DNA from: a virus
Direction: 5' to 3' (one strand)
DNA: 64,000 nucleotides
IMG/VR virus record: IMGVR_UViG_3300046170_000274
Location: 2,897-66,896 of that record
Part shown: positions 1 through 64,000 of the stretch, piece after piece
Layout: each line of letters begins with the position of its first letter
How positions within the stretch are numbered: the stretch's first letter is position 1
Made by a program: the position numbers and the translations under genes
The notes under the pieces: model-generated
Databases searched by the model: none
What the model was told of the DNA's origin: nothing
What the model saw: the letters and a program-made list of their open reading frames with translations, nothing else

Positions 1-339
1 ATACCGTTTAATAAAGATGAAGGCATCAGAGCCATAGCTGCTGATTCAGAAGAAGGTAAAGAAATTACAAAAGGTATATTAGATTTAGCAGATAGATCTA
101 GTGGAGAAAATATTGTTACACTTGCGGATCCTGTATTAGATGCCATTACAGCAATTAAAGCTTTAGAACCTATGGATGCTATGAAAGAAGCAAACTTAGT
201 TGCAGGTAAACAAGGTAAGTATGCAAACTTATCTGATGAACAAGGTAAACAAAATTATAGAAGATACTAACGATCATATCTTTGAAAGAGATCCTATCGA
301 ACCAGAAGACTTTGCAGAAGGTGGACGTGTTAATTTTAA
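1..339 (+). repeat. Wrap-around repeat block 1, copy A (copy B at 60637-60975)
   Basis: By-eye alignment: about 13 substitutions (about 8 synonymous) and 2 single-base indels in ~339 nt; identity ends after ggtggacgtgttaattttaa. Confidence 0.95.
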
Positions 340-1585
340 AGATGGTGGAAGAACAAATTTTTTTAAAGGAGCACAAGCAGATACTAAAAAAGGTAAATCT
401 ATGTCACCAGGAACTTCTGCTAAAGGAGTAGGTAGACAAGATAGAGATTCTCAATACACAGGTGGAGGATATGATTCTTCAAAAAATAAATCAGGAAGAA
501 CAACTACAACAAGCGGAGAAGGTGGAGGAAGTGGTTATACACCAACTTCAGAACCACAAAATATTGATAACAAATTAGTAGCCGAAACAGGTGTTATAGA
601 AAAACAATTAGAAAAAAAATTAAAAAGCTTAATACCAGCAGATTTAAATAAAGATGAAGAAGCTTTATTTCTTATGAACTTAAAAGAAAAATATTTTCCT
701 ACAAAAAGAATTAATGATCCATTTTTTAGAAATACTCAAATTAAAGACAAAGAAATTAATTTACTAGATACTAATCTTTTAGATTTTAAATTAAAACATC
801 CAAACATAAGTATTGAAAACGAATCAGGTTTTATTGATAGAGACAAACTAAAAACAGTAATTGATAATGCACAAATTGTTGGAGATGCATCTTTGTTAAA
901 TGACACATTACAGTTATCTAGAAATCTAGATACTATGGGATCAGGTATAACAGAAATTAATTATACTCCTAATGAGTATCTTAATTTAACCAGTTCTAAT
1001 GTTGAAGATAGAAACTATGATATTACAGGAAAACTTCCAATAGGTCCTTTTGATTTATCTACACAATTAAATTATATGGATAATGAACTTTTAAATAAAA
1101 CCGACAGAATTAATTACGATCAAGATGGTGTAAAAGGTTCTTATGTAGCCGATAAAGATTCTGTAAGACGTAATTTAGATTTAGATAAAAATTATAATAT
1201 AGGTAATTTTGATTTTAGTTTAAAAGGAGGATATGATGATGTTAAATATGATGACGGATATTCTAGATATAGTTCTACTTTAACTCCTAAAATATCTTAC
1301 TCTAATAATATTGGAGATGGCATATTTAAAACAAGTGTTGCAAAAGAACTAATAGAGGGAGGTCAAGTTCCCAATTTAAGTTTCTCTGGTTCTTATCCTG
1401 TAATGGGTGGAGAGCTCACAGGAAATTTTACTAATGTATTAAGTGATGACATGGGTAGTACCATAGGATATGATTATTCCAAAGGTTTACCAGGAAGTAA
1501 TAATTATTTAGAATTTAAAGCAAGAACAGATCCTTTTAACTTAAGAGACTCTGCTTTATTTTTTGGACTTAGAAAGGAAATTTAA
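1..1585 (+). CDS. Putative virion cargo protein A, allele 1 (5' part missing, indel near 243); C-terminal beta-strand-rich module
   Basis: Continuation of the gene starting at 59475; FAEGGRVNFKDGG motif followed by a ~400-aa allele-specific region. Confidence 0.7.
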
Positions 1586-1727
1586 TGGCTTACATATTTG
1601 ATCCAATACGAAACACATTTGTAGATGATGAAGATACAAGTCTTGGTAACAAACTTGCATTAAACGATAACGATGAGTTAGATAAAGCGATTAGACAGCT
1701 CGATGAGCAGTTTGGTCCAGGCACCGT
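1583..1727 (+). repeat. Wrap-around repeat block 2, copy A (copy B at 61915-62054)
   Basis: taatggcttacatatttgatcc...ttaaacgata near-identical in both copies, then gagcagtt(t/c)ggtccaggcaccgtg. Confidence 0.9.
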
Positions 1728-4700
1728 GCAGGAAGGTACAGAAGGTATACCAACCCCTCCTAAAACTATCGAGAGAGATATGTTTAAAAATGCGTTTAAA
1801 GAAAGCGCAGCAGATGGTGGTATGATTGGTGGTGGAACTATAGTCGGTCAAGATATGGGTAATAGAACTGGGTTTGTTGATCCCAAACTTATAATAGGTG
1901 GTTCAAGAACACCTCCACAGTTTAAAGGTATGTTTGGAGTAAGAACAAGTTTAACCGTTCCTGAAAATACACAAGGCTATTTAGGAATGAGTGGTGAACA
2001 GGCTGTATTTGCAACAGAAACAGATGCTCAAAGATTTATAGATGAGGACATACAAAAATTAAATAAAATTGCACAAGAAAATAAAAAAAGAAGTCCTGTT
2101 ATAGAAAAAAGATTAGAAGACATAAGAGAGTATGTTAAAAATTTAAAAGCTTCTGGATCAAAAAAAATATATTTAGATGATATCATAGATAACTTTATAG
2201 GTTCTAAAACTGTTTTTGGAACTGGTAGATATCAAGATGATCAAACAGAAATTAAATCAAGAGTTTCTATAAGAGATAATATTAGAGAAGCTTTAGGTGA
2301 TAAAGAATATAACAAGTTAGAAAAAGGACCTGGAGGAGATAGAAGAATTGTAGATGAGAAAAAAGTTAAATTTAATAAATTAGTACAAGACGTAAATAGA
2401 GGTGATTTACCTATATTAGAATTGGGATCTGAAGCAAGAGGAACAACAACTAATATTAAACAATATCTAACAGCTAATAATAAAAAAAGATTTGATAAGC
2501 TACTTTCTAAATTAAGAGCAATAAACTCTAGATTATCTCAACCACGATCTATTTATACCGATGCAGATCTTGATACAATTTCTAAAACTACTACAAAAAC
2601 ATTTAATAAAATGACAAAAGATTTTCCTAGCGCTATTGAGTCTAGAACTTTAGTATTTAAAGGTGGCACAAGATTTTATGATGCTAAAAGTTACGCTCTT
2701 GCTTTGATTGGAAGACATGTTGAACAAGGAGGTAAACTTTACAAACATGTGGGTGGTGACACTATGAAAGATGTAAAATTTAGAAACACAAAAACTAATA
2801 AATTAATTACTATTAGAAATATGGATTTAAATAGCCCAGAGTTTAAAGAAGTTACTAAAGTTTATAATGAATTTGAAAAATTAAAAAACAGTCAAATAGA
2901 TAATCCATTAACCGGTGAAAAAATTTCGCTTAACAATGCTATAAAAGAAGGTTCAGGTGGAAAAGATTATATAATAATAGATCATACAAAAGGTATTAAA
3001 AAAAGTCCTTTAAAAAATTTAATTATTACTACTCAAAAACAAAACATAGGTTTTGAATTAGCAGGATTAAGTGACCAAGATAAAAAAAGATTTTATAGAG
3101 AAAAAGTAGATTTTGATACTAACTTAGATAGATTTACTAAATATGGTCAAAGACTTTTAACAAAAGGTAATTACAAAAAACCTACAGAAACTGTTGAAGA
3201 ATCAAGATCATTATTAGATAAAATAAAAAGTGGCGCCTCATCTATTAAAAACAAAATGGATGCTACTAAAATGCTTTCGAGTAAAATACCCGGTGGAGCT
3301 ATTGCATTAACTCCTCTTGATTTTACAATGAGCATGGCTTCAGGAATGCCTTTAGCAGAATCATTAGCTAGTGCTGGATCTTATTTAATTAAAGATCCAT
3401 ACTTAGGAAGAGCTGTTAATGTGCCTTTAGCAATAGCACAAGATATGCAAGATCCAGAACAAGCTTTAGCAAAAGGAATTGAACGTGGAGAAAAAGCAGA
3501 AGCTTTCTTACAAGATTTAGTAAGTGGTTTAAAAGAAGGTGCCGGTGATCAACCTGATATAGATCCTTTTCAAGCAGCAGAAGGTGGCCGTGCAGGATAT
3601 AAAACAGGTGGTGGTGTAGAAATTACTCCAATGCCAAGAGTAGATTTCAATGGCGGTGGTGCAGTTGGTGCTGATGATGACTTTGCAAAAGAACTAGAAT
3701 ATTTTTTATTGAACCCAGAAGCTGAATTACCAAAAGCAGATAGCTACAGAGAAACCATGAACCCTGTTGCGTTATTAAATGACATGATCGATCCAAGAAA
3801 CTACGCATACTACGCAGATAGATTAGCAGAGACTGGTATTAGAGTTGGTGAGTTTGGTGCAAGAGTATTACCTGCACTTGGTCAGTTGACCGCGGATCTT
3901 ATACAAAGACCTGCGTTCAAAGTTACAGGCGGCACGGGTCAAGGTTATGTTCAAGACTACACAGATATAATGCCATCTAATATTAAAGGTACAGGAATCT
4001 TTACTGAGTTCTTAGATAACTTAGTTGGAACAGAAGGTACAAAAGTTATTACAGAAAAAACAGGATTAAAAAGTTTAATTGAATCTGAAGAACAAAAACA
4101 AAAAGATAGAAGATCAACTATTGGTCCTAAAGTATTAGCAGACCAAGTAACTCTTGGTGCAGAACTTACAGCACCTATATTTCCTGGTTTAAAATTATTA
4201 AAAGCTTATGCTAAAAATAGAAAGCTACCGGTTAATGATACGACAAAAGAAATTTTAAACAAAGAAATTGATGAAGTGTTATCAGCACAAAATTTAACAC
4301 GTAGAGATTTTTTAAAAGCAACAGGTGCAGGTGGTACAATTATTCTTGCTAAGATGTTAGGCTTTGGAGATGAACTTGCAACTACAACTAAGGTTGCAGA
4401 AAAAGTTGCAAAAGACACAGTAGGTGGAACTTACCCTCCTCCGTATTTTTTTAAACTAGTAGAAAAAATTAGATTTATGGGAGACGACATAACTGAAAAA
4501 GCTGCAACACAAGATAGACAAGTTGTTAAAAAATATAAAGATTATGAAATGAGTGAAGATGCTGCAACAGGAGAAATTACAATTTTAAAAAGAAATGAAG
4601 GATCTTTTTATGATCAAGATGGTATACTATCTGAAGAATATATAGTTTATAAACCAGGTATAGCTGATGAGACAACAAAAGGCACTCCTCCTCCTGAATA

Positions 4701-4824
4701 TGAAGAGTTTACATTAAGACCAGATGGTGAGGGTAAATTAAAAGATTCTGAAGATGGCCTAGATAGCATAGAAGAAATTTTAGAAGAAGTAGGTGACCCT
4801 GATTCTTTAACACTTAAAAAATGA
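1585..4824 (+). CDS. Putative virion cargo protein B, allele 1 (1079 aa), with central HNH-like module and internal twin-arginine-like motif
   Basis: Intact ORF; AADGG and AAEGG motifs; IIIDH...NLIITTQKQN; LTRRDFLKATGAGG. Confidence 0.7.
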   Translation: MAYIFDPIRNTFVDDEDTSLGNKLALNDNDELDKAIRQLDEQFGPGTVQEGTEGIPTPPKTIERDMFKNAFKESAADGGMIGGGTIVGQDMGNRTGFVDPKLIIGGSRTPPQFKGMFGVRTSLTVPENTQGYLGMSGEQAVFATETDAQRFIDEDIQKLNKIAQENKKRSPVIEKRLEDIREYVKNLKASGSKKIYLDDIIDNFIGSKTVFGTGRYQDDQTEIKSRVSIRDNIREALGDKEYNKLEKGPGGDRRIVDEKKVKFNKLVQDVNRGDLPILELGSEARGTTTNIKQYLTANNKKRFDKLLSKLRAINSRLSQPRSIYTDADLDTISKTTTKTFNKMTKDFPSAIESRTLVFKGGTRFYDAKSYALALIGRHVEQGGKLYKHVGGDTMKDVKFRNTKTNKLITIRNMDLNSPEFKEVTKVYNEFEKLKNSQIDNPLTGEKISLNNAIKEGSGGKDYIIIDHTKGIKKSPLKNLIITTQKQNIGFELAGLSDQDKKRFYREKVDFDTNLDRFTKYGQRLLTKGNYKKPTETVEESRSLLDKIKSGASSIKNKMDATKMLSSKIPGGAIALTPLDFTMSMASGMPLAESLASAGSYLIKDPYLGRAVNVPLAIAQDMQDPEQALAKGIERGEKAEAFLQDLVSGLKEGAGDQPDIDPFQAAEGGRAGYKTGGGVEITPMPRVDFNGGGAVGADDDFAKELEYFLLNPEAELPKADSYRETMNPVALLNDMIDPRNYAYYADRLAETGIRVGEFGARVLPALGQLTADLIQRPAFKVTGGTGQGYVQDYTDIMPSNIKGTGIFTEFLDNLVGTEGTKVITEKTGLKSLIESEEQKQKDRRSTIGPKVLADQVTLGAELTAPIFPGLKLLKAYAKNRKLPVNDTTKEILNKEIDEVLSAQNLTRRDFLKATGAGGTIILAKMLGFGDELATTTKVAEKVAKDTVGGTYPPPYFFKLVEKIRFMGDDITEKAATQDRQVVKKYKDYEMSEDAATGEITILKRNEGSFYDQDGILSEEYIVYKPGIADETTKGTPPPEYEEFTLRPDGEGKLKDSEDGLDSIEEILEEVGDPDSLTLKK

Positions 4825-4979
4825 AAAAATTAACTAAAACAATACCACCTAAAAGAGGTCCTAATCCACAGGGGTTGAATATTCCTCTAAAACAAGTTAA
4901 AGTGTCAAATACACAGGAGAAAATAAATGGCAGACATAGACAAGTCTTTACCAAACGTAAAGACATCAATAACGGTTGA
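4821..4979 (+). CDS. Small basic peptide (MKKLTKTIPPKRGPNPQGL...), 52 aa
   Basis: ATG overlaps the upstream stop (ATGA); manual translation; below ORF-track cutoff. Confidence 0.5.
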   Translation: MKKLTKTIPPKRGPNPQGLNIPLKQVKVSNTQEKINGRHRQVFTKRKDINNG

Positions 4980-7364
4980 TCCCGAAGAAGAAATAGAAAT
5001 TGCAGAACAGAAGGAAATAGAAGCTTCTGAAGAACCTGTAGAGGTTAACCCTCAAGAAGATGGTAGTGTAGAAATTAATTTTGATCCAAGCAAAGTAAAC
5101 ATTGAAGGTCAACAAGGACATTTTGATAACTTAGCAGAATTATTACCTGAAGATATTTTAGATCCAATAGGAAGTGAGTTAGTTGAAAACTATATGGACT
5201 ACAAAGCATCAAGAAAAGATTGGGAACAATCTTACACAACAGGTTTAGAATTACTTGGTTTTAAATATGAAAACAGATCAGAACCTTTTCAAGGAGCTAG
5301 TGGTGCAACTCACCCAGTTCTTAGCTGAAGCTGTTACACAGTTTCAAGCGGGAGCTTACAAAGAATTATTACCAGCAGAAGGACCTGTTAGAACTCAAAT
5401 AGTAGGTAACTCAGATCAAAATAAAGAAGCTCAAGCACAACGTGTTAAAGATTACATGAACTATGAGTTAATGGAAAAAATGAATGAGTATGAACCAGAG
5501 TTTGATCAAATGTTATTTCACTTACCATTAGCTGGATCTACATTTAAAAAAGTTTATTATGACGATTTACTAGGACGAGCTGTTTCAAAGTTTGTTCCAG
5601 CAGATGATTTAGTCGTTCCGTATTCTGCTACCTCATTAGAGGATGCGGAAGCGATTATTCAAACAATTAAAATATCAGAAAATGATTTACGTAAACAACA
5701 AGTAGCTGGTTTCTACAGTGACATTGAATTACAAAAACCACAAAGTATTTCAAAAGACGAAATAGAAAATAAAGAGAGAGAATTAGAAGGAACTAAAAAA
5801 ACAGGTAAGCAAGAAAATATTTATACTTTATTAGAATGTCATGTTAATTTAGATTTAGAAGGATTTGAAGATAAAGACCAAGAGTTAAATGAAACAGGAA
5901 TTAAGTTACCGTATATTGTAACTATTGATGAATCATCTAGACAAGTTTTATCTATCAGAAGAAACTTTGAACCAACAGACCCAAAGAAAAATAAAATACA
6001 ATATTTTGTACATTTTAAATTCTTACCAGGTTTAGGTTTTTATGGTTTTCGGTCTAATCCACATGATAGGTGGACTGTCTAGAACAGCGACCGCAGCTTT
6101 GAGACAGTTATTGGATGCGGGAACGTTATCTAATCTGCCAGCTGGATTTAAACAACGTGGAATAAGAGTTAGAGATGAAGCAGCACCATTACAACCAGGT
6201 GAATTTAGAGATGTAGATGCTCCAGGTGGTAATTTAAGAGATGCTTTTATGACTCTTCCTTACAAAGAGCCATCAGGAACGTTATTACAATTAATGGGAA
6301 TAGTTGTACAAGCTGGTCAGAGATTTGCAGCTATTGCTGATATGCAAGTGGGTGAGGGTAACCAAGGCGCTGCAGTAGGAACTACTGTTGCACTTCTTGA
6401 ACGTGGTTCACGTGTTATGTCTGCAATACATAAAAGATTATATTCAGGTATGAAACAAGAATTCAAATTATTATCTAAAGTATTCAAAACATATTTACCA
6501 CCTGTTTATCCTTTTGATGTAGTAGGTGGCAGAAGAGAAATTAAACAAATGGATTTTGATGACAAAGTAGATATTTTACCTGTTGCAGATCCAAACATTT
6601 TTTCTATGGCGCAAAGAATTTCTATGGCACAAACTGAATTGCAACTTGCAACATCACAGCCACAACTGCATAATTTATATGCAGCTTATAGAAAAATGTA
6701 TGAAGCATTGGGTATTAAAAATATTGATCAAATATTACCACCTCCTGCACCAGTTCAACCAATAGATCCAAGTTTAGAACACATAAATGCTTTGGGTGGA
6801 AAACCTTTTCAAGCTTTTCGTGGACAAGACCACACTGCACACATAACTGCACACTTAACTTTTATGTCAACTAATATGGTTAGAAATAATCCTGCTATTA
6901 TGGCATCAATTCAAAAAAATATTCTTGAACATATTAGTCTAATGGCACAAGAACAAGTAGAATTAGAGTTTGCAGAGCCATTACAACAAATGCAAATGCT
7001 TCAAATACAAGCTCAACAAGATCCACAAGCTAAACAACAGCTTCAACAGTTGTCAGAACAGATAGAAGCAAGAAAAGCAGTGTTAGTTGCAGAGCTAACA
7101 GGCGATTTTGCTAAAGAAGAAAAAGAAATTACGTCTCAATTTGACTCTGATCCACTTTTAAAACTAAAATCTAGAGAAGTTGATCTAAGAGCAATGGAAA
7201 ATGAACGTAAAAAAGAAGCTGATGAAGCAAAAGCTGACCTAGATAGAGCAAAATTAGTTCAAGCTAGAGAAATTTTTGACGATAAGCTTGAACAAAACCA
7301 AGATTTAGCAGAATTAAGAGCTGGAGTAAGTCTTGCAAAAAAAAATAATACTAATATAAATTAA
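4927..7364 (+). CDS. Portal protein (split by two apparent sequencing indels near 5320 and 6050)
   Basis: Three overlapping ORFs join into ~810 aa with portal-like motifs (EPFQGASGATHP, LPLAGSTFKKVYYD, FLPGLGFYG, LLDAGTLSNLP); lies between terL and capsid genes. Confidence 0.85.
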
Positions 7365-7378
7365 TAAAGGTAAAAAAT

Positions 7379-7558
7379 ATGATAAATTACAAAAAAACAA
7401 AAGAAGTTAGCATTCCTGAACAAAATGTAGAGATAGATCCTAGATCTAAGACTACAGCTGATGGTGCATTTAACTATATTCCTACTGGAGACAAGGAAAA
7501 AGTTAGAGGACAAAAAAGAATGTTAGCTGAAAAGAAAAAACCAGCTACTTGGTACTAA
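7379..7558 (+). CDS. Hypothetical protein, 59 aa (MINYKKTKEV...KKPATWY)
   Basis: Manual translation; AAAGG RBS; fills an intergenic gap. Confidence 0.6.
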   Translation: MINYKKTKEVSIPEQNVEIDPRSKTTADGAFNYIPTGDKEKVRGQKRMLAEKKKPATWY

Positions 7559-7561
7559 ATT

Positions 7562-7948
7562 ATGTGGTTATCGGCAATTAAACTAGCCGTTTCTGCTGGT
7601 AGTAAAATTTATGCTAACAAGCAGAAGACGAAAATGGCAATGAGTGAAGCACAACTCATGCACGCTACAAAAATGGCCGAAGGTCAGGAAGCTTACCAAG
7701 GAAAACTTTTAGAAGCCCGTCAATCGGACTGGAAAGACGAGGCGGTTTTGATAATTTTAAGTTTGCCCGTGTTGGTGCTCGCTTGGGCAGTGATATCGGA
7801 TGACCCAACAGCGATGGACAAGGTAAAATTGTTTTTCGATATGTTCTCGCAGCTCCCGTCATGGTTCACAAATCTTTGGATCCTTGTCGTGGCGTCGATA
7901 TATGGTATAAAGGGTACACAAATTTTTCGTAACGGAGGAAAAAAATAA
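7562..7948 (+). CDS. Membrane protein, holin-like
   Basis: SDWKDE followed by two hydrophobic helices and a basic C-terminus, a pattern seen in 3TM-type phage holins. Confidence 0.5.
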   Translation: MWLSAIKLAVSAGSKIYANKQKTKMAMSEAQLMHATKMAEGQEAYQGKLLEARQSDWKDEAVLIILSLPVLVLAWAVISDDPTAMDKVKLFFDMFSQLPSWFTNLWILVVASIYGIKGTQIFRNGGKK

Positions 7949-8151
7949 TGAGAAAAAAAATGATGGGTGGCGGAATGTCAAACAGAGTAATGTATAAAGC
8001 AGGTTCTTCAAATCCAAAAGTAAGTAAAGCTGTTAAGAAAAAAATTAAAAAGAAAAGTAAATTTCCAGATCATTCTGGTGATGGTAAAATTACTCAGAAA
8101 GATATTTTAATGGCTAAAGGTGTAATTCCAAAAACTAAGAGTAAAGCATAA
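7948..8151 (+). CDS. Small Lys-rich protein with an EF-hand-like loop
   Basis: PDHSGDGKITQKDIL; MMGGG...RVMYKAG motif. Confidence 0.65.
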   Translation: MRKKMMGGGMSNRVMYKAGSSNPKVSKAVKKKIKKKSKFPDHSGDGKITQKDILMAKGVIPKTKSKA

Positions 8152-8360
8152 TGGCAAAACTTTGTGCAAAAGGAAAAGCAGCAGCGAAGCGTAAATTTAA
8201 AGTTTATCCTTCGGCGTACGCAAACATGTATGCATCAGGAGTTTGTTCAGGTAAAATAACACCAGGCGGTAAAAAAAATAAAAAAGCTTCTGGTGGTTTG
8301 ATGAAACAAGAATTTCGTGTAGGTGGATTAGCTAGACGAAAGAGAATGAGCTGTGCGTAG
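8151..8360 (+). CDS. Small basic phage protein
   Basis: AAKRKFKVYPSAYAN; ASGG motif; translationally coupled to neighbours. Confidence 0.65.
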   Translation: MAKLCAKGKAAAKRKFKVYPSAYANMYASGVCSGKITPGGKKNKKASGGLMKQEFRVGGLARRKRMSCA

Positions 8361-8610
8361 AAATTTTTCAGATGGAGGTGGATTAAGAAAATGGGTAGCC
8401 GAGAAATGGGTAGACATTGGAGCACCGAAGAAAGACGGCAAGTATCAACCTTGCGGGAGAAGCAAAGGCTCGAAGAGGAAATATCCAAAATGCGTCCCAC
8501 TTGCAAAAGCCACACGGATGACAAAAGGGCAAAAGGCGAGTGCTGTCAAACGAAAACGAGCAGCCGGTAATCCTGGCGGTAAACCAACTAACGTAAAAAC
8601 ATTTGCATAA
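8353..8610 (+). CDS. Small basic phage protein
   Basis: LRKWVAEKWVDI...CGR...YPKCVP; RRNFSDGG motif. Confidence 0.65.
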   Translation: MRRNFSDGGGLRKWVAEKWVDIGAPKKDGKYQPCGRSKGSKRKYPKCVPLAKATRMTKGQKASAVKRKRAAGNPGGKPTNVKTFA

Positions 8611-8765
8611 TGAACTTAGAAAAAGATTTACAAAGATTAAAAAAAGAAAAACAGATGAAAGAATCTGCTATCGCACAACTTAGAAAAAGAAGCAAAGATT
8701 CTAATGCTAGACCTAGAGCAGAAAAAAATATACTATCTAACAACCCAAATTTACAAAAAATATAA
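8610..8765 (+). CDS. Small basic hypothetical protein, 51 aa
   Basis: Manual translation MNLEKDLQRL...NLQKI; TAATG coupling at both ends. Confidence 0.55.
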   Translation: MNLEKDLQRLKKEKQMKESAIAQLRKRSKDSNARPRAEKNILSNNPNLQKI

Positions 8766-9061
8766 TGAGAAAAAAAGAAAACCCTATTAGAAAAACTACT
8801 ACAGGTAAGGGTGCAAATTATAGAAAAACAAAATCTGGAGCTGGAATGACAGCAAAAGGTGTAAGAGCTTACAGGGCAGCAAACCCTGGAAGTAAATTAA
8901 AAACAGCCGTGACTGGTAAAGTGAAGCCAGGATCAAAAGCTGCTAATCGTAGGAAGTCATACTGCGCAAGATCACTTGGACAATTAAAAAGGTCATCAGC
9001 AAAAACACGTAACGATCCTAACTCACGAATACGACAAGCACGGAGAAGATGGAAATGTTAA
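8765..9061 (+). CDS. Small Arg/Lys-rich phage protein
   Basis: RRKSYCARS...NSRIRQARRRWKC. Confidence 0.65.
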   Translation: MRKKENPIRKTTTGKGANYRKTKSGAGMTAKGVRAYRAANPGSKLKTAVTGKVKPGSKAANRRKSYCARSLGQLKRSSAKTRNDPNSRIRQARRRWKC

Positions 9062-9286
9062 ATGCAATTAGAAACGGTAATCAATAAAACTTTAAGATTC
9101 CTAGATTCAAAAATAGAATCATTATCAATATCTGTAACGTCCGGTGGTGTTGACAATATGGAAAATTACAAGTATATAATAGGACAAATCAATGCACTGG
9201 AATCAGTGCGTCAGGAAATCTCTAACCTGCTAAACGATAAGGAGCACAATGAAGGAACAGTCATCGATATTAACACCAAACAATGA
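9062..9286 (+). CDS. Hypothetical protein
   Basis: ORF directly before groES; YKYIIGQINAL. Confidence 0.6.
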   Translation: MQLETVINKTLRFLDSKIESLSISVTSGGVDNMENYKYIIGQINALESVRQEISNLLNDKEHNEGTVIDINTKQ

Positions 9287-9656
9287 TCTTATTGGTGTAA
9301 AAAAATCAGAGAAAAAAGAAGAAGGAAAAATTCCTAAACCTACGGGTTGGAGAATAATGGTTTTACCTTTCAAGATGAAAGATAAAACTAAAGGTGGATT
9401 AGTATTAGCCGAAACTACTTTAGAAAAGCAACAAGTTGCTTCTCAATGTGGTTTGGTTTTAGCTATGGGCCCACAATGTTATAAGGATAAGGAGAGATAT
9501 CCTGAAGGCCCGTGGTGCAAGGTCAATGATTGGGTAATGTTTGCACGTTACGCCGGATCAAGGATCAAGATAGATGGTGGGGAAATTCGTCTGCTAAACG
9601 ACGATGAAGTGTTAGCAACAATCGATAGTCCAGAGGACATCTTGCATGAGTTCTAA
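9249..9656 (+). CDS. groES: Co-chaperonin GroES-like (Cpn10)
   Basis: PTGWRIMV...KTKGGLVL...VLAMGP...WVMFARYAG...LLNDDEVLA. Confidence 0.9.
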   Translation: MKEQSSILTPNNDLIGVKKSEKKEEGKIPKPTGWRIMVLPFKMKDKTKGGLVLAETTLEKQQVASQCGLVLAMGPQCYKDKERYPEGPWCKVNDWVMFARYAGSRIKIDGGEIRLLNDDEVLATIDSPEDILHEF

Positions 9657-9674
9657 ACATAGGAAGGAGTAACT

Positions 9675-10665
9675 ATGCCAGAAGAAGAAAAAAAACTAGT
9701 ACCTATTGATACATCAGGACCTGATGCGGAAGTAGATATTGAAGAAGAAAAAGATGAATCCGTTATTGAAACGGAATCTTCAAATGAAGGAACAGAACAA
9801 GGAACAGATAAAACATATGAAAATGAAAGAGAAACAAAGTTAGAAGAAGGCGGACAAGTACAAGAAGAAAAAGAAAAAAAGGATGATGAACAATTAGAAG
9901 ACTATAGTAAAGGTGTTCAATCTCGTATTGCAAAACTTACTCGTAAAATGAGAGAAGCCGAGCGAAGAGAAAAAGCTGCTTTAGAATATGCTAAAGCTGT
10001 TGAAGCAAAAAGACAAACTGTTGAAACTAAATTTACAAAAGTAAATGAAGATTATGTAAAACAGTTTGAAACTAGAGTACAATCTGGTTTAGAATCTGCG
10101 CAGAAAGAACTTGCAACTGCAATTGAAAATTCAGATGCTGTTGCACAAATAGAAGCTCAGAAAAAAGTTGCTGCTTTATCAATTGATGAAGCTAGACTTA
10201 ATGCTTTAAAAGAACAACAATCAATAAAAAAAGAAGAACCTGCACCTAAATTATCTGATGCAGATAATCTTCCAAGTAGCACACCAAGTAGCTTACCTTC
10301 TCCAGATCCTAGAGCTGAAGATTGGGCTAGTAATAACTCATGGTTTGGTAAAAACAGAGCTATGACATTTACAGCCTTTGAAATACACAAGGATTTAGTG
10401 GAAAGAGAAGGTTTTGATCCTCAAACTGATGAATATTATGCGGAAGTTGATAAAAGAATAAGACTTGAATTTCCTCAAAATTTTGATACAAAGAGAATCA
10501 CAAACGTCTAAACCGACGCAAAAAGTTGCTTCTGTCAATCGTTCTACAACTAGACAAGGCAGAAAAACTGTGAGACTCACTTCATCACAAGTAGCGATAG
10601 CTAAAAAATTAGGAGTGCCACTTGAAGAATACGCAAAACAAATAAAACTCACGGAAGGAGCGTAA
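9675..10665 (+). CDS. Capsid scaffolding protein (indel near 10490)
   Basis: Acidic coiled-coil; W..NNSWFG; C-terminal LTSSQVAIAKKLGVPLEEYAK; upstream of the capsid genes. Confidence 0.7.
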
Positions 10666-10666
10666 A

Positions 10667-11125
10667 ATGGAAAAAGATAAAAACACTTCTCGTGCGAATT
10701 CAACTAGGTCAAAAACTGAAAGACCAAAAGTTTGGGTTCCACCATCATCTCTAGATGCACCCCCTGCACCTGATGGATTCAGGTATAGATGGATAAGAGC
10801 TGAAGTTGTAGGCTTTCAGGACACTAAAAATATAACCGGAAGATTAAGAGAAGGTTATGAATTAGTGAGGGCTGAAGAAGTTGAAAACTCAGACGACTAT
10901 CCCGTACTTGATGAAGGTAAATACAAGGGAGTGATTGGGGTTGGAGGCCTTCTTCTTGCGAAGGTACCTGAAGAGATCGCACAGCAACGTCAACAATATA
11001 TGTCTGAAAGACATAAAGAACGTAACGAAGCCGTAAACAACGACCTTATGAGGGAGCAGGATAATAGGATGCCTATCAACGTTGATAGACAATCTCGTGT
11101 AACCTTCGGTGGTACTAAAAAGTAA
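10667..11125 (+). CDS. Conserved head-module hypothetical protein
   Basis: WVPPSSLDAP...YRWIR...EGYELV; position between scaffold and capsid. Confidence 0.65.
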   Translation: MEKDKNTSRANSTRSKTERPKVWVPPSSLDAPPAPDGFRYRWIRAEVVGFQDTKNITGRLREGYELVRAEEVENSDDYPVLDEGKYKGVIGVGGLLLAKVPEEIAQQRQQYMSERHKERNEAVNNDLMREQDNRMPINVDRQSRVTFGGTKK

Positions 11126-11153
11126 TTTTTAAATCACTGAATTTTAATAAACC

Positions 11154-11180
11154 GTACTGGAGGCCCTTCGGGGCAGGTAC
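11154..11180 (+). promoter_or_regulatory. UUCG hairpin just upstream of the RBS of the capsid-associated gene
   Basis: gtac...gccc-ttcg-gggc-aggtac. Confidence 0.45.
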
Positions 11181-11196
11181 ATAAGGAGAAACAACT

Positions 11197-11757
11197 ATGG
11201 CAAATAGAAACGAACAAGGTTTTGGTTTAGTTGCTGCAGGAACGCTAGGACAAACTCCAGCGACTTCTGGGCAAGGTAAATACAAAATCGATGCGGGTTA
11301 TGCTACCACTTTATTTCATGGTGGTTGTGTTGCTTCTGCTGCTGGTTACATTGTTAATGGTCAAACTGCAGCTGCGCCTGTACTTGGTGTCTTAAACGGC
11401 ATTTTTTACAATGCAGCAACTACGTTGAAACCAACTTTTGCAAACCATTACGTACAAGTAACACCGGCAAACTCGGAAGATATCGATGCATTTGTATTCG
11501 ATAACCCTCAACAACAATATGTATGCGCAACTGATGATGCAGTAGCACAAGCAGGATATTTAGAGACGTATGACTTTAATACTTCTGCTGGTAGTACAAC
11601 TACTGGTCAATCTACAGCAACTTTAAATATCGGAGTAACTGGAAATGATGATAAATCATGGAGATTACTAAGATCTGCTGAAGATCCTGAAAACGATGAA
11701 AATGCGGCTTTCAGATCTGTAGTAGTAGTTGCTAATCTAATTGAGCTACAATCGTAA
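11197..11757 (+). CDS. Probable capsid decoration / minor head protein
   Basis: Ala/Gly/Thr-rich 186-aa ORF immediately before the major capsid gene. Confidence 0.55.
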   Translation: MANRNEQGFGLVAAGTLGQTPATSGQGKYKIDAGYATTLFHGGCVASAAGYIVNGQTAAAPVLGVLNGIFYNAATTLKPTFANHYVQVTPANSEDIDAFVFDNPQQQYVCATDDAVAQAGYLETYDFNTSAGSTTTGQSTATLNIGVTGNDDKSWRLLRSAEDPENDENAAFRSVVVVANLIELQS

Positions 11758-11778
11758 AGCTAGAATAGGAGAACAATA

Positions 11779-12681
11779 ATGGCAATATCACGATCACAAC
11801 TAGTTAAAGAACTAGAGCCAGGTTTGAACGCACTGTTCGGCTTGGAATATAAACGTTATGAAAATCAGCATGCTGAAATTTATAACGAGGAATCATCTGA
11901 CAGAGCTTTTGAAGAAGAAGTTATGTTATCTGGTTTCGCTAACGCACAAGTAAAAGGTGAAGGCTCTGGAGTTTCATTTGATGAAGCACAAGAAACTTTC
12001 ACTGCTAGATACACTCACGAGACTGTAGCTTTAGCGTTCGCAATCACTGAAGAAGCGATTGAGGACAACTTGTATGATAGACTTGCGTCTAGATATACAA
12101 AAGCTTTAGCAAGATCTATGAGTAACGCTAAGCAAGTAAAAGCTGTTGAACCATTAATTAATGGTTTCACAACTTTCCAATCTGGTGACGGTGTTGCTTT
12201 AATGGCAACTAACCACCCGACTGTAGCAGGAACGTTCGCTAATGAATTAGCGACTTCTTCTGACTTAAACGAAACTTCATTAGAACAATCAATGATTGAC
12301 ATTGGTAAAATGACTGATGAAAGAGGTTTAAGAGTTGCAGCAAGAGGACTGAAAATGATCATTCCTTCTGAGCTACAATTTACAGCTGAAAGACTTATGA
12401 AGTCTCAAGGTAGAGTTGGAACAGCTGATAACGATATCAATGCAATCGTATCTATGGGTATGGTTCCTCAAGGTTATAGAGTGAACAACTACCTAACAGA
12501 TTCAGATGCGTTCTATATCTTAACAGACGTGCCTAACGGTATGAAAATGTTCAACAGAGCACCATTGAAAACTGCAATGGAAGGCGACTTTGACACTGGT
12601 AACGTAAGATACAAAGCTAGAGAAAGATACTCTTTCGGAGTTTCTGACCCTAGAGGTATTTTTGGTTCGCCAGGAGCGTAA
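11779..12681 (+). CDS. Major capsid protein
   Basis: MAISRSQLVKELEPGLNALFGLEY...FAITEEAIEDNLY...KARERYSFGVSDPRGIFGSPGA; strong RBS; followed by a terminator. Confidence 0.9.
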   Translation: MAISRSQLVKELEPGLNALFGLEYKRYENQHAEIYNEESSDRAFEEEVMLSGFANAQVKGEGSGVSFDEAQETFTARYTHETVALAFAITEEAIEDNLYDRLASRYTKALARSMSNAKQVKAVEPLINGFTTFQSGDGVALMATNHPTVAGTFANELATSSDLNETSLEQSMIDIGKMTDERGLRVAARGLKMIIPSELQFTAERLMKSQGRVGTADNDINAIVSMGMVPQGYRVNNYLTDSDAFYILTDVPNGMKMFNRAPLKTAMEGDFDTGNVRYKARERYSFGVSDPRGIFGSPGA

Positions 12682-12691
12682 TCAATAATTT

Positions 12692-12721
12692 TTGTGGCGG
12701 GACACAGTCTCGCCACAATTT
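12692..12721 (+). terminator. Intrinsic terminator after the major capsid gene
   Basis: ttgtggcggga-cacag-tctcgccacaa hairpin with flanking T runs. Confidence 0.65.
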
Positions 12722-12741
12722 ACAAATAGAAAGACAAAACC

Positions 12742-12999
12742 ATGACAAAATTTATAGTAAACATTTGGGCGTATAATCATCACGCTAAATTTAAAGTAGA
12801 ATCAGAAGATTCCCCAACTGACCTTGAAAAATCTATCCTTGACAAACTTGGAGAAAACAGTATAGTTTGGGAAAACCTTGGAAATAGTTATAATGACAAG
12901 GTAAATAGAATAACCTATGAGGAGGTTATAGATGATACAAGACCTATACAAAGCAAAAAGGTCCTTGGAGTTGAAGTGGGAACAGGAGCATCTAGATAA
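12742..12999 (+). CDS. Hypothetical protein
   Basis: 85-aa ORF with AGAAAG upstream. Confidence 0.5.
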   Translation: MTKFIVNIWAYNHHAKFKVESEDSPTDLEKSILDKLGENSIVWENLGNSYNDKVNRITYEEVIDDTRPIQSKKVLGVEVGTGASR

Positions 13000-13141
13000 T
13001 AATAGATACACTCTTGAGATGGTCAGAATCGATGACAAAGTAAAACAAATCATCACTGACATTAAGCTGGAAGAAGCAGCAATTGCCCATAGACAGAACA
13101 ATGTTGAAAGTTCTGCTCCAGAAGTTTCAGTAGCTACTTAA
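12932..13141 (+). CDS. Hypothetical coiled-coil protein
   Basis: GGAGG RBS upstream; 69 aa. Confidence 0.55.
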   Translation: MIQDLYKAKRSLELKWEQEHLDNNRYTLEMVRIDDKVKQIITDIKLEEAAIAHRQNNVESSAPEVSVAT

Positions 13142-13189
13142 TAAAAAGCTACATCGTTGGAAAAAATCCACTCCACACTACAGGCTCTC

Positions 13190-13218
13190 TTGCACTCTAC
13201 TAAAAACTAGTATATAGT
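13190..13218 (+). promoter_or_regulatory. Sigma70-like promoter
   Basis: TTGCAC-17 nt-TATAGT upstream of the 13304 gene. Confidence 0.5.
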
Positions 13219-13303
13219 TTTATTACTATATAAATTAATTAGAACATAGACGTGTATAGTCGACGGCCTAGAGACTATGTTCGGAAACTAGGAGGATATA
13301 ATT

Positions 13304-13786
13304 ATGGCAAATACTACATTTACAGGACCGGTACGATCAGAAAACGGTTTTGAAGTAATAACTAAAAACACATCAACAGGTGCTCTTACATCTACAATGA
13401 GTCTTAAAGAGTTCACTGCAACTATTACAGTTGCTAATGGTGATACTACAGGAAAAGAAACTTCTATTCAAATTCCTACAAACTTTATTCCATTGGGAAT
13501 TGGTGTCGTAGTAACTACAGCTGCAGTTAACGCTGTTAACTTAGTTGACATTGGAACAGATGCTGACACAGACGGTTATGTTGACGGAGCTTCTTTAGCT
13601 CTTAACACAACTGGTTGGAAAGGTTTCTTAGGATGCAATGGTGCACTAGGTATGTCTGGTTTTGCACCAGGAGTAGCTGGTTTAGCTGGAGACGAAGTTG
13701 AGTTGGTTGTTTCAGGTGATCCAGGTGGAGATACTGTAATCGTTCTAAAAATATTTGGAATTGATTCAACATCTGACACACAATAA
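13304..13786 (+). CDS. Structural protein (probable head decoration)
   Basis: MANTTFTGPVRSENGF N-terminus; beta-rich; has its own promoter and terminator. Confidence 0.6.
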   Translation: MANTTFTGPVRSENGFEVITKNTSTGALTSTMSLKEFTATITVANGDTTGKETSIQIPTNFIPLGIGVVVTTAAVNAVNLVDIGTDADTDGYVDGASLALNTTGWKGFLGCNGALGMSGFAPGVAGLAGDEVELVVSGDPGGDTVIVLKIFGIDSTSDTQ

Positions 13787-13796
13787 TAAATAATTA

Positions 13797-13826
13797 GTGT
13801 GGGGCTTCGGCCCCACATGTTAATTT
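13797..13826 (+). terminator. Intrinsic terminator
   Basis: gtgtggggc-ttcg-gccccacat hairpin. Confidence 0.65.
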
Positions 13827-13842
13827 TAACGGAGAAAACAAT

Positions 13843-14133
13843 ATGTCATCAGACCAAAAATTTACAACACTTACAGCTGACGGACAGGTTAAAACTGCTT
13901 CAGGAGGATCTACTAATATTGGTCCTGCTAGAGTTACATACATTCAAGCTACAGGAGTTACAAATATAAAACTTTATGATGCAGCGACTGCATCTGGAGC
14001 CATTGTGTTTGAATCTACTTTTGGGAGTGAAGGATTAGATATGTATATGCCTGGAAACGGAATTAGATGCAGAACTGGAATATATTTAGATTTAACTAAT
14101 ACGACATCGGTTACTATCGGTTACACTGGCTAG
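13843..14133 (+). CDS. Small structural protein
   Basis: 96-aa beta-rich ORF in the structural operon. Confidence 0.6.
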   Translation: MSSDQKFTTLTADGQVKTASGGSTNIGPARVTYIQATGVTNIKLYDAATASGAIVFESTFGSEGLDMYMPGNGIRCRTGIYLDLTNTTSVTIGYTG

Positions 14134-14141
14134 GAGGTTAA

Positions 14142-14891
14142 ATGGCTAACACTACCTCTGGAACAACTACATTTGATAAAACTTTTTCTATTGATGAAAT
14201 AGTAGAAGAAGCTTTTGAAAGATTAGGTATTGAACAAGTATCTGGTTATCAATTAAAAACTTCTAGAAGATCATTAAATATAATGCTTCAAGAGTGGGGC
14301 AACAGAGGAATTCATTATTGGGAAATAGGAGAACTTGATCTTGATTTAATTGAAGGACAAGCAGAATATAAATTTTTTAGATCTAGTGATGATGGTACAA
14401 GTGCTACATCAAATCCAAATGGGGTATATGGAATATCCGATGTCCTTGAAGCACAATTAAGATCTAATAGAACTCAAACAACTCAATCAGATAGTCCGAT
14501 GACAAAAGTAGATAGATCTTCTTATGCAGGTTTTTCTAATAAGTTATCTAAAGGCACACCTAATCAATATTGGGTACAAAGATTTATTGATCATATTAGT
14601 ATTAATGTTTACCCTACACCTGATTCAACTAATGCGGCTAAAGATATGCATTTTTACTATATCAAAAGAATTCAAGACATAGGTGCTTACACTAACGCAA
14701 CTGATATGCCTTTTAGATTTATACCTTGTATGGTTTCTGGTTTATCTTATTATTTATCAATGAAATATGCTCCACAATTAACACAACAAATGAAATTATT
14801 ATATGAAGATGAATTTCAAAGAGCATTACAAGAAGATGGTTCAGCTTCTAGCACTTATATTACACCAAAAGTTTATTACCCAGGAGTATAA
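14142..14891 (+). CDS. Head-tail adaptor / tail tubular protein
   Basis: IVEEAFERLG...RRSLNIMLQEWGNRG...GTPNQYW...VYPTPD...PFRFIPCMVSGL. Confidence 0.7.
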   Translation: MANTTSGTTTFDKTFSIDEIVEEAFERLGIEQVSGYQLKTSRRSLNIMLQEWGNRGIHYWEIGELDLDLIEGQAEYKFFRSSDDGTSATSNPNGVYGISDVLEAQLRSNRTQTTQSDSPMTKVDRSSYAGFSNKLSKGTPNQYWVQRFIDHISINVYPTPDSTNAAKDMHFYYIKRIQDIGAYTNATDMPFRFIPCMVSGLSYYLSMKYAPQLTQQMKLLYEDEFQRALQEDGSASSTYITPKVYYPGV

Positions 14892-15493
14892 TGTCAAAAT
14901 ACGCATCAGGAAAACATTCAAAAGCAATTTCTGATAGATCAGGAATGCAGTTTCCATGGAGAGAAATGGTTAGAGAATGGAATGGAGCTTTAGTTCATTT
15001 TTCTGAATTTGAACCTAAGCAACCACAATTAGAACCTAAACCATATGGTTCTGATGGTATTGCACTAAGTCAAGTTAGAGTAGATAGAACAGAACCTATT
15101 ACAACTGTAATGATACCAGAAAATGGTTTTAAAACCTACCAAGCAGGATCAAGTATTATAAATGTAAATGTGCCAGGACATGGTTTAACAAATGGTACAA
15201 CATATTTATTTAGAGGTGCACCAACAATTTCACCTGGAACAGGAACTTCAACTAATCCTGTATTTGCTTATGCATCAATTCCAGACTTTGATGGAATAAC
15301 AGGAGCACAAATAGGACAAGGATCAGGATATGCAATCACAACAGGTCTTTATGATAATGGTGCAAGAGTTACAACAGATTATGCTTTATCTAATTTCTTC
15401 TTCTTTACAGTGAATTCGGATACTGCTACAACAGGAAATATTAAAGGAGGAGGCTACGGTTGTTCCGTTGGGCCTATAACAATAAGCGCATGA
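14891..15493 (+). CDS. Structural hypothetical protein
   Basis: AISDRSG...EWNG...EPKQPQL N-terminus; tail module. Confidence 0.6.
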   Translation: MSKYASGKHSKAISDRSGMQFPWREMVREWNGALVHFSEFEPKQPQLEPKPYGSDGIALSQVRVDRTEPITTVMIPENGFKTYQAGSSIINVNVPGHGLTNGTTYLFRGAPTISPGTGTSTNPVFAYASIPDFDGITGAQIGQGSGYAITTGLYDNGARVTTDYALSNFFFFTVNSDTATTGNIKGGGYGCSVGPITISA

Positions 15494-15624
15494 TAACACA
15501 TTTTTTAAATTGGATTAAAGCTATATTTACACCCAAAAAACAAGATCCTCATCTTGAAATGTATGAACCAAGAAATGATAAAGTAGAAAAAATACGTAGA
15601 AAATATGGAGGAGATTCTAAGTAA
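15490..15624 (+). CDS. Small hypothetical protein, 44 aa
   Basis: Manual translation MITHFLNWIK...; coupled at both ends. Confidence 0.4.
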   Translation: MITHFLNWIKAIFTPKKQDPHLEMYEPRNDKVEKIRRKYGGDSK

Positions 15625-16316
15625 TGGCCTACACTTTAGCTAATTTACAAGACGATATTAGAAATTATACTGAAGTAGATAGTGGAGTTTTATCTAATAC
15701 AATATTAGACACCATTATTAAAAATGCAGAAAATAAAATTTATAGAGAAGCAGATAGTGACGACAATAGATTTTATGCAACATCTGCTTTAGTAAGTGGA
15801 AATAGATATGTAACTATTCCAACTGATTTAAGATTTATTAGATATGTTCAATTAACAGATTCTAATGGTAAACAAACTTTTTTAGAAAAAAAAGATACTA
15901 GTTATATGGCTACTTTTTATGATACTCCAGGAACTGCTTCTGGAATACCAAAATATTATGGTAATTGGGATGCTGAATTTTGGGTTGTAGCACCTACTCC
16001 AAATGCTCAATTTTCAATAACTTTGGCTTATGTAAAACAACCTATTAGTATAACAAGCACCACACAACCAACTACAGCAAATCCAGCATCAACAATTGGA
16101 ACTTATACAAGTAATAAATATCAAGATTTACTTTTATATGGATGTCTGGTAGAAGCATATGGATACTTGAAAGGTCCTGTAGATATGCTACAATACTATA
16201 CTCAAGCATATGAAAAAGCTTTACAATCGTATGCGATCGAACAACAAGGTCGTAGACGCCGAGACGAATATCAAGATGGTGTTATTCGTACTCCTTTAAA
16301 ATCACCGTCACCGTAA
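15624..16316 (+). CDS. Head-tail connector / adaptor protein
   Basis: IKNAENKIYR...GIPKYY...VAPTP...DLLLYGCLVEAYGYLK. Confidence 0.7.
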   Translation: MAYTLANLQDDIRNYTEVDSGVLSNTILDTIIKNAENKIYREADSDDNRFYATSALVSGNRYVTIPTDLRFIRYVQLTDSNGKQTFLEKKDTSYMATFYDTPGTASGIPKYYGNWDAEFWVVAPTPNAQFSITLAYVKQPISITSTTQPTTANPASTIGTYTSNKYQDLLLYGCLVEAYGYLKGPVDMLQYYTQAYEKALQSYAIEQQGRRRRDEYQDGVIRTPLKSPSP

Positions 16317-16334
16317 ATTTAAGGAGAAAACAAT

Positions 16335-16757
16335 ATGGCAAATATAATACCGTTCGCGTTTAGAGGAGAGCTCTTTTCGGGAACACATAACTTTGCAAAC
16401 GGAGGAGATTCGTTCAAAATAGCTTTGTACACATCTAATCCATACTCAACATCTAGTACAGTTGTTTTAACTACTAACGAAGTTTCTTCTGCAGGTAGTT
16501 CAAACTATGAGAGAAAAGCTTTAAGTTCACAAGCAGTAGCAAGTTCAACTGCAGTTGCTTCAGTAGACTTTGCTGATAGTACTTGGGCTAATGCTACTTT
16601 TACAGCAGCGTTTGCAGCAATTTATAATGATGACAAGAGTGATAAGTTATGTGTAGTATTAGATTTTGGTGGAAACAAAACGGCTACTAATGGTACGTTT
16701 ACAGTTTCTTATCCAGATCCAAGTACACCTGCTAATGCAATTATAAGCATGGCATAA
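16335..16757 (+). CDS. Tail structural protein
   Basis: HNF...FKIALY...VDFAD..W...VLDFGG.KT..NGTFTV. Confidence 0.65.
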   Translation: MANIIPFAFRGELFSGTHNFANGGDSFKIALYTSNPYSTSSTVVLTTNEVSSAGSSNYERKALSSQAVASSTAVASVDFADSTWANATFTAAFAAIYNDDKSDKLCVVLDFGGNKTATNGTFTVSYPDPSTPANAIISMA

Positions 16758-16769
16758 GGAGAAAATTAA

Positions 16770-17765
16770 ATGGCGTTTAAATTAAACGATAGGGTCAAAG
16801 AATCCAGTTCGACTACTGGGACAGGTACGTTTACACTTGGTGGTGCGGTAACAGGTTTTGAAACTTTTGCTGCAGGTATCGGTGGAGGCAATACGACATA
16901 CTATTGTATTTTTGAAAACGGTACTAATAACTTTGAAGTTGGTTTTGGAACTTTAAATGGCGGAGCAAGTACACTTGCTAGAACTAATGTTATCTCCAGT
17001 TCTAATAGCGATGGTCTTGTAAACTTTGCAGGTGCAACAGAAGTATTCTGTACAGTGCCTGGTGCAAAGATTAGTTTACCTAAACCAGAAGAGTATGGTT
17101 CTTCATCAGCGCCAAAAATAATCACAGTTAAAGTTGGTACTAAAACAACAGCACATCCATATTCAGGTCAAGGATCTTCAAGTGCATATTTTCTTGATGG
17201 ATTAGAATCACCTGCGATTACATTTTCAGGTGCAGATTCATCATACAAATATTACTATAGATTTGATCAATCTGACTCTACTAACTCAAGTCACCCTTTA
17301 AGATTTTATTTAGAAGCAGATAAATCTACGGCTTACACAACAGGTGTAACCACTAATGGTACAGCTGGATCATCTGGTGCGTATACACAAATAGCAGTAG
17401 ATGCTAACACACCAAATATTTTATACTATCAATGTTCAAGTCACTCATTAATGGGTAACTTTGCAAATACTATATCTAATTATGTAAATGGAAATTTAAC
17501 TGTAGGATCTCAATTAATAATGCCTGATGTAACATCAGGTAAAATACTTGTAGCAGATGGTACAAGTTATCAAGAATCTGCAATGTCAGGTGATGCAACA
17601 ATTGCATCTGGCGGAGCATTAACACTAGCTAACTCTGGAGTATCAGCAGCTAGCTATACAAATTCATCAATCACCGTAGATGCAAAAGGTAGAGTTACTG
17701 CAGCATCTAGTGGATCAGGAGGAGCAACTAACGGATTTGTGATTGCAATGTCGATCGCACTCTAG
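16770..17765 (+). CDS. Tail fibre protein with cupredoxin-like insert
   Basis: LNDRVKE...TTGTG fibre N-terminus; SHPLRF...LYYQCSSHSLMG; ITVDAKGRVT; AMSIAL end. Confidence 0.7.
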   Translation: MAFKLNDRVKESSSTTGTGTFTLGGAVTGFETFAAGIGGGNTTYYCIFENGTNNFEVGFGTLNGGASTLARTNVISSSNSDGLVNFAGATEVFCTVPGAKISLPKPEEYGSSSAPKIITVKVGTKTTAHPYSGQGSSSAYFLDGLESPAITFSGADSSYKYYYRFDQSDSTNSSHPLRFYLEADKSTAYTTGVTTNGTAGSSGAYTQIAVDANTPNILYYQCSSHSLMGNFANTISNYVNGNLTVGSQLIMPDVTSGKILVADGTSYQESAMSGDATIASGGALTLANSGVSAASYTNSSITVDAKGRVTAASSGSGGATNGFVIAMSIAL

Positions 17766-17777
17766 TATAAGGAAATT

Positions 17778-18110
17778 ATGGCACAAAATTTTAAAAACTA
17801 TATAACATCTGCAACAGGAACTTCAGCAGTAGATGCTTTAGGTGGCGCTACTAACAGTATTGACTGTTTAATTAGCGTAAGAATGGCAAATATTTTAACA
17901 ACAACAATAACAGTAGAAGCTTATATCGAAAGAGGTGGTACTAATTACCATTTAATTAAAAATGCACCGATTGTAAGTGGCGGATCACTTGAACTGATAG
18001 ACGGAGGAAGTAAAATTGTTCTTGCTTCTGGAGATCAACTGTATGTCAAATCAGATACGGCGTCATCTTTAGATACAGTGGTGGGTGCAGTTGACGCAAT
18101 CAGTACATAG
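17778..18110 (+). CDS. Tail-associated structural protein
   Basis: GGSLELIDGGSKIVLASGD; follows the fibre gene. Confidence 0.6.
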   Translation: MAQNFKNYITSATGTSAVDALGGATNSIDCLISVRMANILTTTITVEAYIERGGTNYHLIKNAPIVSGGSLELIDGGSKIVLASGDQLYVKSDTASSLDTVVGAVDAIST

Positions 18111-18118
18111 GGAGAATC

Positions 18119-18562
18119 ATGTCGTATTTAGGAAACGCACCAAAACAAAATTTAAATACCATGAACTCTCAACAGTTCAACGGTGATAATTCAGAAACAA
18201 ACTTTACACTTTCACAAACTGTAGCTAACACAGCAGAAGTAGAAGTCTATGTCGGAAACGTTAGACAAGATCCATTTTCAGCTTATTCAATATCTGGTGG
18301 TACAACTTTAGCTTTTACAGCGGCACCTCCGACAGGTACTGGAAATATCTATGTAGTGTTCCAAGGTAAGTCTTTAGGTAATATTGAACCAGGAGCCAAT
18401 AGCATTCAAGCAGGAATGATTTCTGCAATCAACGGTGGATATAAAAATCTAGCAACAGTTTCAGAATCAATAACAGTTGCTGCAACGGACAACATGATGT
18501 TATGTGGTCCAGTATCTTTTACAGCAACAGTCACAGTAAACGGGACATTAACGGTAGTATAA
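18119..18562 (+). CDS. Tail-tip module 1 adaptor (paralog of 21547)
   Basis: YLG.AP...VRQDP..AY...F..AP...GPV....TVTV. Confidence 0.6.
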   Translation: MSYLGNAPKQNLNTMNSQQFNGDNSETNFTLSQTVANTAEVEVYVGNVRQDPFSAYSISGGTTLAFTAAPPTGTGNIYVVFQGKSLGNIEPGANSIQAGMISAINGGYKNLATVSESITVAATDNMMLCGPVSFTATVTVNGTLTVV

Positions 18563-18563
18563 T

Positions 18564-19154
18564 ATGGCAACATTATTTGTAGATAAAGTAGACCCACAAT
18601 CAGGAACAAGTTTAGAGATAGGTAGTTCAGGAGATACTATTACTATTCCATCTGGTTGTACAATTACCAATAACGGAACACAAACAGGTTTTGGTGGAAC
18701 AATGACACCAGCTTTTTATGCAGAATTAAGTGCAAATCAAGCTACTACTGACGGAGGAAATTCTAAAATACAATTTAATACAGAAATTTTAGATTCAGAT
18801 AATGCTTATGATAATTCCTCAAATTATCGTTTTACTGTACCAAGTGGCGAGGGTGGAAAATATTTTATTTTTACAGGATTGTCGGTATATGGAACTGTCG
18901 CATTTAGTGTTTATGATGCTTATTTAAAAGTTTATAAAAATGGAAGTCAATTTATGACAGAACAACATTATGAGCATGATAGTACACCAAATGGCTCTGC
19001 ATCTTTTCACATAGGTAGAATTATGAATTTATCTGCTGGTGATTATTTAGAAGTCTATTTATATGTTGATACAAATGGTGGTAATCCATCTGTTCAAGGT
19101 GGAACAGGCTCATCAAATAACACATATTTTGGTGGCTACAAAATAATTACATAG
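18564..19154 (+). CDS. C1q/TNF-like domain fibre protein 1a
   Basis: TPAFYA...IQFNTEILD...FTVP..GKY...YKNG...LSAGDYLEVY...FGGYKI. Confidence 0.7.
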   Translation: MATLFVDKVDPQSGTSLEIGSSGDTITIPSGCTITNNGTQTGFGGTMTPAFYAELSANQATTDGGNSKIQFNTEILDSDNAYDNSSNYRFTVPSGEGGKYFIFTGLSVYGTVAFSVYDAYLKVYKNGSQFMTEQHYEHDSTPNGSASFHIGRIMNLSAGDYLEVYLYVDTNGGNPSVQGGTGSSNNTYFGGYKIIT

Positions 19155-19161
19155 GAAAATT

Positions 19162-19755
19162 ATGGGAACAATTAAAACAACAAACATAGAACCAATCGCG
19201 GACAACGGCACAGTAACCCTGGGTAGTTCTGGGGATACGTTTACGGTACCTTCAGGTGTAACTGTTAACATGTCTAGTGCAACACAGACAGGTGTTGGTG
19301 GAGCTAACACTCCAGCTTTTCTTGCATATTCAGCAAATGGTCAAGAACAATCAATATCAAACTCAACATCAACAAAATTAGATTTTGAAACTGAACTTTA
19401 TGATACAGATAATGCTTTTTCTTCAAATACAACATTTACCTGTCCATCAGGTCAGGCTGGAAAATATCAATTCACTGCAAATATTTCTTGGTACACTTCT
19501 TCATCTAGTAGTTTTGAAAGAGCATTTATAATGTTTTATAAAAATGGTTCTCAAATATCAAATTTTGAAAGAAGAGGAACAGATATTTATAGAGGAAGCT
19601 ACTCTCAACAATCTTTAAATAACACAATAGACGTAAATTGTGCTGTTGGAGATACTGTTGAAGTATATGGTTGGTTTGAAAGTATCACAGCCACATATGT
19701 GACTAGTAGTTATACAATGGCGAATTGGTTTAAAGGATTTAAATTAATTACATAG
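19162..19755 (+). CDS. C1q/TNF-like domain fibre protein 1b
   Basis: NTPAF...FETELYD...GKY...YKNG...GDTVEVY...FKGFKL. Confidence 0.7.
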   Translation: MGTIKTTNIEPIADNGTVTLGSSGDTFTVPSGVTVNMSSATQTGVGGANTPAFLAYSANGQEQSISNSTSTKLDFETELYDTDNAFSSNTTFTCPSGQAGKYQFTANISWYTSSSSSFERAFIMFYKNGSQISNFERRGTDIYRGSYSQQSLNNTIDVNCAVGDTVEVYGWFESITATYVTSSYTMANWFKGFKLIT

Positions 19756-19763
19756 GATAAATT

Positions 19764-20303
19764 ATGGCATCAATTATAAAAGCAAATCAACTACAGGACT
19801 TTGGCGGTAACAGCATTATAACGTCTGATGGTGCGGGGACTATTACTCTGTCTTCAGGAATGAATACAGCGGTTGCTGCAGGGACTAATAACACTCCAGC
19901 ATTTTCAGTAAAACAAAGTTCAGCACAAACTGGTATTGCAAATAATACTCAAACTATTGTTACATTTGATACAGAAGAATTTGATACAGATAATGCTTTT
20001 GCATCAAATAAATTTACAGTTCCAAGTGGAGAAGCTGGTAAATATTTTTTCTGTGCAACTCTTATATTCTTATCTTCTGCTGATTGGGAAGCTGGTTCTC
20101 TTGGTATATATAAAAATGGTACTATTTTAGATGTAGGATATGGTAGAAATTTTTATTATAATACTTGGAAAATTGCAACAGTAGCAGATTTAGCAGTAAG
20201 TGATTATATAGAATTAAAATGTTATCAAAACTCTGGTGGCTCTTTAAATTTAGGTGCTGGTAGAGATAATGTAAATTTTCAAGGATTTAAATTAATAGGA
20301 TAG
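19764..20303 (+). CDS. C1q/TNF-like domain fibre protein 1c
   Basis: NTPAF...FDTEEFD...GKY...YKNG...DYIEL...FQGFKL. Confidence 0.7.
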   Translation: MASIIKANQLQDFGGNSIITSDGAGTITLSSGMNTAVAAGTNNTPAFSVKQSSAQTGIANNTQTIVTFDTEEFDTDNAFASNKFTVPSGEAGKYFFCATLIFLSSADWEAGSLGIYKNGTILDVGYGRNFYYNTWKIATVADLAVSDYIELKCYQNSGGSLNLGAGRDNVNFQGFKLIG

Positions 20304-20306
20304 ATT

Positions 20307-20819
20307 ATGGCATTAAGTAAAATAGACGCGGTAAACTTTTTAACAGGTACAATACCTCAAGGTAACGTGGCCAATGCATCTTTGGGTGCGGTTACAGCTT
20401 TACCAGCAGGTGTAGGTGGTAAGGTTTTGCAATCTGTAACTGCAACAGATTCAGCAAATTATTCAGTAACATCAACTTCTTTTGTAAATAGTTCTAATGG
20501 TTTGACATTAAATATAACACCATCAGCAACTACAAGTAAAATTTTTGTACAAGTTTCAATAGCAAATCATTTTGCACCAAGTGGACAAAATTTTTTTATG
20601 ACTATTTATAGAGATTCAACTAATCTTGGTGGAGCAAATGGTATGAGTATTCATGGTGGTTTTAGTGAAGCAGTACCAGTTAGTATGAGTATATTAGATA
20701 GTCCATCATCTTCATCACAATTAACTTATCAAGTTTATTCAAGAGTTACTGGGGGTACTAGCGAATATGGAAGTTCTAGTTGTGTATCAACAATAACAGC
20801 ATTTGAGATAGGAGCATAA
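20307..20819 (+). CDS. Fibre-tip protein (paralog of 24090)
   Basis: GTIPQGNVANASLGA...GKVLQ...ITPS.T.SKI...LDSPSS...EIGA. Confidence 0.65.
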   Translation: MALSKIDAVNFLTGTIPQGNVANASLGAVTALPAGVGGKVLQSVTATDSANYSVTSTSFVNSSNGLTLNITPSATTSKIFVQVSIANHFAPSGQNFFMTIYRDSTNLGGANGMSIHGGFSEAVPVSMSILDSPSSSSQLTYQVYSRVTGGTSEYGSSSCVSTITAFEIGA

Positions 20820-20821
20820 TT

Positions 20822-21157
20822 GTGAGTAATGTAGTAAAAGCAATTTTAAAAATAAATCCAAACGCACAAGTAAGTGTAAAAAATGATGACGTTAATGAAA
20901 TCATTTGGGAAAATGGAACAACACCAATATCAAAAGAAGATATAGAAGCACAATTCCCAGCAGTTGAATTAGATACGGCTATGGCAGATTTAAGAGCTAA
21001 AAGAAATCAATTATTACAAGACACAGACTTTCATGCACTGTCTGACAATACAATGTCAGCAGATATGACTACTTACAGACAAGAATTGAGAGATATAACT
21101 AATGGAATAACAACAGTCGAACAAGCGAATGCTGTTGTATTTCCAACCAAACCATAA
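20822..21157 (+). CDS. Tail fibre assembly chaperone-like protein (paralog of 24595)
   Basis: AILKINPNA; LRAKRNQLL..TD...YRQELRDI...FPTKP. Confidence 0.7.
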   Translation: MSNVVKAILKINPNAQVSVKNDDVNEIIWENGTTPISKEDIEAQFPAVELDTAMADLRAKRNQLLQDTDFHALSDNTMSADMTTYRQELRDITNGITTVEQANAVVFPTKP

Positions 21158-21183
21158 TATAAGTACAACAAAGGAGAACAAAA

Positions 21184-21534
21184 ATGGCATCACTATCAAG
21201 CAAGATTAAAACTTACTGCGCTGACAACGGCGTAGCAGAAGTTGACTTTACGGTAGACGTTTTGCTTCAGGATGACTCAAACGGTCAGGGACCTTACATC
21301 AAGACATGGAATGTGTCAGGTGTAGCTCAACCTACTGCAGAGCAACTGAATGCTGTAGATTCTGCTGCAGATCTCGAAGAGAGACAAAATGCAGTTAGAG
21401 CTACAAGAAGAAACGCCTACGGTGATCTAGGTTCACAGTTAGACATGCAGTACCACGACAATGTTGATGGTACAACTACTTGGAAAGACCATGTAGAAGC
21501 TGTTAAGACTGCAAACCCGATCCCAACTGAATAA
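21184..21534 (+). CDS. XkdW-like fibre chaperone
   Basis: LQDDSNGQGPYI..WN...QPT; RRNAY...QLDMQYHD...WKDH...VK. Confidence 0.55.
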   Translation: MASLSSKIKTYCADNGVAEVDFTVDVLLQDDSNGQGPYIKTWNVSGVAQPTAEQLNAVDSAADLEERQNAVRATRRNAYGDLGSQLDMQYHDNVDGTTTWKDHVEAVKTANPIPTE

Positions 21535-21546
21535 GGAGATTAACAA

Positions 21547-22002
21547 TTGGCTTACGTTGGAAAAGCTCCTCAAACAGGAGCGTATCAAATTTTGGATGAC
21601 ATCTCATCGTCATTCACCGGATCAACACCAGGACCGTTTAACTTAACGGTTAACGGGACAGCTGTGTCTCCAGGTAACGAAGCTAATTGTATAATCTCTA
21701 TTTCAGGTGTAGTTCAAGATCCAGCAGCCTTTACAATAACAGGTTCACAGATTTCTTTTAGTTCAAACCCAGCTAGTTCTGATACTTTTTTTGGTACAGT
21801 TCTTGGTGATACATTTGACATTGGAACTCCAACAGACTCGACAGTAACAGCTGGTTCTTTGTCATCAACTTTTTTCGTGAAAAATTCACAAACATGGAGT
21901 AGTATATCAATGTCAGGTTCAAATAACGGAGCCTTGGTTGGACCCGTTACAGTTTCAGGGACGATCACTATACCATCAGGGAGTACATTCGTAATTTTAT
22001 AA
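21547..22002 (+). CDS. Tail-tip module 2 adaptor (paralog of 18119)
   Basis: YVGKAP...VVQDP..F...GPVTV..TITIPSGS. Confidence 0.6.
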   Translation: MAYVGKAPQTGAYQILDDISSSFTGSTPGPFNLTVNGTAVSPGNEANCIISISGVVQDPAAFTITGSQISFSSNPASSDTFFGTVLGDTFDIGTPTDSTVTAGSLSSTFFVKNSQTWSSISMSGSNNGALVGPVTVSGTITIPSGSTFVIL

Positions 22003-22607
22003 TGAGTAAACTAGAAACAAACACTATTGATACCGTATCAGGAACTTCGACATTACAAGTTGGAAGTACAAACACGTCTACTATTACTTTAGGTGTAAGT
22101 GGTGATACAATCAATGTACCATCAGGAGTAACGATTGCTAACTCTGGAACAGCAACAGGTTTTGGTGGTGCTAACACTCCAAATTTTTTTGTATATAAAA
22201 ATTCAAGTCAAACTATTAGTGATGCTACAGCTACAAAAATAACTTGGACATCAGAAGTTTTTGATACAGCTAGTGCTTTTGCATCAGATAAATTTACAGT
22301 ACCATCTGGTCAAGCTGGTAAATATCTTTTTAGTTTTGCTTCTCATACTTATGATGCAAGTGAAAAATTAACTCAATCTAATAAGGCTTTTTATAAAAAT
22401 GGATCACAAGTAGGTTCGTTAGATAGAACTGATGGTACTTATGAATTTGTCACAGATAATAGAGTTTATACTATATTATTAAATCTTTCTGTTGGAGATT
22501 ATATAGAAACCTATGTTTGGGGAAATACAACTGACAATTCATCATTCTCAGTTTATGGAGAGGGTCAATATTATACATACTTTCAAGGATTTAAAATTAT
22601 AGAATAA
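22002..22607 (+). CDS. C1q/TNF-like domain fibre protein 2a
   Basis: NTPNF...FTVPSGQAGKY...YKNG...GDYIETY...FQGFKI. Confidence 0.7.
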   Translation: MSKLETNTIDTVSGTSTLQVGSTNTSTITLGVSGDTINVPSGVTIANSGTATGFGGANTPNFFVYKNSSQTISDATATKITWTSEVFDTASAFASDKFTVPSGQAGKYLFSFASHTYDASEKLTQSNKAFYKNGSQVGSLDRTDGTYEFVTDNRVYTILLNLSVGDYIETYVWGNTTDNSSFSVYGEGQYYTYFQGFKIIE

Positions 22608-22619
22608 GGAAAATAAAAT

Positions 22620-23175
22620 ATGGCAGACGGAACATTAAAAGTAGGAACAATAACAACGAGCTCTGGATCAGGGACGATTACTCTTGGTCAATCTGGGGAT
22701 ACGATTACAGTACCATCAGGTGCAACTGTTGGCAGGAGCAATGGCTAACACTCCAGCTTTTCAAGCAACTTTATCTGGCAATCAAGATATAGCGGATAAT
22801 ACAACAGCTAAAGTTACTTTTGATACAGAAACCTTTGATTCTGATGGTACTTTTGCATCAAATAAATTTACTGCATCAATTGCTGGTAAATATTTAATTG
22901 TTGTTAAATTAACTTATTATGATGCTAGTGGAAATTTAAATGATACTTCTATGTCTTTATATAAAAATGGATCAGAATTTGAAACTTCAATAAAAAAAAG
23001 AGGTGGTGAAGATGTTGAAAGAGATATAATTGCTGTTTCAACAATTTTAAATTTAGCTGTAAATGATTATATAGAAGTATATGCTTATGGAAATACAGAT
23101 AATAGTGGTGCATATACTATTTTAGCAGCTACTAATGAAAGTCATTTTTCAGCATATAGGATTATAGGAGCATAA
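22620..23175 (+). CDS. C1q/TNF-like domain fibre protein 2b (indel near 22730)
   Basis: True start MADGTLKVGTITT at 22620 joins NTPAF...YKNG...DYIEVY. Confidence 0.65.
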
Positions 23176-23786
23176 TGACAGCAATTTTAAAAGTAGACAC
23201 GATACAAGATACATCAGGTAATAACATTATCAACGAGAGTTCTGATACTATTACTATCGGTGCATCTGGTGATACTACTAATATTATTGGAACATTACAG
23301 AATAATGGTTCTGCTTTAATTAGTGGAATTACAGAAGCTGACCAATGGAGATTAACAGCTGATTATACTTATACTGGTAGTGGAGATTTGGATTCAAATT
23401 TAGAAAGAGTTGATTCTTCTGGTTGGGGAAAAATTGGAACAGGAATGTCACAAAGTTCTGGTATTTTTACTTTTCCTTCAACTGGAATTTGGCTTGTAAA
23501 ATTTAATACAACTGCATATTTAAATGGAGACAGAAGAAGTTCTTATGCTTCTATAAAAAACACAACAAATAATTCATCATACAATAGTATTTCAACAGCT
23601 GTTACACATATTAAACAAGCAGAATCTAATACAACCTATATACAATCATCTACAGAAACTTTATTAGATGTAACTGATACATCAAACCATAAAGTAAAAT
23701 TCAATGTTTTTACATCTGCAACTACTTTAGGAGATACTGATACTAATTATACACACATGATGTTTATTCGTCTGGGGGCTACATAA
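23175..23786 (+). CDS. Fibre protein 2c (divergent C1q-like head)
   Basis: Same N-terminal stem type (LKVDTIQD.SG...ITIGASGDT); head contains GIFTFPSTGIW. Confidence 0.6.
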   Translation: MTAILKVDTIQDTSGNNIINESSDTITIGASGDTTNIIGTLQNNGSALISGITEADQWRLTADYTYTGSGDLDSNLERVDSSGWGKIGTGMSQSSGIFTFPSTGIWLVKFNTTAYLNGDRRSSYASIKNTTNNSSYNSISTAVTHIKQAESNTTYIQSSTETLLDVTDTSNHKVKFNVFTSATTLGDTDTNYTHMMFIRLGAT

Positions 23787-23787
23787 A

Positions 23788-24087
23788 ATGGATAGAGATT
23801 ATTTTCAAGAAGCATTACATAAATTTAATACTGATACACCTAATTGGTATGGTTGGAAAACACATGATGATAATGGAAATAAAATTCCTAACGATCAAAG
23901 AATGACTTACGCAAATATTAAAGTTATTAAAGATGGTGCAACTATGCCAACTGAAGCAGAAGTAAATGCAAAAATACAAGAATTAAAAGATGAAGAAACA
24001 AATGCAGAAACTAAAAAAGCCTCTGGTAAACAGAAGCTAAAAGATTTAGGATTGGACGACGACGAAATTAACGCGTTGATAGGATAA
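23788..24087 (+). CDS. Fibre chaperone-like protein
   Basis: PTEAEVNAKI..L...KASGKQKLKDLGLDDDEI.AL. Confidence 0.55.
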   Translation: MDRDYFQEALHKFNTDTPNWYGWKTHDDNGNKIPNDQRMTYANIKVIKDGATMPTEAEVNAKIQELKDEETNAETKKASGKQKLKDLGLDDDEINALIG

Positions 24088-24089
24088 TT

Positions 24090-24595
24090 ATGGCGATAAC
24101 TAGACTAGGCGGAGCGAATGCAATATCAGGCACTATACCTCAAGGTAATATTGCTAACGCATCTTTAGGAGCAATATCTGCTTTACCAGCAGCTATTACT
24201 ACTGGTAAGGTTTTGCAAGTTGTGTCCACAAGTAATACTTCAAGTCTTTCAACATCTTCATCATCATATCAAGATGGTTTTTCTGTTTCTATTACTCCAT
24301 CTTCTACTTCAAATAAAATTTTAATTATGGCACAAAATGGAAAATTAGATTCTAACACAAGTGGTAATACTATTAGATTAGGTTTGCATAGAGATAGTAC
24401 TTTGTTAAGTACATCTTTATATAAATTTGATAGTGCAAATCCACATGGAGCTCAAACAATAGTTCATTTAGATTCTCCGTCAAGTACATCATCAATTATC
24501 AAATAAGATTTAGAAACAATCAAGGCAGTACCACTACAACTTTACCTTTTACAAGTGCTATGGGTGTTCTAACTGCTTATGAGATAGGAGCATAA
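24090..24595 (+). CDS. Fibre-tip protein (paralog of 20307; indel near 24500)
   Basis: GTIPQGNIANASLGA...GKVLQVV...ITPSSTSNKI; another frame ends in EIGA. Confidence 0.6.
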
Positions 24596-24909
24596 TGAAA
24601 ATAGAAAATAAAGTAATAGATGCAATACTTAAAATTAATCCAAACGCAGAAGTAAATGTTAGTGGAGATGATGTTGATCAAATAGTTTGGCACAATGGAA
24701 CAACACCTATTTCTAAAGCTGACATAGAAGCTAAAATGATAGAGTTACAAGCAGAGTATGATGCTGAAGAATGGAAAAGAAATAGACAAGCAGAATATCC
24801 AACACATGAAGATTGTATTCATGCATTATTAGATGGTGGCGATACCCTTACAGAACTACAGTCTAAACGAACAGCTACTAAAAATAAATATCCAAAATCA
24901 GGAGCATAG
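24595..24909 (+). CDS. Tail fibre chaperone-like protein (paralog of 20822)
   Basis: AILKINPNA...W.NGTTPISK.DIEA...RQAEYP...K.KYPK. Confidence 0.6.
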   Translation: MKIENKVIDAILKINPNAEVNVSGDDVDQIVWHNGTTPISKADIEAKMIELQAEYDAEEWKRNRQAEYPTHEDCIHALLDGGDTLTELQSKRTATKNKYPKSGA

Positions 24910-24912
24910 ACC

Positions 24913-25356
24913 ATGCTCGGACTGACTTCCATATCCGGTGCTCCAATATCGACATCGTTCTTTAATCCAAACGTACTTATAAACGTAACCGGTAATGCAT
25001 TAAGTATCGGAGTTGGAACTCCTATACTTAGCACTGATGTAACAGCTAGTCCTAGTGGTTCTCAAGTAAGTCTTGGAGCAGGAACAGTAACAGTTACAGG
25101 AACAGCGCTAGTAAGTCCAACTGGATCGCAAGTATCATTAGGTATAGGAACTGTAGTAGTTTCAGCAGATGCAAACGTATCAGTTACTGGAAATCAATTG
25201 ACCTTAGCAACAGGAAGTGTTACAGTAACAGGAACAGCACTTGTGACTCCTACAGGATCACAATTAACGGCAAACACAGGAGAGGCAGGGATTATTACCT
25301 GGAACGATATCGTACCAGGGGTGAACATGACTTGGACACCAATAGAACCTTATTAA
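24913..25356 (+). CDS. Repetitive beta-rich structural protein
   Basis: Repeats of V.PTGSQ..L..G.VTV. Confidence 0.6.
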   Translation: MLGLTSISGAPISTSFFNPNVLINVTGNALSIGVGTPILSTDVTASPSGSQVSLGAGTVTVTGTALVSPTGSQVSLGIGTVVVSADANVSVTGNQLTLATGSVTVTGTALVTPTGSQLTANTGEAGIITWNDIVPGVNMTWTPIEPY

Positions 25357-25362
25357 TAAATT

Positions 25363-26091
25363 ATGGCATCATCTTTTTCAACAAACTCAAAATTAGAACT
25401 TGTAACCACTGGTGAAAAAGCCGGTCTTTGGGGTACAATTACTAATACAAACTTACAAATATTAGAACAATTATCTACAGGTTATTTATCATCTGCACAA
25501 CTTGCAAGTGGTGATCTTACTTTAGCACTAGACAATGGTGCTACTTCTAATGGTAAAAATTTATATATAAAACTAACAGGTACACTTGGTGCAAACAGAA
25601 ATGTAACAATACCTGATAGCGCTGAAAGAGTTATTATATTTGAAGATGCAACAACAAGAGGAACATCTACTCTATATACAATAACAGTTAAAACTGTTTC
25701 AGGATCCGGGGTCGTATTACCTATAGGATCAACATCACTAGTATATTCAGATGGTACAAATGTTAGTCTTGGAATAAGACAAAAAGGTTATGTAACATTA
25801 AACTCTTCAACAATTACTGCATATACTGCAGTCGATGGTGATCAAATTTTAGCTAATACAACAGCTAACCCAATCACTGTAACACTACCTGCATCACCTG
25901 CAACAGGTTCTGAAGTTACATTTGTAGATGCTAGAGGAACTTTTAATAATAACAACTTGATTATAAATAGAAACAGTCAACCAATTAACTCAGGTACATC
26001 TAATTTAACTTTAAGCACGGCAGGTCAAGCTTTTTCATTAGTGTATGTGGATTCAACAAGAGGTTGGGCATATAAAACCAACACGGCGTAA
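25363..26091 (+). CDS. Tail/baseplate-like structural protein
   Basis: WGTITNTNL; ITVTLPASP..G..V..VD..GTF..NNL...LVYVD..RGW domain. Confidence 0.6.
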   Translation: MASSFSTNSKLELVTTGEKAGLWGTITNTNLQILEQLSTGYLSSAQLASGDLTLALDNGATSNGKNLYIKLTGTLGANRNVTIPDSAERVIIFEDATTRGTSTLYTITVKTVSGSGVVLPIGSTSLVYSDGTNVSLGIRQKGYVTLNSSTITAYTAVDGDQILANTTANPITVTLPASPATGSEVTFVDARGTFNNNNLIINRNSQPINSGTSNLTLSTAGQAFSLVYVDSTRGWAYKTNTA

Positions 26092-26103
26092 GGAGCACGG
26101 ACC

Positions 26104-28311
26104 ATGGCCCTTATTGATTTTAAAGTACTACCAGGGATTGACAAACAAGACACAACATCTGGAGCAGAAAACAGATGGGTTGATTCTGACAACACAAGAT
26201 TTAGATATGGTCTACCAGAAAAAGTAGGTGGTTGGTCATCTTTAATTTCAGATAGTATTGTAGGTGTTGCAAGACGTGAGTTTGCTTTTGTAGATTTAGA
26301 AGGTAACCGTTATGTTGCAATAGGAACTGATAAATTTTTACTTTTATATTTTGAAGGTCAAATATTTGACATCACACCTATAAAAACACCATTATCTTCA
26401 TCAACAATAGCAACAGTAGATAGTTCCGCAGTCTGTACAGTTACAACTACCTCAACACATGGGTTTGAACCTGGAGATATTGTTTTGTTTGATAGTGTGA
26501 CTTTACCAGGTGGAACTGGATATAGTGCATCTGACTTTGAAGATAAATTATTTCAAGTTATATCTACACCTACTTCAGTAACATTTACAATTACACAAAG
26601 CAGTAATGCTAGCGGCACAGTATCTACAGGTGGTAGTATATCTGTAATACCTTATGAACAAGTTGGTCCGGCTGCACAATCTTATGGTTATGGTTTTGGT
26701 ATTGGACAATATGGTGGAACAGTACCGGGTGCACAACAAACTACTTTAAATGGTGGATTAGATGCGGACACTGCAGGTACAGGTGGATCAGGGACTGTTA
26801 TTAACGTTACATCAAACACAGGTTTTCCAACAGCAGGAACTATAGCTGTAGGAAATGAATTAATAACTTACACTGGAAAAGGTACAAACACTTTAACAGG
26901 TATTACTAGAGGAGCTTTTGGAACTGCAACTACGGGTACTTCAAATGGTCAAGCTCACTCAACAGGTGCAACTGTTACAGATGCATCAAGCTTTACAGGT
27001 TTTGGAAGTGCTGTACAAGCTTCTGAAGTAACCCTAGAACCAGGTCTTTGGAGTCTCAGTAATTTTGGTCAGGTGTTAGTTGCAACCATTGCAAATGGTA
27101 AAACTTTTACATGGAATGCAGGAGCAGCATCACCCTTAACTGTTAGAGCATCAACAAGCACATCTGGTTTCTCAACCTCAAATAATCCAACTGCAACCAG
27201 GGTTACGTTAGTTTCACCTACAACACGTCACTTAATTCATTTAGGTACAGAAACAACTATTGGAGATACATCTAGCCAAGATGATATGTTTATAAGATTT
27301 TCTGATCAAGAAAATATAAACGATTATACACCAACAGCTATTAATTCCGCTGGATCACAAAGACTACAAGATGGAACAAAAATTATAGGTTCGTTAAAAG
27401 CAAAAGAAACAATTTTAGTTTGGACTGATAATGCATTGTATACTATGAAATTTATTGGTGCACCTTTTACATTTGGGTTTGAACAAGTTGGTACTAACTG
27501 TGGATTGATTGGTAAGAATGCAGCTGTAGAAATAGATGGTGTTGCATTTTGGATGAGCACAAATGGTTTTTTTATGTTTGATGGTACGGTTAAATCTTTA
27601 CCATGTAGTGTTGAAGACTATGTTTACGATCAAGCAGATACCACAAAAGGTCAACAAATAGCAGCAGGTATTAATAACTTATTTACAGAAGTTGTTTGGT
27701 ATTATCCTTCAACTAGTTCTGATTACAATGATCAGTATGTTGCATTTAATTATGGTGAACCTATGAGAGGTGGTGTTTGGTATATTGGAACAGAAGCTAG
27801 AACTTCTTGGATTGATGCAAGTGTATATCAAAAACCAATAGCAACTAAATATAACTCATCTTCTAATGGAACTTTTCCTGAAGTTATAGGTCAAGATGGT
27901 TTAGGTCAAACACAATTATTTGAACATGAGGTAGGCACAGATCAAGTTAATCAAGACGGAAGTACAACAACGGTTACATCTTTTGTAAAATCATATGACT
28001 TTGATATACAATCAAGACAACAAGGTACAGAAGGTATTTCAGGAGATATATTTTTAGCCATGAGAAGATTTGTACCAGACTTTAAAAATTTACAAGGAAA
28101 CGCTAAAGTAACACTAGCTGTTAAAAGATATCCTCAACAATCAGATACAACAACGGCCTTAAGTCCCTTTACAATTAACTCTAGCACTGATAAAAAGGAT
28201 ACTAGAGCCAGAGGAAGATTTGTTAACATTAAGATAGAAAACACTGATGTTAGTGAGTCTTGGCGTTTTGGCACATTACGAATTGACATACAACCAGACG
28301 GACGTAGATAA
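26104..28311 (+). CDS. Tail nozzle / tail tubular protein B-like
   Basis: 735 aa; RFRYGLPEKVGGW, FIRFSDQE, NCGLIG, C-terminal WRFGTLRIDIQPDGRR. Confidence 0.7.
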   Translation: MALIDFKVLPGIDKQDTTSGAENRWVDSDNTRFRYGLPEKVGGWSSLISDSIVGVARREFAFVDLEGNRYVAIGTDKFLLLYFEGQIFDITPIKTPLSSSTIATVDSSAVCTVTTTSTHGFEPGDIVLFDSVTLPGGTGYSASDFEDKLFQVISTPTSVTFTITQSSNASGTVSTGGSISVIPYEQVGPAAQSYGYGFGIGQYGGTVPGAQQTTLNGGLDADTAGTGGSGTVINVTSNTGFPTAGTIAVGNELITYTGKGTNTLTGITRGAFGTATTGTSNGQAHSTGATVTDASSFTGFGSAVQASEVTLEPGLWSLSNFGQVLVATIANGKTFTWNAGAASPLTVRASTSTSGFSTSNNPTATRVTLVSPTTRHLIHLGTETTIGDTSSQDDMFIRFSDQENINDYTPTAINSAGSQRLQDGTKIIGSLKAKETILVWTDNALYTMKFIGAPFTFGFEQVGTNCGLIGKNAAVEIDGVAFWMSTNGFFMFDGTVKSLPCSVEDYVYDQADTTKGQQIAAGINNLFTEVVWYYPSTSSDYNDQYVAFNYGEPMRGGVWYIGTEARTSWIDASVYQKPIATKYNSSSNGTFPEVIGQDGLGQTQLFEHEVGTDQVNQDGSTTTVTSFVKSYDFDIQSRQQGTEGISGDIFLAMRRFVPDFKNLQGNAKVTLAVKRYPQQSDTTTALSPFTINSSTDKKDTRARGRFVNIKIENTDVSESWRFGTLRIDIQPDGRR

Positions 28312-29402
28312 TGGCAGTTAGATATCCAGACATAAATGATCCAAGAATACCTGAGCTAATACCTAATCAAAGACTTATAGATATTAGAGAACAATTTGGT
28401 GTTCCAGGTGAATTTTTATTAGATGATTATAATCAGTATTATACAAACATGAATGATAATCAACCTATTGAAAAAATAGATGATGGTGTTTCTCCTGATT
28501 TTAAAGAATATATTATGGCTGGTGGTGGAAGTGGAGGTGGTGGAGGTGTAACTCCTGAATTATTAGGAAGTCAAGATGGTGCAATTGGTTATGTTAGACC
28601 TCTTGATTCAAAAGATGGTATAACATCTTTACAAAATTCTATGACTGGTTCTTTTGATATAACTCCAGTGACAAAAGAAGAATTTGAAAAAAACAGAGCA
28701 CTTAATTCTAGATTTATAGATTACAATGATTATTTTCAAAAAACTGTTGCTGATGGGCAGTTTTCTTTTCCAAAAGAAAAAACAGGTATTTTACAAAACA
28801 TAAAAGATGGTGGTAGTAAATTTTTAGACTTTATAAAAAAAGGTGGAGTTATAGGTAATATGGTATCAGAATTTTTACCTGAACAAGATCCAAGATCAAT
28901 CTTTATGAGAAATTATTATGGTGGTAAAGATAGTAGTAATTTGACTAGTTCTGGTTCTATAGCATCTGGTTTAATGAAAGGTTACAACCCTGTATCAGGT
29001 GGTGGTTTATATACACTAACAGGTGGTAGATATGGAGATGAACCTACATATGGTTTACAAAATGCTTATGACAGAAGAATAGATACTATTAGAAAAACTT
29101 TAGCTAAACAAGCCAATGATATTGCAACAGGTAAAAGAACAAAACCAGTTTCAGAAGTTTTAAGAGAACGAATAGAAAAACTAAGAGAAGAAAAAGCAAG
29201 AGAAGCAGAAGCTTTTCGAGAAACACAAAGACAAGCAGAAGCAGATAGAATTAGAAATACATATCAACAACAGCAGCAACAAATAAGAGATTCAGGGGGC
29301 TATGCAGAAGATGGTGGAGGTGGTCCTAGACGAGGTGCTTCAGATATACCTGATAGAAATAGAGGTAGTTATGCTACCGATGATACAGCGAGTTTTTTCT
29401 AA
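28311..29402 (+). CDS. Gly/Gln-rich hypothetical protein, probably internal virion
   Basis: 363 aa; low-complexity C-terminus resembling that of cargo A allele 2. Confidence 0.55.
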   Translation: MAVRYPDINDPRIPELIPNQRLIDIREQFGVPGEFLLDDYNQYYTNMNDNQPIEKIDDGVSPDFKEYIMAGGGSGGGGGVTPELLGSQDGAIGYVRPLDSKDGITSLQNSMTGSFDITPVTKEEFEKNRALNSRFIDYNDYFQKTVADGQFSFPKEKTGILQNIKDGGSKFLDFIKKGGVIGNMVSEFLPEQDPRSIFMRNYYGGKDSSNLTSSGSIASGLMKGYNPVSGGGLYTLTGGRYGDEPTYGLQNAYDRRIDTIRKTLAKQANDIATGKRTKPVSEVLRERIEKLREEKAREAEAFRETQRQAEADRIRNTYQQQQQQIRDSGGYAEDGGGGPRRGASDIPDRNRGSYATDDTASFF

Positions 29403-29566
29403 TGGCAAAAGTAGTAGTAAGATTACCAGAACCAAAAGAAGAGTATGACTTTTCTAACCAAAAACAAATTAACAGAGCAATTGCTTTGATTGTAGAACAA
29501 TTAAATTCTACATTTTTAAACGAACAAAAACAAGATCAAGAAAGGTTTGCGTGGTTTAATGGCTAA
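29402..29566 (+). CDS. Small hypothetical protein, 54 aa
   Basis: Manual translation MAKVVVRLPEPKEEYD...ERFAWFNG. Confidence 0.55.
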   Translation: MAKVVVRLPEPKEEYDFSNQKQINRAIALIVEQLNSTFLNEQKQDQERFAWFNG

Positions 29567-29897
29567 CATATATAAAAATGCAAAAGTAGATTTAACTACT
29601 AACACAGTTACAACTGTGTATACTTGTCCATCAAATTCTAGATCTATTTTAAAGTCTATGTATGTATCAGAAGATAGTGGAAATGCAGATACAATTACAG
29701 TAAAATTATTTGCTGGAGATCCAGCAAGTGCAGATTCTTTTAGCTTATATAATGTAAAATCTATTGATGCTAATGCAACAGAACAATTAATAACAGAACC
29801 CATTGTAATGATGGAAAACGAAGTATTGCAAGTAACAGCAGCTACAGCAAATAGGTTGCATGTTACATTGTCTATGCTAGAAATAAACAGGGATTAA
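29559..29897 (+). CDS. Small structural protein
   Basis: MANIYKNAKVDL...VYTCP; similar in style to the 17778 product. Confidence 0.6.
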   Translation: MANIYKNAKVDLTTNTVTTVYTCPSNSRSILKSMYVSEDSGNADTITVKLFAGDPASADSFSLYNVKSIDANATEQLITEPIVMMENEVLQVTAATANRLHVTLSMLEINRD

Positions 29898-29899
29898 AT

Positions 29900-30146
29900 A
29901 TGTCATTTATAGAAACAGAAGCTTCAGTAAGATACGAAATAGTTAATGGTAAAAAGGTTATGATTATCACACCTAAAAGTGAAGTTACCTTTAACTAATA
30001 TAAGAACAGGTCAAGAATATATGTCAGATGCAGAATCGGATGCTGATGTAAATAACCCTGAAACAGATACTAAAAGAGAAGACATACGTAGAGATGTTAA
30101 AATAACAGTAGAAGAATTTAACTTAGGAGCAGGTTCTGAGTTGTAA
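29900..30146 (+). CDS. Hypothetical protein (indel near 29990)
   Basis: MSFIETEAS... joins ...RTGQEYMSDAE...RRDVKITV. Confidence 0.5.
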
Positions 30147-30174
30147 AACTCAAGCTTGTTAGATATAATAAATT

Positions 30175-31402
30175 ATGGCAATTTCAAGAATGCAAGAACC
30201 CAGACAGAATTACGGACTAGGAAGCTTTGTAAAGAAAGTTACAAAAAAAATAACTAAACCTTTTACAAAAGTTGCTAGTAAAATTGTACCAAAAGAAATA
30301 GCAGGTATTATGAGAGTTGCTGCACCTTTTTTACCACCAGGATACAGAGAAGCTGCATACTTGTTAGGTACAGCAAAACAAACAGGTAGAATTAGTCCAA
30401 TGGATTTAGCCTTAGCTGCAGCACCTACGTTTTTTAATAAAACGCAAATGGGTCAAGGTATCAAAACTAAAGTAGGTAATTTTACATTACCGGGTATGGA
30501 TAAAAATTTAGGTGAAATGGCTGTAGGTACTATAAAAAATGTTGGAGGTAGTAAAGATGCTACAAAAGGTTTTTTTGGTACAGGGGGCGAGTTTAATTTA
30601 TTAAAAGGTTCTATGTTAACAAAACCTGATGGTAGTTTAAGTTTTTCAAAAGCAGCAGGAATAGGGACTGGTTTATTATCTTTAATACAATCTGCTAGCA
30701 CACCAGAAGAAGCAGGAAATGCTTTAGCATCTTCAACAGGAAATTCTGATGATTATCAAAGAGGTTATGATATGTTTAATACGTTAAATACAGATGCTTT
30801 TAAAATAGATGATCAGTATGTACAACACAGCAGCTAACGGTGGTTTAATGAGAACTAACTATGCAATGGGTAGTGATGATGAACCAAAACCATTACCTAA
30901 TGACCCTACAGAACCGGTCAATCCTTTTAGACCAAAACCAATAGGTCCTTTTCCATCTAAAATGGCTGACATGAAAAGTTACAGTGATTACTATAAAAAT
31001 TTAGATCTAGAAAAAGCTAAAGAAATGTTTATAGAATTTAATGGAAGAGAACCTATAGACATGCAAGAACTATTACAGTTTTTTAAAGTAAAACAACAAG
31101 CTGCAGATGGTGGTTTAATGAGAAGTAATTATGCTCTTGGATCAATGCCCACGAAACAAGAAAGTGGTCTAGGAGGGCTTCCAATTGAGGCAGATATGAG
31201 GTATACTGGTGGCTTCATGCCATATGGTGCAGTTGAAAAAGCCGATGACGTGCCTGCTAGATTAAGCAAAAATGAATTCGTATTTACCGCAGATGCTGTA
31301 AGAGCAGCAGGTGGTGGTAGTGTACAACAAGGTGCTAAAAAAATGTATGACGCTATGAAAAAATTAGAACAACAACCTGAAGCAAAAGGAGCAATGGCAT
31401 AA
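30175..31402 (+). CDS. Internal virion / ejection protein (indel near 30825)
   Basis: Two ORFs join; AA(N/D)GGLMR.NYA.G occurs twice; C-terminal KADDVPARLSKNEFVFTADAVR. Confidence 0.65.
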
Positions 31403-32275
31403 TGGCTGAAGAAATAATTAATAAAACGATAACCACAGCACCCGATTATTTACAACCGGGTATAGAAAAATATTTAGAAGGTGCAACATTACAAGCTGGT
31501 CAAAGAATGGATACCTCCAAGTTTGCACCAGGTGTTGCAGGCATAGGTTCACTACAACAACAAGCACAACAATTAGCAGCAACTCAAGCAGGACTTGGTA
31601 CTTTACAATTTGATCCAAACACAGGAACAGTTTCTGGTGTTCAAGGTCAAGGTGTTGCAGGGTATCAACCTTTTTTACAAGGAGCAGCTGCAATGAGTGG
31701 TCCACAAGCTTATCAACAATTTGAATCTCCTTATCAACAAGCAGTAAGAGATGCTACACTACAACAATTTGATCAACAAGCAGCAGCTAGACAACAACAA
31801 ATAAGTGATCAAGCTGTAGCTGCAGGTGCATTTGGTGGTGGACGTGAAGGAGTACAACAAGCACAATATCAAAACAAATCTGATATGGATAGAGCTTTAC
31901 TTGCAGCACAATTAAATCAAGCTGGATTTAGTCAAGCTAATCAATTAGCTGCACAAGGATTTGGTCAACAATCACAATTAGCACAACTACAACCTCAACT
32001 AGCTCAACAAGGTATTGGTTTAGCTCAAGGTTTAGGACAACAAGATTTTGGATACAGACAAGCAGTAATGGATACAGGGTCAACAAGCAAACAGAATGGC
32101 AGCGTATGAACCTATCGAAAGACTTGCGAGATTTGGTCAAGGTCTAACTGGTGTCGGAGGCGGATTAGGTTCTGTTCAAACAACTTATGGAACACCTCCT
32201 CCTCAACAAAGTCCAATGGCAGGAGCGCTACAAGCAGGAATAGGAGCATTTACATTAGGTAAATTGTTTAGTTAA
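31402..32275 (+). CDS. Gln/Gly-rich ejection (DNA pilot-like) protein (indel near 32080)
   Basis: SPYQQAV...AGAFGGGR; Q-rich; follows the nozzle gene. Confidence 0.65.
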
Positions 32276-33324
32276 TGAATTATAAAGTAATGCAAAGACC
32301 GATGTTTAAACTAGGAGGCAAGGCTGCTTCTCAAGGTACAGGTATTACATCTGGTTTAGATGAGAAAGTAAATTACTCTATTGGTGGTGGAGTTATTCAA
32401 GGACAAAACATGGGTGCAAGAGAAGGTTTTAAAGATCCTGAATATACTTACGACTCTCTTTTAAAGAGAGCTATAGGTAAGATAGAAAAAAGAGATGCAG
32501 CTATGGATGGTATGGATAATTTAATTAACATGCAAGCTTTACAACAAGCATCAAATGTTTTGGCAGGAGAAACATCGAACAATCCATTAGACATACTAGT
32601 TAATTTTGCAAAACAAGGTACATCAATTGCACTACCTGCATTGTCAGCTAAAAAAAAATTAGAACTTAAAAGACTAGATCCCTCAACTGATTTAGCTTTA
32701 GCTAAAGCGTTTAAACCAACTTCAGGAGGTTTTTCTACAAAATTAAAATCACAAGCTGCATTAAAAGGAATACAAGCAGACATTAATAAATTAAGAGGTA
32801 TGATAACAGAAGAGACAACTGATAAAGAAAGAGAATTTATTGAAAGTCAAATAAATGAATTAAGAGAACAAAAAAGAATTTTCTTAAGTGGAAATCCTTA
32901 TTTAGAAGCTATAAAATTATATTATCAATTTGATATTAGAGGTCAATCAGGAGCTGATCCAAGACCAGAAGATATAGAAAAATATTTAAAATACACAGGT
33001 GGTGGTAACGCAATGGGTGGAACTCCTAATAGAGTAGATAGACAAATGGGATCACCTATGATGGGTGAACAACCTATGGCACAACCACAACAAATGGCAG
33101 CACAACAAGACGTTGCTATGGAAACACAGCAAGATTCAGGTAACAAAGTATATGCAATGTTAAGATCTAGATTACCACAAGAAATTTCAGATGAAGTTGT
33201 TCAACTTATATCTTATAATAAAGAAGCATTTGCAGATTTTGCAAGCATCAAAAATCAAGAAGACGTATCATCATTTAATGACAAATACGGAGTTCAGTTA
33301 GTCATAGATGTGGCTACCGTTTAA
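32275..33324 (+). CDS. Internal virion / ejection protein
   Basis: RPMFKLGG start; C-terminal LRSRLP.EI.D.VV...DFA.I....DV..FN.KY.V.L. Confidence 0.6.
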   Translation: MNYKVMQRPMFKLGGKAASQGTGITSGLDEKVNYSIGGGVIQGQNMGAREGFKDPEYTYDSLLKRAIGKIEKRDAAMDGMDNLINMQALQQASNVLAGETSNNPLDILVNFAKQGTSIALPALSAKKKLELKRLDPSTDLALAKAFKPTSGGFSTKLKSQAALKGIQADINKLRGMITEETTDKEREFIESQINELREQKRIFLSGNPYLEAIKLYYQFDIRGQSGADPRPEDIEKYLKYTGGGNAMGGTPNRVDRQMGSPMMGEQPMAQPQQMAAQQDVAMETQQDSGNKVYAMLRSRLPQEISDEVVQLISYNKEAFADFASIKNQEDVSSFNDKYGVQLVIDVATV

Positions 33325-33332
33325 GGAGGCCC

Positions 33333-36300
33333 ATGGCAAGAGACGAAACAACAATACAACCATTTTTAAAAAACGCTTTAGAAAAAGCACCTGAAGATAG
33401 AAGTTTTTTTGAAAAACTTGGAGTAAGTATTTATGGTCCTGGTATTGAAGCAAGAGAAGATGCAAATAAACCAGCCGCTATATTAGATGATAATTACAAA
33501 GATTTTGTAGAAGAGCTACCTGCAGAAGTTCAAATAGATGTAGATAGATATTTAAACATATTTAGAAATGATCCAACACCTGTAATAGAATTTTTAGATG
33601 AGTACAAAAAAGAAGGGTATTCAGAATATTTTAAAGACAGTAAAAATTTTTCAGACATAGCTGATAAGAAAGACATGGGTAGGTACGCAGACTTTAACAT
33701 GATGGGTGCTGGAGCTTATGATGCATTGTATAGAAAAGATGATGCAGGAGACAAAGCTAGAAAAAAAGTTATGGAGTCTAAATTAGTTCAAGCATCTCTT
33801 GGACCTGGACATGGTATATATACAGCAGCTAGAGGTACAGCAGAACTAGTAGCTTCACTATCAGATTTATATTTAGATACAGAAACATTAGACAATGTGC
33901 AAAGAGCATTACCTGAGATAGATCTTGATGAAGTTTATGGTAATGAAGCTGGAGGTGTAGCAAAATTTACATCTATTCTTACACAGTATGGTACAGGTTT
34001 TGCACTTGCACAAAAAATTGCAAAGAAAGTAATTGGTAAAGCAGTCAGTACTAAACTTGCACAAAAGACAGCAAAAAATTTAGCTAAAACAAAAGCAGGG
34101 AGAAGCAGGAGTTAACCTTGCAAAGTTTGGTGGCTATTGGGTATTACCAGGATTTGCAGCAGATACAGCAGTGTCAGCTACAGGACAAAGAAGTGTTGGG
34201 GATGTATTTGGTGATGAAGAAGGAAATTTTTTAGAAAAAGCTTTAGCAAATTCTAAACTTGAAAGTTTAGAAGGTATCAAAGATCCAAAAGAATATGCAG
34301 CTGCAGTATTAAGAAACAAATTAAAATTTGGTGCAGAAGGTACAGCGTTTTTAGGAGCATTAACTTTAGTAGGACCTACATTTAAAGGTGCATCTAAAGT
34401 AGTTGGACTTGCATCAACAGAAGTAGTTGGACCTGTGTTAACAGGTACATCTAAATTACTTGCTAGTGAAAAATCTGGATTACCACAAACACTTAGATTT
34501 TTATCAGAAAACATAGACAAAGGACTTACAAAAGCAGGTATACCTAGATCAGATCTTTGGAAGTTTTCAGAGTATGGTTTAAATATAAAAACATCTATAC
34601 TAAGAGGTATAGATCAGTTTAGTCAAAACTTTAAATCAGGTGGTCCTTTTAATGTTCAAACTAGAAATGAACTTAAAAAATTAGATGGTTTAAATAAATC
34701 AGCTAAAAAATCTACTGATATATTTATGAAAGATTTAGATAGACAAATGTATAAGTTAGCTGAAGCTGGTTTTGGTGATATACTTTTTAATTCTACTACA
34801 GCTACAAACGCATTAAGACAATGGGGTAAAGTTTTAGAATATATGAAAGGTAATATAAAATTAAACAGATTACCAGATCTCTTACAGTCATCTTCATTTG
34901 CAATTAGAAAATTAATTGATGACTACTCAACAGAGTTATCTCCAATACTAAAAGGTATGAATGTTAAAGATGATCTTGTTAAAAACATGGGTAGATATTT
35001 ACATACATCTTATGAAATATTTAAAAACAAGTAAATACAGAGCAGATAAAGAAACCTATCAAGGAGCTATAAATTATTTTGTTAAACTACTTAAATCTTT
35101 TGATAGTAAAATTTTACCATCGGATGCAAAACTACAAGGCAACAGCTTTAGTAAATAGGTTACTAGCAATTGGTAGAGCTGAAGGGATCAACTCCTGCAG
35201 CTAGATTAAAAGCAATAGCTAATGCTTCAATGGAATTAAACATACCTAAAACTACTTTTAATAAATTTTTTAGTGACGAAAAAATATTACCAGATGCTGT
35301 TGCAAAATTAATGGGAAGAGTAGATGATCCTAAACAAATTATAATGGATACTATTGTTGAAATGGCTCACACAGTAAGTAGTGCTAAAGCATACAAAGAA
35401 ATAGCTGAGTTTGGTATGGATAAATTTATATTTAGAAACAGGAAGAGAGTATTTAGATTTTGCAAGAAAAAATGGGTATTCAATCTCCAAGAGATTTAGT
35501 TCCAATAAAAGTTGCTAAACCATATAATTTAGATTTACAGAAAAATATTTACAGTGGGTAAAGAAGAAATGTTAACTTTACCAGAAATAGCAAAAGCCAT
35601 GAAAGATAATACACTGATCATGGACCAGTTATTAAAAGTACCTTTTATGAAATCTGCACTTGCAATTAAAGCAGGAGTACAGATGAACAAAACAGTATTA
35701 TCAGTAATGACACAAATGCGTAACATTACAACTGCTGCTATGTTTGCAACAGCTAATGGACACATAGGTAAAGGTGCAAGTGTTGCAGATAATTTTAGAA
35801 TATTGTTTGATGACTTTACTGGTAAAAACAAAGATCCCTCAAAAATTAAAAGAAGTATTACAAGAGGCATTAGAAAATGGTGCACTAGACTCATCTACAA
35901 TTGCACAAGAATTAGAACAATTAATACCAGAACTTATGGGTCCTTCTAAAGTAGCTGGAACTACAATTAGCTCAAGGTAAAACATCTGATCAAATTATAG
36001 AACAGTTGTTTACAAAAAAAGGTGCATTAGGAAAAGTTGTTAACAAAGCAATTGAGTCATATCAATTAGGAGATAACTTATGGAAATTGTTTGGTTACAA
36101 CTATGTTAAATCACAATTAAAACCTGCATTAAAAAATTTAGATGAAGTTAAAGATTATTTTAGAGATGTATATAAATATGAATTTAAACCTGTAAGAGCA
36201 GATGGTACAAAGAAAACTTTAGATGATGCATTAAAAGAAATAGCAGGTATTGAAATAAGAGATACTTATCCAAACTATTCTATGATTCCAACTATAGTTC

Positions 36301-37814
36301 AAAACGTTAGAAAGTTTCCTTTACTTGGTAATTTCGTAGCGTTTATGTCAGAAATGTATAGAAACTCTTTTCAAATTGTAAGAGGTGCATTAAGAAAAAT
36401 GCAATCACAAAACCCTTACATTAGACAAATTGGTGCAAGACAATTAATTGGTTTTACAACAACTGTTGGTATTGCAACACCAGTTGCTATGGAATCTGCA
36501 CATAAAATGACAGGAATAACAAAAGAAATGTATCAAGCATATAAAGATAGATTTGCACCTGAATATGAAAAAGCATCAGAGGTAATGCCAGTTACAGAAC
36601 AACAAGAAGATAGATCATGGAAAGCAAGTAATCTGTCTTATTTATTACCATACGATGCGGTAACAGCACCTTTTAAAGCTGCTATGCAAACATTAGCAGA
36701 AGGTAGAGATACAGACGAAGGTGTAGTTAAATTATATACAAGTGCACTTAATTCTTTTTTTCAAAAAGCAGTTGAGCCTTTTATACAGCCATCTATTGCT
36801 TTTGAAACATCACAAGAATTAATACCAAACAACGATGGTCAATTTAGAACTAAAGCAGGTGGATTAATTGCAGATATAAAAAATGATCCTGATTGGATTA
36901 ACAAAGTTATGTACCATATTTATAAAAAAGTAACTCCAACAACTATTAGAAGTGCGGAAGAAATAGGTCAAGCGATTGGAAAAGATTTATCTAAGTCAGG
37001 TGTACAAAGAGATTTATGGGATACTGTAGTTAAAATTATGACAGGTTTTAGTGTAACCAAACAAGATCCTTATCAATCAATGAGATTTAAAGTAGGTGGA
37101 TATGCAGGTGATATGCAAAATGCTAGACAAGCATTTACTAACGATATTATTAGCGCTAAAAATTTACAAAGTGATATGAGATTATTATCAAGAGGTTTAC
37201 CAGGAGAAACTTTTACAAGAGAATATGAAAAACTACAATCTAATAACTATAGAATATTATCAGAAGCATACAAAGACATACAAGCTTTACGTACTTTAAA
37301 TTTTACTGACAAAGAAATAAGAGATCTTATATCAGGTAGAAGAGCTTTTTCTAAACGAGATGTTAACATGTTGATGTTAGGAACATTTGTACCAGAAAAT
37401 GTTCCAAACTTTAAAAAAGATTCTGCAGTTGCTAACGCTGTTAAAAATATAAACAGAGAGTTAGATACAAATTATACTATAAATGATTTTATAAATAGAC
37501 CAGAACTATTTCAGATAAGAAATAAATATATGAATATACCACTTGGTTTAAATGAAACAGACAGAGAAGAGTTTTTAAGATCTACAATTGATAGAAAAAT
37601 AGAAACTATGGAACCTAAAATAGAAGAAAATATAAAGAGAATAGATGATCAACAAAGTTTTAAACCACCAGCACCTGCGTCAAATTTTTTACCAGACCCT
37701 CAAATAGCCAACATGTTTGCACAAAATGTTGACCCAACAACAAACTTGACAAGGACGGAGACTGCATTACTATCACCAGAAGAACAACTTATAAGACAAA
37801 GGTTAAGAACATAA
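33333..37814 (+). CDS. Large internal virion / ejection protein (~1490 aa, several indels)
   Basis: Consecutive overlapping ORF fragments in one sense; last structural gene, matching the position of large podovirus ejection proteins. Confidence 0.65.
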
Positions 37815-37893
37815 TGATAAACAAAATTAAAAGTTTGGGCGGTGTGATAGGTATATCCTATCGGGTTTCTTTTGTAGCGGGGGTTACAAAATA

Positions 37894-38073
37894 ATGGCTA
37901 AAAGATCTGCATTACAGAAAATAGACGACCATGAAAAACTGTGTCGTATTATGCAGAAACAAACTTTTGAGCAAATCAAAGAAGTTAAAGAACGTTTAGC
38001 ACGTATGGAGAAGATGATAATAGGAGGAGCATTTGGAATATGTATTGCACTCTTATTAAACATGCTTAAATAA
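37894..38073 (+). CDS. Small coiled-coil protein with C-terminal TM helix (holin-like)
   Basis: Manual translation ...HEKLC...RMEKMIIGGAFGICIALLLNMLK; directly before the endolysin. Confidence 0.55.
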   Translation: MAKRSALQKIDDHEKLCRIMQKQTFEQIKEVKERLARMEKMIIGGAFGICIALLLNMLK

Positions 38074-38075
38074 AA

Positions 38076-38552
38076 ATGGAACTATCTCGTAATTTTACAC
38101 TTCAAGAATTAATTAAATCAGATACAGCTATCCGTTTGGATATCAATAACAATCCTAACTCAGGTCAGATAGAAAAACTAAAAGCACTTTGTGAAAATAT
38201 TTTACAGCCGGTACGTGATCACTTCGGTAGAGTAAAGGTGACGTCAGGGTTCCGTAGCGAGCAGCTGTGCCTAAAAATAGGTAGCTCGATCAACAGCCAA
38301 CATGCAAAAGCTGAGGCGGCAGATTTCGAATGTATGGGAACTGACAATGCTGAATTAGCTGATTGGATTTATGCAAACCTAGAATTTGATCAATTGATAC
38401 TCGAGTTCTACACGCCAGGCGAACCTAACTCGGGATGGATACACTGTAGTTACACTACAGACAAACCTAGAAAACAATTTTTGTGGGCTTACAAATCAGA
38501 AGGTAAGACTAAATACAAACCTGTAATTGGAAAAGCTAGAGATTTAGTTTAA
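38076..38552 (+). CDS. Peptidase M15A family endolysin
   Basis: LSRNFTLQE...SGFRS...SQHAKAEAAD...WIHCS. Confidence 0.85.
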   Translation: MELSRNFTLQELIKSDTAIRLDINNNPNSGQIEKLKALCENILQPVRDHFGRVKVTSGFRSEQLCLKIGSSINSQHAKAEAADFECMGTDNAELADWIYANLEFDQLILEFYTPGEPNSGWIHCSYTTDKPRKQFLWAYKSEGKTKYKPVIGKARDLV

Positions 38553-39982
38553 ATCCAATCTTTTAATTCTTCACCCATAACTTCAGATGCAATATTTATT
38601 TTATCTCTTAAAGCCTTCACAATCTTCTCGTCAACGGTATCCTCGGAAATTAAATCGATGTAAGTTACTGTTTTCTTTTGTCCTATTCTGTGTGCTCGGT
38701 CTTCTGACTGTAGTCTCTTTTCTAGATCATAACTATTAGAATAATATATAACAGTATTAGCTTGTGTAAGTGTAATACCATAACCACCTGTTTGAGGTGT
38801 ACCAATAATAAATCTACACTCTGGATCGTTTTGAAACTTACGAATATTATCTTGTCTATCTTCTTGTGGTGTCAAACCATAATAATGAACAAAAGAATTA
38901 GCACCATACTTTTTAGTTAACGCTTTCATTATATCACTTACACTTGTTTGATAGTTAGCCCATATAATAACTTTACCATCTGTATCTTCTAAAATAGACA
39001 TTAATTCATTAAGTCTATTACTTTCAACTTGTTGTGTGGTCCCATCATCAGCGGTTACATAACCACAAGTTATTTGATGTAGTCTCATTAACTGTGTTAG
39101 TACAGTCATAGTAGTTGTAACTTTACCAGTTTAAATGTGCAATAGCTTGTTCTTTCATTTGTTCATATATCTTTTTTTGATCTGGTGTCAAAGATATGTG
39201 ACGTTTAATAAATACTTTTGGTGGTAAGTCTAGACAGTCTTCTTTTAGTACTCTGTAAGAAAATTCTTTTACTGTATCTGATAACTCACCCAAATGTCTA
39301 AACTCTTTTACTACTTGAATAGATCTACCTCTTACATGCATTGTTTTCATTTCTGCATAACGATTACGAAAACTGTAGTATGAAGCAAAGTCCAATAACC
39401 ACGGATCAAGGAACTCACACTGAGTATATAAATCAAGTGGGTTTTTTGTAATAGGAGAACCAGGTCATAATTCTTTTGTACTTAGCATTCTAAACCAATT
39501 TTAATAATATTTTTAGTTCTTTTAGCAGTAGGTGTTTTGATTGTAGTAGACTCATCAATAGCCATTAAAGCTTTGTGTGAGTTAATAAATTTATTTGCAA
39601 ACTTAACACCTTTTTCTGTCGACAACGCTTCAACATTCATAATTAAAATATGCAATGCAGTTTCTATTTCAAACAAAGATTCTAATTTTTCTTGTTGTGT
39701 TTTTGTAATATTAGGTTGCCACAATATAGACACATTTTCTATATGGTCAGGTAAGTGTGTAGGTAGTTCTTGTTCGTACCAAGTTTTAACAACACCTTTT
39801 GGTGCAACAATTAACACACCATCAATCTTGCCTTTGTCATATAACATAGCAACATTATCTATTAACACTTTTGTTTTGCCTGTACCCATTTCCATAAAGT
39901 ATGCAAAGTTTTCTTTGTTCCAAGATTTTTCCAACGCAGTTAATTGATGTGCGTATGGTTTAGTTTTAAATTTATAATTCAT
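38549..39982 (-). CDS. SNF2-family helicase (two indels)
   Basis: EMGTGKT, IDES, GSP.TKNP, GYGITLT, QSEDRAHRIGQ. Confidence 0.9.
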
Positions 39983-40003
39983 AATTTATTTTCTTCTTTC
40001 TAG

Positions 40004-40040
40004 TTGACAAATATATAAACATGTTTATATTGCTTGTCAA
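40004..40040. promoter_or_regulatory. Near-palindromic divergent sigma70-like promoter pair
   Basis: ttgacaaatatataaacatgtttatattgcttgtcaa: TTGACA on both strands, between the helicase (-) and the replication operon (+). Confidence 0.65.
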
Positions 40041-40411
40041 TGTCAGAAAGCAATAAAAAAACTACAGTGTATGTAGTACAAGAAATAGCAGGAACAAGAT
40101 TTAATAGTCCTAAAATAAATATTACGGGTGCATTAGAATATGGTGACTTTAAATTTTTGTTACCAGAATTATCACAGCTTATGTGGTCTCCTGGTCCTTT
40201 AATATTTCAATTAAGAAAACTTTTAAAAGACTACACACCAGATGATTATTTATTATTAGTTGGTGATCCTGCGATCATTGGAGTTGCATGCTCTATTGTT
40301 TCTGATATTACAAATGGTAAATACAAATTAATTAAATGGGATAGACAAGAAAGAAAATACTATCCTATAGAAATAAATTTATACGAGAAAGGAAAGATAG
40401 ATGACAATTAA
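40034..40411 (+). CDS. Conserved hypothetical replication-module protein
   Basis: VYVVQE...DYLLLVGDP...IKWDRQ..KY. Confidence 0.65.
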   Translation: MSMSESNKKTTVYVVQEIAGTRFNSPKINITGALEYGDFKFLLPELSQLMWSPGPLIFQLRKLLKDYTPDDYLLLVGDPAIIGVACSIVSDITNGKYKLIKWDRQERKYYPIEINLYEKGKIDDN

Positions 40412-40952
40412 TTTTGAACAAGACCAACAAGATGCAATGAAGAAAACTGAAAATATTCGGTCTCTTGCAGATCAAGTAGAAATGTTAGAAGGTTTGCACA
40501 AAAGAATAGAAGCAAGTGAAACTAACATTAAAGATTTAAAAAAAGAATACCAACGTATATCAGGTGAGGTTATACCAACCATGATGAGCGAGATGGGTTT
40601 AGCAGAATTAAAACTTCAAGATGGATCACATCTTAAAGTTTCAACGTCGTATCGTGCTACTATTACAGAAGCAAATAAAGAAGCGGCGTTTAACTGGCTT
40701 CGGGACAATGGACTAGGTGATATTATTAAGAACGAGATCTTGGTATCATTTGGTCGTAACGAGGATAACAAGGCAGCATCATATGCTGAACTTGCAAAGG
40801 GTCAAGGGTTTCAACCGACACAAAAGATGAAGGTTGAGCCTATGACTCTGAAAGCGCTAGTCCGTGAGCGTATTGAGGCAGGTAAAGAAATGCCAACGGA
40901 AATCTTTGGGGTATTCTCAGAGAATAAGACAACAATAAAAAGGAACAAATAA
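40401..40952 (+). CDS. Conserved hypothetical replication-module protein
   Basis: AFNWLRDNGLGDIIKN...VEPMTLKALVRE. Confidence 0.65.
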   Translation: MTINFEQDQQDAMKKTENIRSLADQVEMLEGLHKRIEASETNIKDLKKEYQRISGEVIPTMMSEMGLAELKLQDGSHLKVSTSYRATITEANKEAAFNWLRDNGLGDIIKNEILVSFGRNEDNKAASYAELAKGQGFQPTQKMKVEPMTLKALVRERIEAGKEMPTEIFGVFSENKTTIKRNK

Positions 40953-40954
40953 AC

Positions 40955-41707
40955 ATGAACCAAGTAGCAGAAAAAAAGAATAATGCGTTAGCAACATTTG
41001 ATATGGAAGCTGATGCAGCACAAGGCGCTCAGAATATATCGCAAGAAGATCTTGCGTTACCATTCTTAAAAATTCTGGGCCAACTATCACCAGAAGTAAA
41101 CAAGCGTGATGGTAAATATGTCGAAGGCGCAGAGCCAGGCAAAATAATAAATACTGTAACTAATGAACTGTATGACACAATACAAGTTGTGCCAGCTCAT
41201 TACAAAAGACAATACATTGAATGGCAAGACAGAGGTACCAGTACAGGTGCACCTGTAGCAATTCACGATGCAGATAGTGACATTGTAAGTCAGACGACTA
41301 GAGGTAAAGATTATAAAGATAGATTACCAAATGGTAATTATCTCGATAATACTGCTAGTCATTTTGTATTGACTCTTGGTGATAACCCACAAACAGCTTT
41401 GATTTCTATGAAGTCTACTCAACTTAAAGTTAGTAGAAAGTGGAACTCAATGATGATGGGTATCAAGATGCAAGGTAAAAACGGTTTATTTACACCGCCT
41501 ACTTATAGCCACATTTACAATCTATCTACCGTTCAGATGTCTAATGACAAAGGAACATGGTTTGGTTGGGATGTATCTAAAGTTGGTCCTGTAACAGACA
41601 AAGCTATATATGATATGGCTAAGTCATTTGCAGAATCAGTAGGTAAAGGTGAAATCCAAGCGAAGCACGGATCAGAAGAAACTACAAAAGGTTCTTCAAA
41701 CTACTAA
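40955..41707 (+). CDS. Probable single-stranded DNA-binding protein
   Basis: DLALPFLKILGQLSPE...ISMKSTQLK.SRKWN...GTWFGW; position before the primase. Confidence 0.5.
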   Translation: MNQVAEKKNNALATFDMEADAAQGAQNISQEDLALPFLKILGQLSPEVNKRDGKYVEGAEPGKIINTVTNELYDTIQVVPAHYKRQYIEWQDRGTSTGAPVAIHDADSDIVSQTTRGKDYKDRLPNGNYLDNTASHFVLTLGDNPQTALISMKSTQLKVSRKWNSMMMGIKMQGKNGLFTPPTYSHIYNLSTVQMSNDKGTWFGWDVSKVGPVTDKAIYDMAKSFAESVGKGEIQAKHGSEETTKGSSNY

Positions 41708-41721
41708 CCAGTATCCTAGGT

Positions 41722-41763
41722 AGTGGGCGTCTAAGCGAGAGTGGAAACGCCCACTTTTATTTT
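41722..41763 (+). terminator. Intrinsic terminator-like hairpin
   Basis: agtgggcgt...acgcccact followed by a T-rich tail. Confidence 0.55.
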
Positions 41764-41765
41764 GT

Positions 41766-43259
41766 ATGATAGAAAGATTTAAAAATATATTTTATGGATT
41801 AGACCGTGCACATGGTGTCACTTTAGTTGGTGAATCAAATGGTGACGGCAACAAGATCAAAGGTAAATCGTTTGTTAAACGAGAACCAGTCACAGATGAG
41901 TTGTGGCAAAAGCATTTAGATGGTGCTAACAGTTTAGGTATTATACCAATCAATGATGACAACAAATGTAAGTGGGGATGTATAGACATTGACTCATACG
42001 CAGAGTTTGATCACAAACAATTAATAAATAAAATAAAACAATTTCAATTACCATTAGTCGTATGTAGATCAAAGTCTGGTGGTGCTCATGTATTTTTATT
42101 TACAGAAGATTATGTATCAGCAGGTTTGATGCAAGATAAATTAAATGAGATTAGATCTGTATTAGGTTATGGTGGATCAGAAGTATTTCCAAAACAAAGA
42201 GAATTAAAATCAAAAGATGATACAGGAAACTTTTTAAATTTACCATACTTTAATTGTGGTCAGACAACAAGATATGCCTTTATGGAGGATGGCGAAGCTG
42301 CTAGTATAGATGCTTTTTTTGAACTCTACGAAAGACATAAACAACAAGACATTAGCAAGATAGAAATTAAAAGACCAGAGACACCATATTCTGATGGACC
42401 ACCATGTATAGAATTAATGGCACAAAATAAAATTGGTGAAGGTGGTAGAAATAATGCACTATTTCATTATGGTGTGTATGCAAAATCTAAATGGCCAGAC
42501 AATTGGAAAACAAAAGTAATGATCTTCAATGAGACTGCAATGCAGCAACCATTGTCAGATACAGAAGTACAAATAATTATAAAACAACATGATAAAAAAG
42601 AGTGGGGTTACAAATGTAATGACCAACCTATGTGTAGTTTGTGTGATAAAAAATTATGTAGGTCTAGAAAGTTTGGTATAGGTCAAGAGATAATATTTCC
42701 AAGTCTAACAGATTTACAAGTAGTTAACCTGGAAGAACCTTACTATTACATGAATGTAGATGGAGATAGATTGTATCTAGATTCAGCAAAACATTTAGCT
42801 AACCAAACTTTATTTCAAGAAGAATGTATAAAACAATTAAGAATAAATCCACCAACACTAAAGACAGGTGATTGGAAAAAAATTACTACTGTATTATTAA
42901 GTGGTGCAGAGATCACAGAACCTGCAGAAGGCACAAGTACAAAAGATATATTAAATAATTACCTAGAAGATTATTGTGTAAACAGAATACAAAAAGACGA
43001 TTACGAAGACTTACGTAATGGTGGTACTTATACTAAAGATGGCTTTCATCACTTTGTATTTGATAACTTCTTTAACAACTATCTATCAAGAAAACATTGG
43101 AGAGTTCCATATCAAAGAACATCACAGATGTTAAAAGATGATCTAAACTGTACAACTAAACGTGTAGGTAAAACAAAACTATCTGTGTTTGTTGTAGCTA
43201 GGTTTGATAAGAAAACAGAAACATACAAACCAAAAACATTTAAGAAAGAAAACTACTAA
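41766..43259 (+). CDS. AEP-type DNA primase with PriCT-like domain
   Basis: GCIDID, RSKSGGAH, GNFLNLPY, GGRNNALF, Cys cluster. Confidence 0.8.
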   Translation: MIERFKNIFYGLDRAHGVTLVGESNGDGNKIKGKSFVKREPVTDELWQKHLDGANSLGIIPINDDNKCKWGCIDIDSYAEFDHKQLINKIKQFQLPLVVCRSKSGGAHVFLFTEDYVSAGLMQDKLNEIRSVLGYGGSEVFPKQRELKSKDDTGNFLNLPYFNCGQTTRYAFMEDGEAASIDAFFELYERHKQQDISKIEIKRPETPYSDGPPCIELMAQNKIGEGGRNNALFHYGVYAKSKWPDNWKTKVMIFNETAMQQPLSDTEVQIIIKQHDKKEWGYKCNDQPMCSLCDKKLCRSRKFGIGQEIIFPSLTDLQVVNLEEPYYYMNVDGDRLYLDSAKHLANQTLFQEECIKQLRINPPTLKTGDWKKITTVLLSGAEITEPAEGTSTKDILNNYLEDYCVNRIQKDDYEDLRNGGTYTKDGFHHFVFDNFFNNYLSRKHWRVPYQRTSQMLKDDLNCTTKRVGKTKLSVFVVARFDKKTETYKPKTFKKENY

Positions 43260-44744
43260 TGCGTCACATAATTTATGGACCACCAGGTACAGGTAAAACA
43301 CATACATTACTAGGACACATAGAAAAGTTTCTAGCTAACACACCACCAGATAAGATTGGTTATTTTACATTTAGTAAGAACGCTGCACAAGAAGGTAAAC
43401 AAAGAGCAGTAGATAAATTTAAATTATCTTATAATGATGTACCATACTTTCAAACACTACATTCATTTTGTTTTAATCAACTTGGTATAAATAGAAACCA
43501 GGTAATGCAACCAAAGCATTACAAAGAATTATCAGAGAAGATGCAAATAGAGTTAGAAGGTGCAAGACAAGACGAAGACTATGAAGGTATATTTTATTCT
43601 CCAGATCCATACATACAATTAATAAACTTAGCACGATCAAAAGAGATGGACCCAATAAAATTTTATCATTTGAATAACAACTCAAAGATACAATTAAGTA
43701 AATTAGAAATTATAGTTGAAGAGTTAGAGAACTACAAAGAACAAAATGGTTTGATTGACTTTCCAGATATGCTAGATAAATTTATAGCGAGTGGTGAATC
43801 ACCAAGTCTAAGAGTTATGTTTGTAGATGAAGCACAAGATTTAAGTTTGATACAATGGAGATTAGTTAAAAAGATAGAAGAGAAAGCACAAGACTCATAC
43901 ATATCAGGTGACGATGACCAGGCCTATATACAGATGGAATGGTGCACATGTAAGTACATTTATAAATTTAGAAGGTGATAGAACTGTACTAGAACAATCA
44001 CAAAGGGTACCACAGATACCTTTTCAATTAGCAAACAAGATAATAAAAAAAGTACACAACAGAGTAGAAAAAGAATGGCTACCAAAAGAAGAAGAGGGAT
44101 CTGTTTCTTACTGTAGCAATCTTCACGAAGTAGATTTCTCACGTGGTAAATGGTTAGTGTTAGCACAAGCTAACTATATGTTAGCAGGTATTGGAAACAT
44201 ATTAGATGAAAAAGAATTGTATTGGCAAAGAAGAAATGCTGTACCAAGAGTAAAAAATATCTATGAAATTATATTGAAATGGAATGACTTACGAAAAGGT
44301 ATACCTTTACATTATAATGATGTTAAGAAGATCGCTGCAAAGATGACCAAAGATAATTGGGATCCAAAGTTATTTAAAACAATAATCAAAGATGGTTTCT
44401 ATGACATAGATACTTTGAAAGAGAAGTATGGACTTAACACAGAATCTGAATGGGACGAAGCATTAAATGAAATAGGTGATGAAGATATAAAGAAGATAAA
44501 AAAATTAATTAAGTCAGGAGAAAACTTAGACAAGAATCCTAGAATTAGTATTTCTACAATACATGGCGTCAAAGGTAATGAACGAGAGAATGTAGTTGTA
44601 ATAACAGACTTGGCTGGTGCAGCATTTATTGATTATGAAAAAGATCCAGATGATACACACAGATTATTTTATGTTGCCTGCACAAGAACAGAAAAAAACT
44701 TATACATAATAGAACCACAAACTAAAAAGGCATACAATCTATGA
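43259..44744 (+). CDS. UvrD/Rep-like SF1 helicase (indel near 43925)
   Basis: GPPGTGKT, VDEAQD, GDDDQAI, STIHGVKGNE, FYVACTR. Confidence 0.9.
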
Positions 44745-44996
44745 CGAACAAAGATATATTTGAGGATGCATTTCCTCAAGACAAACAAATAGGCGGGAGT
44801 CACTACAAAGACTTTCACATTCAACCCTACGAATTTATTTCAAAGAATGATTTATCATTCTTTCAAGGGCAACGTTGTGAAATATGTTTGTAGATATTTA
44901 CACAAAAATGGTGTAGAAGATCTGGAGAAGATTAAACACTATTGTGATTTAGAAATTAAGAAATTGAAAGATATGAAAAATGCCAAGAGCAAGTAA
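44741..44996 (+). CDS. DUF3310 / T7 gp1.7-like protein (indel near 44868)
   Basis: Manual translation QIGGSHYK...QP.EFI...GNVVKYVCRY..KNG.EDLEK. Confidence 0.75.
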
Positions 44997-45192
44997 GATT
45001 GTAAAAACTATTAGCATTAATAAAAAATATAAATTTAATCTAGAAATTTATCTAGGACTAGAAGACAAATTCTCATGGGAGATATTTCCTCATGACTATA
45101 ACGCGGCTTTATATGCATTTAGCAATAAGGATAAACTTAATAAGACTATAGAGAGTAAACATATCTATGAACCAAAACAAACCAATATTTAA
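44980..45192 (+). CDS. Hypothetical protein
   Basis: 70-aa ORF coupled to neighbours. Confidence 0.5.
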   Translation: MPRASKIVKTISINKKYKFNLEIYLGLEDKFSWEIFPHDYNAALYAFSNKDKLNKTIESKHIYEPKQTNI

Positions 45193-47020
45193 ACCACAGA
45201 CAGAGTGGCTACCACCAGAATCTTTTCCAGACTTATCTAAGTATGATGAGATTGCAATTGACTTAGAGACTAAGGACCCAGATTTAAAATCTACAGGTTC
45301 AGGTTCAGTCATTGGTAATGGTGCAGTAGTTGGAATAGCTGTAGCTGTAGAAGGTTGGTCTGGATATTATCCTATCGCACATGAAGGTGGTGGTAACATG
45401 GATAAGAATATGGTCATAAAATGGTTTACCGATGTACTAAAAACACCTGCAATTAAGATATTTCACAATGCAATGTACGATGTATGTTGGATTAGGTCTA
45501 TGGGCCTTAAAATAGAGGGTAGAATAGTAGATACCATGATTGCTGGCTCTCTCGTGGACGAGAATCGCTTTCGATACGATTTAGGTAGTTTGGGTCGTGA
45601 TTACGTCGGAATCGGCAAAAATGAGGCTGTATTGAAGGAAACTGCAGCGCATTGGGGCATCGATCACAAGGCAGAGATGTATAAACTACCTGCGATGTAT
45701 GTTGGCGAGTATGCAGAGCAAGATGCGGTTCTAACTCTAAAATTATGGCAAGAGATGAAGAAACAAATTGAACATGAAGATGTACAATCTATCTTTGACT
45801 TAGAGACAGAACTATTTCCTTGCCTCGTTGATATGAGATTCTTAGGTGTGCGTGTAGATACAGAAGCAGCTCACCAATTGAAGAAAAAATTAGTTGGAGA
45901 AGAAGAGTTAGCATTACTAAAAGTAAAAAAAGAAACAGGAATAGACATTCAGATATGGGCTGCAAGATCAATTGCCAAAGTTTTTGAAAAACTAAACTTA
46001 CCTTATGACGTAACTGCGAAAACACAAGCACCATCCTTTACTAAAAATTTTTTACAGAACCATCCAAATCCGATCGTTCAACAAATTGCACGTGCAAGAG
46101 AGATTAATAAATCACATACAACTTTTATTGATACCATATTAAAGCATTCACATAAAGGTAGAATACATGCTGAGATCAATCAGATTAGATCCGATCAAGG
46201 CGGAACTGTGACAGGACGTTTCAGTTACAACAATCCAAACTTACAGCAGATACCAGCACGGAACAAGGAACTTGGACCACTGATCAGAAGTTTGTTTATA
46301 CCTGAAGAAGGATGTAGCTGGGGTTGCTTTGACTACTCACAACAAGAGCCACGACTTGTTACACACTATGCAGCATTAGATGGACTCTATGGTGTAGAAG
46401 AAGTTCTTGATGCATACAACGATGAACCGGATACAGACTTTCATAGAATTGTTGCTGACATGGCAAACATACCTAGATCACAGGCCAAGACAATTAACCT
46501 TGGTTTGTTTTATGGTATGGGTAAAAACAAATTACAAGCAGAGCTAGGTGTATCTAAAGAGAACGCTGAAGATCTATTTAGAACGTACCATGACAAAGTC
46601 CCTTTTGTTAAAATGTTAATGGAAAGTGTAATGCGTAGAGCACAGGACAGAGGTCGAGTTAGAACTTTACTAGGTCGAAGATGTAGATTTAATTTATGGG
46701 AGCCCAACCAGTTCGGGATACATAAAGCATTGCCTCACGAAGAAGCGCTCACGGAACACGGACCAGGGATCAAGAGAGCTTATACATACAAAGCACTCAA
46801 TAAACTTATACAAGGATCAGCCGCAGACATGACTAAAAAAGCTATGGTTGATCTGTACAAAGAAGGTATCGTACCGCATATACAAGTACATGATGAACTT
46901 GATATATCGGTCGATGGTAATGCAGATAAAATAAAAGAGATTATGGAATCTGCAGTTGAACTAGAAGTACCAAACAAAGTGGACTATGAATCTGGACCAA
47001 ATTGGGGTACAATTAAATGA
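45167..47020 (+). CDS. polA: Family A DNA polymerase with 3'-5' exonuclease (Leu at the E. coli 762-equivalent position)
   Basis: IDLET, HNAMYD, TGRFS..NPNLQQIP, DYSQQEPR, KTINLGLFYG, VHDE. Confidence 0.95.
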   Translation: MNQNKPIFKPQTEWLPPESFPDLSKYDEIAIDLETKDPDLKSTGSGSVIGNGAVVGIAVAVEGWSGYYPIAHEGGGNMDKNMVIKWFTDVLKTPAIKIFHNAMYDVCWIRSMGLKIEGRIVDTMIAGSLVDENRFRYDLGSLGRDYVGIGKNEAVLKETAAHWGIDHKAEMYKLPAMYVGEYAEQDAVLTLKLWQEMKKQIEHEDVQSIFDLETELFPCLVDMRFLGVRVDTEAAHQLKKKLVGEEELALLKVKKETGIDIQIWAARSIAKVFEKLNLPYDVTAKTQAPSFTKNFLQNHPNPIVQQIARAREINKSHTTFIDTILKHSHKGRIHAEINQIRSDQGGTVTGRFSYNNPNLQQIPARNKELGPLIRSLFIPEEGCSWGCFDYSQQEPRLVTHYAALDGLYGVEEVLDAYNDEPDTDFHRIVADMANIPRSQAKTINLGLFYGMGKNKLQAELGVSKENAEDLFRTYHDKVPFVKMLMESVMRRAQDRGRVRTLLGRRCRFNLWEPNQFGIHKALPHEEALTEHGPGIKRAYTYKALNKLIQGSAADMTKKAMVDLYKEGIVPHIQVHDELDISVDGNADKIKEIMESAVELEVPNKVDYESGPNWGTIK

Positions 47021-47029
47021 GGATAAACT

Positions 47030-47680
47030 ATGGCATATTTAAACGCAAACATACCACCAACTTATGCGCAAATAAGAAAGGAGTATCTGTATGATCTTAA
47101 AAAACATAAGGGAGAAGTTGCTGACTGCATTATCTTTGGTCTTAGCGCTCTTACAGGTCGGGCTATATTATTTCATGCTATTATGGAAAACGGTGCAATA
47201 TTTTATCGCCTACCAATTAGCGCGTTTATTCAACAGGGATTTGATGCATCCGGAGTGCCCTCAAGACGACTTGATGAACTACAGCTCTGGAATTGTTTTT
47301 CTTATTATCCTGCTGTTCATCGTTGGGATATACTAGACGGACAAGCCGGTAAGTATATAGGAAAAGATAAGAAATGGCACCCTGGAAAATATTTATTTAC
47401 AGTTGACTTTGCACATCCAGAGTCTAATATACTTGACACTGATCATTCAGAGATTCCGCACGAACACAAGTGCGCTCACATAATTGCACTAGATGATGGT
47501 AATTATGCAGCACAACCTAACAATAGATGTATATGGGACATACCTTCTTTTACAGTAAAAGATGATATTCCCGATTGGAAAGTGCAGACTTCTGAGTGGA
47601 ATGTAGAAGATAGTAGAGCATGGCGGACAGAAGATACCGACAAGTTCTTCTATGAAATCGAGGAGAAAAAAAATGATTGA
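47030..47680 (+). CDS. Conserved hypothetical phage protein
   Basis: MAYLNANIPP...RLPISAF...LQLWNC...EHKCAH...AAQPNNR. Confidence 0.7.
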   Translation: MAYLNANIPPTYAQIRKEYLYDLKKHKGEVADCIIFGLSALTGRAILFHAIMENGAIFYRLPISAFIQQGFDASGVPSRRLDELQLWNCFSYYPAVHRWDILDGQAGKYIGKDKKWHPGKYLFTVDFAHPESNILDTDHSEIPHEHKCAHIIALDDGNYAAQPNNRCIWDIPSFTVKDDIPDWKVQTSEWNVEDSRAWRTEDTDKFFYEIEEKKND

Positions 47681-47861
47681 TAAAATGAAAAGTAAAGCTA
47701 TGCATTACTGGTCAGACCACAAGATTGAATGTCTTGTATTCGTTGTACTTATTGTAGCTTACGTATTAAAGTAATGATTATGGAGTATGCTAGGATGGAT
47801 TATAGATTCACAGCAATGTTAATTATTGCTCTTTGTCTCCTAGCATTCTTCGGAGGTCCCA

Positions 47862-48236
47862 ATGTCCAATAAACCACTAAACATCGGAGAAGAGGCACGA
47901 GTGCAGATGCCGATGAAGACGGTTGCTAGCCTGATCGTGCTCGTCGCAATGGGCGTGTTCGCATATACGGAGCTGACTGCGAGGTTGGTATCGTTAGAGA
48001 CATCACGTGAGTTGTTTGAGAATGATTTGTTAAAGAAATCAGAACAAGTGCCCACGGACCAGGAGCAACATTTTTTAATCGAGGATCTTTATAAGTCTGT
48101 AGAGAAAATGGAAGAGACTCAAGAGATGAACATGACAAACAAAGTTAATATAGAATTTTTAAGAGAACAATTAGATAAAGCACTAGCAGATATTGAAGTG
48201 TTAAAAGATAAAGGTTAGACAAAACGGAGGTCATTA
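47862..48236 (+). CDS. Membrane-anchored coiled-coil protein
   Basis: N-terminal TM VASLIVLVAMGVFAY then coiled coil; indel near 48212. Confidence 0.55.
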
Positions 48237-48470
48237 ATGGAGTTAGTTGTAGCCCTACTTATGATTGTAAACGGAGAGATCAAAGAACACAGAATTCAAA
48301 TTGATCCTGAGACAGGTAAACATTCAATGTCAATGTGCTTGAAAGGTAAGAGAGTTGCAATGAGATCGAATAAAAATAATAATGTTATTTATCAATGTAT
48401 CAAGTCTATGGCCGAGCTCGAGTCGAACGTAGACGGATCGAAGTCAATTAAAAAATTAATATTAGAATAA
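48237..48470 (+). CDS. Small protein with hydrophobic N-terminus and Cys pair
   Basis: MELVVALLMIV...CLKGKR...QCIK. Confidence 0.5.
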   Translation: MELVVALLMIVNGEIKEHRIQIDPETGKHSMSMCLKGKRVAMRSNKNNNVIYQCIKSMAELESNVDGSKSIKKLILE

Positions 48471-48607
48471 TGAAGAAAAATTGTAAACAGTGTAAAAAAG
48501 AATTTGAAGCTAAAGATGAATTAGATATGTTTTGCAGCGATGACTGCAAACAAGACGCTCTCGCAGACCTTGACAATGACAGCGATGAGTGTTTAAGTTG
48601 TCAGTAA
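48470..48607 (+). CDS. Small Cys-rich zinc-finger protein, 45 aa
   Basis: Manual translation CKQCKKEF...FCSDDC...DECLSCQ. Confidence 0.55.
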   Translation: MKKNCKQCKKEFEAKDELDMFCSDDCKQDALADLDNDSDECLSCQ

Positions 48608-48813
48608 TGAAAATACAGACAGAAGTTGTTAATGGACAATGTCCAACATGTGATGAGTTTACTATGTTAGTTGGAATTACAAATCAATTATATAGATGTA
48701 TGAATTGTGGTTCTGATTTAGAACAACATATTAATGGTAAAATAGTTTATCTACCACATATTACCAGACCAAAAGATTCTACTCCTTTTGTAAAAGAATG
48801 GAAAGATGGCTAG
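48607..48813 (+). CDS. Zinc-ribbon protein
   Basis: CPTC...CMNC. Confidence 0.55.
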   Translation: MKIQTEVVNGQCPTCDEFTMLVGITNQLYRCMNCGSDLEQHINGKIVYLPHITRPKDSTPFVKEWKDG

Positions 48814-48940
48814 ACAAAGTTTTAAGTTCTTCACACCCCGTGATAAGCCTAAGAAAAGAGGCGCTCGTCAACATAAAAAAAATAAAAATAAGTCAGAAAA
48901 ACGTCAAAAAAAACAGACTCGTTACAAAGGACAGGGTTGA
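48806..48940 (+). CDS. Small very basic peptide ending RYKGQG
   Basis: Manual translation, 44 aa. Confidence 0.5.
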   Translation: MARQSFKFFTPRDKPKKRGARQHKKNKNKSEKRQKKQTRYKGQG

Positions 48941-48964
48941 CATTATCCTAAAATATCCTACATT
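48937..48964 (+). promoter_or_regulatory. Sigma70-like promoter containing two ATCCTA boxes
   Basis: TTGACA-ttatcctaaaatatcc-TACATT. Confidence 0.55.
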
Positions 48965-48970
48965 GTAGGT

Positions 48971-49174
48971 ATGAAAGAAAAAACAATAACAATTACAGTA
49001 GATGGTACTAATCCTGGTCAATGGTCTAACCTTTTACTGGAACTAAATATAATGAAAAAAGCATGGAGACCTTTTGGGGTCAACATGAATTTGAAAGCAC
49101 CAGGTATCAAAAATATAATTGAGTGGGGCAACAAGACAGGAGAGTATGTCAGACCTAATCGAAAAAAAAAATAA
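48971..49174 (+). CDS. Hypothetical protein
   Basis: ORF downstream of the promoter. Confidence 0.5.
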   Translation: MKEKTITITVDGTNPGQWSNLLLELNIMKKAWRPFGVNMNLKAPGIKNIIEWGNKTGEYVRPNRKKK

Positions 49175-49380
49175 TGGAACTAATAATACAGAACGACGGA
49201 TTGTATCAGTTAGTAGTTGTCACAAAAGAGATGACGGAACATATCTCATTATTGGCAGAAGTAGACTGCATGGATCTGTGCGAGATACTAAGACTAAAAC
49301 TAACAAGCTACGTAGATAGTTTAAATCTACATGTAATGAATGATGGCAGCGGTAATTTTTACGGCTGCATCTGTAAATAA
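49174..49380 (+). CDS. Hypothetical protein
   Basis: TAATG-coupled ORF. Confidence 0.5.
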   Translation: MELIIQNDGLYQLVVVTKEMTEHISLLAEVDCMDLCEILRLKLTSYVDSLNLHVMNDGSGNFYGCICK

Positions 49381-49418
49381 ACCTATCCCTAAAGAGGGGA
49401 AATAATGTGGGATAGGTT
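49380..49418. terminator. Hairpin between convergent genes
   Basis: aacctatccc...gggataggtt perfect 10-bp stem. Confidence 0.5.
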
Positions 49419-49450
49419 ATGGTGAGAAGATTCTTAACCCACTAACATAA

Positions 49451-49669
49451 TTAAATTACCTTGTCAACTTTACACGAAAATTTTGTATAAACTTCCATAC
49501 TGTTGACCCATTCTGGATCAAATTCTGTGATTATTCTGTGTGAATAACTATAACCATAAACTATACAGTCATAATAATTATCAAATAATTTTTCTTTGGT
49601 GGGTATAACTTTACATTCATTTTGTGCTACCCCTGAACACATAACCATTAATAAAATAAATTTTGTCAT
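49451..49669 (-). CDS. Small exported Cys-rich protein
   Basis: MTKFILLMVMCS...C...C...KFSC; hydrophobic N-terminus. Confidence 0.5.
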   Translation of the reverse strand: MTKFILLMVMCSGVAQNECKVIPTKEKLFDNYYDCIVYGYSYSHRIITEFDPEWVNSMEVYTKFSCKVDKVI

Positions 49670-49724
49670 TGACAATCCTATACTATCACTTATATATTAG
49701 GTCTTAACATGAAAGGAAGTACAC

Positions 49725-49898
49725 ATGACAGACATGAGTAAATACAAAAATGTTTCTCTAACTAAAGAAACATACGCTACTTTGGATAAGTTATCAAAGA
49801 TAATATTGCCCGATGCAAAACTAAGCGTAGCAAAGACAATTGAAGCAATAGCAAACGAGAAAGCGAAGAAATTAAATGGCAAGTTCAAAAAAAGTTAA
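49725..49898 (+). CDS. Ribbon-helix-helix-like DNA-binding protein, 57 aa
   Basis: Manual translation MTDMSKYKNVSLTKETYATLDKLSK...LSVAKTIE; GAAAGGA RBS; TTGACA promoter at 49669. Confidence 0.55.
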   Translation: MTDMSKYKNVSLTKETYATLDKLSKIILPDAKLSVAKTIEAIANEKAKKLNGKFKKS

Positions 49899-50073
49899 GA
49901 AAGTCTACATATGTCCTACCTGTAAAGGTAATGGCTATGTAAAGGTCGCATGCATTATGGAGAAAGAAGACATGATTCATCAATGCTGGGACTGTGACTC
50001 TCAAGGAGAACTTTATGACTACGGTGATGAGGACTTTTCAGATCTTGAGGGAGAAGGGATGTCAATACATTAA
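49876..50073 (+). CDS. DnaJ-type zinc-finger small protein
   Basis: CPTCKGNG...CWDCDSQG. Confidence 0.65.
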   Translation: MASSKKVKKVYICPTCKGNGYVKVACIMEKEDMIHQCWDCDSQGELYDYGDEDFSDLEGEGMSIH

Positions 50074-50513
50074 TGATAGAAGATGTTGACAAAGCTTATA
50101 TCGCAGGTTTGTTTGATGGTGAAGGATCAATTCATATTAAACGTGGGGTAGAGAAGAAAAAGAAACACAAGGGTAAACCTGGATATCGGTTATCTAATTC
50201 TATGCGTATCAGTATGGAAATCACGATGACCGATAGATCAGTTTTGATTTGGGTTCATGAGGTTTTAGGTGTTGGGACACTAACTCCTAAGAAAGTAAAA
50301 GGTAATAGAAGCGATGGCACGCCGTATTTAAAACAATATAGGTGGAGATGTACATTTAGAGATGCATACCATGTGTGCTGTCTTCTATGGCCGTTTGCGC
50401 ATACTAAATTACCTAAGATACAAGAGGTGATAGAGCACTATACAACTAAAGCATTTAAGGATAATGTAATATCTTTAGATGAATATAAACAAATAAGAAA
50501 CGATGTTCGATAA
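50073..50513 (+). CDS. Free-standing single-motif LAGLIDADG endonuclease-like protein
   Basis: AYIAGLFDGEGSI...MEITMTD...LGVG...YRW...LWPF..TK. Confidence 0.85.
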   Translation: MIEDVDKAYIAGLFDGEGSIHIKRGVEKKKKHKGKPGYRLSNSMRISMEITMTDRSVLIWVHEVLGVGTLTPKKVKGNRSDGTPYLKQYRWRCTFRDAYHVCCLLWPFAHTKLPKIQEVIEHYTTKAFKDNVISLDEYKQIRNDVR

Positions 50514-50765
50514 ATATATTTATAATTTTTTATACTTTGTAAACCATGTATCAACTAAACTAACAAGTTGGTCATGGTGTAAGTTATATTCAGATAGGAG
50601 AAAAGGCTATGGCTACAAAAGAAAAAGGTAGAACGTTTGATGGTATTACAAGACCATCGAATGATTTATACAGAGAAAATTTTAATAAAATATTTGGTAA
50701 AAAAGAAAAAACTTTACATGAAGAACTTATGGAAGGTTTTGAAAAAGAACAGAAAGAATTAGATA

Positions 50766-51530
50766 ATGAAGAAGAGTAATAAATACAATTATTTAGAAGG
50801 AAAACAAATCACGGATCCTGATACTGGAAAACGTGTCTATGAGATAAGTTCTTATAGACTTCCAAGTGTAACTACTATATTAGGGGCTACCAAAAATACA
50901 GAATTTTTAACCAAATGGAAGGCCAAAGTCGGTGAAGAACAAGCGACACGAATCAAGAATATATCTAGTGCACGGGGGACCAGTATGCATAAATTCCTCG
51001 AGTCATTTATTACCGATGTTGGCTACGATGATCTTACAGAACTCGGACAGGCGGCGTTGCCCATGGCCAAAAAAATTATGGAGATCGGTCTTGCGCCGGT
51101 GGAAGAGTATTATGGTTCCGAAGTTACGTTACACTATCCGGGCCTATACGCAGGTCAAACAGACCTTGTCTGTAATCATAATGGTATGGAAACTGTCGTT
51201 GACTTCAAGCAAGCTAACCGTCCGAAAAAGAAAGAATGGATCGAAGATTATTATTTGCAAATTGCAGCATACGCCATGGCACACGACTATGTATACGGCT
51301 CAGAGATTAAACAAGGAGTTATCATGGTATGCACGCCTGACTTATATTACCAAGAATTTAAGGTAGAAGGACCAGAACTTAGACGCTGGAAGCACGAATT
51401 CTTGAAACGTTTAGATATGTTTCATGAACTACAACACGACGAGAAAGAGAGAACAACACCAATGAAAGCGGAGGATTTTAATGACGGATCAAACGAGATG
51501 GGGAATAGACCAGATTCAAGTAAAGAATAA
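50766..51530 (+). CDS. PD-(D/E)xK exonuclease
   Basis: PSVTTIL...RGTSMH...E...YAGQTDL...DFK...QIAAYA. Confidence 0.85.
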   Translation: MKKSNKYNYLEGKQITDPDTGKRVYEISSYRLPSVTTILGATKNTEFLTKWKAKVGEEQATRIKNISSARGTSMHKFLESFITDVGYDDLTELGQAALPMAKKIMEIGLAPVEEYYGSEVTLHYPGLYAGQTDLVCNHNGMETVVDFKQANRPKKKEWIEDYYLQIAAYAMAHDYVYGSEIKQGVIMVCTPDLYYQEFKVEGPELRRWKHEFLKRLDMFHELQHDEKERTTPMKAEDFNDGSNEMGNRPDSSKE

Positions 51531-51690
51531 GGCTATAAAATACCAAAAGGACCTGGTTTCAAGCGCCATGGCCCATGTGGTCAAGATGGACGAATCAGGG
51601 ATCACGGACCTTATGTTGCAGATTGAGGCAGAATATGAGCGTAAATATGGCGACAATGTGGCAAAGAAGTACACAAAAACCGTACTATAG
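51481..51690 (+). CDS. Hypothetical protein
   Basis: GGAGG RBS; 69 aa. Confidence 0.45.
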   Translation: MTDQTRWGIDQIQVKNKAIKYQKDLVSSAMAHVVKMDESGITDLMLQIEAEYERKYGDNVAKKYTKTVL

Positions 51691-51919
51691 TATTCTGTGA
51701 CAGATTTTATTTTTTTTTTATTTTTTCTCTGGATAATGTGTACCAAGTGTACTTTTGGTCTAGAAGTGTTGGTATATATGACTTTAGGGTGGACACTTTT
51801 TGGTACACTTTTTATTTTATTTAGAGATAAAGTGTACTATCAAATTTCGGTCCACGCGCGCGAATGTGTTTTTTAAAATAAAAAATCTGTGGTAGAATAC
51901 TATAGAAGGAATTAAACCT

Positions 51920-52233
51920 ATGCCAAAAAAGAAATCTAGAAGAATAAATAGCTACAACAAACCTAAGCTGGTCAAGCAAGCAGTCAAGTTTCCATATAAG
52001 CGTGTACGTATCGATTGGATTGATATCATCACTGAAGGCGGCTGGGGTACGGTAAAGAGTTTACTGACATGAAACTAGCAACACCGGTAAGTGAAGGGTG
52101 GTTGTTTTCTAAAGACAAAGATACTGTAAGAATATTTGCAGGCTATGATGTTGATGATGATGGGTCTATTACTTTTTCTGAGAGGTCGGTGTTTCCAACT
52201 TCTTGTGTGAAGAAGATAACGAAGATTCATTAG
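51920..52233 (+). CDS. Conserved hypothetical phage protein (indel near 52055)
   Basis: Manual translation VRIDWIDI..EGGW...SEGWLF...FP.SCVKKI. Confidence 0.5.
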
Positions 52234-52689
52234 GTGTCACATTTATTAGAGATCCGTAGTCGTCTATTATCTGTTTCATTTTTGCTTCTAGCTCTTGTTC
52301 TGATAGGTCCTCTAGTTTTCCTGTTTTTATTATCTTTCTATCTATGTATAGTCCTGCTGCTTTCCTCTGTTTGCTTCCGCATTCACTGCTGAAGAAAATG
52401 ATCCTTTTTTAAAGCGGCTTCTCTCGAGTCTAGCAAGTTCTGCCAGGTGTCCATCATAAGTTACTTCGTGTTTTCTTAATCTTTCTTCTTTAAGTTCACC
52501 AATATACTTAACTACAAGTGGTGAGTATTTTGGATTAGTTAGTTCTGATCCTTCTCGCATTGCTCTATCCTTACTGTACCCAGCAGCGATAGCAGCTTCA
52601 CGTTTAGTCATTGGTCCTTCCGGTCCACCGAATACTAAGAACTCAGCGAATCGTTGTTGCATTTCTGTTAATCTTTTTGGTACACCCAT
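52169..52689 (-). CDS. terS: Terminase small subunit (indels near the 3' end)
   Basis: LTEMQQRFAE...EAAIAAGYS...GSEL...P.VVKYI; C-terminus continues AAGLYIDRK...LEDLSEQEL. Confidence 0.75.
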
Positions 52690-52690
52690 G

Positions 52691-52719
52691 TTGACAATTT
52701 AAGGGAACTATCCTATAAT
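52691..52719 (+). promoter_or_regulatory. Perfect sigma70 consensus promoter with ATCCTA box
   Basis: TTGACA-atttaagggaactatcc-TATAAT (17-nt spacer). Confidence 0.8.
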
Positions 52720-52915
52720 GTCAAGAATGAAAGTACATAGAAATCAAGAAGAATTACAAGACACTATTGAAGGATATAAGACTTTAGTTGAAGAACAGAA
52801 GAAAGAAATCTTTTGAATTAAAGAAAGTTGTATCTGAAAATGAAAAAAATAAAAATCTCTTGCAAGGTTACAAAAAAGTGATAGAGGATCTATCTATCAA
52901 GTTAAGAAAAAATTC

Positions 52916-53155
52916 ATGAGAGTACAAGACTTGCAGTTGTTTCTAAGCAACTTTACGAAAGGTAGCGACGCAGTAAAGAACGCCGTCATCTATGTAGAGA
53001 TAAATGGAAAACTACATGCTATTCGAAGAATGGAAGTACATGAAAATGCTACTCCTATAATTGGTCAGCCTGGTCATAGTGCACATAGATTGGTTATGAA
53101 AACCGAGAAACCATCGAAACTTATCTTACCTGAAAAGCTTCAACGGGACTACTAA
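52916..53155 (+). CDS. Hypothetical protein
   Basis: 79-aa ORF in the operon downstream of the promoter. Confidence 0.55.
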   Translation: MRVQDLQLFLSNFTKGSDAVKNAVIYVEINGKLHAIRRMEVHENATPIIGQPGHSAHRLVMKTEKPSKLILPEKLQRDY

Positions 53156-53161
53156 CTTCCC

Positions 53162-53539
53162 TTGAAACCAGAACGAAAATTATATGAAAAAATTAAAAAA
53201 AATATTACATCTATCTCGTGGAATAGACTTGAAAATCATAGCTTACTCGGTACTCCCGATCTATTGGGCTATAATAATTCTGGGCACTTTTTCACTGTAG
53301 AACTAAAGGTATGTAAGGGGAATAAAATAAGGTTTTCTCCACATCAAATTAGCTTCCATGTGAGGCATCCACACAATACTTTTATCATAGCAGAGGCCCT
53401 TGGTCCGAGTACCAAGAAACTTATTTACATGTACAAAGGATCACAGATCTTGGAGCTTGATGCTTGCGGCTTGAAGCTTGAACCTTTATGCTTGGGGCTT
53501 GATGCTTGCAGCCTGGTGCTTACTAAGCTTGGTGCTTGA
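53162..53539 (+). CDS. Holliday junction resolvase / VRR-NUC-like nuclease
   Basis: E..L...RLEN...GTPDL...VELK...SPHQ. Confidence 0.8.
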   Translation: MKPERKLYEKIKKNITSISWNRLENHSLLGTPDLLGYNNSGHFFTVELKVCKGNKIRFSPHQISFHVRHPHNTFIIAEALGPSTKKLIYMYKGSQILELDACGLKLEPLCLGLDACSLVLTKLGA

Positions 53540-53587
53540 AGCTTGCTGCTTGGAGCTTGACGCTTGCTGCTTGAAGCTTGATGCTTT
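53453..53587. repeat. Tandem heptamer array NN-GCTTG (19 units)
   Basis: GCTTG every 7 nt (15 perfect, 4 degenerate, one 9-nt step). Confidence 0.9.
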
Positions 53588-53706
53588 GGCCCTGACCAGG
53601 TGCACGCTCGCTTGCAGCCGTCGCTTCAGCATTGCTAATGACCTGATCAGATTTATTACGCTCGCGTAATTCTTTATAATATTTTGGATGTTTAAATACA
53701 AACATT

Positions 53707-54306
53707 CTAGTGTTTACCATATTCAATATTTTTTACCAGCGGATCCCAACAAGCGCGACAGTCGCCGCATTCATTATTGTTATCAGGGGCTGGACAGCTT
53801 CGACTCTTCGTCGAGACCGTCGACGTATTGGCCCAGCTCTTGACTGGTCCCTGGTCAATCATCGGTGATGAGAATCTTACAACTAAGTTTGCTGGCGCCT
53901 TGTGCATATGGTCCTTGATCCACGCTTCACGGTTGGCATCCAGTGTCGCTTGCTGGGTGTTAGCTCACACACTTTGAAGATCTTCTCGAGATGGTCCACG
54001 TCCTGGACGTCGCCGCTGTCATGCCATCTAAAAACATCAGGCTTTTTTGAATTGATTAACGTTGCCATTGCTTCAACCCATTGCGGGTGAGCTATTGCCT
54101 TCAGGCGCTTGTATTGCGCGGCTTGTACAACAGCGAAAACATAGCAGCCCTTCTCAGCGTAACAGCCTGAGCATACTGAGTTAGGTATTAATTTTAATTT
54201 GTTTCCAGTCTTGCATTCAGCAGCAGGAATTCCAATTGCCCAGCCGGGCATCTTTGATGGTTTACTTAGACCCTCCAACCAGGGTCCATGCTTCTTTAGT
54301 ATTCAT
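53707..54306 (-). CDS. GP88-like Cys-rich protein (indels)
   Basis: LSKPSKMPG...CKTG...CSGCYA...FRWHDSGD...CPA...CGDCRACW. Confidence 0.7.
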
Positions 54307-54360
54307 AATTCTTTCTCCTTTAATTTATAGGATACAATAACATTATAATTTAATCTTGTC

Positions 54361-54409
54361 AAGCTTGCAGCCTGACGCTTGCAGCTTGAGGCTTGTCGCT
54401 TGTAGCTCG
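54361..54409. repeat. Heptamer array NN-GCTTG (7 units) abutting a minus-strand TTGACA
   Basis: aagcttg cagcctg acgcttg cagcttg aggcttg tcgcttg tagctcg. Confidence 0.8.
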
Positions 54410-54806
54410 GGCCCTGGTCCTCTAACCAGCGCGCATGCTGCAGGAAGACTCGGGCCATTGCTGGCCCTGGTCGTCTACTCATTTCAAGTATCCAATCTCT
54501 TTCAGGTAGTCATAGGCATCATCCATCGTGGATCTAAAATGCTCAGTCCTGTATTCAGCTGGACAGTCTTCGTCAGCCTGGCAGCACATGGCTGCCAGGT
54601 GAGCTGCAAGTTTTTTTTCTTTATCAGTCATGCATCCACTCCTTCGACAGCTCATCCGTCTCAGGTTCCGGGAAGCGTTTAGCCATCTTTCTCCTGATCA
54701 GCCTTTACCAGCCGGAGGATCTCTTCCAGTGCGTTTGCTATTCTGTTAAGCTGTGAACCAGCTTCATATATTTTCATTTTACTCATAATTATTCCTTTCT
54801 AAATAC

Positions 54807-54865
54807 ATCCTACATTATCCTTGAGCCATTGTCAAGCGTTGCTTGCTGCTTGAGGCTTGAAGCTC
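54807..54865 (-). promoter_or_regulatory. Minus-strand promoter TTGACA-17-TAGGAT with upstream GCTTG heptamers
   Basis: Reverse complement ttgaca atggctcaaggataatg taggat; 3-4 heptamers at 54839-54865. Confidence 0.6.
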
Positions 54866-54877
54866 AACTCTCCCCTT

Positions 54878-55480
54878 CTTTAGAATGATTTTTAGAATCA
54901 TTCTAAAGTGGCTCTCCGGTAGGTCTCACCCGAGATTATTCCTAACGCGTGCCGCGCATAGCGTCCAAGACCAATGGGCCACAATTCATATTACCCGTTG
55001 CGCCTCCTGATCAGGGAACTCGGCGCACCATGGTGTTACACACATCGCTAGGTTGCCCATCATCGCTAACGTACAGGGAAATGCCAAAGGCAAGATTTGG
55101 ACGCTGGTGTACTCTTACTGATACTATTATTAGCAGGACCCTGAGTTGAGGCCGGCGTGCTTTATTTTAACAGCCCGGGCAACAGGCCTAACAAGTTATC
55201 ACTTGTCAGGGTCCAGCAAATAACAGGACCATTACACAAAGTCATAGGTAATGGTCCTTTGATCAGTCACTATGCTACGAGGGGGGTTACCGGCCACAGT
55301 TTCAGGTAACATTCGGGGATCCCTTTACCGCCCACCTTGTTATAGTGTTTATCTCCACAGTCAACAATGACTGATCCCAGATCCATCCCACCCTTTCGTT
55401 TGTTACATAGACACTTGTTAATGTGCCAGCGTAATGGATCAGGGATCAGTAGCACTCAATGGCTATCTTCCAGAGTGCTA
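54878..55480. ncRNA. Candidate structured non-coding region (series of stem-loops)
   Basis: GC-rich, no credible ORF, at least six inverted-repeat stems. Confidence 0.45.
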
Positions 55481-55505
55481 ATGATCTCTACTTGTTTAGA
55501 GTATT

Positions 55506-55546
55506 AATATATAATCCTTGACTATCCTATTGTCAAGTAGTAAAAC
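55506..55546. promoter_or_regulatory. Overlapping divergent sigma70-like promoters with ATCCTA box
   Basis: Plus strand TTGACT-17-TAAAAC; minus strand TTGACA-17-TATATA. Confidence 0.5.
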
Positions 55547-55580
55547 AAATTAAAATAAATTAAATATAGAAAGGTCTAAA

Positions 55581-56546
55581 ATGACAAAAATAAGAATGAA
55601 TACAGAGTTGCGAAACAAACTCTTTAATAAAATAAAAAATGTCTTTGAGAACGAGGACACTCAAGAACGAGAGGCATATCTTCAATCAAGAGAGTATGTT
55701 GATGAGCAATATAAAACTGCACAGAACTTGCAAAGAAGTTGTTGAGAGATCATATCCAACAGAAGATGTTGCAACTTTAAGACACTTTAAAAATAAATAT
55801 GGAAGTCCTTGTGATGTTGTTGCAAAAGATAAATGCTTTTACTTTGCACATAGTGAGGGACAAAGATGATGAGGGCGATATAAAAGAAACTAAATCACAC
55901 TTTGATTTTGGTTTGTTTGGTAATCTAAATGGTAGTGAGTACGGTAGTGAAGACGGGACAAAAGTTTGCACTTGCATATTTTAGAGAAGATTTAAAAGCT
56001 ATGGATTGCAACCCAGATATCTATGCACAACAAAAAGAAAACAAAGACAATCCACACAAAACAAAACATGTTGATGAGTGTTTAAAAGCACTTGGCAAAG
56101 TTGGTAATTATCATTCTTCAAATGATAATGTTGGTATGGCAAAAACATTTGATGACCAATATTATCTTGATGTAATTGGAACATCTTATTGCAGATCACG
56201 TGCTATCGCTTGTACTAAAGATGAGTATGAGGCATTTGAAACTTGGCGAATTGCAAAAGCTAATGTGGTATCTAAACACCAAACATGGATTGATACAATT
56301 CAAAAACAATGCGATCAGTTAAAGATTGGATTGAAAGCATACAGATATCTTTCAGAGGGTATTGAACTTGCTACTGAACTTGGAATACAATTAGATGAGG
56401 CAGAGTTAATTAGAACTAACTCAACAGGTTTGACTATCTATAATCCAAGCAACTTGGCTAGTATGATTAAAGGTATGAAGAATAAAAATCAATCAAGAGA
56501 GGCGAAGATATTGGCTAGAAAAAAATATGAAGAAAGTCTAAATTAA
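55581..56546 (+). CDS. Hypothetical early protein (~320 aa, indels)
   Basis: MTKIRMNTELRNKL start with AGAAAGG RBS; joins three ORF fragments. Confidence 0.55.
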
Positions 56547-56549
56547 AGT

Positions 56550-56587
56550 TTGACAAATAGGACTATCTAATATAGGATAGTCCTATT
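56550..56587 (+). promoter_or_regulatory. Promoter TTGACA-17-TAGGAT within a 12-bp inverted repeat
   Basis: ttgaca aataggactatc taatatag gatagtcctatt. Confidence 0.7.
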
Positions 56588-56604
56588 AACTAGAAAGGTA
56601 TAAT

Positions 56605-56793
56605 ATGACAAACAAAACATTCTATATAACTTATTGGGCTTCTAAACATAAGAAGCACATTACAAGAAAAGGCAAACATGACGACAAGTCAAGATATGGC
56701 ACATCTAAACAAGGTGTACCCTATTATGTTTATTATGACTTAGATAGTCATGGTTACAGAACTGCAACTACAACATGGAAAGTGAGGCACTAA
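56605..56793 (+). CDS. Small basic early protein
   Basis: FYITYW...YYDLD..GYRTA; AGAAAGG RBS. Confidence 0.6.
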   Translation: MTNKTFYITYWASKHKKHITRKGKHDDKSRYGTSKQGVPYYVYYDLDSHGYRTATTTWKVRH

Positions 56794-56948
56794 TGTTATA
56801 CGCAATTTACTTTGCATTGCATTTTGCAATGTGTTTTTTAGGGATAGTAATAGCCATGCATTTTGACATGACTATTGGTTTATTAATTGCAACTACATTT
56901 GGAGTTAAGTTTCTTTTTATGTTGCCAAATAATAGAGAGGGTTACTAA
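56793..56948 (+). CDS. Small two-TM membrane protein, 51 aa
   Basis: Manual translation MLYAIYFALHFAMCFLGIVIA...; coupled at both ends. Confidence 0.5.
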   Translation: MLYAIYFALHFAMCFLGIVIAMHFDMTIGLLIATTFGVKFLFMLPNNREGY

Positions 56949-57298
56949 TGCCAAATAAACATTTTTGCCAAGGACCAAGATGTCATGAACAAGTTACACA
57001 AGATAGATTTCTAAAATCTCGTGGTGTAATTCGTGGACGATATGCATATGCAGATAGAGATAGAACACCTAACTCGTGGGGTTATCTACCAAACATGAGT
57101 GATGTTTATTTCTGTAGTCAATCATGTAAGTTTGATTGGTTAGGTCTTAACATGGAAAACATTGAACAAGGTCGACCGATAGAGTTTATAAGACACAGAC
57201 GAGAGAGCCAAGGTTATGCCAAGGTCAAGAACGATGAGTCTAGGTGGGGTCCAGAATATTCTATTCAAAGGGTTGACAATGGTCAGCTTATAGAGTAG
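56948..57298 (+). CDS. Zinc-binding hypothetical protein
   Basis: CQGPRC...YFCSQSC. Confidence 0.55.
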   Translation: MPNKHFCQGPRCHEQVTQDRFLKSRGVIRGRYAYADRDRTPNSWGYLPNMSDVYFCSQSCKFDWLGLNMENIEQGRPIEFIRHRRESQGYAKVKNDESRWGPEYSIQRVDNGQLIE

Positions 57299-57309
57299 GA
57301 TAATCCTAT
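57273..57309 (+). promoter_or_regulatory. Promoter TTGACA-17-TAGGAT followed by ATCCTA
   Basis: ttgaca atggtcagcttatagag taggataatccta. Confidence 0.7.
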
Positions 57310-57327
57310 TAACAAGAAAGGTATATT

Positions 57328-57543
57328 ATGAAAAAAGAACCAATTAAAAAACTAAAAGAAGAGTTTCTACCAGGGGGCTCAATGAGACAGTACATTTTAG
57401 ATAAGGCTGTCCATTACTTACAACAACCAGGACTACAAGCAAACAAGCATATGTTTTGTATTGATATACTTAAGATGACGGAGACTGAATATCTTGAGGC
57501 ACTTAACAAAGCAACTAACGGAGGGTTAGAACAATGGAACTAA
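57328..57543 (+). CDS. Hypothetical protein
   Basis: AGAAAGG RBS; 71 aa. Confidence 0.55.
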   Translation: MKKEPIKKLKEEFLPGGSMRQYILDKAVHYLQQPGLQANKHMFCIDILKMTETEYLEALNKATNGGLEQWN

Positions 57544-57773
57544 AAGATAACAAGACAGAACAACGTAAGAATAGATTCAATGGCGAGTCTATTATGTTGA
57601 CAAAGGAAGAAGCTATCATTCATGATAGAATCTTTATCAATGAGATGGAAGCAACACTAGAAGATCAAGACGCAGGTGTTGACGGTACGTCAAAGCTTTG
57701 GGACAAAGTACGTAAAGACATCAACTACTTCAGACAGCATAATGCTGAAGCATACATGGTGTTATTAGATTAA
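57534..57773 (+). CDS. Hypothetical protein
   Basis: RKNRFNGES..LT...AEAYMVLLD. Confidence 0.6.
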   Translation: MELKDNKTEQRKNRFNGESIMLTKEEAIIHDRIFINEMEATLEDQDAGVDGTSKLWDKVRKDINYFRQHNAEAYMVLLD

Positions 57774-57786
57774 CACCAACCTTTCT

Positions 57787-57810
57787 GCCTAGGCGCTAAC
57801 GCGCCTAGGC
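57787..57810. other. Perfect GC-rich hairpin upstream of terL
   Basis: gcctaggcgc-taac-gcgcctaggc. Confidence 0.6.
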
Positions 57811-57989
57811 GCACGGATCCCTATCCAATACCAACATTGCAACTAACGTCGACCCCACCCACCCTTTGCACAAAAAGGGGTCCCACTACTCTAGGTTGTA
57901 TTGCTTGATTTAGACAGATAAGGGTGGTAAAAACATATTCAACACTTTATGGTGCAAAAAAATTATAAAAAAATTTTTTAAAAAATTTT

Positions 57990-59482
57990 ATGAATTTAAA
58001 TAACGTAGATATTAGTAAGCTACCTGCAGACGTCAGAAAGACATTCAAGAAACTGCAAGTCATGCATGCAGAAAAACAAATCCAAGGTAAAGCCAGAGAT
58101 GACTTCATGTCCTTTGTCAAATGTGTGTGGCCCGATTTTGTAGAAGGCTCGCACCACAGACACATAGCAAAAAAATTTAATCAACTTGCATCGGGAGAAA
58201 TAAACTCGACTGATAGTAAATATGCCTCCACGTCATACGAAATCAGAATTTGCAAGTTACTTGTTACCAGCGTGGATGGTGGGCCGTAACCCTAAGTTAA
58301 AAATAATCCAAGCAACTCACACAGGAGAACTAGCCGTACGATTTGGTCGTAAAGCTAAGACCTTGATTGATAGTGACGACTATGGAAAAATATTTGAAAC
58401 AAGACTAAGAGAAGATTCGCAAGCCGCTGGTAGGTGGGAAACAGCACAAGGTGGTGAGTATTTTGCAGCTGGTGTCGGCGGTGCAATAACCGGACGGGGT
58501 GCTGACCTATTAATAATTGATGACCCACATTCTGAGCAAGACGCAATGAGTCCGACTGCAATGGAGTCTGCTTATGAATGGTACACATCAGGACCAAGAC
58601 AACGTCTTCAACCTGGTGGTAAAATTATATTGGTAATGACAAGATGGTCTAACAAAGATCTTACAGGAAAATTAATTGCAAACCAAAAAGAAGCTAAAGC
58701 TGATCAGTGGCACGTGGTCTCTTTTCCAGCAATCATGGACCATGGATCAAAGAAAGCTAAACCAGTTTGGCCTGAGTACTGGAAGCTCGATGAATTAGAG
58801 AAAGTCCAAGCAACACTGCCCACGGGCAAATGGAATGCGCAGTGGATGCAAAACCCAACGTCTGATGAAGGTGCAATTATAAAACGTGAATGGTGGAGAG
58901 TGTGGAAGAATGATTGGATACCAGAACTGCATCATGTCATACAATCTTATGATACAGCATTTTTAAAAAAAGAAACTGCAGACTACTAGTGCTATTACTA
59001 CTTGGGGTGTATTTTACCCGGACCAAGACTCAGTGGTCCTAATTTAATTTTACTTGATGCTATAAAAGAACGGTTTGAGTTTCCTGAACTAAGGCGTAAG
59101 GCCTTTAGAGCAATATGAGTATTGGCAACCAGAATCAGTTATAGTTGAGGCTAAAGCTAGTGGTTTACCTCTAACTTATGAGCTTAGAAAGATGAATATA
59201 CCTGTAACTAATTTTACACCTAGTAAAGGAAATGATAAACATGCTAGGGTCAATTCTGTTGCACCTTTGTTTGAATCTGGTATGATATGGGCGCCTGAAC
59301 AAAAGTTTGCAGATGAAGTTATAGAGGAATGTGCAGGCTTTTCCATATGGTGACCATGATGACTTTAGTCGACTCTACGACTCAAGCTCTCATGCGCTTT
59401 AGACAAGGTGGTTTCGTACAACACCCAGAAGATTACTAGTGACGAACCTCTTAACCAACGTAAACGACAGTATTATGGATGA
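57990..59482 (+). CDS. terL: Terminase large subunit (several indels)
   Basis: MPPRHTKS (Walker A variant), LLIIDDPH, VMTRW, QSYDTAF, VEAKASG, FPYG.HDD.VD. Confidence 0.9.
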
Positions 59483-61917
59483 TATAATAAAATTATTGCA
59501 AGAATTGATGTCAAAGAAACCTACCCCTAAAGGTGGGATTGCTGATACTGCAGCAGGTGTAGAGTTTATTGGTAAGAAATTATCTAAAGAACAAGTAGGT
59601 GATTTTACTATTATTGGATCTAAACTAACTGATGCAAGTAGATTTAGACCGTTTGATGTACGAAATGTTGGTAGAGATAATAGATACATGTACATGAGAG
59701 ATTACGCTGATGAATTACAAAGTAACTTTGAAAAGACATTAAGATTTATACAAGACAATCCAGACATTAGATTAACTCAAGCACAGAAAGATAATGTGTT
59801 CTACAATCTTGGTGTTTACAGACGTGTCAATGCTGAAAAAAATAAATTAGAAAAAGGTTATATTGATGAAGGGTAAAAACCCAGAAGAGATTTATAAAAA
59901 AACAGATGATGAAAGACCACTTGAAGAGTTGCCATTTGTAAAAGTTTTAGAGAGAACTAAAAAAACAATAGATGAGTTTCAGAAAAAAGTAAAAGAGACT
60001 GAAGATATATTTAAGCCACCAAGTCCAGAAGAATTATCTGCAGGTCAGATTAGATATAATAAACTGTACAATGGTCCGGGGTACGAGAGAGGTAATTCAA
60101 GTTTATATAGAGGTTATGGTAGTAGCTTTTTACCAAGACTACATGAAAAAGGAATCATCAAACTAGATGATGAGATTTATCAAAACTTAAAACAAGGTAA
60201 GCACCACTATGGTGGAGCAGATTTCTTCGCACCAGATCCTATTAGAATATGGAGAAAACATTTTGGTGATGATGTTTTTGAAAAGTTAGATAACTTCGAT
60301 CCAGATAACGAAGACATCTTTCAATGGCTATCTCGAAACAATATACAACCAACAAACAGAGTTGGTCCTAAGAATGCGTTAGAGTATATGAACTCAACAG
60401 AGATTGGACAAAGATTAGCAGATGAAGCACAACTACTTAACAAGTACAAGGACCCTGCATCACAGGGTGATAATGCTAAATACTATTACGCAGATAAACC
60501 CGATCAGAGAATGGAACGGATCACGTACCACGGAGAAAACATACAAGGCTACGAGACAGCTTTACAGAAAATGGACCCTGAAGCATATAACAAATACGCT
60601 GCAGAGTTCCGTCAAGCAACAAATGACGCAAACGTAATACCGTTTAACAAAGATGAAGGGCATTAGAGCTATAGCTGCTGATTCCGAAGAAGGTAAAGAA
60701 ATTACAAAAGGTATATTAGATTTAGCTGATAGATCTAGCGGAGAAAATATTGTTGCACTTGCGGATCCTGTATCAGATGCCATTGCAGCAATTAAAGCTT
60801 TAGAACCTATGGATGCTATGAAAGAAGCAAACTTAGTTGCAGGTAAACAAGGTAAGTATGCAGACTTATCTGACGAACAGGTAAACAAAATTATAGAAGA
60901 TACTAACGATCACATCTTTGAAAGAGATCCTATCGAACCAGAAGACTTTGCAAAAGGTGGACGTGTTAATTTTAATCAAGGGTCTGCTCCAACAAGTGGT
61001 TTGTTAAACAAATCTTATTGATGTTGCAACAGCAAGTGGTGCACTTGTTAGAGCAACTAGAGCAATCTTTCAACCGCTATGGGTTAATGGGCCGGAAATT
61101 TATCACACTTCTTATTTACAAAATTTTGATATCTATGCCAGTTCAAGATCAGCTAAGCGCTTATATGTCTGGTCATTTAGACAGCTTAGTAGTCCAGATC
61201 CTACTTAATTCTAAGCAGGGGGTCCATTTGAGATGACAGTGGTGTTCTCGTCTGTTACTGGACATGGGTTAGGAACATCAGCTGGCCAAGATCCTATTCA
61301 CTAAAGATTAGCATTAGCTATAGCTGCAACACCTATTCTTCTGCACCCTTCTCGTTTCAAGCTGAAATGATCTTGGAATTTTTGGTGCAAACATAGCTAC
61401 TTTAATATGAACTGATGCAGGTTATGACTATACTTAGGAGTGCTAAATTTGATTTTGCAGACTTTGATACCTAATTCTGGTTTTTCAGGTAAAGTTCAAG
61501 ATTATGATTTTATCAGCCTTCAGACATATAAATTATTTAACACAACCATTTGAAGATATAGCTGCTAATTATGTAGGATCAAAATTACCTTATGGTATGA
61601 GCACTCCACAAAAAATAGCTTTTTTAAGTAATTATAAAAAATTTGGTAATCAAACATTGGATCAAGTAAAAAATCTAGAATTAAAAAAAGTGCAAGATAG
61701 AATTAGAGCTGCTGAACAAAAAGAAAAAATAAGAATAGAAACATTAGCAAGACAAAGAGCAGCACAAGAACAACAAAGACAAGCTGATCAAGCTAGAATA
61801 AATAGAGCGTACAGAGAAGAAACAGGTGGTCAAGGTGGTTCTTATGCTACAGGTCAATCTGGTGTACAATCAGATGGTAGTTACAATGATCCATTTGATC
61901 CAGGAGGAGGAGAATAA
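59475..61917 (+). CDS. Putative virion cargo protein A, allele 2 (indels; 61000-61500 garbled)
   Basis: MDDIIKLLQEL start; fragments join through FAKGGRVNF; ends ...DPFDPGGGE coupled to gene B. Confidence 0.55.
60637..60975 (+). repeat. Wrap-around repeat block 1, copy B
   Basis: About 96% identical to 1-339 by eye. Confidence 0.95.
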
Positions 61918-64000
61918 TGGCTTACATATTTGATCCGATACGTAACACATTTGTAGATGATGAAGATACAAGTCTTGGTAACAAACTTGCATTAAACGAT
62001 ACGTCAGAAGAAATCATTAAACAGATCGACGAGCAGTTCGGTCCAGGCACCGTGTTCCCTGCATCAGAGTTACCTCCCAAAGAAAACCCATACAAAGACT
62101 TTGAAGACAGAAACCCTGCAGCTAATGGTGGGATGATGAGACAGAACTTTGCAGATAATCCATTAAAAAATTTTAACTTTACAGTAGATAACATTCCTCC
62201 AGGATACGAATCTGTTTCTAAATTAGCAGAAAAATTAGGTGTAAGTTATGACTCATTAAAAAGTTATAAAGCATTACATGGAAGTGGTCAGTCCCCCACT
62301 TATGAAAGAATTTTAAATGTATTAGGAGATCCAATAAAAGTTACAGGATTTAAAGATACTTTTGGAGGAGGTGCTTCTCATATAGATTATTTTGATTTAT
62401 CGAAACTAAATGATGAGACTTTAAAAGCTATAAAGGAAAGAAAAGCAATGCCTGATAGAGGAGGTTCAGGCGTAAAAGTTTTAAGTAATAAAAATTTAAA
62501 ACAAAAATTTATTAAAGCTTACAATGATGGATATGGTGGAAGAGATATTATGTCTGTCATTGATCCTGATAACAAATTAAACGTTAATCAAGAAAAATAT
62601 GGTAGTGCAACTTTAACGGAGTTATTAAATAATGAACAAGTAAAACCTAGAAAAGAAGGTTTTATATCTAAAGGGCAAGAACTTTATTTTGAAAAAAATA
62701 GAATACCTATTGATAATCAAATAGTAAAAGTAAATTCTTTTTATAAACCAGGAATGAGTATAGAAAAAGTTACACAAAAACTATTTCCTAACTTTTCACC
62801 TATTATAGAATCAGATTCTTTTAATGTAAGACAAGAAAAAACAAATCAATTAAAAGAAGCTTCTAATAGAATAGTTGATTATAAAGCTTGGTTAAAAGGA
62901 GATAGACCAAGCAGTTCTATTTTAGATAAATTAACTTTACCTAATAACAAAAAACAAATTATAAAATATATTGAAGCTTCAACAGACTCAACATTTGGAA
63001 AATTTGCTAGCACTCAAGAAAGACGATACAAATACTATCAATTAGATAAACTAAATAATAAACCAATGGGTTATTACGACGGTTTAAATAAAAAAATATA
63101 TGCTGATTTTAAAAGACTAGGTTTAAATTATCAAATAGAACATGGTGGAAGTTTATCACAAAGTTTAAAAAAGAAAATTCCTTGGGTTTCTAAATTTGTA
63201 ACTTTTATGAAACCAAAATACAATAGACAAAAAATACCATTAGATATGGATACTGGTATTTTAAAAGCATATGATGTTTTAGAAGATAAAAAATTATCTA
63301 CAGAAGAAAAGAAAAATCACCCTGATGTTAAAAAACATAATAAGGCTGCAAAAGAATTTATGCAAAAAACAGGAACTAAAATACCTGTAATTTCATTTAA
63401 TGAAAAAGATGTTAATAAAATTATTGAAAGAGAAGATGTAGATAAACAAACAAAAACTCAAGTTAAAAATACATTTGATAAAAACGGTTGGACTTTAATT
63501 AACCCTGGAGATCAAATAGAAGAAGTCGTTAAAATAGTAAAAGATGCTGATAAACTTCCAAGCAATAGAAAACAATTAATTGTATCAGGTTTTAGAAATA
63601 AAATAGCTAATTTTTTTCAAGATGCACCTGTTCCAAAAGGAGTTAAACTTCCAATCGGTGCAACAGCTGCAGCATTAGACTTTGCAATCTTTAATGGTTT
63701 AATGGGAATGCCTGCACCAGAAGCGATGTTAGGTTCTTCTCAATGGTTGTTAAAAAATCCAGAAGCTGCTGAAAAAATAGGTAAGTCAATCAATCTTGTA
63801 ATTGAAGGTAAGATGACTGTAGATTCTTTCTTTAATAAAAACTCAGAAGAACTTGGTGGAGTGTTTAAAGATTTAGTTGGTATTGATATGCCGGATGCTT
63901 ACTCAAAAGATGATGAAGTTGGAAATCAAAGATTAAAAGAAATGGATAAAGCAATGGAAGTTCCCAATATGGATGAAACAACAGCCGCACCTTTATATGA
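61917..64000 (+). CDS. Putative virion cargo protein B, allele 2 (3' truncated), HTH plus HNH-like module
   Basis: Manually translated open frame to the window end; first 28 aa identical to the 1585 ORF; AANGGMMRQNF; SVSKLAEKLGVSYDSL; YQIEH...KYN. Confidence 0.8.
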   Translation, partial: MAYIFDPIRNTFVDDEDTSLGNKLALNDTSEEIIKQIDEQFGPGTVFPASELPPKENPYKDFEDRNPAANGGMMRQNFADNPLKNFNFTVDNIPPGYESVSKLAEKLGVSYDSLKSYKALHGSGQSPTYERILNVLGDPIKVTGFKDTFGGGASHIDYFDLSKLNDETLKAIKERKAMPDRGGSGVKVLSNKNLKQKFIKAYNDGYGGRDIMSVIDPDNKLNVNQEKYGSATLTELLNNEQVKPRKEGFISKGQELYFEKNRIPIDNQIVKVNSFYKPGMSIEKVTQKLFPNFSPIIESDSFNVRQEKTNQLKEASNRIVDYKAWLKGDRPSSSILDKLTLPNNKKQIIKYIEASTDSTFGKFASTQERRYKYYQLDKLNNKPMGYYDGLNKKIYADFKRLGLNYQIEHGGSLSQSLKKKIPWVSKFVTFMKPKYNRQKIPLDMDTGILKAYDVLEDKKLSTEEKKNHPDVKKHNKAAKEFMQKTGTKIPVISFNEKDVNKIIEREDVDKQTKTQVKNTFDKNGWTLINPGDQIEEVVKIVKDADKLPSNRKQLIVSGFRNKIANFFQDAPVPKGVKLPIGATAAALDFAIFNGLMGMPAPEAMLGSSQWLLKNPEAAEKIGKSINLVIEGKMTVDSFFNKNSEELGGVFKDLVGIDMPDAYSKDDEVGNQRLKEMDKAMEVPNMDETTAAPLY

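Follow-up and report, generated by a model that had tools for sequence, protein, structure and literature searches.

The window analysed here is a 64,000-nt stretch of a HTVC023P-type pelagiphage contig. The whole contig (66,896 bp) wraps round a genome of about 60.6 kb, with 87% identity between its two ends (352 mismatches, 50 gap openings). The two 'alleles' of the genes lying at these ends are therefore population variants rather than separate loci. Frameshift-split genes are abundant in the window. Two hypervariable genes, A and B, are located between the large terminase gene (TerL) and the portal gene, and the order TerL-A-B-portal is found also in loci L007, L033, L036, L039 and others. 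A hypervariable island has also been noted for 37-F6 (PMC5490008). The motif copies, the genes carrying them and the ejection cluster described below are on the + strand.

Genes A and B, small ORFs after the portal and two proteins of the ejection cluster carry copies of one short motif. It is bipartite and comprises [hydrophobic]-A-x-G-G, a spacer of 0–8 residues and R-x-x-[FY]-x-x-G-[GS]. A Gly-Gly hinge, usually in the form hydrophobic-A-x-G-G, comes first; the four strand-like residues R-x-x-[FY], most often R-[VI]-[GN]-[FY], form the core, and x-x-G-[GS] closes the motif. The residues of the tag as first described (A-x-GG / R-x-x-[FY]-x-x-G) hold, and its form is corrected to two halves separated by a variable spacer. 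Copies are present in open frames of the + strand at all 11 places named by the earlier note. A literature search found no description of such a motif in the passages it covered.

Gene A is represented by two frameshift-split variants. Variant 1 (200..1585) starts upstream of the window; a tandem motif (311-370) separates the end of its constant N-domain from a variable C-terminal module. The tandem copies score 20.3 and 12.7 bits with a motif HMM, the statistics of which are partly circular because its seeds were taken from the same genomes. Variant 2 (59439..61917) is L007-like and has the motif at 60947-60982. Short forms of gene A end exactly at the motif, and long forms add an extra module there. 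Gene B variant 1 (1585..4824, 1079 aa) is composed of a constant N-terminal part of about 75 aa, a half-site with an extended element (1807-1884, the motif copy at 1807-1824), a variable central module, a motif pair (3574-3660, with copies at 3574-3612 and 3637-3660) and a constant C-domain. Variant 2 (61917..63998, motif at 62118-62150) is cut by the contig end; over 694 aa it shares 97.8% identity with gene B of locus L024.

Similarity between the variants ends at the motif in both genes, as had been claimed: the DNA match in gene A (1-339 / 60637-60975) stops inside the motif, and the protein match of the two copies of gene B ends at residue 81/74. In 155 mosaic gene B pairs, C-terminal similarity begins at most 12 aa from the motif at 65% of the 310 ends and at most 25 aa from it at 87%. 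Genes A, B and ejection protein 3 (see below) combine constant termini with motif copies and a variable part, and the motif is placed at module edges.

In 47 motif-bearing proteins, those of A/B type included, Pfam revealed no domain except a Tat-signal-like match in the constant C-domain of gene B, leaving aside a misassigned row (a terminase) and an IFT57 match far below threshold. This internal twin-arginine element (4291..4335) matches Pfam TAT_signal with 18.4–21.2 bits, below the cut-off of 22.7; R252, R253, F255, G260 and A261 are invariant in 22 sequences. The central module of gene B contains an invariant D-H...P...L...N segment (2980..3045), which is modelled as strand-strand-helix (DSSP E379-383, E395-399, H400-407; model pLDDT 76.6). 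Judging from this model, the topology could be His-Me-finger-like; no fold match to the model, the sole confident one, was found in the PDB. The core precedes the central module in several different architectures. In the model it lies where the ordered region begins (pLDDT about 70), and there it could serve as an intramolecular cap and not as a free tag. A search of the Atlas with genes A and B returned no named cluster.

After the portal and a membrane protein, a small basic ORF (67 aa, 7948..8151) carries the motif at 7960-8004 with a spacer of 4; ORFs of the same type were counted in 20 related loci, the occurrences being summed over the listed variants. A DUF5872-like gene is divided into two halves. 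The N-half (8151..8360) ends with a motif copy (8286-8327), and the C-half (8353..8610, +1 frame) covers DUF5872 positions 52-99, its core beginning at residue 2 (8356-8379). The same 73-nt frame offset of the halves is observed in 7 other contigs.

The cluster 30175-33324 is an ejection-protein module by synteny, following a P22-gp10-like protein. The region 30175-37814 lies 3' of a PHROG 3287 protein (26104-28311), and the order from tail hub to ejection cluster is identical in psg01, HTVC027P, HTVC023P and DSL-LC04. Ejection protein 1 (30175..31402) is split by a frameshift into two ORFs, with motifs at 30202-30225, 30830-30871 and 31100-31141. In most close relatives it is a single protein of 402–443 aa; the copy at 30830, apparently N-terminal in the window, is internal to the unsplit protein (~420 aa) of relatives. 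Its C-terminal element also occurs in tape-measure proteins. Ejection protein 2 (31402..32109) is Q-rich and has no motif; among its relatives, matches to PHROG 4287 'DNA ejection protein' have E values of 2.3e-10, 6.9e-9 and 5.6e-6. The window's own protein has no PHROG match at 1e-3, and ejection proteins 1 and 3 match no annotated ejection-protein family. Ejection protein 3 (32275..33324) begins with 33 residues carrying a core (32296-32319); they are near-invariant in 19 contigs, with synonymous codons varying at many positions. Next come a second core (32365-32388) with an extended element (together 32365-32450) and, beyond a middle part that varies, a motif variant (33010-33051); the C-terminal ~70 aa are constant. 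Outside the first 33 codons the protein is 36–93% identical. A giant protein adjoining the ejection set is distantly related to gp123 of Cellulophaga phage phi18:3 (22% identity, about 480 aa, E 1e-12), which is annotated as a structural protein from MS/MS and holds one A-D-G-G-R-V copy.

For the enrichment count the core was defined as R/K-x-x-F/Y-x-x-G-G/S, and expectations were obtained from 200 within-protein shuffles. Ten candidate ORFs (2,863 aa) contain 12 copies against 0.45 expected, compared with 3 in the remaining 13,472 aa: one in head/tail proteins (7,043 aa, 0.51 expected), two in replication/lysis proteins (4,677 aa, 0.35 expected) and none in other late ORFs (1,752 aa). The observation made in the earlier note is confirmed. 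A core with upstream G-G occurs 8 times in candidate ORFs and nowhere else. Fisher P values for the candidate class (2e-7 and 9e-7) are circular because this class was partly defined by where the motif had been seen; the shuffle expectations are free of this circularity. Two small-ORF coordinates used in the count overran stops by a few codons, and the hits were unaffected.

A scan of IMG/VR constraining only the residues A-D-G-G-R-V-G-F revealed 116 stretches of DNA encoding this 8-mer, and 80 of them were fetched. Gly is found at the unconstrained position three residues downstream in 68 of the 80; the other 12 all belong to contigs of GC at least 0.50 and look like chance hits. The identical 8-mer is carried by about 20 mutually unrelated protein groups, and N-terminal parts preceding one and the same downstream module vary from 22 to 904 aa; the motif is portable between proteins. 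In 15 of 19 representative loci the carriers are located between TerL and portal (7 loci), downstream of the PHROG 3287 tail-hub protein (5) or adjacent or fused to the PHROG 4287 'DNA ejection protein' (3). The PHROG 4287 match is the neighbour, or the N-part, of motif carriers in L110, L156 and L139. The motif exists in 81 distinct nucleotide versions, with 3–5 synonymous codons at each conserved position; since synonymous codons vary freely, selection acts on the protein and not on the DNA. The motif is a short linear peptide constrained at the protein level.

Part of the copies are terminal: short forms of gene A and other proteins end 6–11 residues past A-x-G-G, the core starts at residues 5–12 in several small ORFs, and there are N-terminal copies without the A-x-G-G half. 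These copies bear on the possibility of maturation cleavage, in which a phage or host protease would process internal precursors and the polyprotein-like A and B products at G-G or just behind it (or behind Arg). Head proteins of T4 and phiKZ, as well as the GG-X sites of adenovirus and ASFV core proteins, are precedents for such processing. Location at module junctions, similarity of the hydrophobic-A-x-G-G half to small-residue P2-P1 sites and short N-terminal leaders preceding some copies are consistent with cleavage, and PMC8954989 mentions that host enzymes possibly cut P22 gp20. However, copies found at residue 2 or 6–11 residues from the C-terminus are at extreme termini, where cutting would be pointless, which disfavours a cleavage site. 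N-terminal copies devoid of the A-x-G-G half also argue against it, and both halves with the variable spacer are conserved, unlike a P4-P1 site. The earlier note had recognised no prohead protease; none of the T4 gp21/S77, S78/U35 or ClpP/S49 type, nor any other protease family, was found in 78 window ORFs with PHROGs or in 71 with Pfam (sets of 23 window ORFs and of 48), although a very remote or novel protease may be present, and a cognate cysteine protease (C39, adenain/Ulp1-like) was not detected in the window by either. Of the earlier interpretation, the marking of module junctions in polymorphic genes stands, and cleavage is weakened by the terminal copies and the lack of a recognised protease, so that it is improbable. 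The terminal copies fit a tag kept by each separately encoded module.

The motif could also act with no partner, as a hinge and N-terminal cap stabilising the following domain, its recurrence reflecting common descent of shuffled linkers. The motif always occupies the N-edge of a module at a fixed short distance, its flanks are Gly-rich and predicted to be disordered (pLDDT about 30), and the model of the gene B central module places it at the start of the ordered part, all of which would suit this role. Nevertheless, the following modules are unrelated (about 20 groups), so that one cap is unlikely to fit them all; the motif also occurs alone at extreme C-termini with nothing after it, and its near-invariance despite abundant synonymous change is stronger than a hinge would predict. 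We consider this explanation unlikely.

Docking could take place after ejection, the core zipping ejected proteins together in a trans-envelope conduit or binding a conserved host factor. Candidate factors are the apical groove of chaperonin and a periplasmic PDZ protease reading hydrophobic C-termini: A-x-G-G-[ILM]-[VMI] variants presumably resemble the GroES mobile loop, and the motif C-termini are taken to resemble those read by such a protease. This possibility is favoured by the presence of the ejection set among the carriers, by the hydrophobic tails ending C-terminal variants, by the phage's own GroES encoded next to the head genes, and by the invariant Tat-signal-like element in the constant domain of gene B, which suggests contact with host envelope machinery. 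At the same time, the dominant form has Arg and Gly where the chaperonin-binding loop has hydrophobic residues, and GroES is retained in HTVC023P, in which canonical copies are absent. A GroES co-occurrence test gave one sub-threshold match in 5 records, 4 of these being fragments, and bears on neither side. Post-ejection docking also seems rather unlikely.

HTVC023P has no gene A or B and only degenerate motif copies, and its ejection set is diverged, none of the window's set being recovered by blast; the motif thus travels with the module set. The major capsid protein of HTVC023P is about 73% identical, yet canonical copies are absent there; this is weak evidence against binding of the motif to the capsid protein.

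The best, though tentative, reading is that the motif serves proteins of the virion interior, or ejected ones, as a portable docking peptide. In HTVC023P-type pelagiphages and relatives, many unrelated modules carry it at their N-terminal edge or at an extreme end. These modules belong to three gene sets: the hypervariable genes A and B, the small basic post-portal proteins, and ejection proteins 1 and 3. Through the tag, otherwise unrelated modules would bind one common, conserved putative partner, the likeliest use being incorporation into the procapsid beside the portal, scaffold or capsid interior, after which the modules would be packaged and later ejected. We infer this partner binding, the packaging and a place inside virions for the small proteins and the products of genes A and B. 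Since the tag is short and self-contained, modules could be recombined without loss of virion incorporation, and module exchange around tags could account for constant ends and tags flanking variable parts. Many copies are internal, unlike classical N- or C-terminal loading peptides, and this speaks against a docking tag.

The motif carriers belong to the HTVC023P / vSAG 37-F6 group, which is among the ocean's most abundant phages and whose structural or injected proteins are almost all still not understood. A shared tag, if true, would provide a sequence rule predicting which dark-matter proteins travel inside these virions, explain how the portal-adjacent hypervariable region diversifies without breaking assembly, and, being a small and portable peptide, serve to load phage capsids with cargo.

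The capsid targeting sequence (CTS) of T4 is carried by the internal proteins IPI-III and Alt and is portable to foreign cargo. It is strictly N-terminal, about 10 aa long and free of Gly hinges, and the gp21 prohead protease cuts it off at L-x-E. Like the CTS, the pelagiphage tag is a short peptide common to otherwise unrelated proteins, presumed here to be capsid-internal and injected. Unlike it, the tag is internal, N-terminal or C-terminal, often in several copies per protein, and has no L-x-E-type consensus, and no protease was found. Encapsulin cargo-loading peptides are short, Gly-containing sequences with spaced hydrophobics, which sit at the termini of unrelated cargo, dock on the inner face of the HK97-fold shell and make cargo interchangeable. 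A short tag on about 20 unrelated groups, with terminal copies among many internal ones, is similar to them; the consensus differs, as encapsulin peptides lack a conserved Arg-aromatic pair, and they are usually present once, at the C-terminus. It is conceivable, though doubtful, that the tag is a phage counterpart of these peptides and that tagged modules are packaged and injected as a recombining population-level library, including His-Me-finger-like nuclease and Tat-type-signal modules. The latter could be redirected to the host envelope after injection.

MuF-type polymorphic toxins and SPP1 gp7-like head proteins are portal-adjacent and combine a constant virion-incorporation part with a polymorphic part, presumed to be injected. 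Genes A and B are likewise portal-adjacent, with constant and polymorphic parts. In contrast to MuF proteins, they are located upstream of the portal, with the variable part in the centre of gene B and at the C-terminus of gene A. Pfam detected no Phage_Mu_F domain in the window's genes A and B or in 27 of their relatives, nor a toxin domain in the variable part; no toxin or immunity gene was recognised. The ejection cluster resembles P22 gp7/gp20/gp16 and T7 gp14-16 in its position after tail-hub genes, in mosaic conservation and in the PHROG 4287 match of relatives of its middle member. The consulted part of the review PMC8954989 mentions no shared sequence tag in podovirus ejection proteins. 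Unlike P22 and T7 ejection proteins, the pelagiphage tag extends to genes outside the classical cluster.

In T-even tail-fibre adhesins, conserved motifs flank swapped hypervariable segments and presumably provide DNA homology for recombination. Pelagiphages show a comparable arrangement, with short conserved motifs on either side of hypervariable segments exchanged among phages; here the codons of the motif vary freely, so the constraint is on the peptide.

All copies of the motif reported in the earlier note were recovered in open plus-strand frames of the window. The motif consists of a hydrophobic-A-x-G-G half, a short spacer and an R-x-x-[FY]-x-x-G-[GS] core. Its consensus, hydrophobic-A-[DE]-G-G-R-[VI]-[GN]-[FY]-x-x-G-[GS], is very clean and was derived from 28 distinct 14-mers pooled from the window, three reference genomes and 80 portal-centred IMG/VR loci. 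The spacer between G-G and the R-x-x-[FY] core comprises 1–4 residues in variants and up to 8 in gene B; N-terminal versions are represented by the core alone. The comparison by gene class proposed in the earlier note came out in favour of the candidates: within-protein shuffles of the window gave an expectation of 0.45 core copies in the ten candidate ORFs, where 12 were counted, and of 1.06 in the other 13,472 aa, where 3 were counted. In four genomes the 28-seed profile produced 10 matches of at least 8 bits, all in plus-strand ORFs, and none in minus-strand ORFs or across ten shuffles, although this test is partly circular, the seeds being taken from the genomes searched.

An independent DNA scan, restricted to the eight residues A-D-G-G-R-V-G-F, revealed 116 IMG/VR stretches encoding them. 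Glycine occupies the unconstrained position three residues past Phe in 68 of the 80 stretches fetched, and the contigs bearing it have a GC content of 0.29–0.40, except five at 0.50–0.57. The 12 stretches lacking this glycine, every one with GC of at least 0.50 and mostly short ORFs, look like chance matches. The motif observation itself is solid; no account of this motif was found in the literature searched.

The genome is that of a podovirus by its PHROGs and Pfam gene content in the window. According to the same databases, TerL, the hypervariable genes A and B and an SU10-like portal are followed by a membrane protein, small basic proteins, GroES, a scaffold-like coiled-coil protein encoded at 9675–10511 and the capsid protein, then by an SU10-like adaptor, fibres, a PHROG 3287 'stabilization'-type protein, a series of unassigned late genes, endolysin and replication genes. 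The closest record is phage 023Pt_psg01 (68.8% identity over a 735-aa protein); in the same comparison the Pelagibacter phages HTVC027P and HTVC023P show about 46%. HTVC027P exists in culture and infects Pelagibacter HTCC1062 lytically. Carriers of the 8-mer form about 20 mutually unrelated groups. Fifteen of 19 representative carrier loci lie in the TerL–portal interval (7), after PHROG 3287 (5) or in association with PHROG 4287, 'DNA ejection protein' (3), where the carrier adjoins the PHROG 4287 protein or is fused to it; the neighbours of the other four are uninformative.

Gene A is constant over an N-domain of about 400 aa, up to A-x-G-G. Short forms then have a six-residue hydrophobic tail and a stop, and long forms continue with the core and unrelated extra modules. 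The DUF5872-like gene (8151–8610) is formed by two overlapping ORFs offset by +1: one motif copy closes the first ORF, and a core at residue 2 opens the second. The copies are separated by 73 nt in all eight contigs compared (the window and loci L007, L008, L011, L013, L015, L019 and L021), so the split is real and conserved. Such terminal copies bear on the possibility that the motif is a cleavage site, which would agree with its location at module junctions. Copies at residue 2 or a few residues before a stop would make cutting pointless, and the G-G half is missing from the N-terminal copies. The earlier note had recognised no prohead protease, and PHROGs and Pfam likewise detected no protease family among the window ORFs.

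The 19 full-length gene B sequences share one layout. The first motif copy closes a constant N-terminal part of about 70 aa, a variable centre spans 500–770 aa, and the second copy opens a C-domain of about 390 aa that is again constant. Mosaic pairs make up 155 of 171. C-terminal HSPs begin no more than 12 aa from the core at 65% of 310 ends, a share that rises to 87% for a limit of 25 aa; N-terminal HSPs stop no more than 25 aa from the first copy at 55% of 308. The central module of the window's gene B is found as well in proteins of 630–750 aa without the constant C-domain; among the examples read, most have the core at a fixed short distance ahead of the module, and a few have a degenerate core. 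About 55 homologues of this module (1837–3564) share 31–98% identity and have at least two architectures, of approximately 630–750 and 1,000–1,260 aa; an acidic-aromatic tail ends many of the short ones.

The AlphaFold2 model of the central module has a mean pLDDT of 76.6, with residues 10–460 mostly above 80. Foldseek returned no PDB match at E ≤ 0.001 for the whole model, and the best Z of a wide VIA-align search, 6.5, came from a generic helical segment alone. The invariant D-H...N residues sit on a strand-strand-helix element of the model, which could represent a His-Me-finger nuclease topology. The model of the constant C-domain (mean pLDDT 43.6, about 30 in the motif region) is too poor for fold search. 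Gene B had zero tblastn matches in cultured phages; for its C-domain and the gene A N-domain, ESM Atlas returned unnamed viral clusters only, with scores of at most 0.90. Searches of the PDB by sequence and profile with ejection proteins 1 and 3 and alignments A1 (gene B C-domain), A4 and A5 (central module) gave nothing under E 0.2.

A twin-arginine consensus, [ST]-R-R-x-F-L-[KQ], with a G/A-rich hydrophobic stretch is present at 4291–4335 (gene B residues 903–917), internal and far within a phage protein of about 1,080 aa. The element also occurs in L012, L068, L158 and HTVC027P gp42; both Arg, the Phe and the subsequent G-A are invariant in 22 homologues, and in remoter relatives it comes directly after the motif. 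It scores 19.6–22.8 bits against Pfam TAT_signal (cut-off 22.7). Of 47 proteins examined as gene A, gene B or other motif carriers, 9 matched TAT_signal. One entry among the 47, L085, is a terminase and not gene A; the carrier L158 additionally matched IFT57, far under its Pfam cut-off.

Further carriers lie in the ejection cluster (30175–33324), located behind the tail-hub protein, a placement typical also of the ejection genes of P22-like phages. Relatives of its motif-less middle member, ejection protein 2 (31402–32109), match PHROG 4287. The conserved C-terminus of ejection protein 1, about 45 aa (31250–31400), aligns with short stretches inside siphovirus tape-measure proteins (PHROGs 5448, 23013 and 6090; Gordonia phage TMPs). 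The giant late protein beside the cluster has a distant relative in phi18:3 gp123, which is structural by MS/MS according to its record and has one A-D-G-G-R-V copy. Because of this position and these three relationships, there is a fair case that the carriers at 30175–33324 are virion-internal. The same may hold for genes A and B and for the small basic proteins, judged solely by portal-adjacent position and the tag. The start of the ejection protein 1 C-terminal element, acidic-I/V-P-A-x-L, may resemble the FtsZ C-terminal peptide. Several relatives of ejection protein 1 (P0028, P0033, P0051, P0053 and others) have 646–668 aa instead of about 420, which would be the length of ejection proteins 1 and 2 joined together.

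Ejection protein 3 (32275–33324) shares the plan of genes A and B: its first 33 aa are invariant and include the core, its middle is variable, and a motif variant leads to 70 constant residues at the C-terminus. In 19 contigs the first 33 residues are near-invariant and the remainder is 36–93% identical; Pro9, Leu13, Gly14 and Gly15 are each encoded by 3–5 codons. The motif as a whole exists in 81 distinct nucleotide versions, with several synonymous codons at each conserved residue. A DNA-level recombination signal is therefore ruled out; selection acts on the peptide. A passive hinge or cap would agree with the position of the motif and is at odds with its near-invariance, the unrelated downstream modules and the extreme C-terminal copies.

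The favoured reading from sequence is a docking peptide, which would account for portability, terminal copies, multiplicity and strong selection. Such a peptide may dock during assembly, for loading, or after ejection, in conduit assembly or to a host factor. We favour loading, given that the carriers are concentrated near the portal and among the ejection proteins and that the presence of the motif follows that of the ejection module set. HTVC023P has a diverged ejection set, neither gene A nor gene B, and only degenerate motif copies. The nearest systems by function are the T4 capsid targeting sequence, encapsulin cargo-loading peptides and MuF-type polymorphic head proteins, whose defining features were not found here as far as sequence could show them. 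The motif would be a shared tag on virion cargo.

Complex prediction combining the major capsid protein with the C-terminal 440 aa of the portal and the N-terminal 60 aa of ejection protein 3, all chains being supplied with alignments, scored 0.00; run without controls, it gave no answer and is evidence neither way on binding. Phylogenetic profiling for a partner gene, based on genes shared by the three motif-rich genomes and absent in HTVC023P, retrieved the ejection set, a small number of early genes and one 85-aa ORF, which is not decisive. This ORF and adjoining conserved sequence (12742–13300), just downstream of the capsid gene, occur in the window, 023Pt_psg01 and HTVC027P and are missing from HTVC023P, the distribution of the canonical motif. 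Co-occurrence with GroES is uninformative, as four of the five other carrier records are fragments.

The window covers bases 2897–66896 of a contig of 66,896 bp. In the full contig, positions 1–3235 match 60631–63871 at 87% identity (352 mismatches, 66 gap positions in 50 openings), and 4479–4624 match 64811–64950. The two ends thus overlap, and the contig is one turn round a genome of about 60.6 kb, its ends deriving from different variants. The two forms of genes A and B described in the earlier note as alleles do exist, as two population variants brought to the contig ends by this wrap. Frame changes split many genes into 2–5 successive ORFs (e.g., 4927–7364, 38549–39982, 43259–44744, 30175–31402 and 33333–37814), which were kept uncorrected in the analysis. 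The split genes include two helicases, gene A, the giant late protein, ejection protein 1 and the portal, the last in three pieces. The same genes are whole in close relatives, and this, together with 50 gap openings across the 3.2-kb end overlap, suggests an error-prone (long-read-like) or chimeric assembly, not true pseudogenes. Amid the replication genes, an ORF at 50073–50513 encodes a LAGLIDADG/HNH-type homing endonuclease (PHROG 5046; Pfam LAGLIDADG_1, 26.5 bits).

Follow-up and report, generated by a model that had tools for sequence, protein, structure and literature searches.

Our study describes a gene of HTVC023P-type pelagiphages, here called gene B, which is an in-frame, sharply bounded hypervariable island in which many different central cassettes occur on near-identical backbones. 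The complete central regions (n=48) fall into 15 mutually unalignable cassette types, and every complete relative carries a cassette of some type or other (48/48). This count took reading frames that match both the N and the T module of the gene, namely 47 of 78 loci plus allele 1 of the DNA studied here; types were grouped by a 50% coverage rule, and single-linkage clustering chained unrelated cassettes through shared sub-modules. The cassette of allele 1, type C1, carries a motif whose conservation and predicted structure suggest that it behaves like a His-Me finger.

The window, the whole 64,000-nt stretch of DNA that was analysed, comprises bases 2897-66896 of a 66,896-nt IMG/VR record (IMGVR_UViG_3300046170_000274). 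Bases 1-3235 of the record match bases 60631-63871 at 87.0% identity, and from this match of start and end it follows that the contig circles a genome of ~60.6 kb and then enters a second strain. The window is thus an HTVC023P-type pelagiphage contig wrapped round a ~60.6 kb genome, and its two alleles of gene B represent a single locus from two strains, ~87% identical in the overlap, and not two genes within one genome. Both allele types are real variants, since each recurs independently in other contigs.

Gene B is encoded inside the portal-terminase head module: the order TerL, gene A, gene B, portal is found in the window, HTVC027P, 023Pt_psg01 and L007. Its HTVC027P counterpart is gp42, which is flanked by gp41 and the portal gp43. 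Allele 1 has 683 relatives at E<=1e-3. No match to allele 1 at E<=1e-3 turned up when 50,697 phage records were searched by tblastn, yet more sensitive comparison does show HTVC027P gp42 to be related. PHROGs returned no annotated family for either allele or for 37 members. The modules of the protein and their coordinates are collected in Table 1. The N module, which is common to relatives with other cassettes, is 62% identical between the two alleles over aa 1-81 (DNA repeats D7 and D9), and aa 1-80 have a net charge of -9.

Table 1. Features of the gene B locus and of the gene A junction, in window positions.
Feature	Position	Strand	Remarks
Gene A junction motif AEGGRVNF	314-337	+	two gene A alleles diverge right after it
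Gene B, allele 1	1585-4824	+	ORF, 1079 aa, between gene A and portal gene
Constant N module, acidic	1585-1806	+	aa 1-74
Left junction motif AADGGMIG	1807-1830	+	aa 75-82; allele similarity stops there
Variable cassette, type C1	1831-3240	+	aa 83-552; unalignable with allele 2; one of 15 types
Conserved alpha+beta core of C1 cassette	2683-3054	+	aa 367-490; ends in His-Me-like element
Predicted beta-beta-alpha element IIIDH...LIITT-QKQNIGF	2971-3054	+	D466, H467, N478, N487
Semi-conserved H segment, moderately hydrophobic	3262-3564	+	aa 560-660
Right junction motif AAEGGRAGY	3574-3600	+	aa 664-672
Constant T module	3601-4290	+	aa 673-902
Internal twin-arginine-signal-like motif RRDFLKATGAGG...	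4291-4359	+	aa 903-925; Pfam TAT_signal E 0.002
Constant acidic Z domain	4360-4821	+	aa 926-1079
Gene B, allele 2, cassette type C2	61917-63998	+	first 694 aa, cut by contig end
Allele-2 candidate motif YQIEHGGS...KPKYN	63129-63224	+	aa 405-436
Allele-2 H segment	63639-63836	+	aa 575-640

The middle of both alleles is Lys-rich and basic (aa 301-560 contain 14.6% and 16.5% K, with a net charge of +20 each) and is followed in both by homologous segments, as the first-pass annotation of this DNA had observed; the H segments of the two alleles align with 28% identity over 130 columns (BLASTP, E 2e-4), and their identity among relatives ranges from 33 to 100%. That annotation had also described a conserved hydrophobic segment, and while homology between the alleles is upheld, the hydrophobicity is only moderate. 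The 19-residue Kyte-Doolittle maxima are 1.04 (allele 1) and 1.41 (allele 2), lower than the usual threshold for a transmembrane helix, and a transmembrane reading of the segment is ruled out by this hydropathy. The twin-arginine-like motif that follows the T module is present in eight of nine representatives, and a PDB profile search with it returned Tat signal peptides alone, at weak E-values. The Z domain matched no Pfam family; it is the most widespread part of the family and occurs in many architectures. No adjoining immunity gene had been recognised at first pass, and we concur, as the variable part is internal to the reading frame and the 102-nt gap between gene B and the portal gene holds no plausible small ORF.

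Seven of the 15 cassette types reside on near-identical backbones, with T modules 88-96% identical to that of allele 1 across 16 loci, and the C1 type itself is found on backbones whose T module is 39% to 96% identical to allele 1. Comparison with close loci places the left DNA breakpoint at 1728 or 1826-1830 and the right one at 3240 or 3621-3645, with identity resuming at 3621-3645. Metagenome contigs end at 1831 and 3431, and one contig of run X5 spans exactly 1831-3431 with five differences. Loci P0153-P0157 share a cassette at 96-100% identity but differ in the type of N, and their identity drops to 63% in H1 and to 47-53% in Z; the H segment likewise reassorts apart from the cassette, for example in P0155 and P0156. 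The N module, cassette, H segment, T module and Z domain therefore reassort independently. These comparisons show that related phages exchange cassettes through recombination in their constant flanks, and the proposal of the first-pass annotation that the centre of gene B is an interchangeable cassette is borne out by the sharp, recurrent breakpoints and by the many types on near-identical backbones. Metagenome bins over the flanks sum higher than those over the cassette, a comparison of contig depth that cannot rank the parts of a gene. RNA run X15 contains a 211-nt contig inside the cassette (1952-2162), which is no demonstration of transcription.

A short motif, A-[DEN]-G-G-R/M (in its fuller form A-[DEN]-G-G-R/M-x-[GN]-[FY]), flanks the variable part on either side. 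The limits that had been set for the cassette at first pass, 1807 and 3600, coincide with the two A-x-G-G junction motifs of allele 1, and every string quoted there lies where it had been placed. The strict motif matches 22 times in 21 of the 47 reading frames, in all cases at aa 69-74 or no more than 18 aa from the start of the T module, the latter position accounting for 14 of the 22. A junction motif is also present in gene A, where repeat D5 (243-339 vs 60879-60975, 98% identical) stops at it; contigs of runs X1 and X5 join ~321-339 straight to ~1578-1586, and the variable part of gene A is absent from loci L027, L030 and L031.

The candidate His-Me finger of the C1 cassette lies in IIIDHTKGIKKSPLKNLIITTQKQN (aa 463-487 of allele 1, nt 2971-3045). 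In an alignment of allele 1 with 36 chosen homologues, from which near-identical ones such as P0153-P0157 were dropped, D466, H467 and N487 are invariant in 37/37 sequences at a mean column identity of 27%; N478 is mostly conserved, and R378, H379, G383 and G384 are nearly invariant. The AlphaFold model of aa 300-560 (pLDDT 88.2, pTM 0.77) predicts strands at 463-467 and 479-483 and a helix at 484-490 that carries N487, with the motif blocks at pLDDT 90-96. The core is homologous to aa 317-452 of HTVC027P gp42 (BLASTP E 5e-7; hmmsearch E 1.9e-11), and the DH...N residues are kept in the ~24%-identical homologues HTVC027P gp42, P0038 and P0027; P0075 has HH instead of DH. When the HTVC027P genome was searched with Pfam HNH_3, the sole match was the homologous motif of gp42, at E 0.0017 and 14.7 bits, which is below the family cut-off of 24.8 bits.

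No HNH family appeared when both alleles and 37 members were scanned with Pfam, six-frame searches of the record with HNH_3, HNH and HNH_5 gave no match at E<=10, and HNH_3 did not match three other contigs with C1-type cassettes. A profile search of PDB sequences returned no nuclease, and the ESM Atlas gave no usable match for aa 300-560. Foldseek comparison of the allele-1 model with PDB and BFVD yielded no rows at E<=0.001; a retron HNH nuclease ranks eighth in PDB with E 4.1, and 11 of the best 50 BFVD rows are named HNH or homing endonuclease, each of them individually insignificant. The VIA-align wide search matched model residues 1-49 alone, so that the core was barely covered. A plain [DE]H...N regular expression was dropped as evidence because it matches several other cassette types.

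The element is similar to that of HNH_3 enzymes of the I-HmuI type (PF13392) in having D-H at a strand end, a second strand and a helix with Asn 20 residues after the His, and in being without zinc-binding cysteines; I-HmuI, Cas9 and endonuclease VII served as references for residue numbering and spacing. It is unlike them in that the window's protein gives no match at or near the curated cut-off and aa 367-462 of the core have no found counterpart, and in that HNH_3-type enzymes are small and free-standing or intron-borne, whereas the motif of gene B lies in the middle of a 1079-aa protein. From the conservation, the predicted topology and the sub-threshold match of a homologue taken together, we infer that the allele-1 type contains a divergent metal-dependent HNH_3-like nuclease or nickase domain, in which D466-H467 would act as base and ligand and N487 as a metal ligand. 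The two features on which the first-pass annotation had made its nuclease call depend are found in allele 1, as a beta-beta-alpha fold is predicted and the His and Asn residues are conserved in all 37 sequences; to this extent the call is supported, but the window's own protein matches neither a curated HNH profile nor any structure that has been solved.

The same annotation had extended the HNH-like motif to allele 2 and had added a helix-turn-helix there, and this part of it is not supported. Allele 2 has a full-length twin, P0009 (1090 aa), which is 99% identical over the cassette and has a T module 90% identical to that of allele 1. In an alignment built from 15 of 24 matches, E408, H409 and N436 of the candidate motif are invariant (16/16 sequences), but neither fold nor profile supports a nuclease: the model has a pLDDT of ~25 at the motif, with no structure predicted, and no HNH profile matched it in a Pfam scan or in HNH_3, HNH and HNH_5 searches. 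Foldseek with this low-confidence model found nothing at E<=0.001, and the ESM Atlas returned only unnamed viral clusters for P0009 aa 330-570 (score 0.80). For the proposed helix-turn-helix, SVSKLAEKLGVSYDSLKSY (aa 98-116, nt ~62208), the model shows only two helices (aa 100-119), in a region of medium confidence, and Pfam gives no HTH match. Comparison of the two whole alignments by hhalign recovered only the shared C-terminal half, and they were therefore trimmed; cassettes 1 and 2 then show no detectable homology (hhalign probability 0.8%). Allele 2 carries another cassette, one to which neither sequence nor model assigns an activity.

We propose, tentatively and with a confidence that falls a little short of even, that gene B encodes a modular protein with a swappable cassette, that the C1 cassette is a His-Me nuclease, and that the protein is carried in the capsid and acts on DNA early. 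The role in the virion and the early action are drawn from analogy with polyvalent proteins, T4 internal proteins and MuF-fused effectors. By this analogy the constant ends (aa 1-74 and aa 673-1079) would load the protein into the capsid, and the basic cassette would enter the cell along with the DNA and act early in infection on DNA of the host or of a competing phage, while diversifying selection would maintain many alternative cassettes in the population. The net charge of +20 in the middle of both alleles was counted toward a DNA-related role. The portions of published accounts available to us yielded no virion proteomics.

The internal proteins of phage T4 have a short conserved N-terminal capsid-targeting part and highly polymorphic cargo, and gene B is alike in having a short conserved N-terminus followed by a polymorphic region. 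Its product is unlike them in being ten times larger and in having a conserved C-terminal half; the analogy would make the junction motif a candidate site of cleavage during maturation, and no head protease was recognised in our search. T4 Alt, which belongs to the same comparison, is treated in the opening part of PMC5512222. The available text of the same paper (Iyer et al. 2017) deals with polyvalent and MuF- or portal-fused phage effectors, proposed to be injected cargo for early conflict with the host, and these are similar to gene B in being large and multidomain, in lying beside portal-terminase genes and in their extensive mosaicism. Gene B differs in that its variable part is internal, lying between constant ends and flanked on each side by a short motif that recurs. 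Neither MuF nor any other domain of the polyvalent set (ArdC-N, relaxase-linked and others) was found when both alleles, 37 members and nine cassette representatives were scanned. A further comparison is offered by the related phage DSL-LC04 (OR003939.1), whose portal is 46% identical and which has a lone 825-aa gene between TerL and portal. Its product starts with similar x-G-G motifs; it is unlike gene B in that a PcfJ domain (PF14284, E 5.2e-9) replaces C1/C2 and in being without T or Z modules.

A more elaborate scheme, which we consider improbable by some distance, would make genes A and B together a chassis for cargo delivery. The N module would target the gene B protein into the prohead, and the A-x-G-G-R junctions would be cleaved on maturation, freeing the cassette as a DNA-bound effector. 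The effectors delivered in this way would be interchangeable and would number at least 15, including a new branch of His-Me nuclease, and the C-terminal fragment, with its twin-arginine start, would be passed to the host Tat pathway after injection.

The alternative to our nuclease-cargo reading that survives best, unlikely in our view though with an appreciable chance of being right, is that the cassettes are non-catalytic modules of a structural or ejected protein that bind DNA, the capsid interior or host factors, the DH...N element being a structural or DNA-binding relic; cassette diversity would then reflect escape from host defences that recognise the protein, or adaptation to different host strains. 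The other 13 cassette types have no detectable homology to the allele-1 core (probability 12% or less) and no Pfam domain, which means that "HNH-like nuclease" does not describe the cassettes as a whole, and since most types are without a recognisable catalytic motif, the function common to all of them may be non-enzymatic. The two alleles are unrelated yet equally basic, the window's protein matches no curated HNH profile or solved nuclease, and the replacement of D by H in P0075 points the same way. What argues for catalysis in C1 is that D, H and N remain strictly invariant on the predicted beta-beta-alpha element down to ~24% identity, and that the corresponding motif of HTVC027P gp42 gives the HNH_3 match.

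It is improbable that C1 is a selfish element of the homing type, which would cut other gene B alleles, perhaps at the junction DNA, and be copied in by repair, with the constant N and T modules serving as homology arms during co-infection. The wide range of backbones that carry C1 and the recurrent breakpoints in conserved flanks are consistent with such a history, as are the motif spacing, which is like that of HNH_3 homing enzymes, and weak HTH and AP2 hints below cut-off (HTH_23 in HTVC027P gp42, E 0.014; AP2 in P0019, E 0.0048). Gene B, however, is not built like a homing endonuclease gene. Its motif lies in frame inside a 1079-aa protein and is not free-standing, intron- or intein-borne, and a Pfam scan of gene B found no intein/Hint family. 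No empty target site is seen, because every allele bears some cassette, and cassettes without the motif are swapped just as often. A role of the HNH-like domain as a packaging accessory of the terminase is very improbable: gene B does lie between TerL and portal, HNH genes are known to adjoin terminase genes, in HK97-like phages cos cleavage is assisted by small HNH proteins (HK97 gp74-like), and a Skunavirus paper of 2026 reportedly treats a terminase-adjacent HNH gene, but the domain is embedded in a mosaic protein of 1079 aa, and six other types, unlike the C1 core, occur on near-identical T modules and flanking DNA, so that near-identical phages with other cassettes show the domain to be dispensable, unlike an essential packaging partner. 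It is scarcely credible that a chimeric or error-rich assembly produced the two alleles and the differences between them. Two strains are indeed merged in the contig, which has frameshifts in portal, TerL and gene A that are absent from other runs or from closer relatives. Independent contigs of several origins nevertheless contain both cassette types at 95-100% identity, and the allele-1 cassette is met nearly letter for letter in runs of different years, which refutes this reading for the cassettes themselves and leaves as artefact only the joint presence of both alleles in one record.

As far as the available literature describes it, the pelagiphage group to which the window belongs is very abundant in the ocean, and very few of its structural proteins have an assigned function. 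Hypervariable genomic islands are reported for marine phages (Mizuno et al. 2014, as cited in the available part of PMC6487183), and gene B resembles these in being an under-recruiting, population-variable region of an abundant pelagiphage. It differs in belonging to HTVC023P-type phages and in lying within one reading frame, with junction motifs defined at the protein level, and we found no description of it in those parts of the HTVC023P-type genome literature that were available. The presence of this island helps to explain why such genomes assemble poorly. Its pattern of variation is what one would expect of a protein directly engaged in conflict between phage and host or between phages. 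Should the allele-1 cassette prove to be an active nuclease that travels in the particle, this would represent a new delivery architecture for a His-Me enzyme, and the cultured relatives HTVC027P and HTVC023P make this nuclease-cargo reading testable.

Our analysis shows that gene B, which lies between gene A and the portal gene in the head and packaging module, has constant ends and, between them, an in-frame, motif-bracketed cassette that varies in the population. The window covers bases 2897-66896 of an IMG/VR virus record 66,896 nt long. The two copies of gene B in the window, alleles 1 and 2, are a single locus read twice: the first 3235 bases of the record match its own bases 60631-63871 at 87.0% identity, and the contig is therefore one full turn of a genome of about 60.6 kb followed by a second, related strain. 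Where gene B begins there is a further self-match (146 nt, 87%), these matches concerning repeats D1, D5, D7 and D9. In its portal, the window shares 70% identity with Pelagibacter phage HTVC027P and 54% with HTVC023P, and the order TerL, gene A, gene B, portal is alike in the window, HTVC027P (gp40-gp43), 023Pt_psg01 and the related locus L007.

The portal (window 4927-7364) is broken into three overlapping ORFs, and TerL (57990-58989) and gene A (1-1585) are broken too. In L007, 96% identical, the portal is whole (811 aa), and metagenome contigs are one base shorter at window 242, some of them also at 5323; the record probably contains single-base errors. A phage co-chaperonin GroES gene (phrog_3188, window 9249-9656) lies between portal and capsid, and a 497-aa protein (41766-43259) has a primase domain of the AEP type (Pfam AEP-TOTE, E 2.6e-15). 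Consecutive ORFs of about 180-200 aa at 19384-22977 contain a set of three to four direct repeats that have diverged to 68-83% identity (D2, D4, D8, D10); these ORFs resemble a family of tandem paralogues, of tail or fibre-like genes.

The plan of gene B tabulated below comes from ten module queries mapped onto all retrieved proteins and 78 related viral loci. A full HMMER scan, run over 1.84 billion representatives, yielded 683 relatives (E<=1e-3), and by far the most widely shared stretch is the C-terminal 400 residues.

Features of genes A and B in the window (residues of gene B are those of allele 1 unless stated)
Feature	Residues (aa)	Window position	Remark
Gene A junction motif AEGGRVNF		314-337	exact point where two gene A alleles diverge
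Gene A variable C-terminal part		340-1585 and 61000-61917	
Gene B allele 1	1079 in all	1585-4824	
Gene B allele 2	694 in all	61917-63998	ended by contig edge
N module	1-74		
Left junction motif AADGGMIG	75-82	1807-1830	
Variable cassette	after left junction motif, to about 552		
H segment	560-660		
Right junction motif AAEGGRAGY	664-672	3574-3600	
T module	673-902		
Twin-arginine-signal-like stretch	903-925	4291-4359	
Z domain	after twin-arginine-signal-like stretch, to 1079		

The modules of gene B reassort. The related proteins P0153-P0157 have cassettes 96-100% identical to that of allele 1 and an N module of either the allele-1 or the allele-2 kind, with H only 63% identical in two members and Z only 47-53% in two; P0004 is 89% identical to allele 1 in T and 93% in Z, yet carries a cassette of a third kind. 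Typing covered allele 1 and those 47 ORFs from the loci that were matched in N as well as in T, two central regions being joined if 50% or more of the stretch before H could be aligned at E<1e-5; the 48 central regions fell into 15 cassette types. Seven of these types occur among 17 sequences whose T module is 88-100% identical to that of allele 1, and a single type is found on backbones with T identity from 39% up to 94%. The DNA match of close loci to the window stops at 1728 or 1826-1830 and resumes at 3240 or 3621-3645, with no alignable sequence in between. Near-identical contigs of the allele-1 cassette from two marine metagenome runs of different years end at 1831, which is the left cassette boundary, or 1845, and at 3431 (the contig from run X5 has 5 differences in 1601 nt). 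Breakpoints, contig ends and typing therefore demonstrate that the cassette is interchangeable, as the first-pass annotation had proposed from strings that all lie where it placed them, and on a scale greater than it saw. It was also right that both middles are Lys-rich (net charge +20 at aa 301-560 in each allele). The conserved hydrophobic segment that it described after them is our H segment, which is indeed homologous between the alleles (28% identity over 130 columns, E 2e-4), but its hydrophobicity is modest, and 19-residue Kyte-Doolittle maxima of merely 1.04 and 1.41 led us to reject membrane helices. Cassettes of the allele-1 or allele-2 type (C1, C2) together with H also occur in other phage lineages, in shorter proteins where a GGR motif precedes them and another C-terminus follows.

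A motif of the form A-[DEN]-G-G-R/M-x-[GN]-[FY] stands at each of the module junctions observed in genes A and B. The strict pattern A-[DEN]-G-G-R-x-x-[FY], tested on 47 ORFs, gave 22 matches in 21 of them, eight at aa 69-74 and 14 within 18 residues of the start of T, with none elsewhere in these ORFs; it misses looser forms, among them AANGGMM, found in allele 2, and AIGGRVGF, found in P0009, the full-length twin of allele 2. In gene A the N part is constant, with about 90% identity between loci, and the C part is variable or absent; the gene terminates at the motif in three loci (L027, L030 and L031), and contigs from runs X1 and X5 connect window 321-339 to 1578-1586, so that gene A forms without the variable part occur in those samples. 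Locus L016 combines a gene B cassette of the allele-1 type with a gene A variable part unlike the window's, so that in this one case the variable parts of the two genes lack tight linkage. The motif could be a protease site, a docking peptide or conserved DNA favouring crossovers; no head protease was recognised. At the T/Z junction, 900 residues into the protein, stands the Tat signal-like stretch RRDFLKATGAGGTIILAKMLG, matched by Pfam TAT_signal in eight of nine cassette representatives (one slightly above the cut-off), which have no other Pfam domain. The sole matches of a T+Z profile to the PDB were Tat signal peptides, from hydrogenases and from formate dehydrogenase (weak, E 0.16-3.3). 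An internal Tat signal is sensible only if the protein is cleaved or the motif has another use.

The first-pass annotation read both cassettes as HNH-like nucleases. For allele 1, aligning 36 homologues to aa 300-560 gave a mean column identity of 27% and no more than 11 invariant columns, D466, H467 and N487 among them. The AlphaFold2 model from this alignment (pLDDT 88.2, pTM 0.77) puts D-H at the end of a strand (463-467), followed by a second strand (479-483) and a helix (484-490) that bears N487; this predicted strand-strand-helix is the His-Me finger arrangement. Asn residues follow the His at +11 and +20, a spacing like that of I-HmuI, T4 endonuclease VII and the HNH domain of Cas9. The core is tied to gp42, the HTVC027P counterpart of gene B (hmmsearch E 1.9e-11, BLASTP E 5e-7), and likewise to P0038 and P0027, all at about 24% identity with the same D-H and N aligned. 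In a six-frame search of the whole HTVC027P genome, Pfam HNH_3 had a single match, at gp42 aa 428-453 (LEVDHFDKVKNNPFSNLRVIPARINR), on the residues aligned to the window's motif; with E 0.0017 in that genome and a score of 14.7 bits, it falls short of the curated 24.8-bit cut-off. Among the 50 best BFVD Foldseek rows, 11 were named HNH or homing endonucleases, all at E 0.19-0.86, a share that may partly reflect how frequent the name is in that library. Against this, HNH_3, HNH and HNH_5 did not match the window's own record at E<=10, nor HNH_3 three other C1-type contigs; no nuclease emerged from Pfam scans of 37 members, from PHROGs or from searching all PDB sequences with a profile; Foldseek of the model against the PDB returned no row at E<=0.001; and an exhaustive structural aligner, matching just the first 49 residues of the model, is uninformative about the core. 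We favour the view that the allele-1 cassette holds a His-Me finger.

A nuclease in the allele-2 cassette seems doubtful. E408, H409 and N436 are invariant in a shallow alignment of 16 sequences, in a local pattern like a cysteine-less HNH motif; the model, however, has a mean pLDDT of 54 and about 25 across aa 400-446, and the motif has no profile match. The putative HTH corresponds to two predicted helices at aa 100-119; gp42 has a weak HTH_23/HTH_7 match about as far from its own N end. Cassette 2 shows no relationship to cassette 1 (hhalign probability 0.8%), and comparison of the C1 core with the other 13 types revealed no similarity either (probability at most 12%). In the related lake phage DSL-LC04, the sole gene between TerL and portal (L005:3401-5878) carries a PcfJ domain and begins with several x-G-G motifs resembling those of genes A and B.

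That the cassette serves homing, or is an accessory of packaging, is countered mainly by the motif-less cassettes, which are exchanged likewise on the same backbones. A non-catalytic role of the cassettes was weighed as a third, less likely alternative. We propose that the constant parts of gene B would mediate assembly into the particle and that the basic cassette would enter the cell together with the DNA; for type C1, this cargo would be a nuclease or nickase of the His-Me kind that works on DNA in the early phase of infection. Such entry would resemble that known for T4 Alt and suggested both for polyvalent proteins and for effectors fused to MuF or portal, as set out in PMC5512222. Hypervariable islands and polyvalent-type head-module proteins are already known in kind; what appears new is how the cassette sits in frame between recurring junction motifs, how many types of it there are, and that a His-Me-like domain occurs in such a setting. 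A keyword search of the main text of the HTVC023P-type genome papers, whose supplements may hold more, brought up no description of the gene B locus. The many alternative cassettes on near-identical backbones agree with the constant-diversity dynamics described in PMC6487183 for hypervariable islands of marine phages.

What the first reader, a model, noticed from the sequence alone, without database searches (positions are those of the whole stretch)
60637..64000. The two copies of the redundant region carry different alleles with swapped cassettes
Seen: 1-339 matches 60637-60975 at about 96%, with mostly synonymous substitutions, so these look like real alleles rather than read noise. After that, 340-1582 and 60976-61914 are unrelated. 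Identity returns at the A/B gene junction (1583-1727 vs 61915-62054) and is then lost again. Both genes between terL and portal therefore consist of conserved scaffolds around exchangeable modules. Inference: either one terminally redundant chromosome from recombination between two co-infecting relatives, or an assembly joining two strains. Either way it exposes a hypervariable cassette locus.
Basis: partly seen in the sequence, partly recalled or inferred. Interest (0 to 1): 0.85.

Follow-up and report, generated by a model that had tools for sequence, protein, structure and literature searches.

The report
Two alleles of a phage cassette island
The two ends of this marine phage contig overlap but carry different versions of a fast-swapping pair of genes between the DNA-packaging and portal genes; the locus is real and has many alleles in the sea, while the joining of two versions in one sequence is most likely a product of assembly.

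Summary
The window is bases 2897-66896 of a 66,896-bp virus record. The whole record overlaps itself: contig 1-6266 against 60631-66896, for a unit of about 60.6 kb.

The first 3.2 kb (terL plus the core of gene A) is 87% identical between the copies. The rest is unrelated, except for a 146-bp island at the start of gene B.

The phage is an HTVC023P-type pelagiphage relative. In 68 related loci the terL-portal gap runs from 103 bp to 7.4 kb.

Gene B has a conserved N-terminal anchor of about 75 aa and a conserved C-terminal region of about 400 aa. Between them lies a cassette that falls into 17 unrelated clusters among 81 homologues. The head and tail alleles each have independent, intact relatives.

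The contig carries frameshift errors, concentrated in the segments that many strains share. I therefore read it as a mixed-population consensus that wraps round the genome along two haplotypes (about 70%), not a real heterozygous molecule (about 15%).

The function of A and B is unknown. The scan had already seen terL-portal accessory slots in other phages.

The parts
57735..64000 (+). Tail copy of the 6.27-kb self-overlap of the record (contig 60631-66896). Its partner is contig 1-6266, that is 2896 bases upstream of the window plus window 1-3370.
   Evidence: Self-blastn of the whole record; window placement.
57969..59454 (+). terL, tail copy, read in frames 1>2>3>2 (frameshift errors).
   Evidence: PHROG 38 and Pfam Terminase_6N. 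tblastn with HTVC027P, psg01 and G001 TerL. Short-read contigs lack one base at 58206 and at 58986-58989.
59475..61021 (+). Gene A, tail allele: a conserved all-helical core of about 500 aa that ends 15 codons after the motif. It has two frameshift errors, near 59870 and 60658.
   Evidence: Collinear with the intact 501-aa A of L008/G001 at 83-90% aa identity in three frames. L047, L009 and L010 A also match. AF2 model of L008 A has mean pLDDT 85.
60950..60982 (+). Motif AKGGRVNFNQG at the end of the A core. The head/tail/G001 breakpoint is here (identity ends at 60975).
60976..61914 (+). Tail-specific 0.94-kb segment between the A core and B. It has no coherent long frame (ORFs of 72 and 137 aa), no relative among the 80 loci, and is rare in public runs.
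   Evidence: Depth is 0-5 in most bins, and variants skip it.
61917..62132 (+). Gene B, tail allele: conserved N-terminal anchor of 72 aa ending in AANGG.
62133..64000 (+). Gene B, tail allele: cassette of the 'tail type', cut by the end of the record just before the second motif.
   Evidence: Same cassette in intact proteins such as P0015 (1086 aa). Contigs of 1947 nt in runs X1 and X4 cover 62108-64000 with 4-6 differences.
1..339 (+). End of the gene A core, head allele (A starts at contig 1734, outside the window). The motif AEGGRVNFKDG is at 314-346.
340..1585 (+). Head-specific C-terminal extension of gene A (about 415 aa), related to the C-terminus of the 1276-aa A of L010 and to a 405-aa ORF of L017.
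   Evidence: tblastn at 34% and 29% identity.
1585..4824 (+). Gene B, head allele, 1079 aa with an intact frame. N anchor 1585-1821; cassette 1822-3645; motif AAEGGRAGYKTGG at 3577; conserved C-terminal region 3646-4821; Tat-like RRDFLK plus hydrophobic stretch at about 4291-4360.
4927..7364 (+). Portal gene, right border of the island, read in three frames (two frameshift errors).
   Evidence: tblastn with the portal proteins of HTVC027P and psg01 at 50-70% identity, frames 2>3>1.

Best explanation
The record is a long-read-type consensus of a microdiverse population of HTVC023P-type pelagiphage relatives. It runs about 1.1 times round a 60.6-kb circular or circularly permuted map. Its two overlapping ends follow two different haplotypes.

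The overlap happens to cover a real hypervariable island between terL and portal. The island holds two translationally coupled genes.
- A is a conserved helical core with an optional C-terminal extension.
- B is a short conserved N-terminal anchor, an exchangeable cassette of about 500-800 aa, and a conserved C-terminal region of about 400 aa.

Alleles are exchanged by homologous recombination in the conserved flanks: the A core, the 0.2-kb start of B, and the 1.2-kb end of B. The joints fall at a short peptide motif, A-x-G-G-R-(I/V)-G-(F/Y)-x-x-G, which lies in segments that were modelled at low confidence.

Shown here: the overlap, the alleles, the multi-allelic cassettes, the shared breakpoints, the motif enrichment and the contig's errors.

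Inferred: the contig is not one physical molecule; recombination in the anchors is the mechanism; and A and B are accessory proteins that act at the host envelope or travel in the virion.
For: Overlap and divergence.

Phage group: TerL is 76% identical to phage 023Pt_psg01 and 75% to HTVC027P. In those phages two unnamed genes lie between terL and portal.

Island:
- 68 of 80 related IMG/VR loci show both borders, with gaps of 103-7441 bp; 12 gaps are 150 bp or less.
- G001 (61,917 bp, closes on itself by a 98-bp exact overlap) is collinear with our contig. Head and tail copies both stop matching it at G001 56613.

Cassettes:
- 475 B homologues at E<=1e-3.
- 81 of 126 have both anchors and fall into 17 cassette clusters, 7 members each for the head and tail types.
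- One N anchor (DFEDRNPA-A-x-GG) precedes 9 of the 17 clusters.
- Head and tail cassettes are not related by profile comparison (probability 3%).

Motif:
- 79 strict hits in 63,624 aa.
- Only 3 hits in the six-frame translation of the whole contig, all in A or B.
- Similarity breaks lie within 5 aa of a motif in 14.4% of cases against 3.5% at random.

Errors:
- 21 frame switches in 26 gene copies, none in either B allele, most in terL, the A core, the portal and one gene at 58.5-59.4 kb.
- Short-read contigs of four runs lack the extra base at the frameshift sites (table 4).

Population:
- Summed contig depth is tens to thousands in terL and 4-21 in the tail cassette.
- Run X7 joins 60961 to 61918 directly.
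- Run X4 replaces 60660-61917 by 798 other letters.
Against: No raw read was available, so a single molecule with both alleles is not excluded.

The 110% length is what a headful-packaged, terminally redundant DNA could have.

The clustering of frameshifts in shared segments would also arise if one real read had been polished with reads of many strains.

Depth from Logan contigs sums relatives at 90% likeness or more and is only a rough guide.

Similarity-break enrichment near the motif is inflated by the motif's own conservation and by non-independent pairs.

No function was found for A or B: there was no Pfam, PHROG, NCBIfam, PDB or fold match.
Confidence: 0.7

Rival explanations
1. The record reflects one real DNA molecule. 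It would be a headful-packaged, terminally redundant chromosome (or a stretch of concatemer) cut from a recombinant concatemer made in a cell co-infected by two relatives. Its two redundant ends would then be heterozygous, like the terminal-redundancy heterozygotes of T4 (recalled from classical genetics; no call).
For: The record is 110% of the unit length.

TerL is of the Terminase_6 (T4-like) type; terminases of this type are often headful, which is recalled and not tested.

Both alleles exist independently in nature, and many lineages co-occur in the same samples.
Against: The copies differ by 13% in terL, so they are far apart.

The contig's frameshifts cluster where strains share sequence, as expected of a mixed consensus.

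A close relative assembles as a plain circle.

No read evidence was obtained.
Confidence: 0.15
2. The differences between the two copies are sequencing noise in a true exact repeat.
For: The contig has many one-base indels: 33 one-base gaps between the copies in 3.2 kb.
Against: Stretches of 100 nt have up to 28 substitutions and no gap.

8 of 13 codon changes in window 1-339 are synonymous.

Segments of 1.2 kb against 0.9 kb, and 3.2 kb against 2.1 kb or more, are unrelated.

Both B alleles have near-identical intact relatives elsewhere.
Confidence: 0.01
3. A and B are host-recognition proteins (tail fibres or spikes) with a conserved particle-binding N-terminus and a variable receptor-binding part. 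This is the usual content of hypervariable islands in marine phages.
For: Both have a conserved N-terminal anchor followed by variable sequence. The island under-recruits in metagenomes.
Against: 12 of 68 relatives have nothing between terL and portal.

The A core is modelled as all-helical with high confidence.

B keeps a conserved C-terminus of 400 aa.

The relative G001 encodes a 1526-aa tail-spike-like protein elsewhere.

No fibre or spike family matched.
Confidence: 0.1
4. The A-x-G-G-R motif is a processing site. A and B would be polyproteins cut into modules, and cutting would free C-terminal modules that begin with a Tat-like signal for export to the host envelope.
For: The motif recurs up to 4-5 times per protein, between different modules, in segments that were modelled at low confidence.

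A motif lies 30 aa or less upstream of RRxF[LM][KRQ] at 25 of 37 sites in A-type representatives and 17 of 30 sites in island ORFs.

Five relatives encode the same C-terminal domain as a separate ORF that starts M-x-(R/K)R-x-(F/L)-(L/I)-K plus a hydrophobic stretch.
Against: No protease was found: 26 ORFs of G001 were scanned, and the only peptidase is an M15 endolysin-type.

In B homologues, 0 of 120 RR sites have a motif within 30 aa.

The Tat-signal model passes its cut-off in only 1 of 5 stand-alone forms and 0 of 3 fused A-type proteins tested.

There is no experimental evidence.
Confidence: 0.2

Closest known systems
Metaviromic (hypervariable genomic) islands of marine phages (Mizuno et al. 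2014, PMC3909814, abstract seen; Warwick-Dugdale et al. 2019, PMC6487183, abstract seen)
   Same: This is a stretch of a very abundant marine phage genome that recruits far less from metagenomes than its flanks. It differs in gene content between close relatives, and short-read assemblies break there.
   Different: The locus lies between terL and portal, not in a tail-fibre region. It holds two mosaic genes with fixed anchors and a specific junction motif. I found no description of it in the passages I read of PMC9599517, PMC11598899 and bioRxiv 10.1101/2019.12.14.876532.
Accessory slot between terminase and portal genes in other phages
   Same: The position is the same and the content is swappable. 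Relatives have nothing or something else there.
   Different: Here the cargo is co-oriented and translationally coupled with terL and portal. Variation acts inside the genes, at anchors, rather than by whole-gene replacement only.
Polymorphic toxin-type proteins whose variable part is set off by a short conserved motif, such as VENN in CdiA (recalled; no call)
   Same: A conserved part is joined to many unrelated variable parts at a short, sharply placed peptide motif. Anchors and cassettes reassort.
   Different: No toxin or immunity family was detected. The variable part of B is internal, with a conserved C-terminus after it. The host is a lytic phage.
Terminal-redundancy heterozygotes of phage T4 (recalled; no call)
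   Same: It would be a DNA longer than one genome whose two redundant ends carry different alleles.
   Different: Here it is seen only in a consensus sequence of unknown read support, and the two ends are 13% diverged and partly non-homologous.
Motif-guided module swapping in T-even tail-fibre adhesin genes (recalled; no call)
   Same: Short conserved motifs inside a mosaic structural-module gene mark the recombination joints.
   Different: The motif and the proteins are different, and there is no evidence that A or B is an adhesin.

Membership tests
HTVC023P-type pelagiphage group | Sequence similarity and synteny with HTVC023P and HTVC027P (terL, two unnamed genes, large portal, GroES) | tested here: met
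   TerL is 75% identical to HTVC027P and 65% to HTVC023P. The portal is 50-70% identical. Gene order is the same. Cpn10 is present in the close relative G001.
HTVC023P-type pelagiphage group | Infects Pelagibacter (SAR11) | not testable with these tools
   The host is inferred from cultured relatives only.
Metaviromic / hypervariable island | Under-recruitment in metagenomes relative to flanking genome | tested here: met
   Summed contig depth in four runs is tens to thousands in terL and 4-21 in the tail B cassette. This is a rough measure.
Metaviromic / hypervariable island | Different gene content at the same position in close relatives | tested here: met
   Gaps of 103-7441 bp in 68 loci. 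17 cassette clusters in 81 B proteins.
Terminally redundant headful-packaged chromosome | The same sequence at both ends of one physical molecule | tested here: inconclusive
   The ends overlap by 6.27 kb but are 87% identical and then unrelated. No raw read was seen; run contigs cannot show it.
Terminally redundant headful-packaged chromosome | Headful-type terminase | tested here: inconclusive
   Terminase_6N and 6C domains are present. The packaging mode cannot be read from that alone.
   No such family was found for head B or tail B in Pfam at E<=0.01-0.05 or NCBIfam at E<=0.01, nor in PHROGs at E<=0.001 for head B. Structure was not tested for the cassette.
Tat (twin-arginine) signal peptide | S/T-R-R-x-F-L-K plus hydrophobic stretch scoring above the model's cut-off | tested here: inconclusive
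   TIGR01409 is above its cut-off (16.7 bits) in 5 of 5 full-length B proteins tested (17.0-19.1 bits). It passes in only 1 of 5 stand-alone forms and 0 of 3 fused A-type proteins. Pfam TAT_signal stays below its cut-off.
Tat (twin-arginine) signal peptide | N-terminal position | tested here: not met
   In B it lies at residue 903 of 1079. It is N-terminal only in five separate ORFs of more distant relatives.
Polymorphic toxin system | Recognisable toxin domain and adjacent immunity gene | tested here: not met
   No toxin family was found in Pfam, NCBIfam or PHROGs for A or B. No small gene follows B before the portal, apart from a conserved 50-60 aa ORF.

The most novel reading that the evidence does not exclude
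A and B are modular polyproteins of the ocean's most abundant phage group. The A-x-G-G-R-(I/V)-G-(F/Y) motif would be both the joint at which modules are shuffled and the site at which the proteins are cut. Cutting would release interchangeable effector modules, together with a C-terminal module whose Tat-like signal takes it to the host envelope. This would be a plug-and-play delivery scaffold that has not been described. Separately, the record could be a directly sequenced terminal-redundancy heterozygote from a natural co-infection.
Probability: 0.2. Interest if true: 0.85.

Novelty: new variant of a known kind. Interest (0 to 1): 0.6.

Why it matters

A locus in their packaging module swaps dozens of unrelated cassettes between fixed anchors. 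It is a likely front line of the phage-SAR11 arms race, and a reason why these genomes assemble badly.

The fixed anchors in terL, the start of B, the end of B and the portal make the locus directly testable by long amplicons.

The motif and the Tat-like domain give concrete hypotheses for proteomics.

The case also warns that contigs longer than one unit with unlike ends can be population consensus rather than molecules.

Tried and rejected
**Function searches that gave nothing**
- Pfam, PHROGs and NCBIfam on A and B alleles and relatives gave only the Tat-signal model and chance-level rows.
- The ESM Atlas gave only unnamed viral clusters, best score 0.89.
- PDB sequence searches gave E of 0.14 or worse for B and nothing for A.
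- AF2 of B residues 660-1079 had mean pLDDT 51; only the last 120 or so residues were confident.
  - Foldseek PDB gave no match at E<=0.001.
  - BFVD gave only uncharacterised uncultured-virus proteins.
  - VIA wide gave a best Z of 5.2.
- AF2 of the A core had pLDDT 85 and was all-helical.
  - Foldseek PDB gave no match at E<=0.001.
  - VIA wide gave a best Z of 6.8, within the range the tool calls uninformative for helical models.

**HNH guess for the cassette.** No family model supports it. The cassette's fold was not tested.

**Search for a processing protease in the relative G001.** I scanned 26 of its ORFs. Only an M15 peptidase of endolysin type turned up. The other ORFs were not scanned.

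**Runs**
- All runs were kept as contigs, so they cannot show whether one molecule holds both alleles.
- No listed piece spans the stretch.
- Bins 61074-61340 had no cover in three of the four runs. That is not evidence of absence.
- The complex-prediction tool was not used.

**Tail-specific 0.94 kb.** blastx and tblastx against the island proteins and the 80 loci found nothing at E<=1e-3.

**Alternative genetic codes.** They do not explain the broken frames. Table 11 already gives dense long ORFs elsewhere, and the relatives' proteins continue in shifted frames.

**Literature**
- Four searches.
- Passages read of PMC9599517, bioRxiv 10.1101/2019.12.14.876532 and PMC11598899.
- None mentions a terL-portal island or the motif.
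- Supplementary tables of those papers were not seen and could list these genes.
- (SAR11 and twin-arginine) gave no usable statement on a Tat system in SAR11.


Full report
**1. What is in the sequence**

The window's first 339 bases match 60637-60975: 325 of 340 columns are identical, with 13 mismatches and 2 one-base gaps. Bases 1583-1728 match 61915-62054 (131 of 146 columns). Nothing else in the first 6 kb matches the last 6 kb.

The window is bases 2897-66896 of a 66,896-bp virus record. IMG/VR classes the record as linear and CheckV as 100% complete. With the whole record laid, the match turns out to begin at the record's first base. Contig 1-3235 matches contig 60631-63871 at 87.2% over 3271 columns, with 352 mismatches and 50 gap openings.

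The record therefore overlaps itself by 6.27 kb around a unit of about 60.6 kb.

Identity per 100 columns ranges from 63 to 98. In window 1-339, 8 of 13 differing codons are synonymous. These are real, diverged alleles and not noise.

**2. What the genes are**

The overlap begins with terL (Pfam Terminase_6N/6C, PHROG 38). TerL is 76% identical to phage 023Pt_psg01, 75% to Pelagibacter phage HTVC027P and 65% to HTVC023P. In those genomes terL is followed by two unnamed genes (483-615 aa and 751-892 aa) and then a portal of about 835 aa. Our record has the same order: terL, A, B, portal (window 4927-7364).

**3. The contig has indel errors**

Against intact proteins of relatives, several genes are read in more than one frame:
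- the portal in three frames;
- terL in two frames (head copy) and four segments, 1>2>3>2 (tail copy);
- gene A in five segments (head) and three (tail).

Over all 26 gene copies comparable with the close relative G001 there are 21 frame switches. Neither B allele has one. Most lie in terL, the A core, the portal and one gene at contig 58.5-59.4 kb.

Between the two copies there are 33 one-base gaps in 3.2 kb, of which 10 are next to the same base. Short-read contigs of four public runs lack exactly one base at the frameshift sites 58206, 58986-58989, 59335/6, 59363/4, 59436/40 and 59869/71 (table 4). Alternative genetic codes do not explain the broken frames.

**4. The island in relatives**

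A scan of IMG/VR with TerL returned 80 loci with 76-94% TerL identity. In 68 of them both borders are present, and the terL-portal gap is 103-7441 bp, distributed as follows:

| Gap (bp) | Loci |
|---|---|
| 150 or less | 12 |
| 151-600 | 6 |
| 601-1700 | 11 |
| 1701-3300 | 13 |
| 3301-5500 | 24 |
| over 5500 | 2 |

Most loci hold two tightly coupled, intact ORFs of very different lengths.

G001, the record of locus L008, is 61,917 bp, and its last 98 bases repeat its bases 3-100 exactly. It is therefore a closed circle from assembly. It is collinear with our contig at about 66-92% identity. Both our head copy (44-3221) and our tail copy (60674-63857) match G001 53448-56613 and stop there. In G001, gene A is an intact 501-aa ORF that ends seven codons after that point, and B follows at once.

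**5. Anatomy of A and B**

Gene A:
- A has a conserved core of about 500 aa. AF2 gives mean pLDDT 85, an all-helical fold, and low confidence for the last 17 residues.
- Beyond the shared breakpoint, G001 has nothing more.
- The tail allele stops after 15 codons and is followed by 0.94 kb without a coherent frame or any relative.
- The head allele goes on for about 415 aa, related to the end of a 1276-aa A in L010.

Gene B:
- A search with the last 420 aa of head B found 475 proteins at E<=1e-3 among 8000 scored. None carries a name other than 'hypothetical protein' or any Pfam domain.
- The sequences share the first 75 or so residues and the last 400 or so (54-96% identity). Between these they hold unrelated segments of about 470-780 aa.
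- Of 126 B proteins, 81 had both anchors by pattern. Their middles fall into 17 clusters, with 7 members each for the head type and the tail type.
- P0012 is the head allele with an intact frame. P0015 (1086 aa) is the tail allele. P0015 shows that the record ends just before the second motif and the conserved C-terminus.
- One N anchor precedes 9 of the 17 clusters, and one cluster follows 10 anchor variants.
- Profile comparison shows that the cassettes are themselves mosaics. The head and tail types are not detectably related (probability 3%).

**6. The junction motif**

The breakpoints fall at A-x-G-G-R-(I/V)-G-(F/Y)-x-x-G.
- A strict form occurs 79 times in 63,624 residues of island ORFs (57 of 149 proteins). 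The unconstrained position +10 is G in 74 of 78.
- In the six-frame translation of the whole contig the strict form occurs three times, all in A or B.
- A looser form adds two hits in one other gene (window 30833 and 31103) and none in 100 shuffles.
- In G001 that other gene lies next to a weak 'DNA ejection protein' match and a 1486-aa virion protein.
- Internal ends of blastp similarity lie within 5 aa of a motif in 14.4% of 1147 cases, against 3.5% for random places. These pairs are not independent, and the motif itself seeds alignments.

**7. The Tat-like segment**

B has TRRDFLK plus a hydrophobic stretch at residue 903 of 1079.
- NCBIfam's Tat-signal model is just above its cut-off in 5 of 5 full-length B proteins tested. 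Pfam's model is below its cut-off.
- The domain after it is shared with the ends of many A-type proteins.
- In those proteins a motif lies 30 aa or less upstream of the RR site at 25 of 37 sites (A representatives) and 17 of 30 sites (island ORFs). In B homologues the figure is 0 of 120.
- Five more distant loci encode the domain as a separate ORF that starts M-x-(R/K)R-x-(F/L)-(L/I)-K. Only one of the five passes the NCBIfam model, and none of three fused A-type proteins does.

This suggests envelope targeting and perhaps processing, but it is weak evidence.

**8. Population evidence**

Twenty runs from 18 studies hold 22-57% of the sampled words of the tail region. Laid on window 56001-64000, contigs of four runs show the following:
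- Summed depth is tens to thousands over terL and falls through A.
- Depth is 0-5 over most of 61074-61874.
- There is a peak at the start of B.
- The tail cassette has a flat 4-21.
- One run joins 60961 to 61918 with five letters between, as in G001.
- Another run replaces 60660-61917 by 798 other letters.
- Contigs of 1947 nt in two runs cover 62108-64000 with 4-6 differences.

The tail allele is therefore real, rare and one of several.

**9. One molecule or an assembly**

I could not see raw reads. I favour a mixed-population consensus (about 70%) for these reasons:
- The two copies are 13% apart in terL.
- The frameshift errors sit where many strains share sequence and are absent from the strain-specific B cassettes.
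- A close relative closes as a simple circle.

A real terminally redundant heterozygote stays possible (about 15%). The 110% length would fit headful packaging.

**10. Function**

No family, solved structure or fold matched A or B. A and B are dispensable, since 12 of 68 relatives lack them, and they are co-oriented and coupled with the packaging genes.

My best guess is accessory proteins that act at the host envelope, or are carried in the particle and injected, with exchangeable parts under arms-race selection. That step is inference.

**11. Novelty**

Hypervariable islands of marine phages are known (PMC3909814, PMC6487183; abstracts seen). This scan has also noted terL-portal slots in other phages. 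The fixed-anchor cassette design, the junction motif and the Tat-like module in this very abundant group were not mentioned in the passages I read. Supplements were not available.

Noticed in passing
whole window; e.g. 4927-7364, 9675-10662, 30175-32269, 33363-37811, 55581-56515, 57969-61021: The record carries about one frame switch per 1.6 kb of comparable coding sequence (21 in 26 gene copies). They are concentrated in segments shared by many strains. ORF calls on this record are unreliable.
   Followed up: yes
window 30172-32106 (motif at 30833 and 31103): A third gene carries two copies of the looser tag (A-A-x-G-G-L-M-R-x-N-Y-x-x-G). Its G001 counterpart lies beside a weak 'DNA ejection protein' match and a 1486-aa virion protein.
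   Followed up: partly
window 4291-4360; loci L054 6356-7030, L058 5634-6497, L068 9114-9893, L073 6642-8267, L056 4774-5973: The Tat-like RRxFLK plus hydrophobic stretch is internal in B. It is N-terminal in five stand-alone ORFs of more distant relatives, so the gene is fused or split at that point.
   Followed up: partly
window 60659-61918: Public runs hold other arrangements of the A/B junction: a direct join 60961>61918 (run X7) and a 798-letter replacement of 60660-61917 (run X4).
   Followed up: partly
window 60976-61914: The tail-specific 0.94 kb has no coherent frame and no relative, and is nearly absent from four runs. It could be a decayed or error-rich insert.
   Followed up: partly
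window 53449-53586: Self-blast shows a short tandem array (units offset by about 35-100 nt).
   Followed up: no
window 19228-24731: Several 40-160-nt stretches recur at 75-90% identity between two neighbouring gene sets, which suggests duplicated tail-module genes.
   Followed up: no
G001 (loci L098, L099): 2982-3398, 15251-16132, 23988-24923, 33791-34267: The close relative encodes a Cpn10/GroES, two glycosyltransferase-like proteins and an M15 peptidase. It also has Pam3 gp32-34-like proteins at 35746-37428.
   Followed up: no
loci L022, L024, L025, L041 and 8 others: In 12 of 68 relatives terL and portal are 103-140 bp apart, with no gene between.
   Followed up: yes
window 4821-4976 and loci such as L008 7922-8080: A small 50-60 aa ORF is conserved just before, and overlapping the start of, the portal in many relatives. 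It may be part of the portal's true start or a separate small gene.
   Followed up: no
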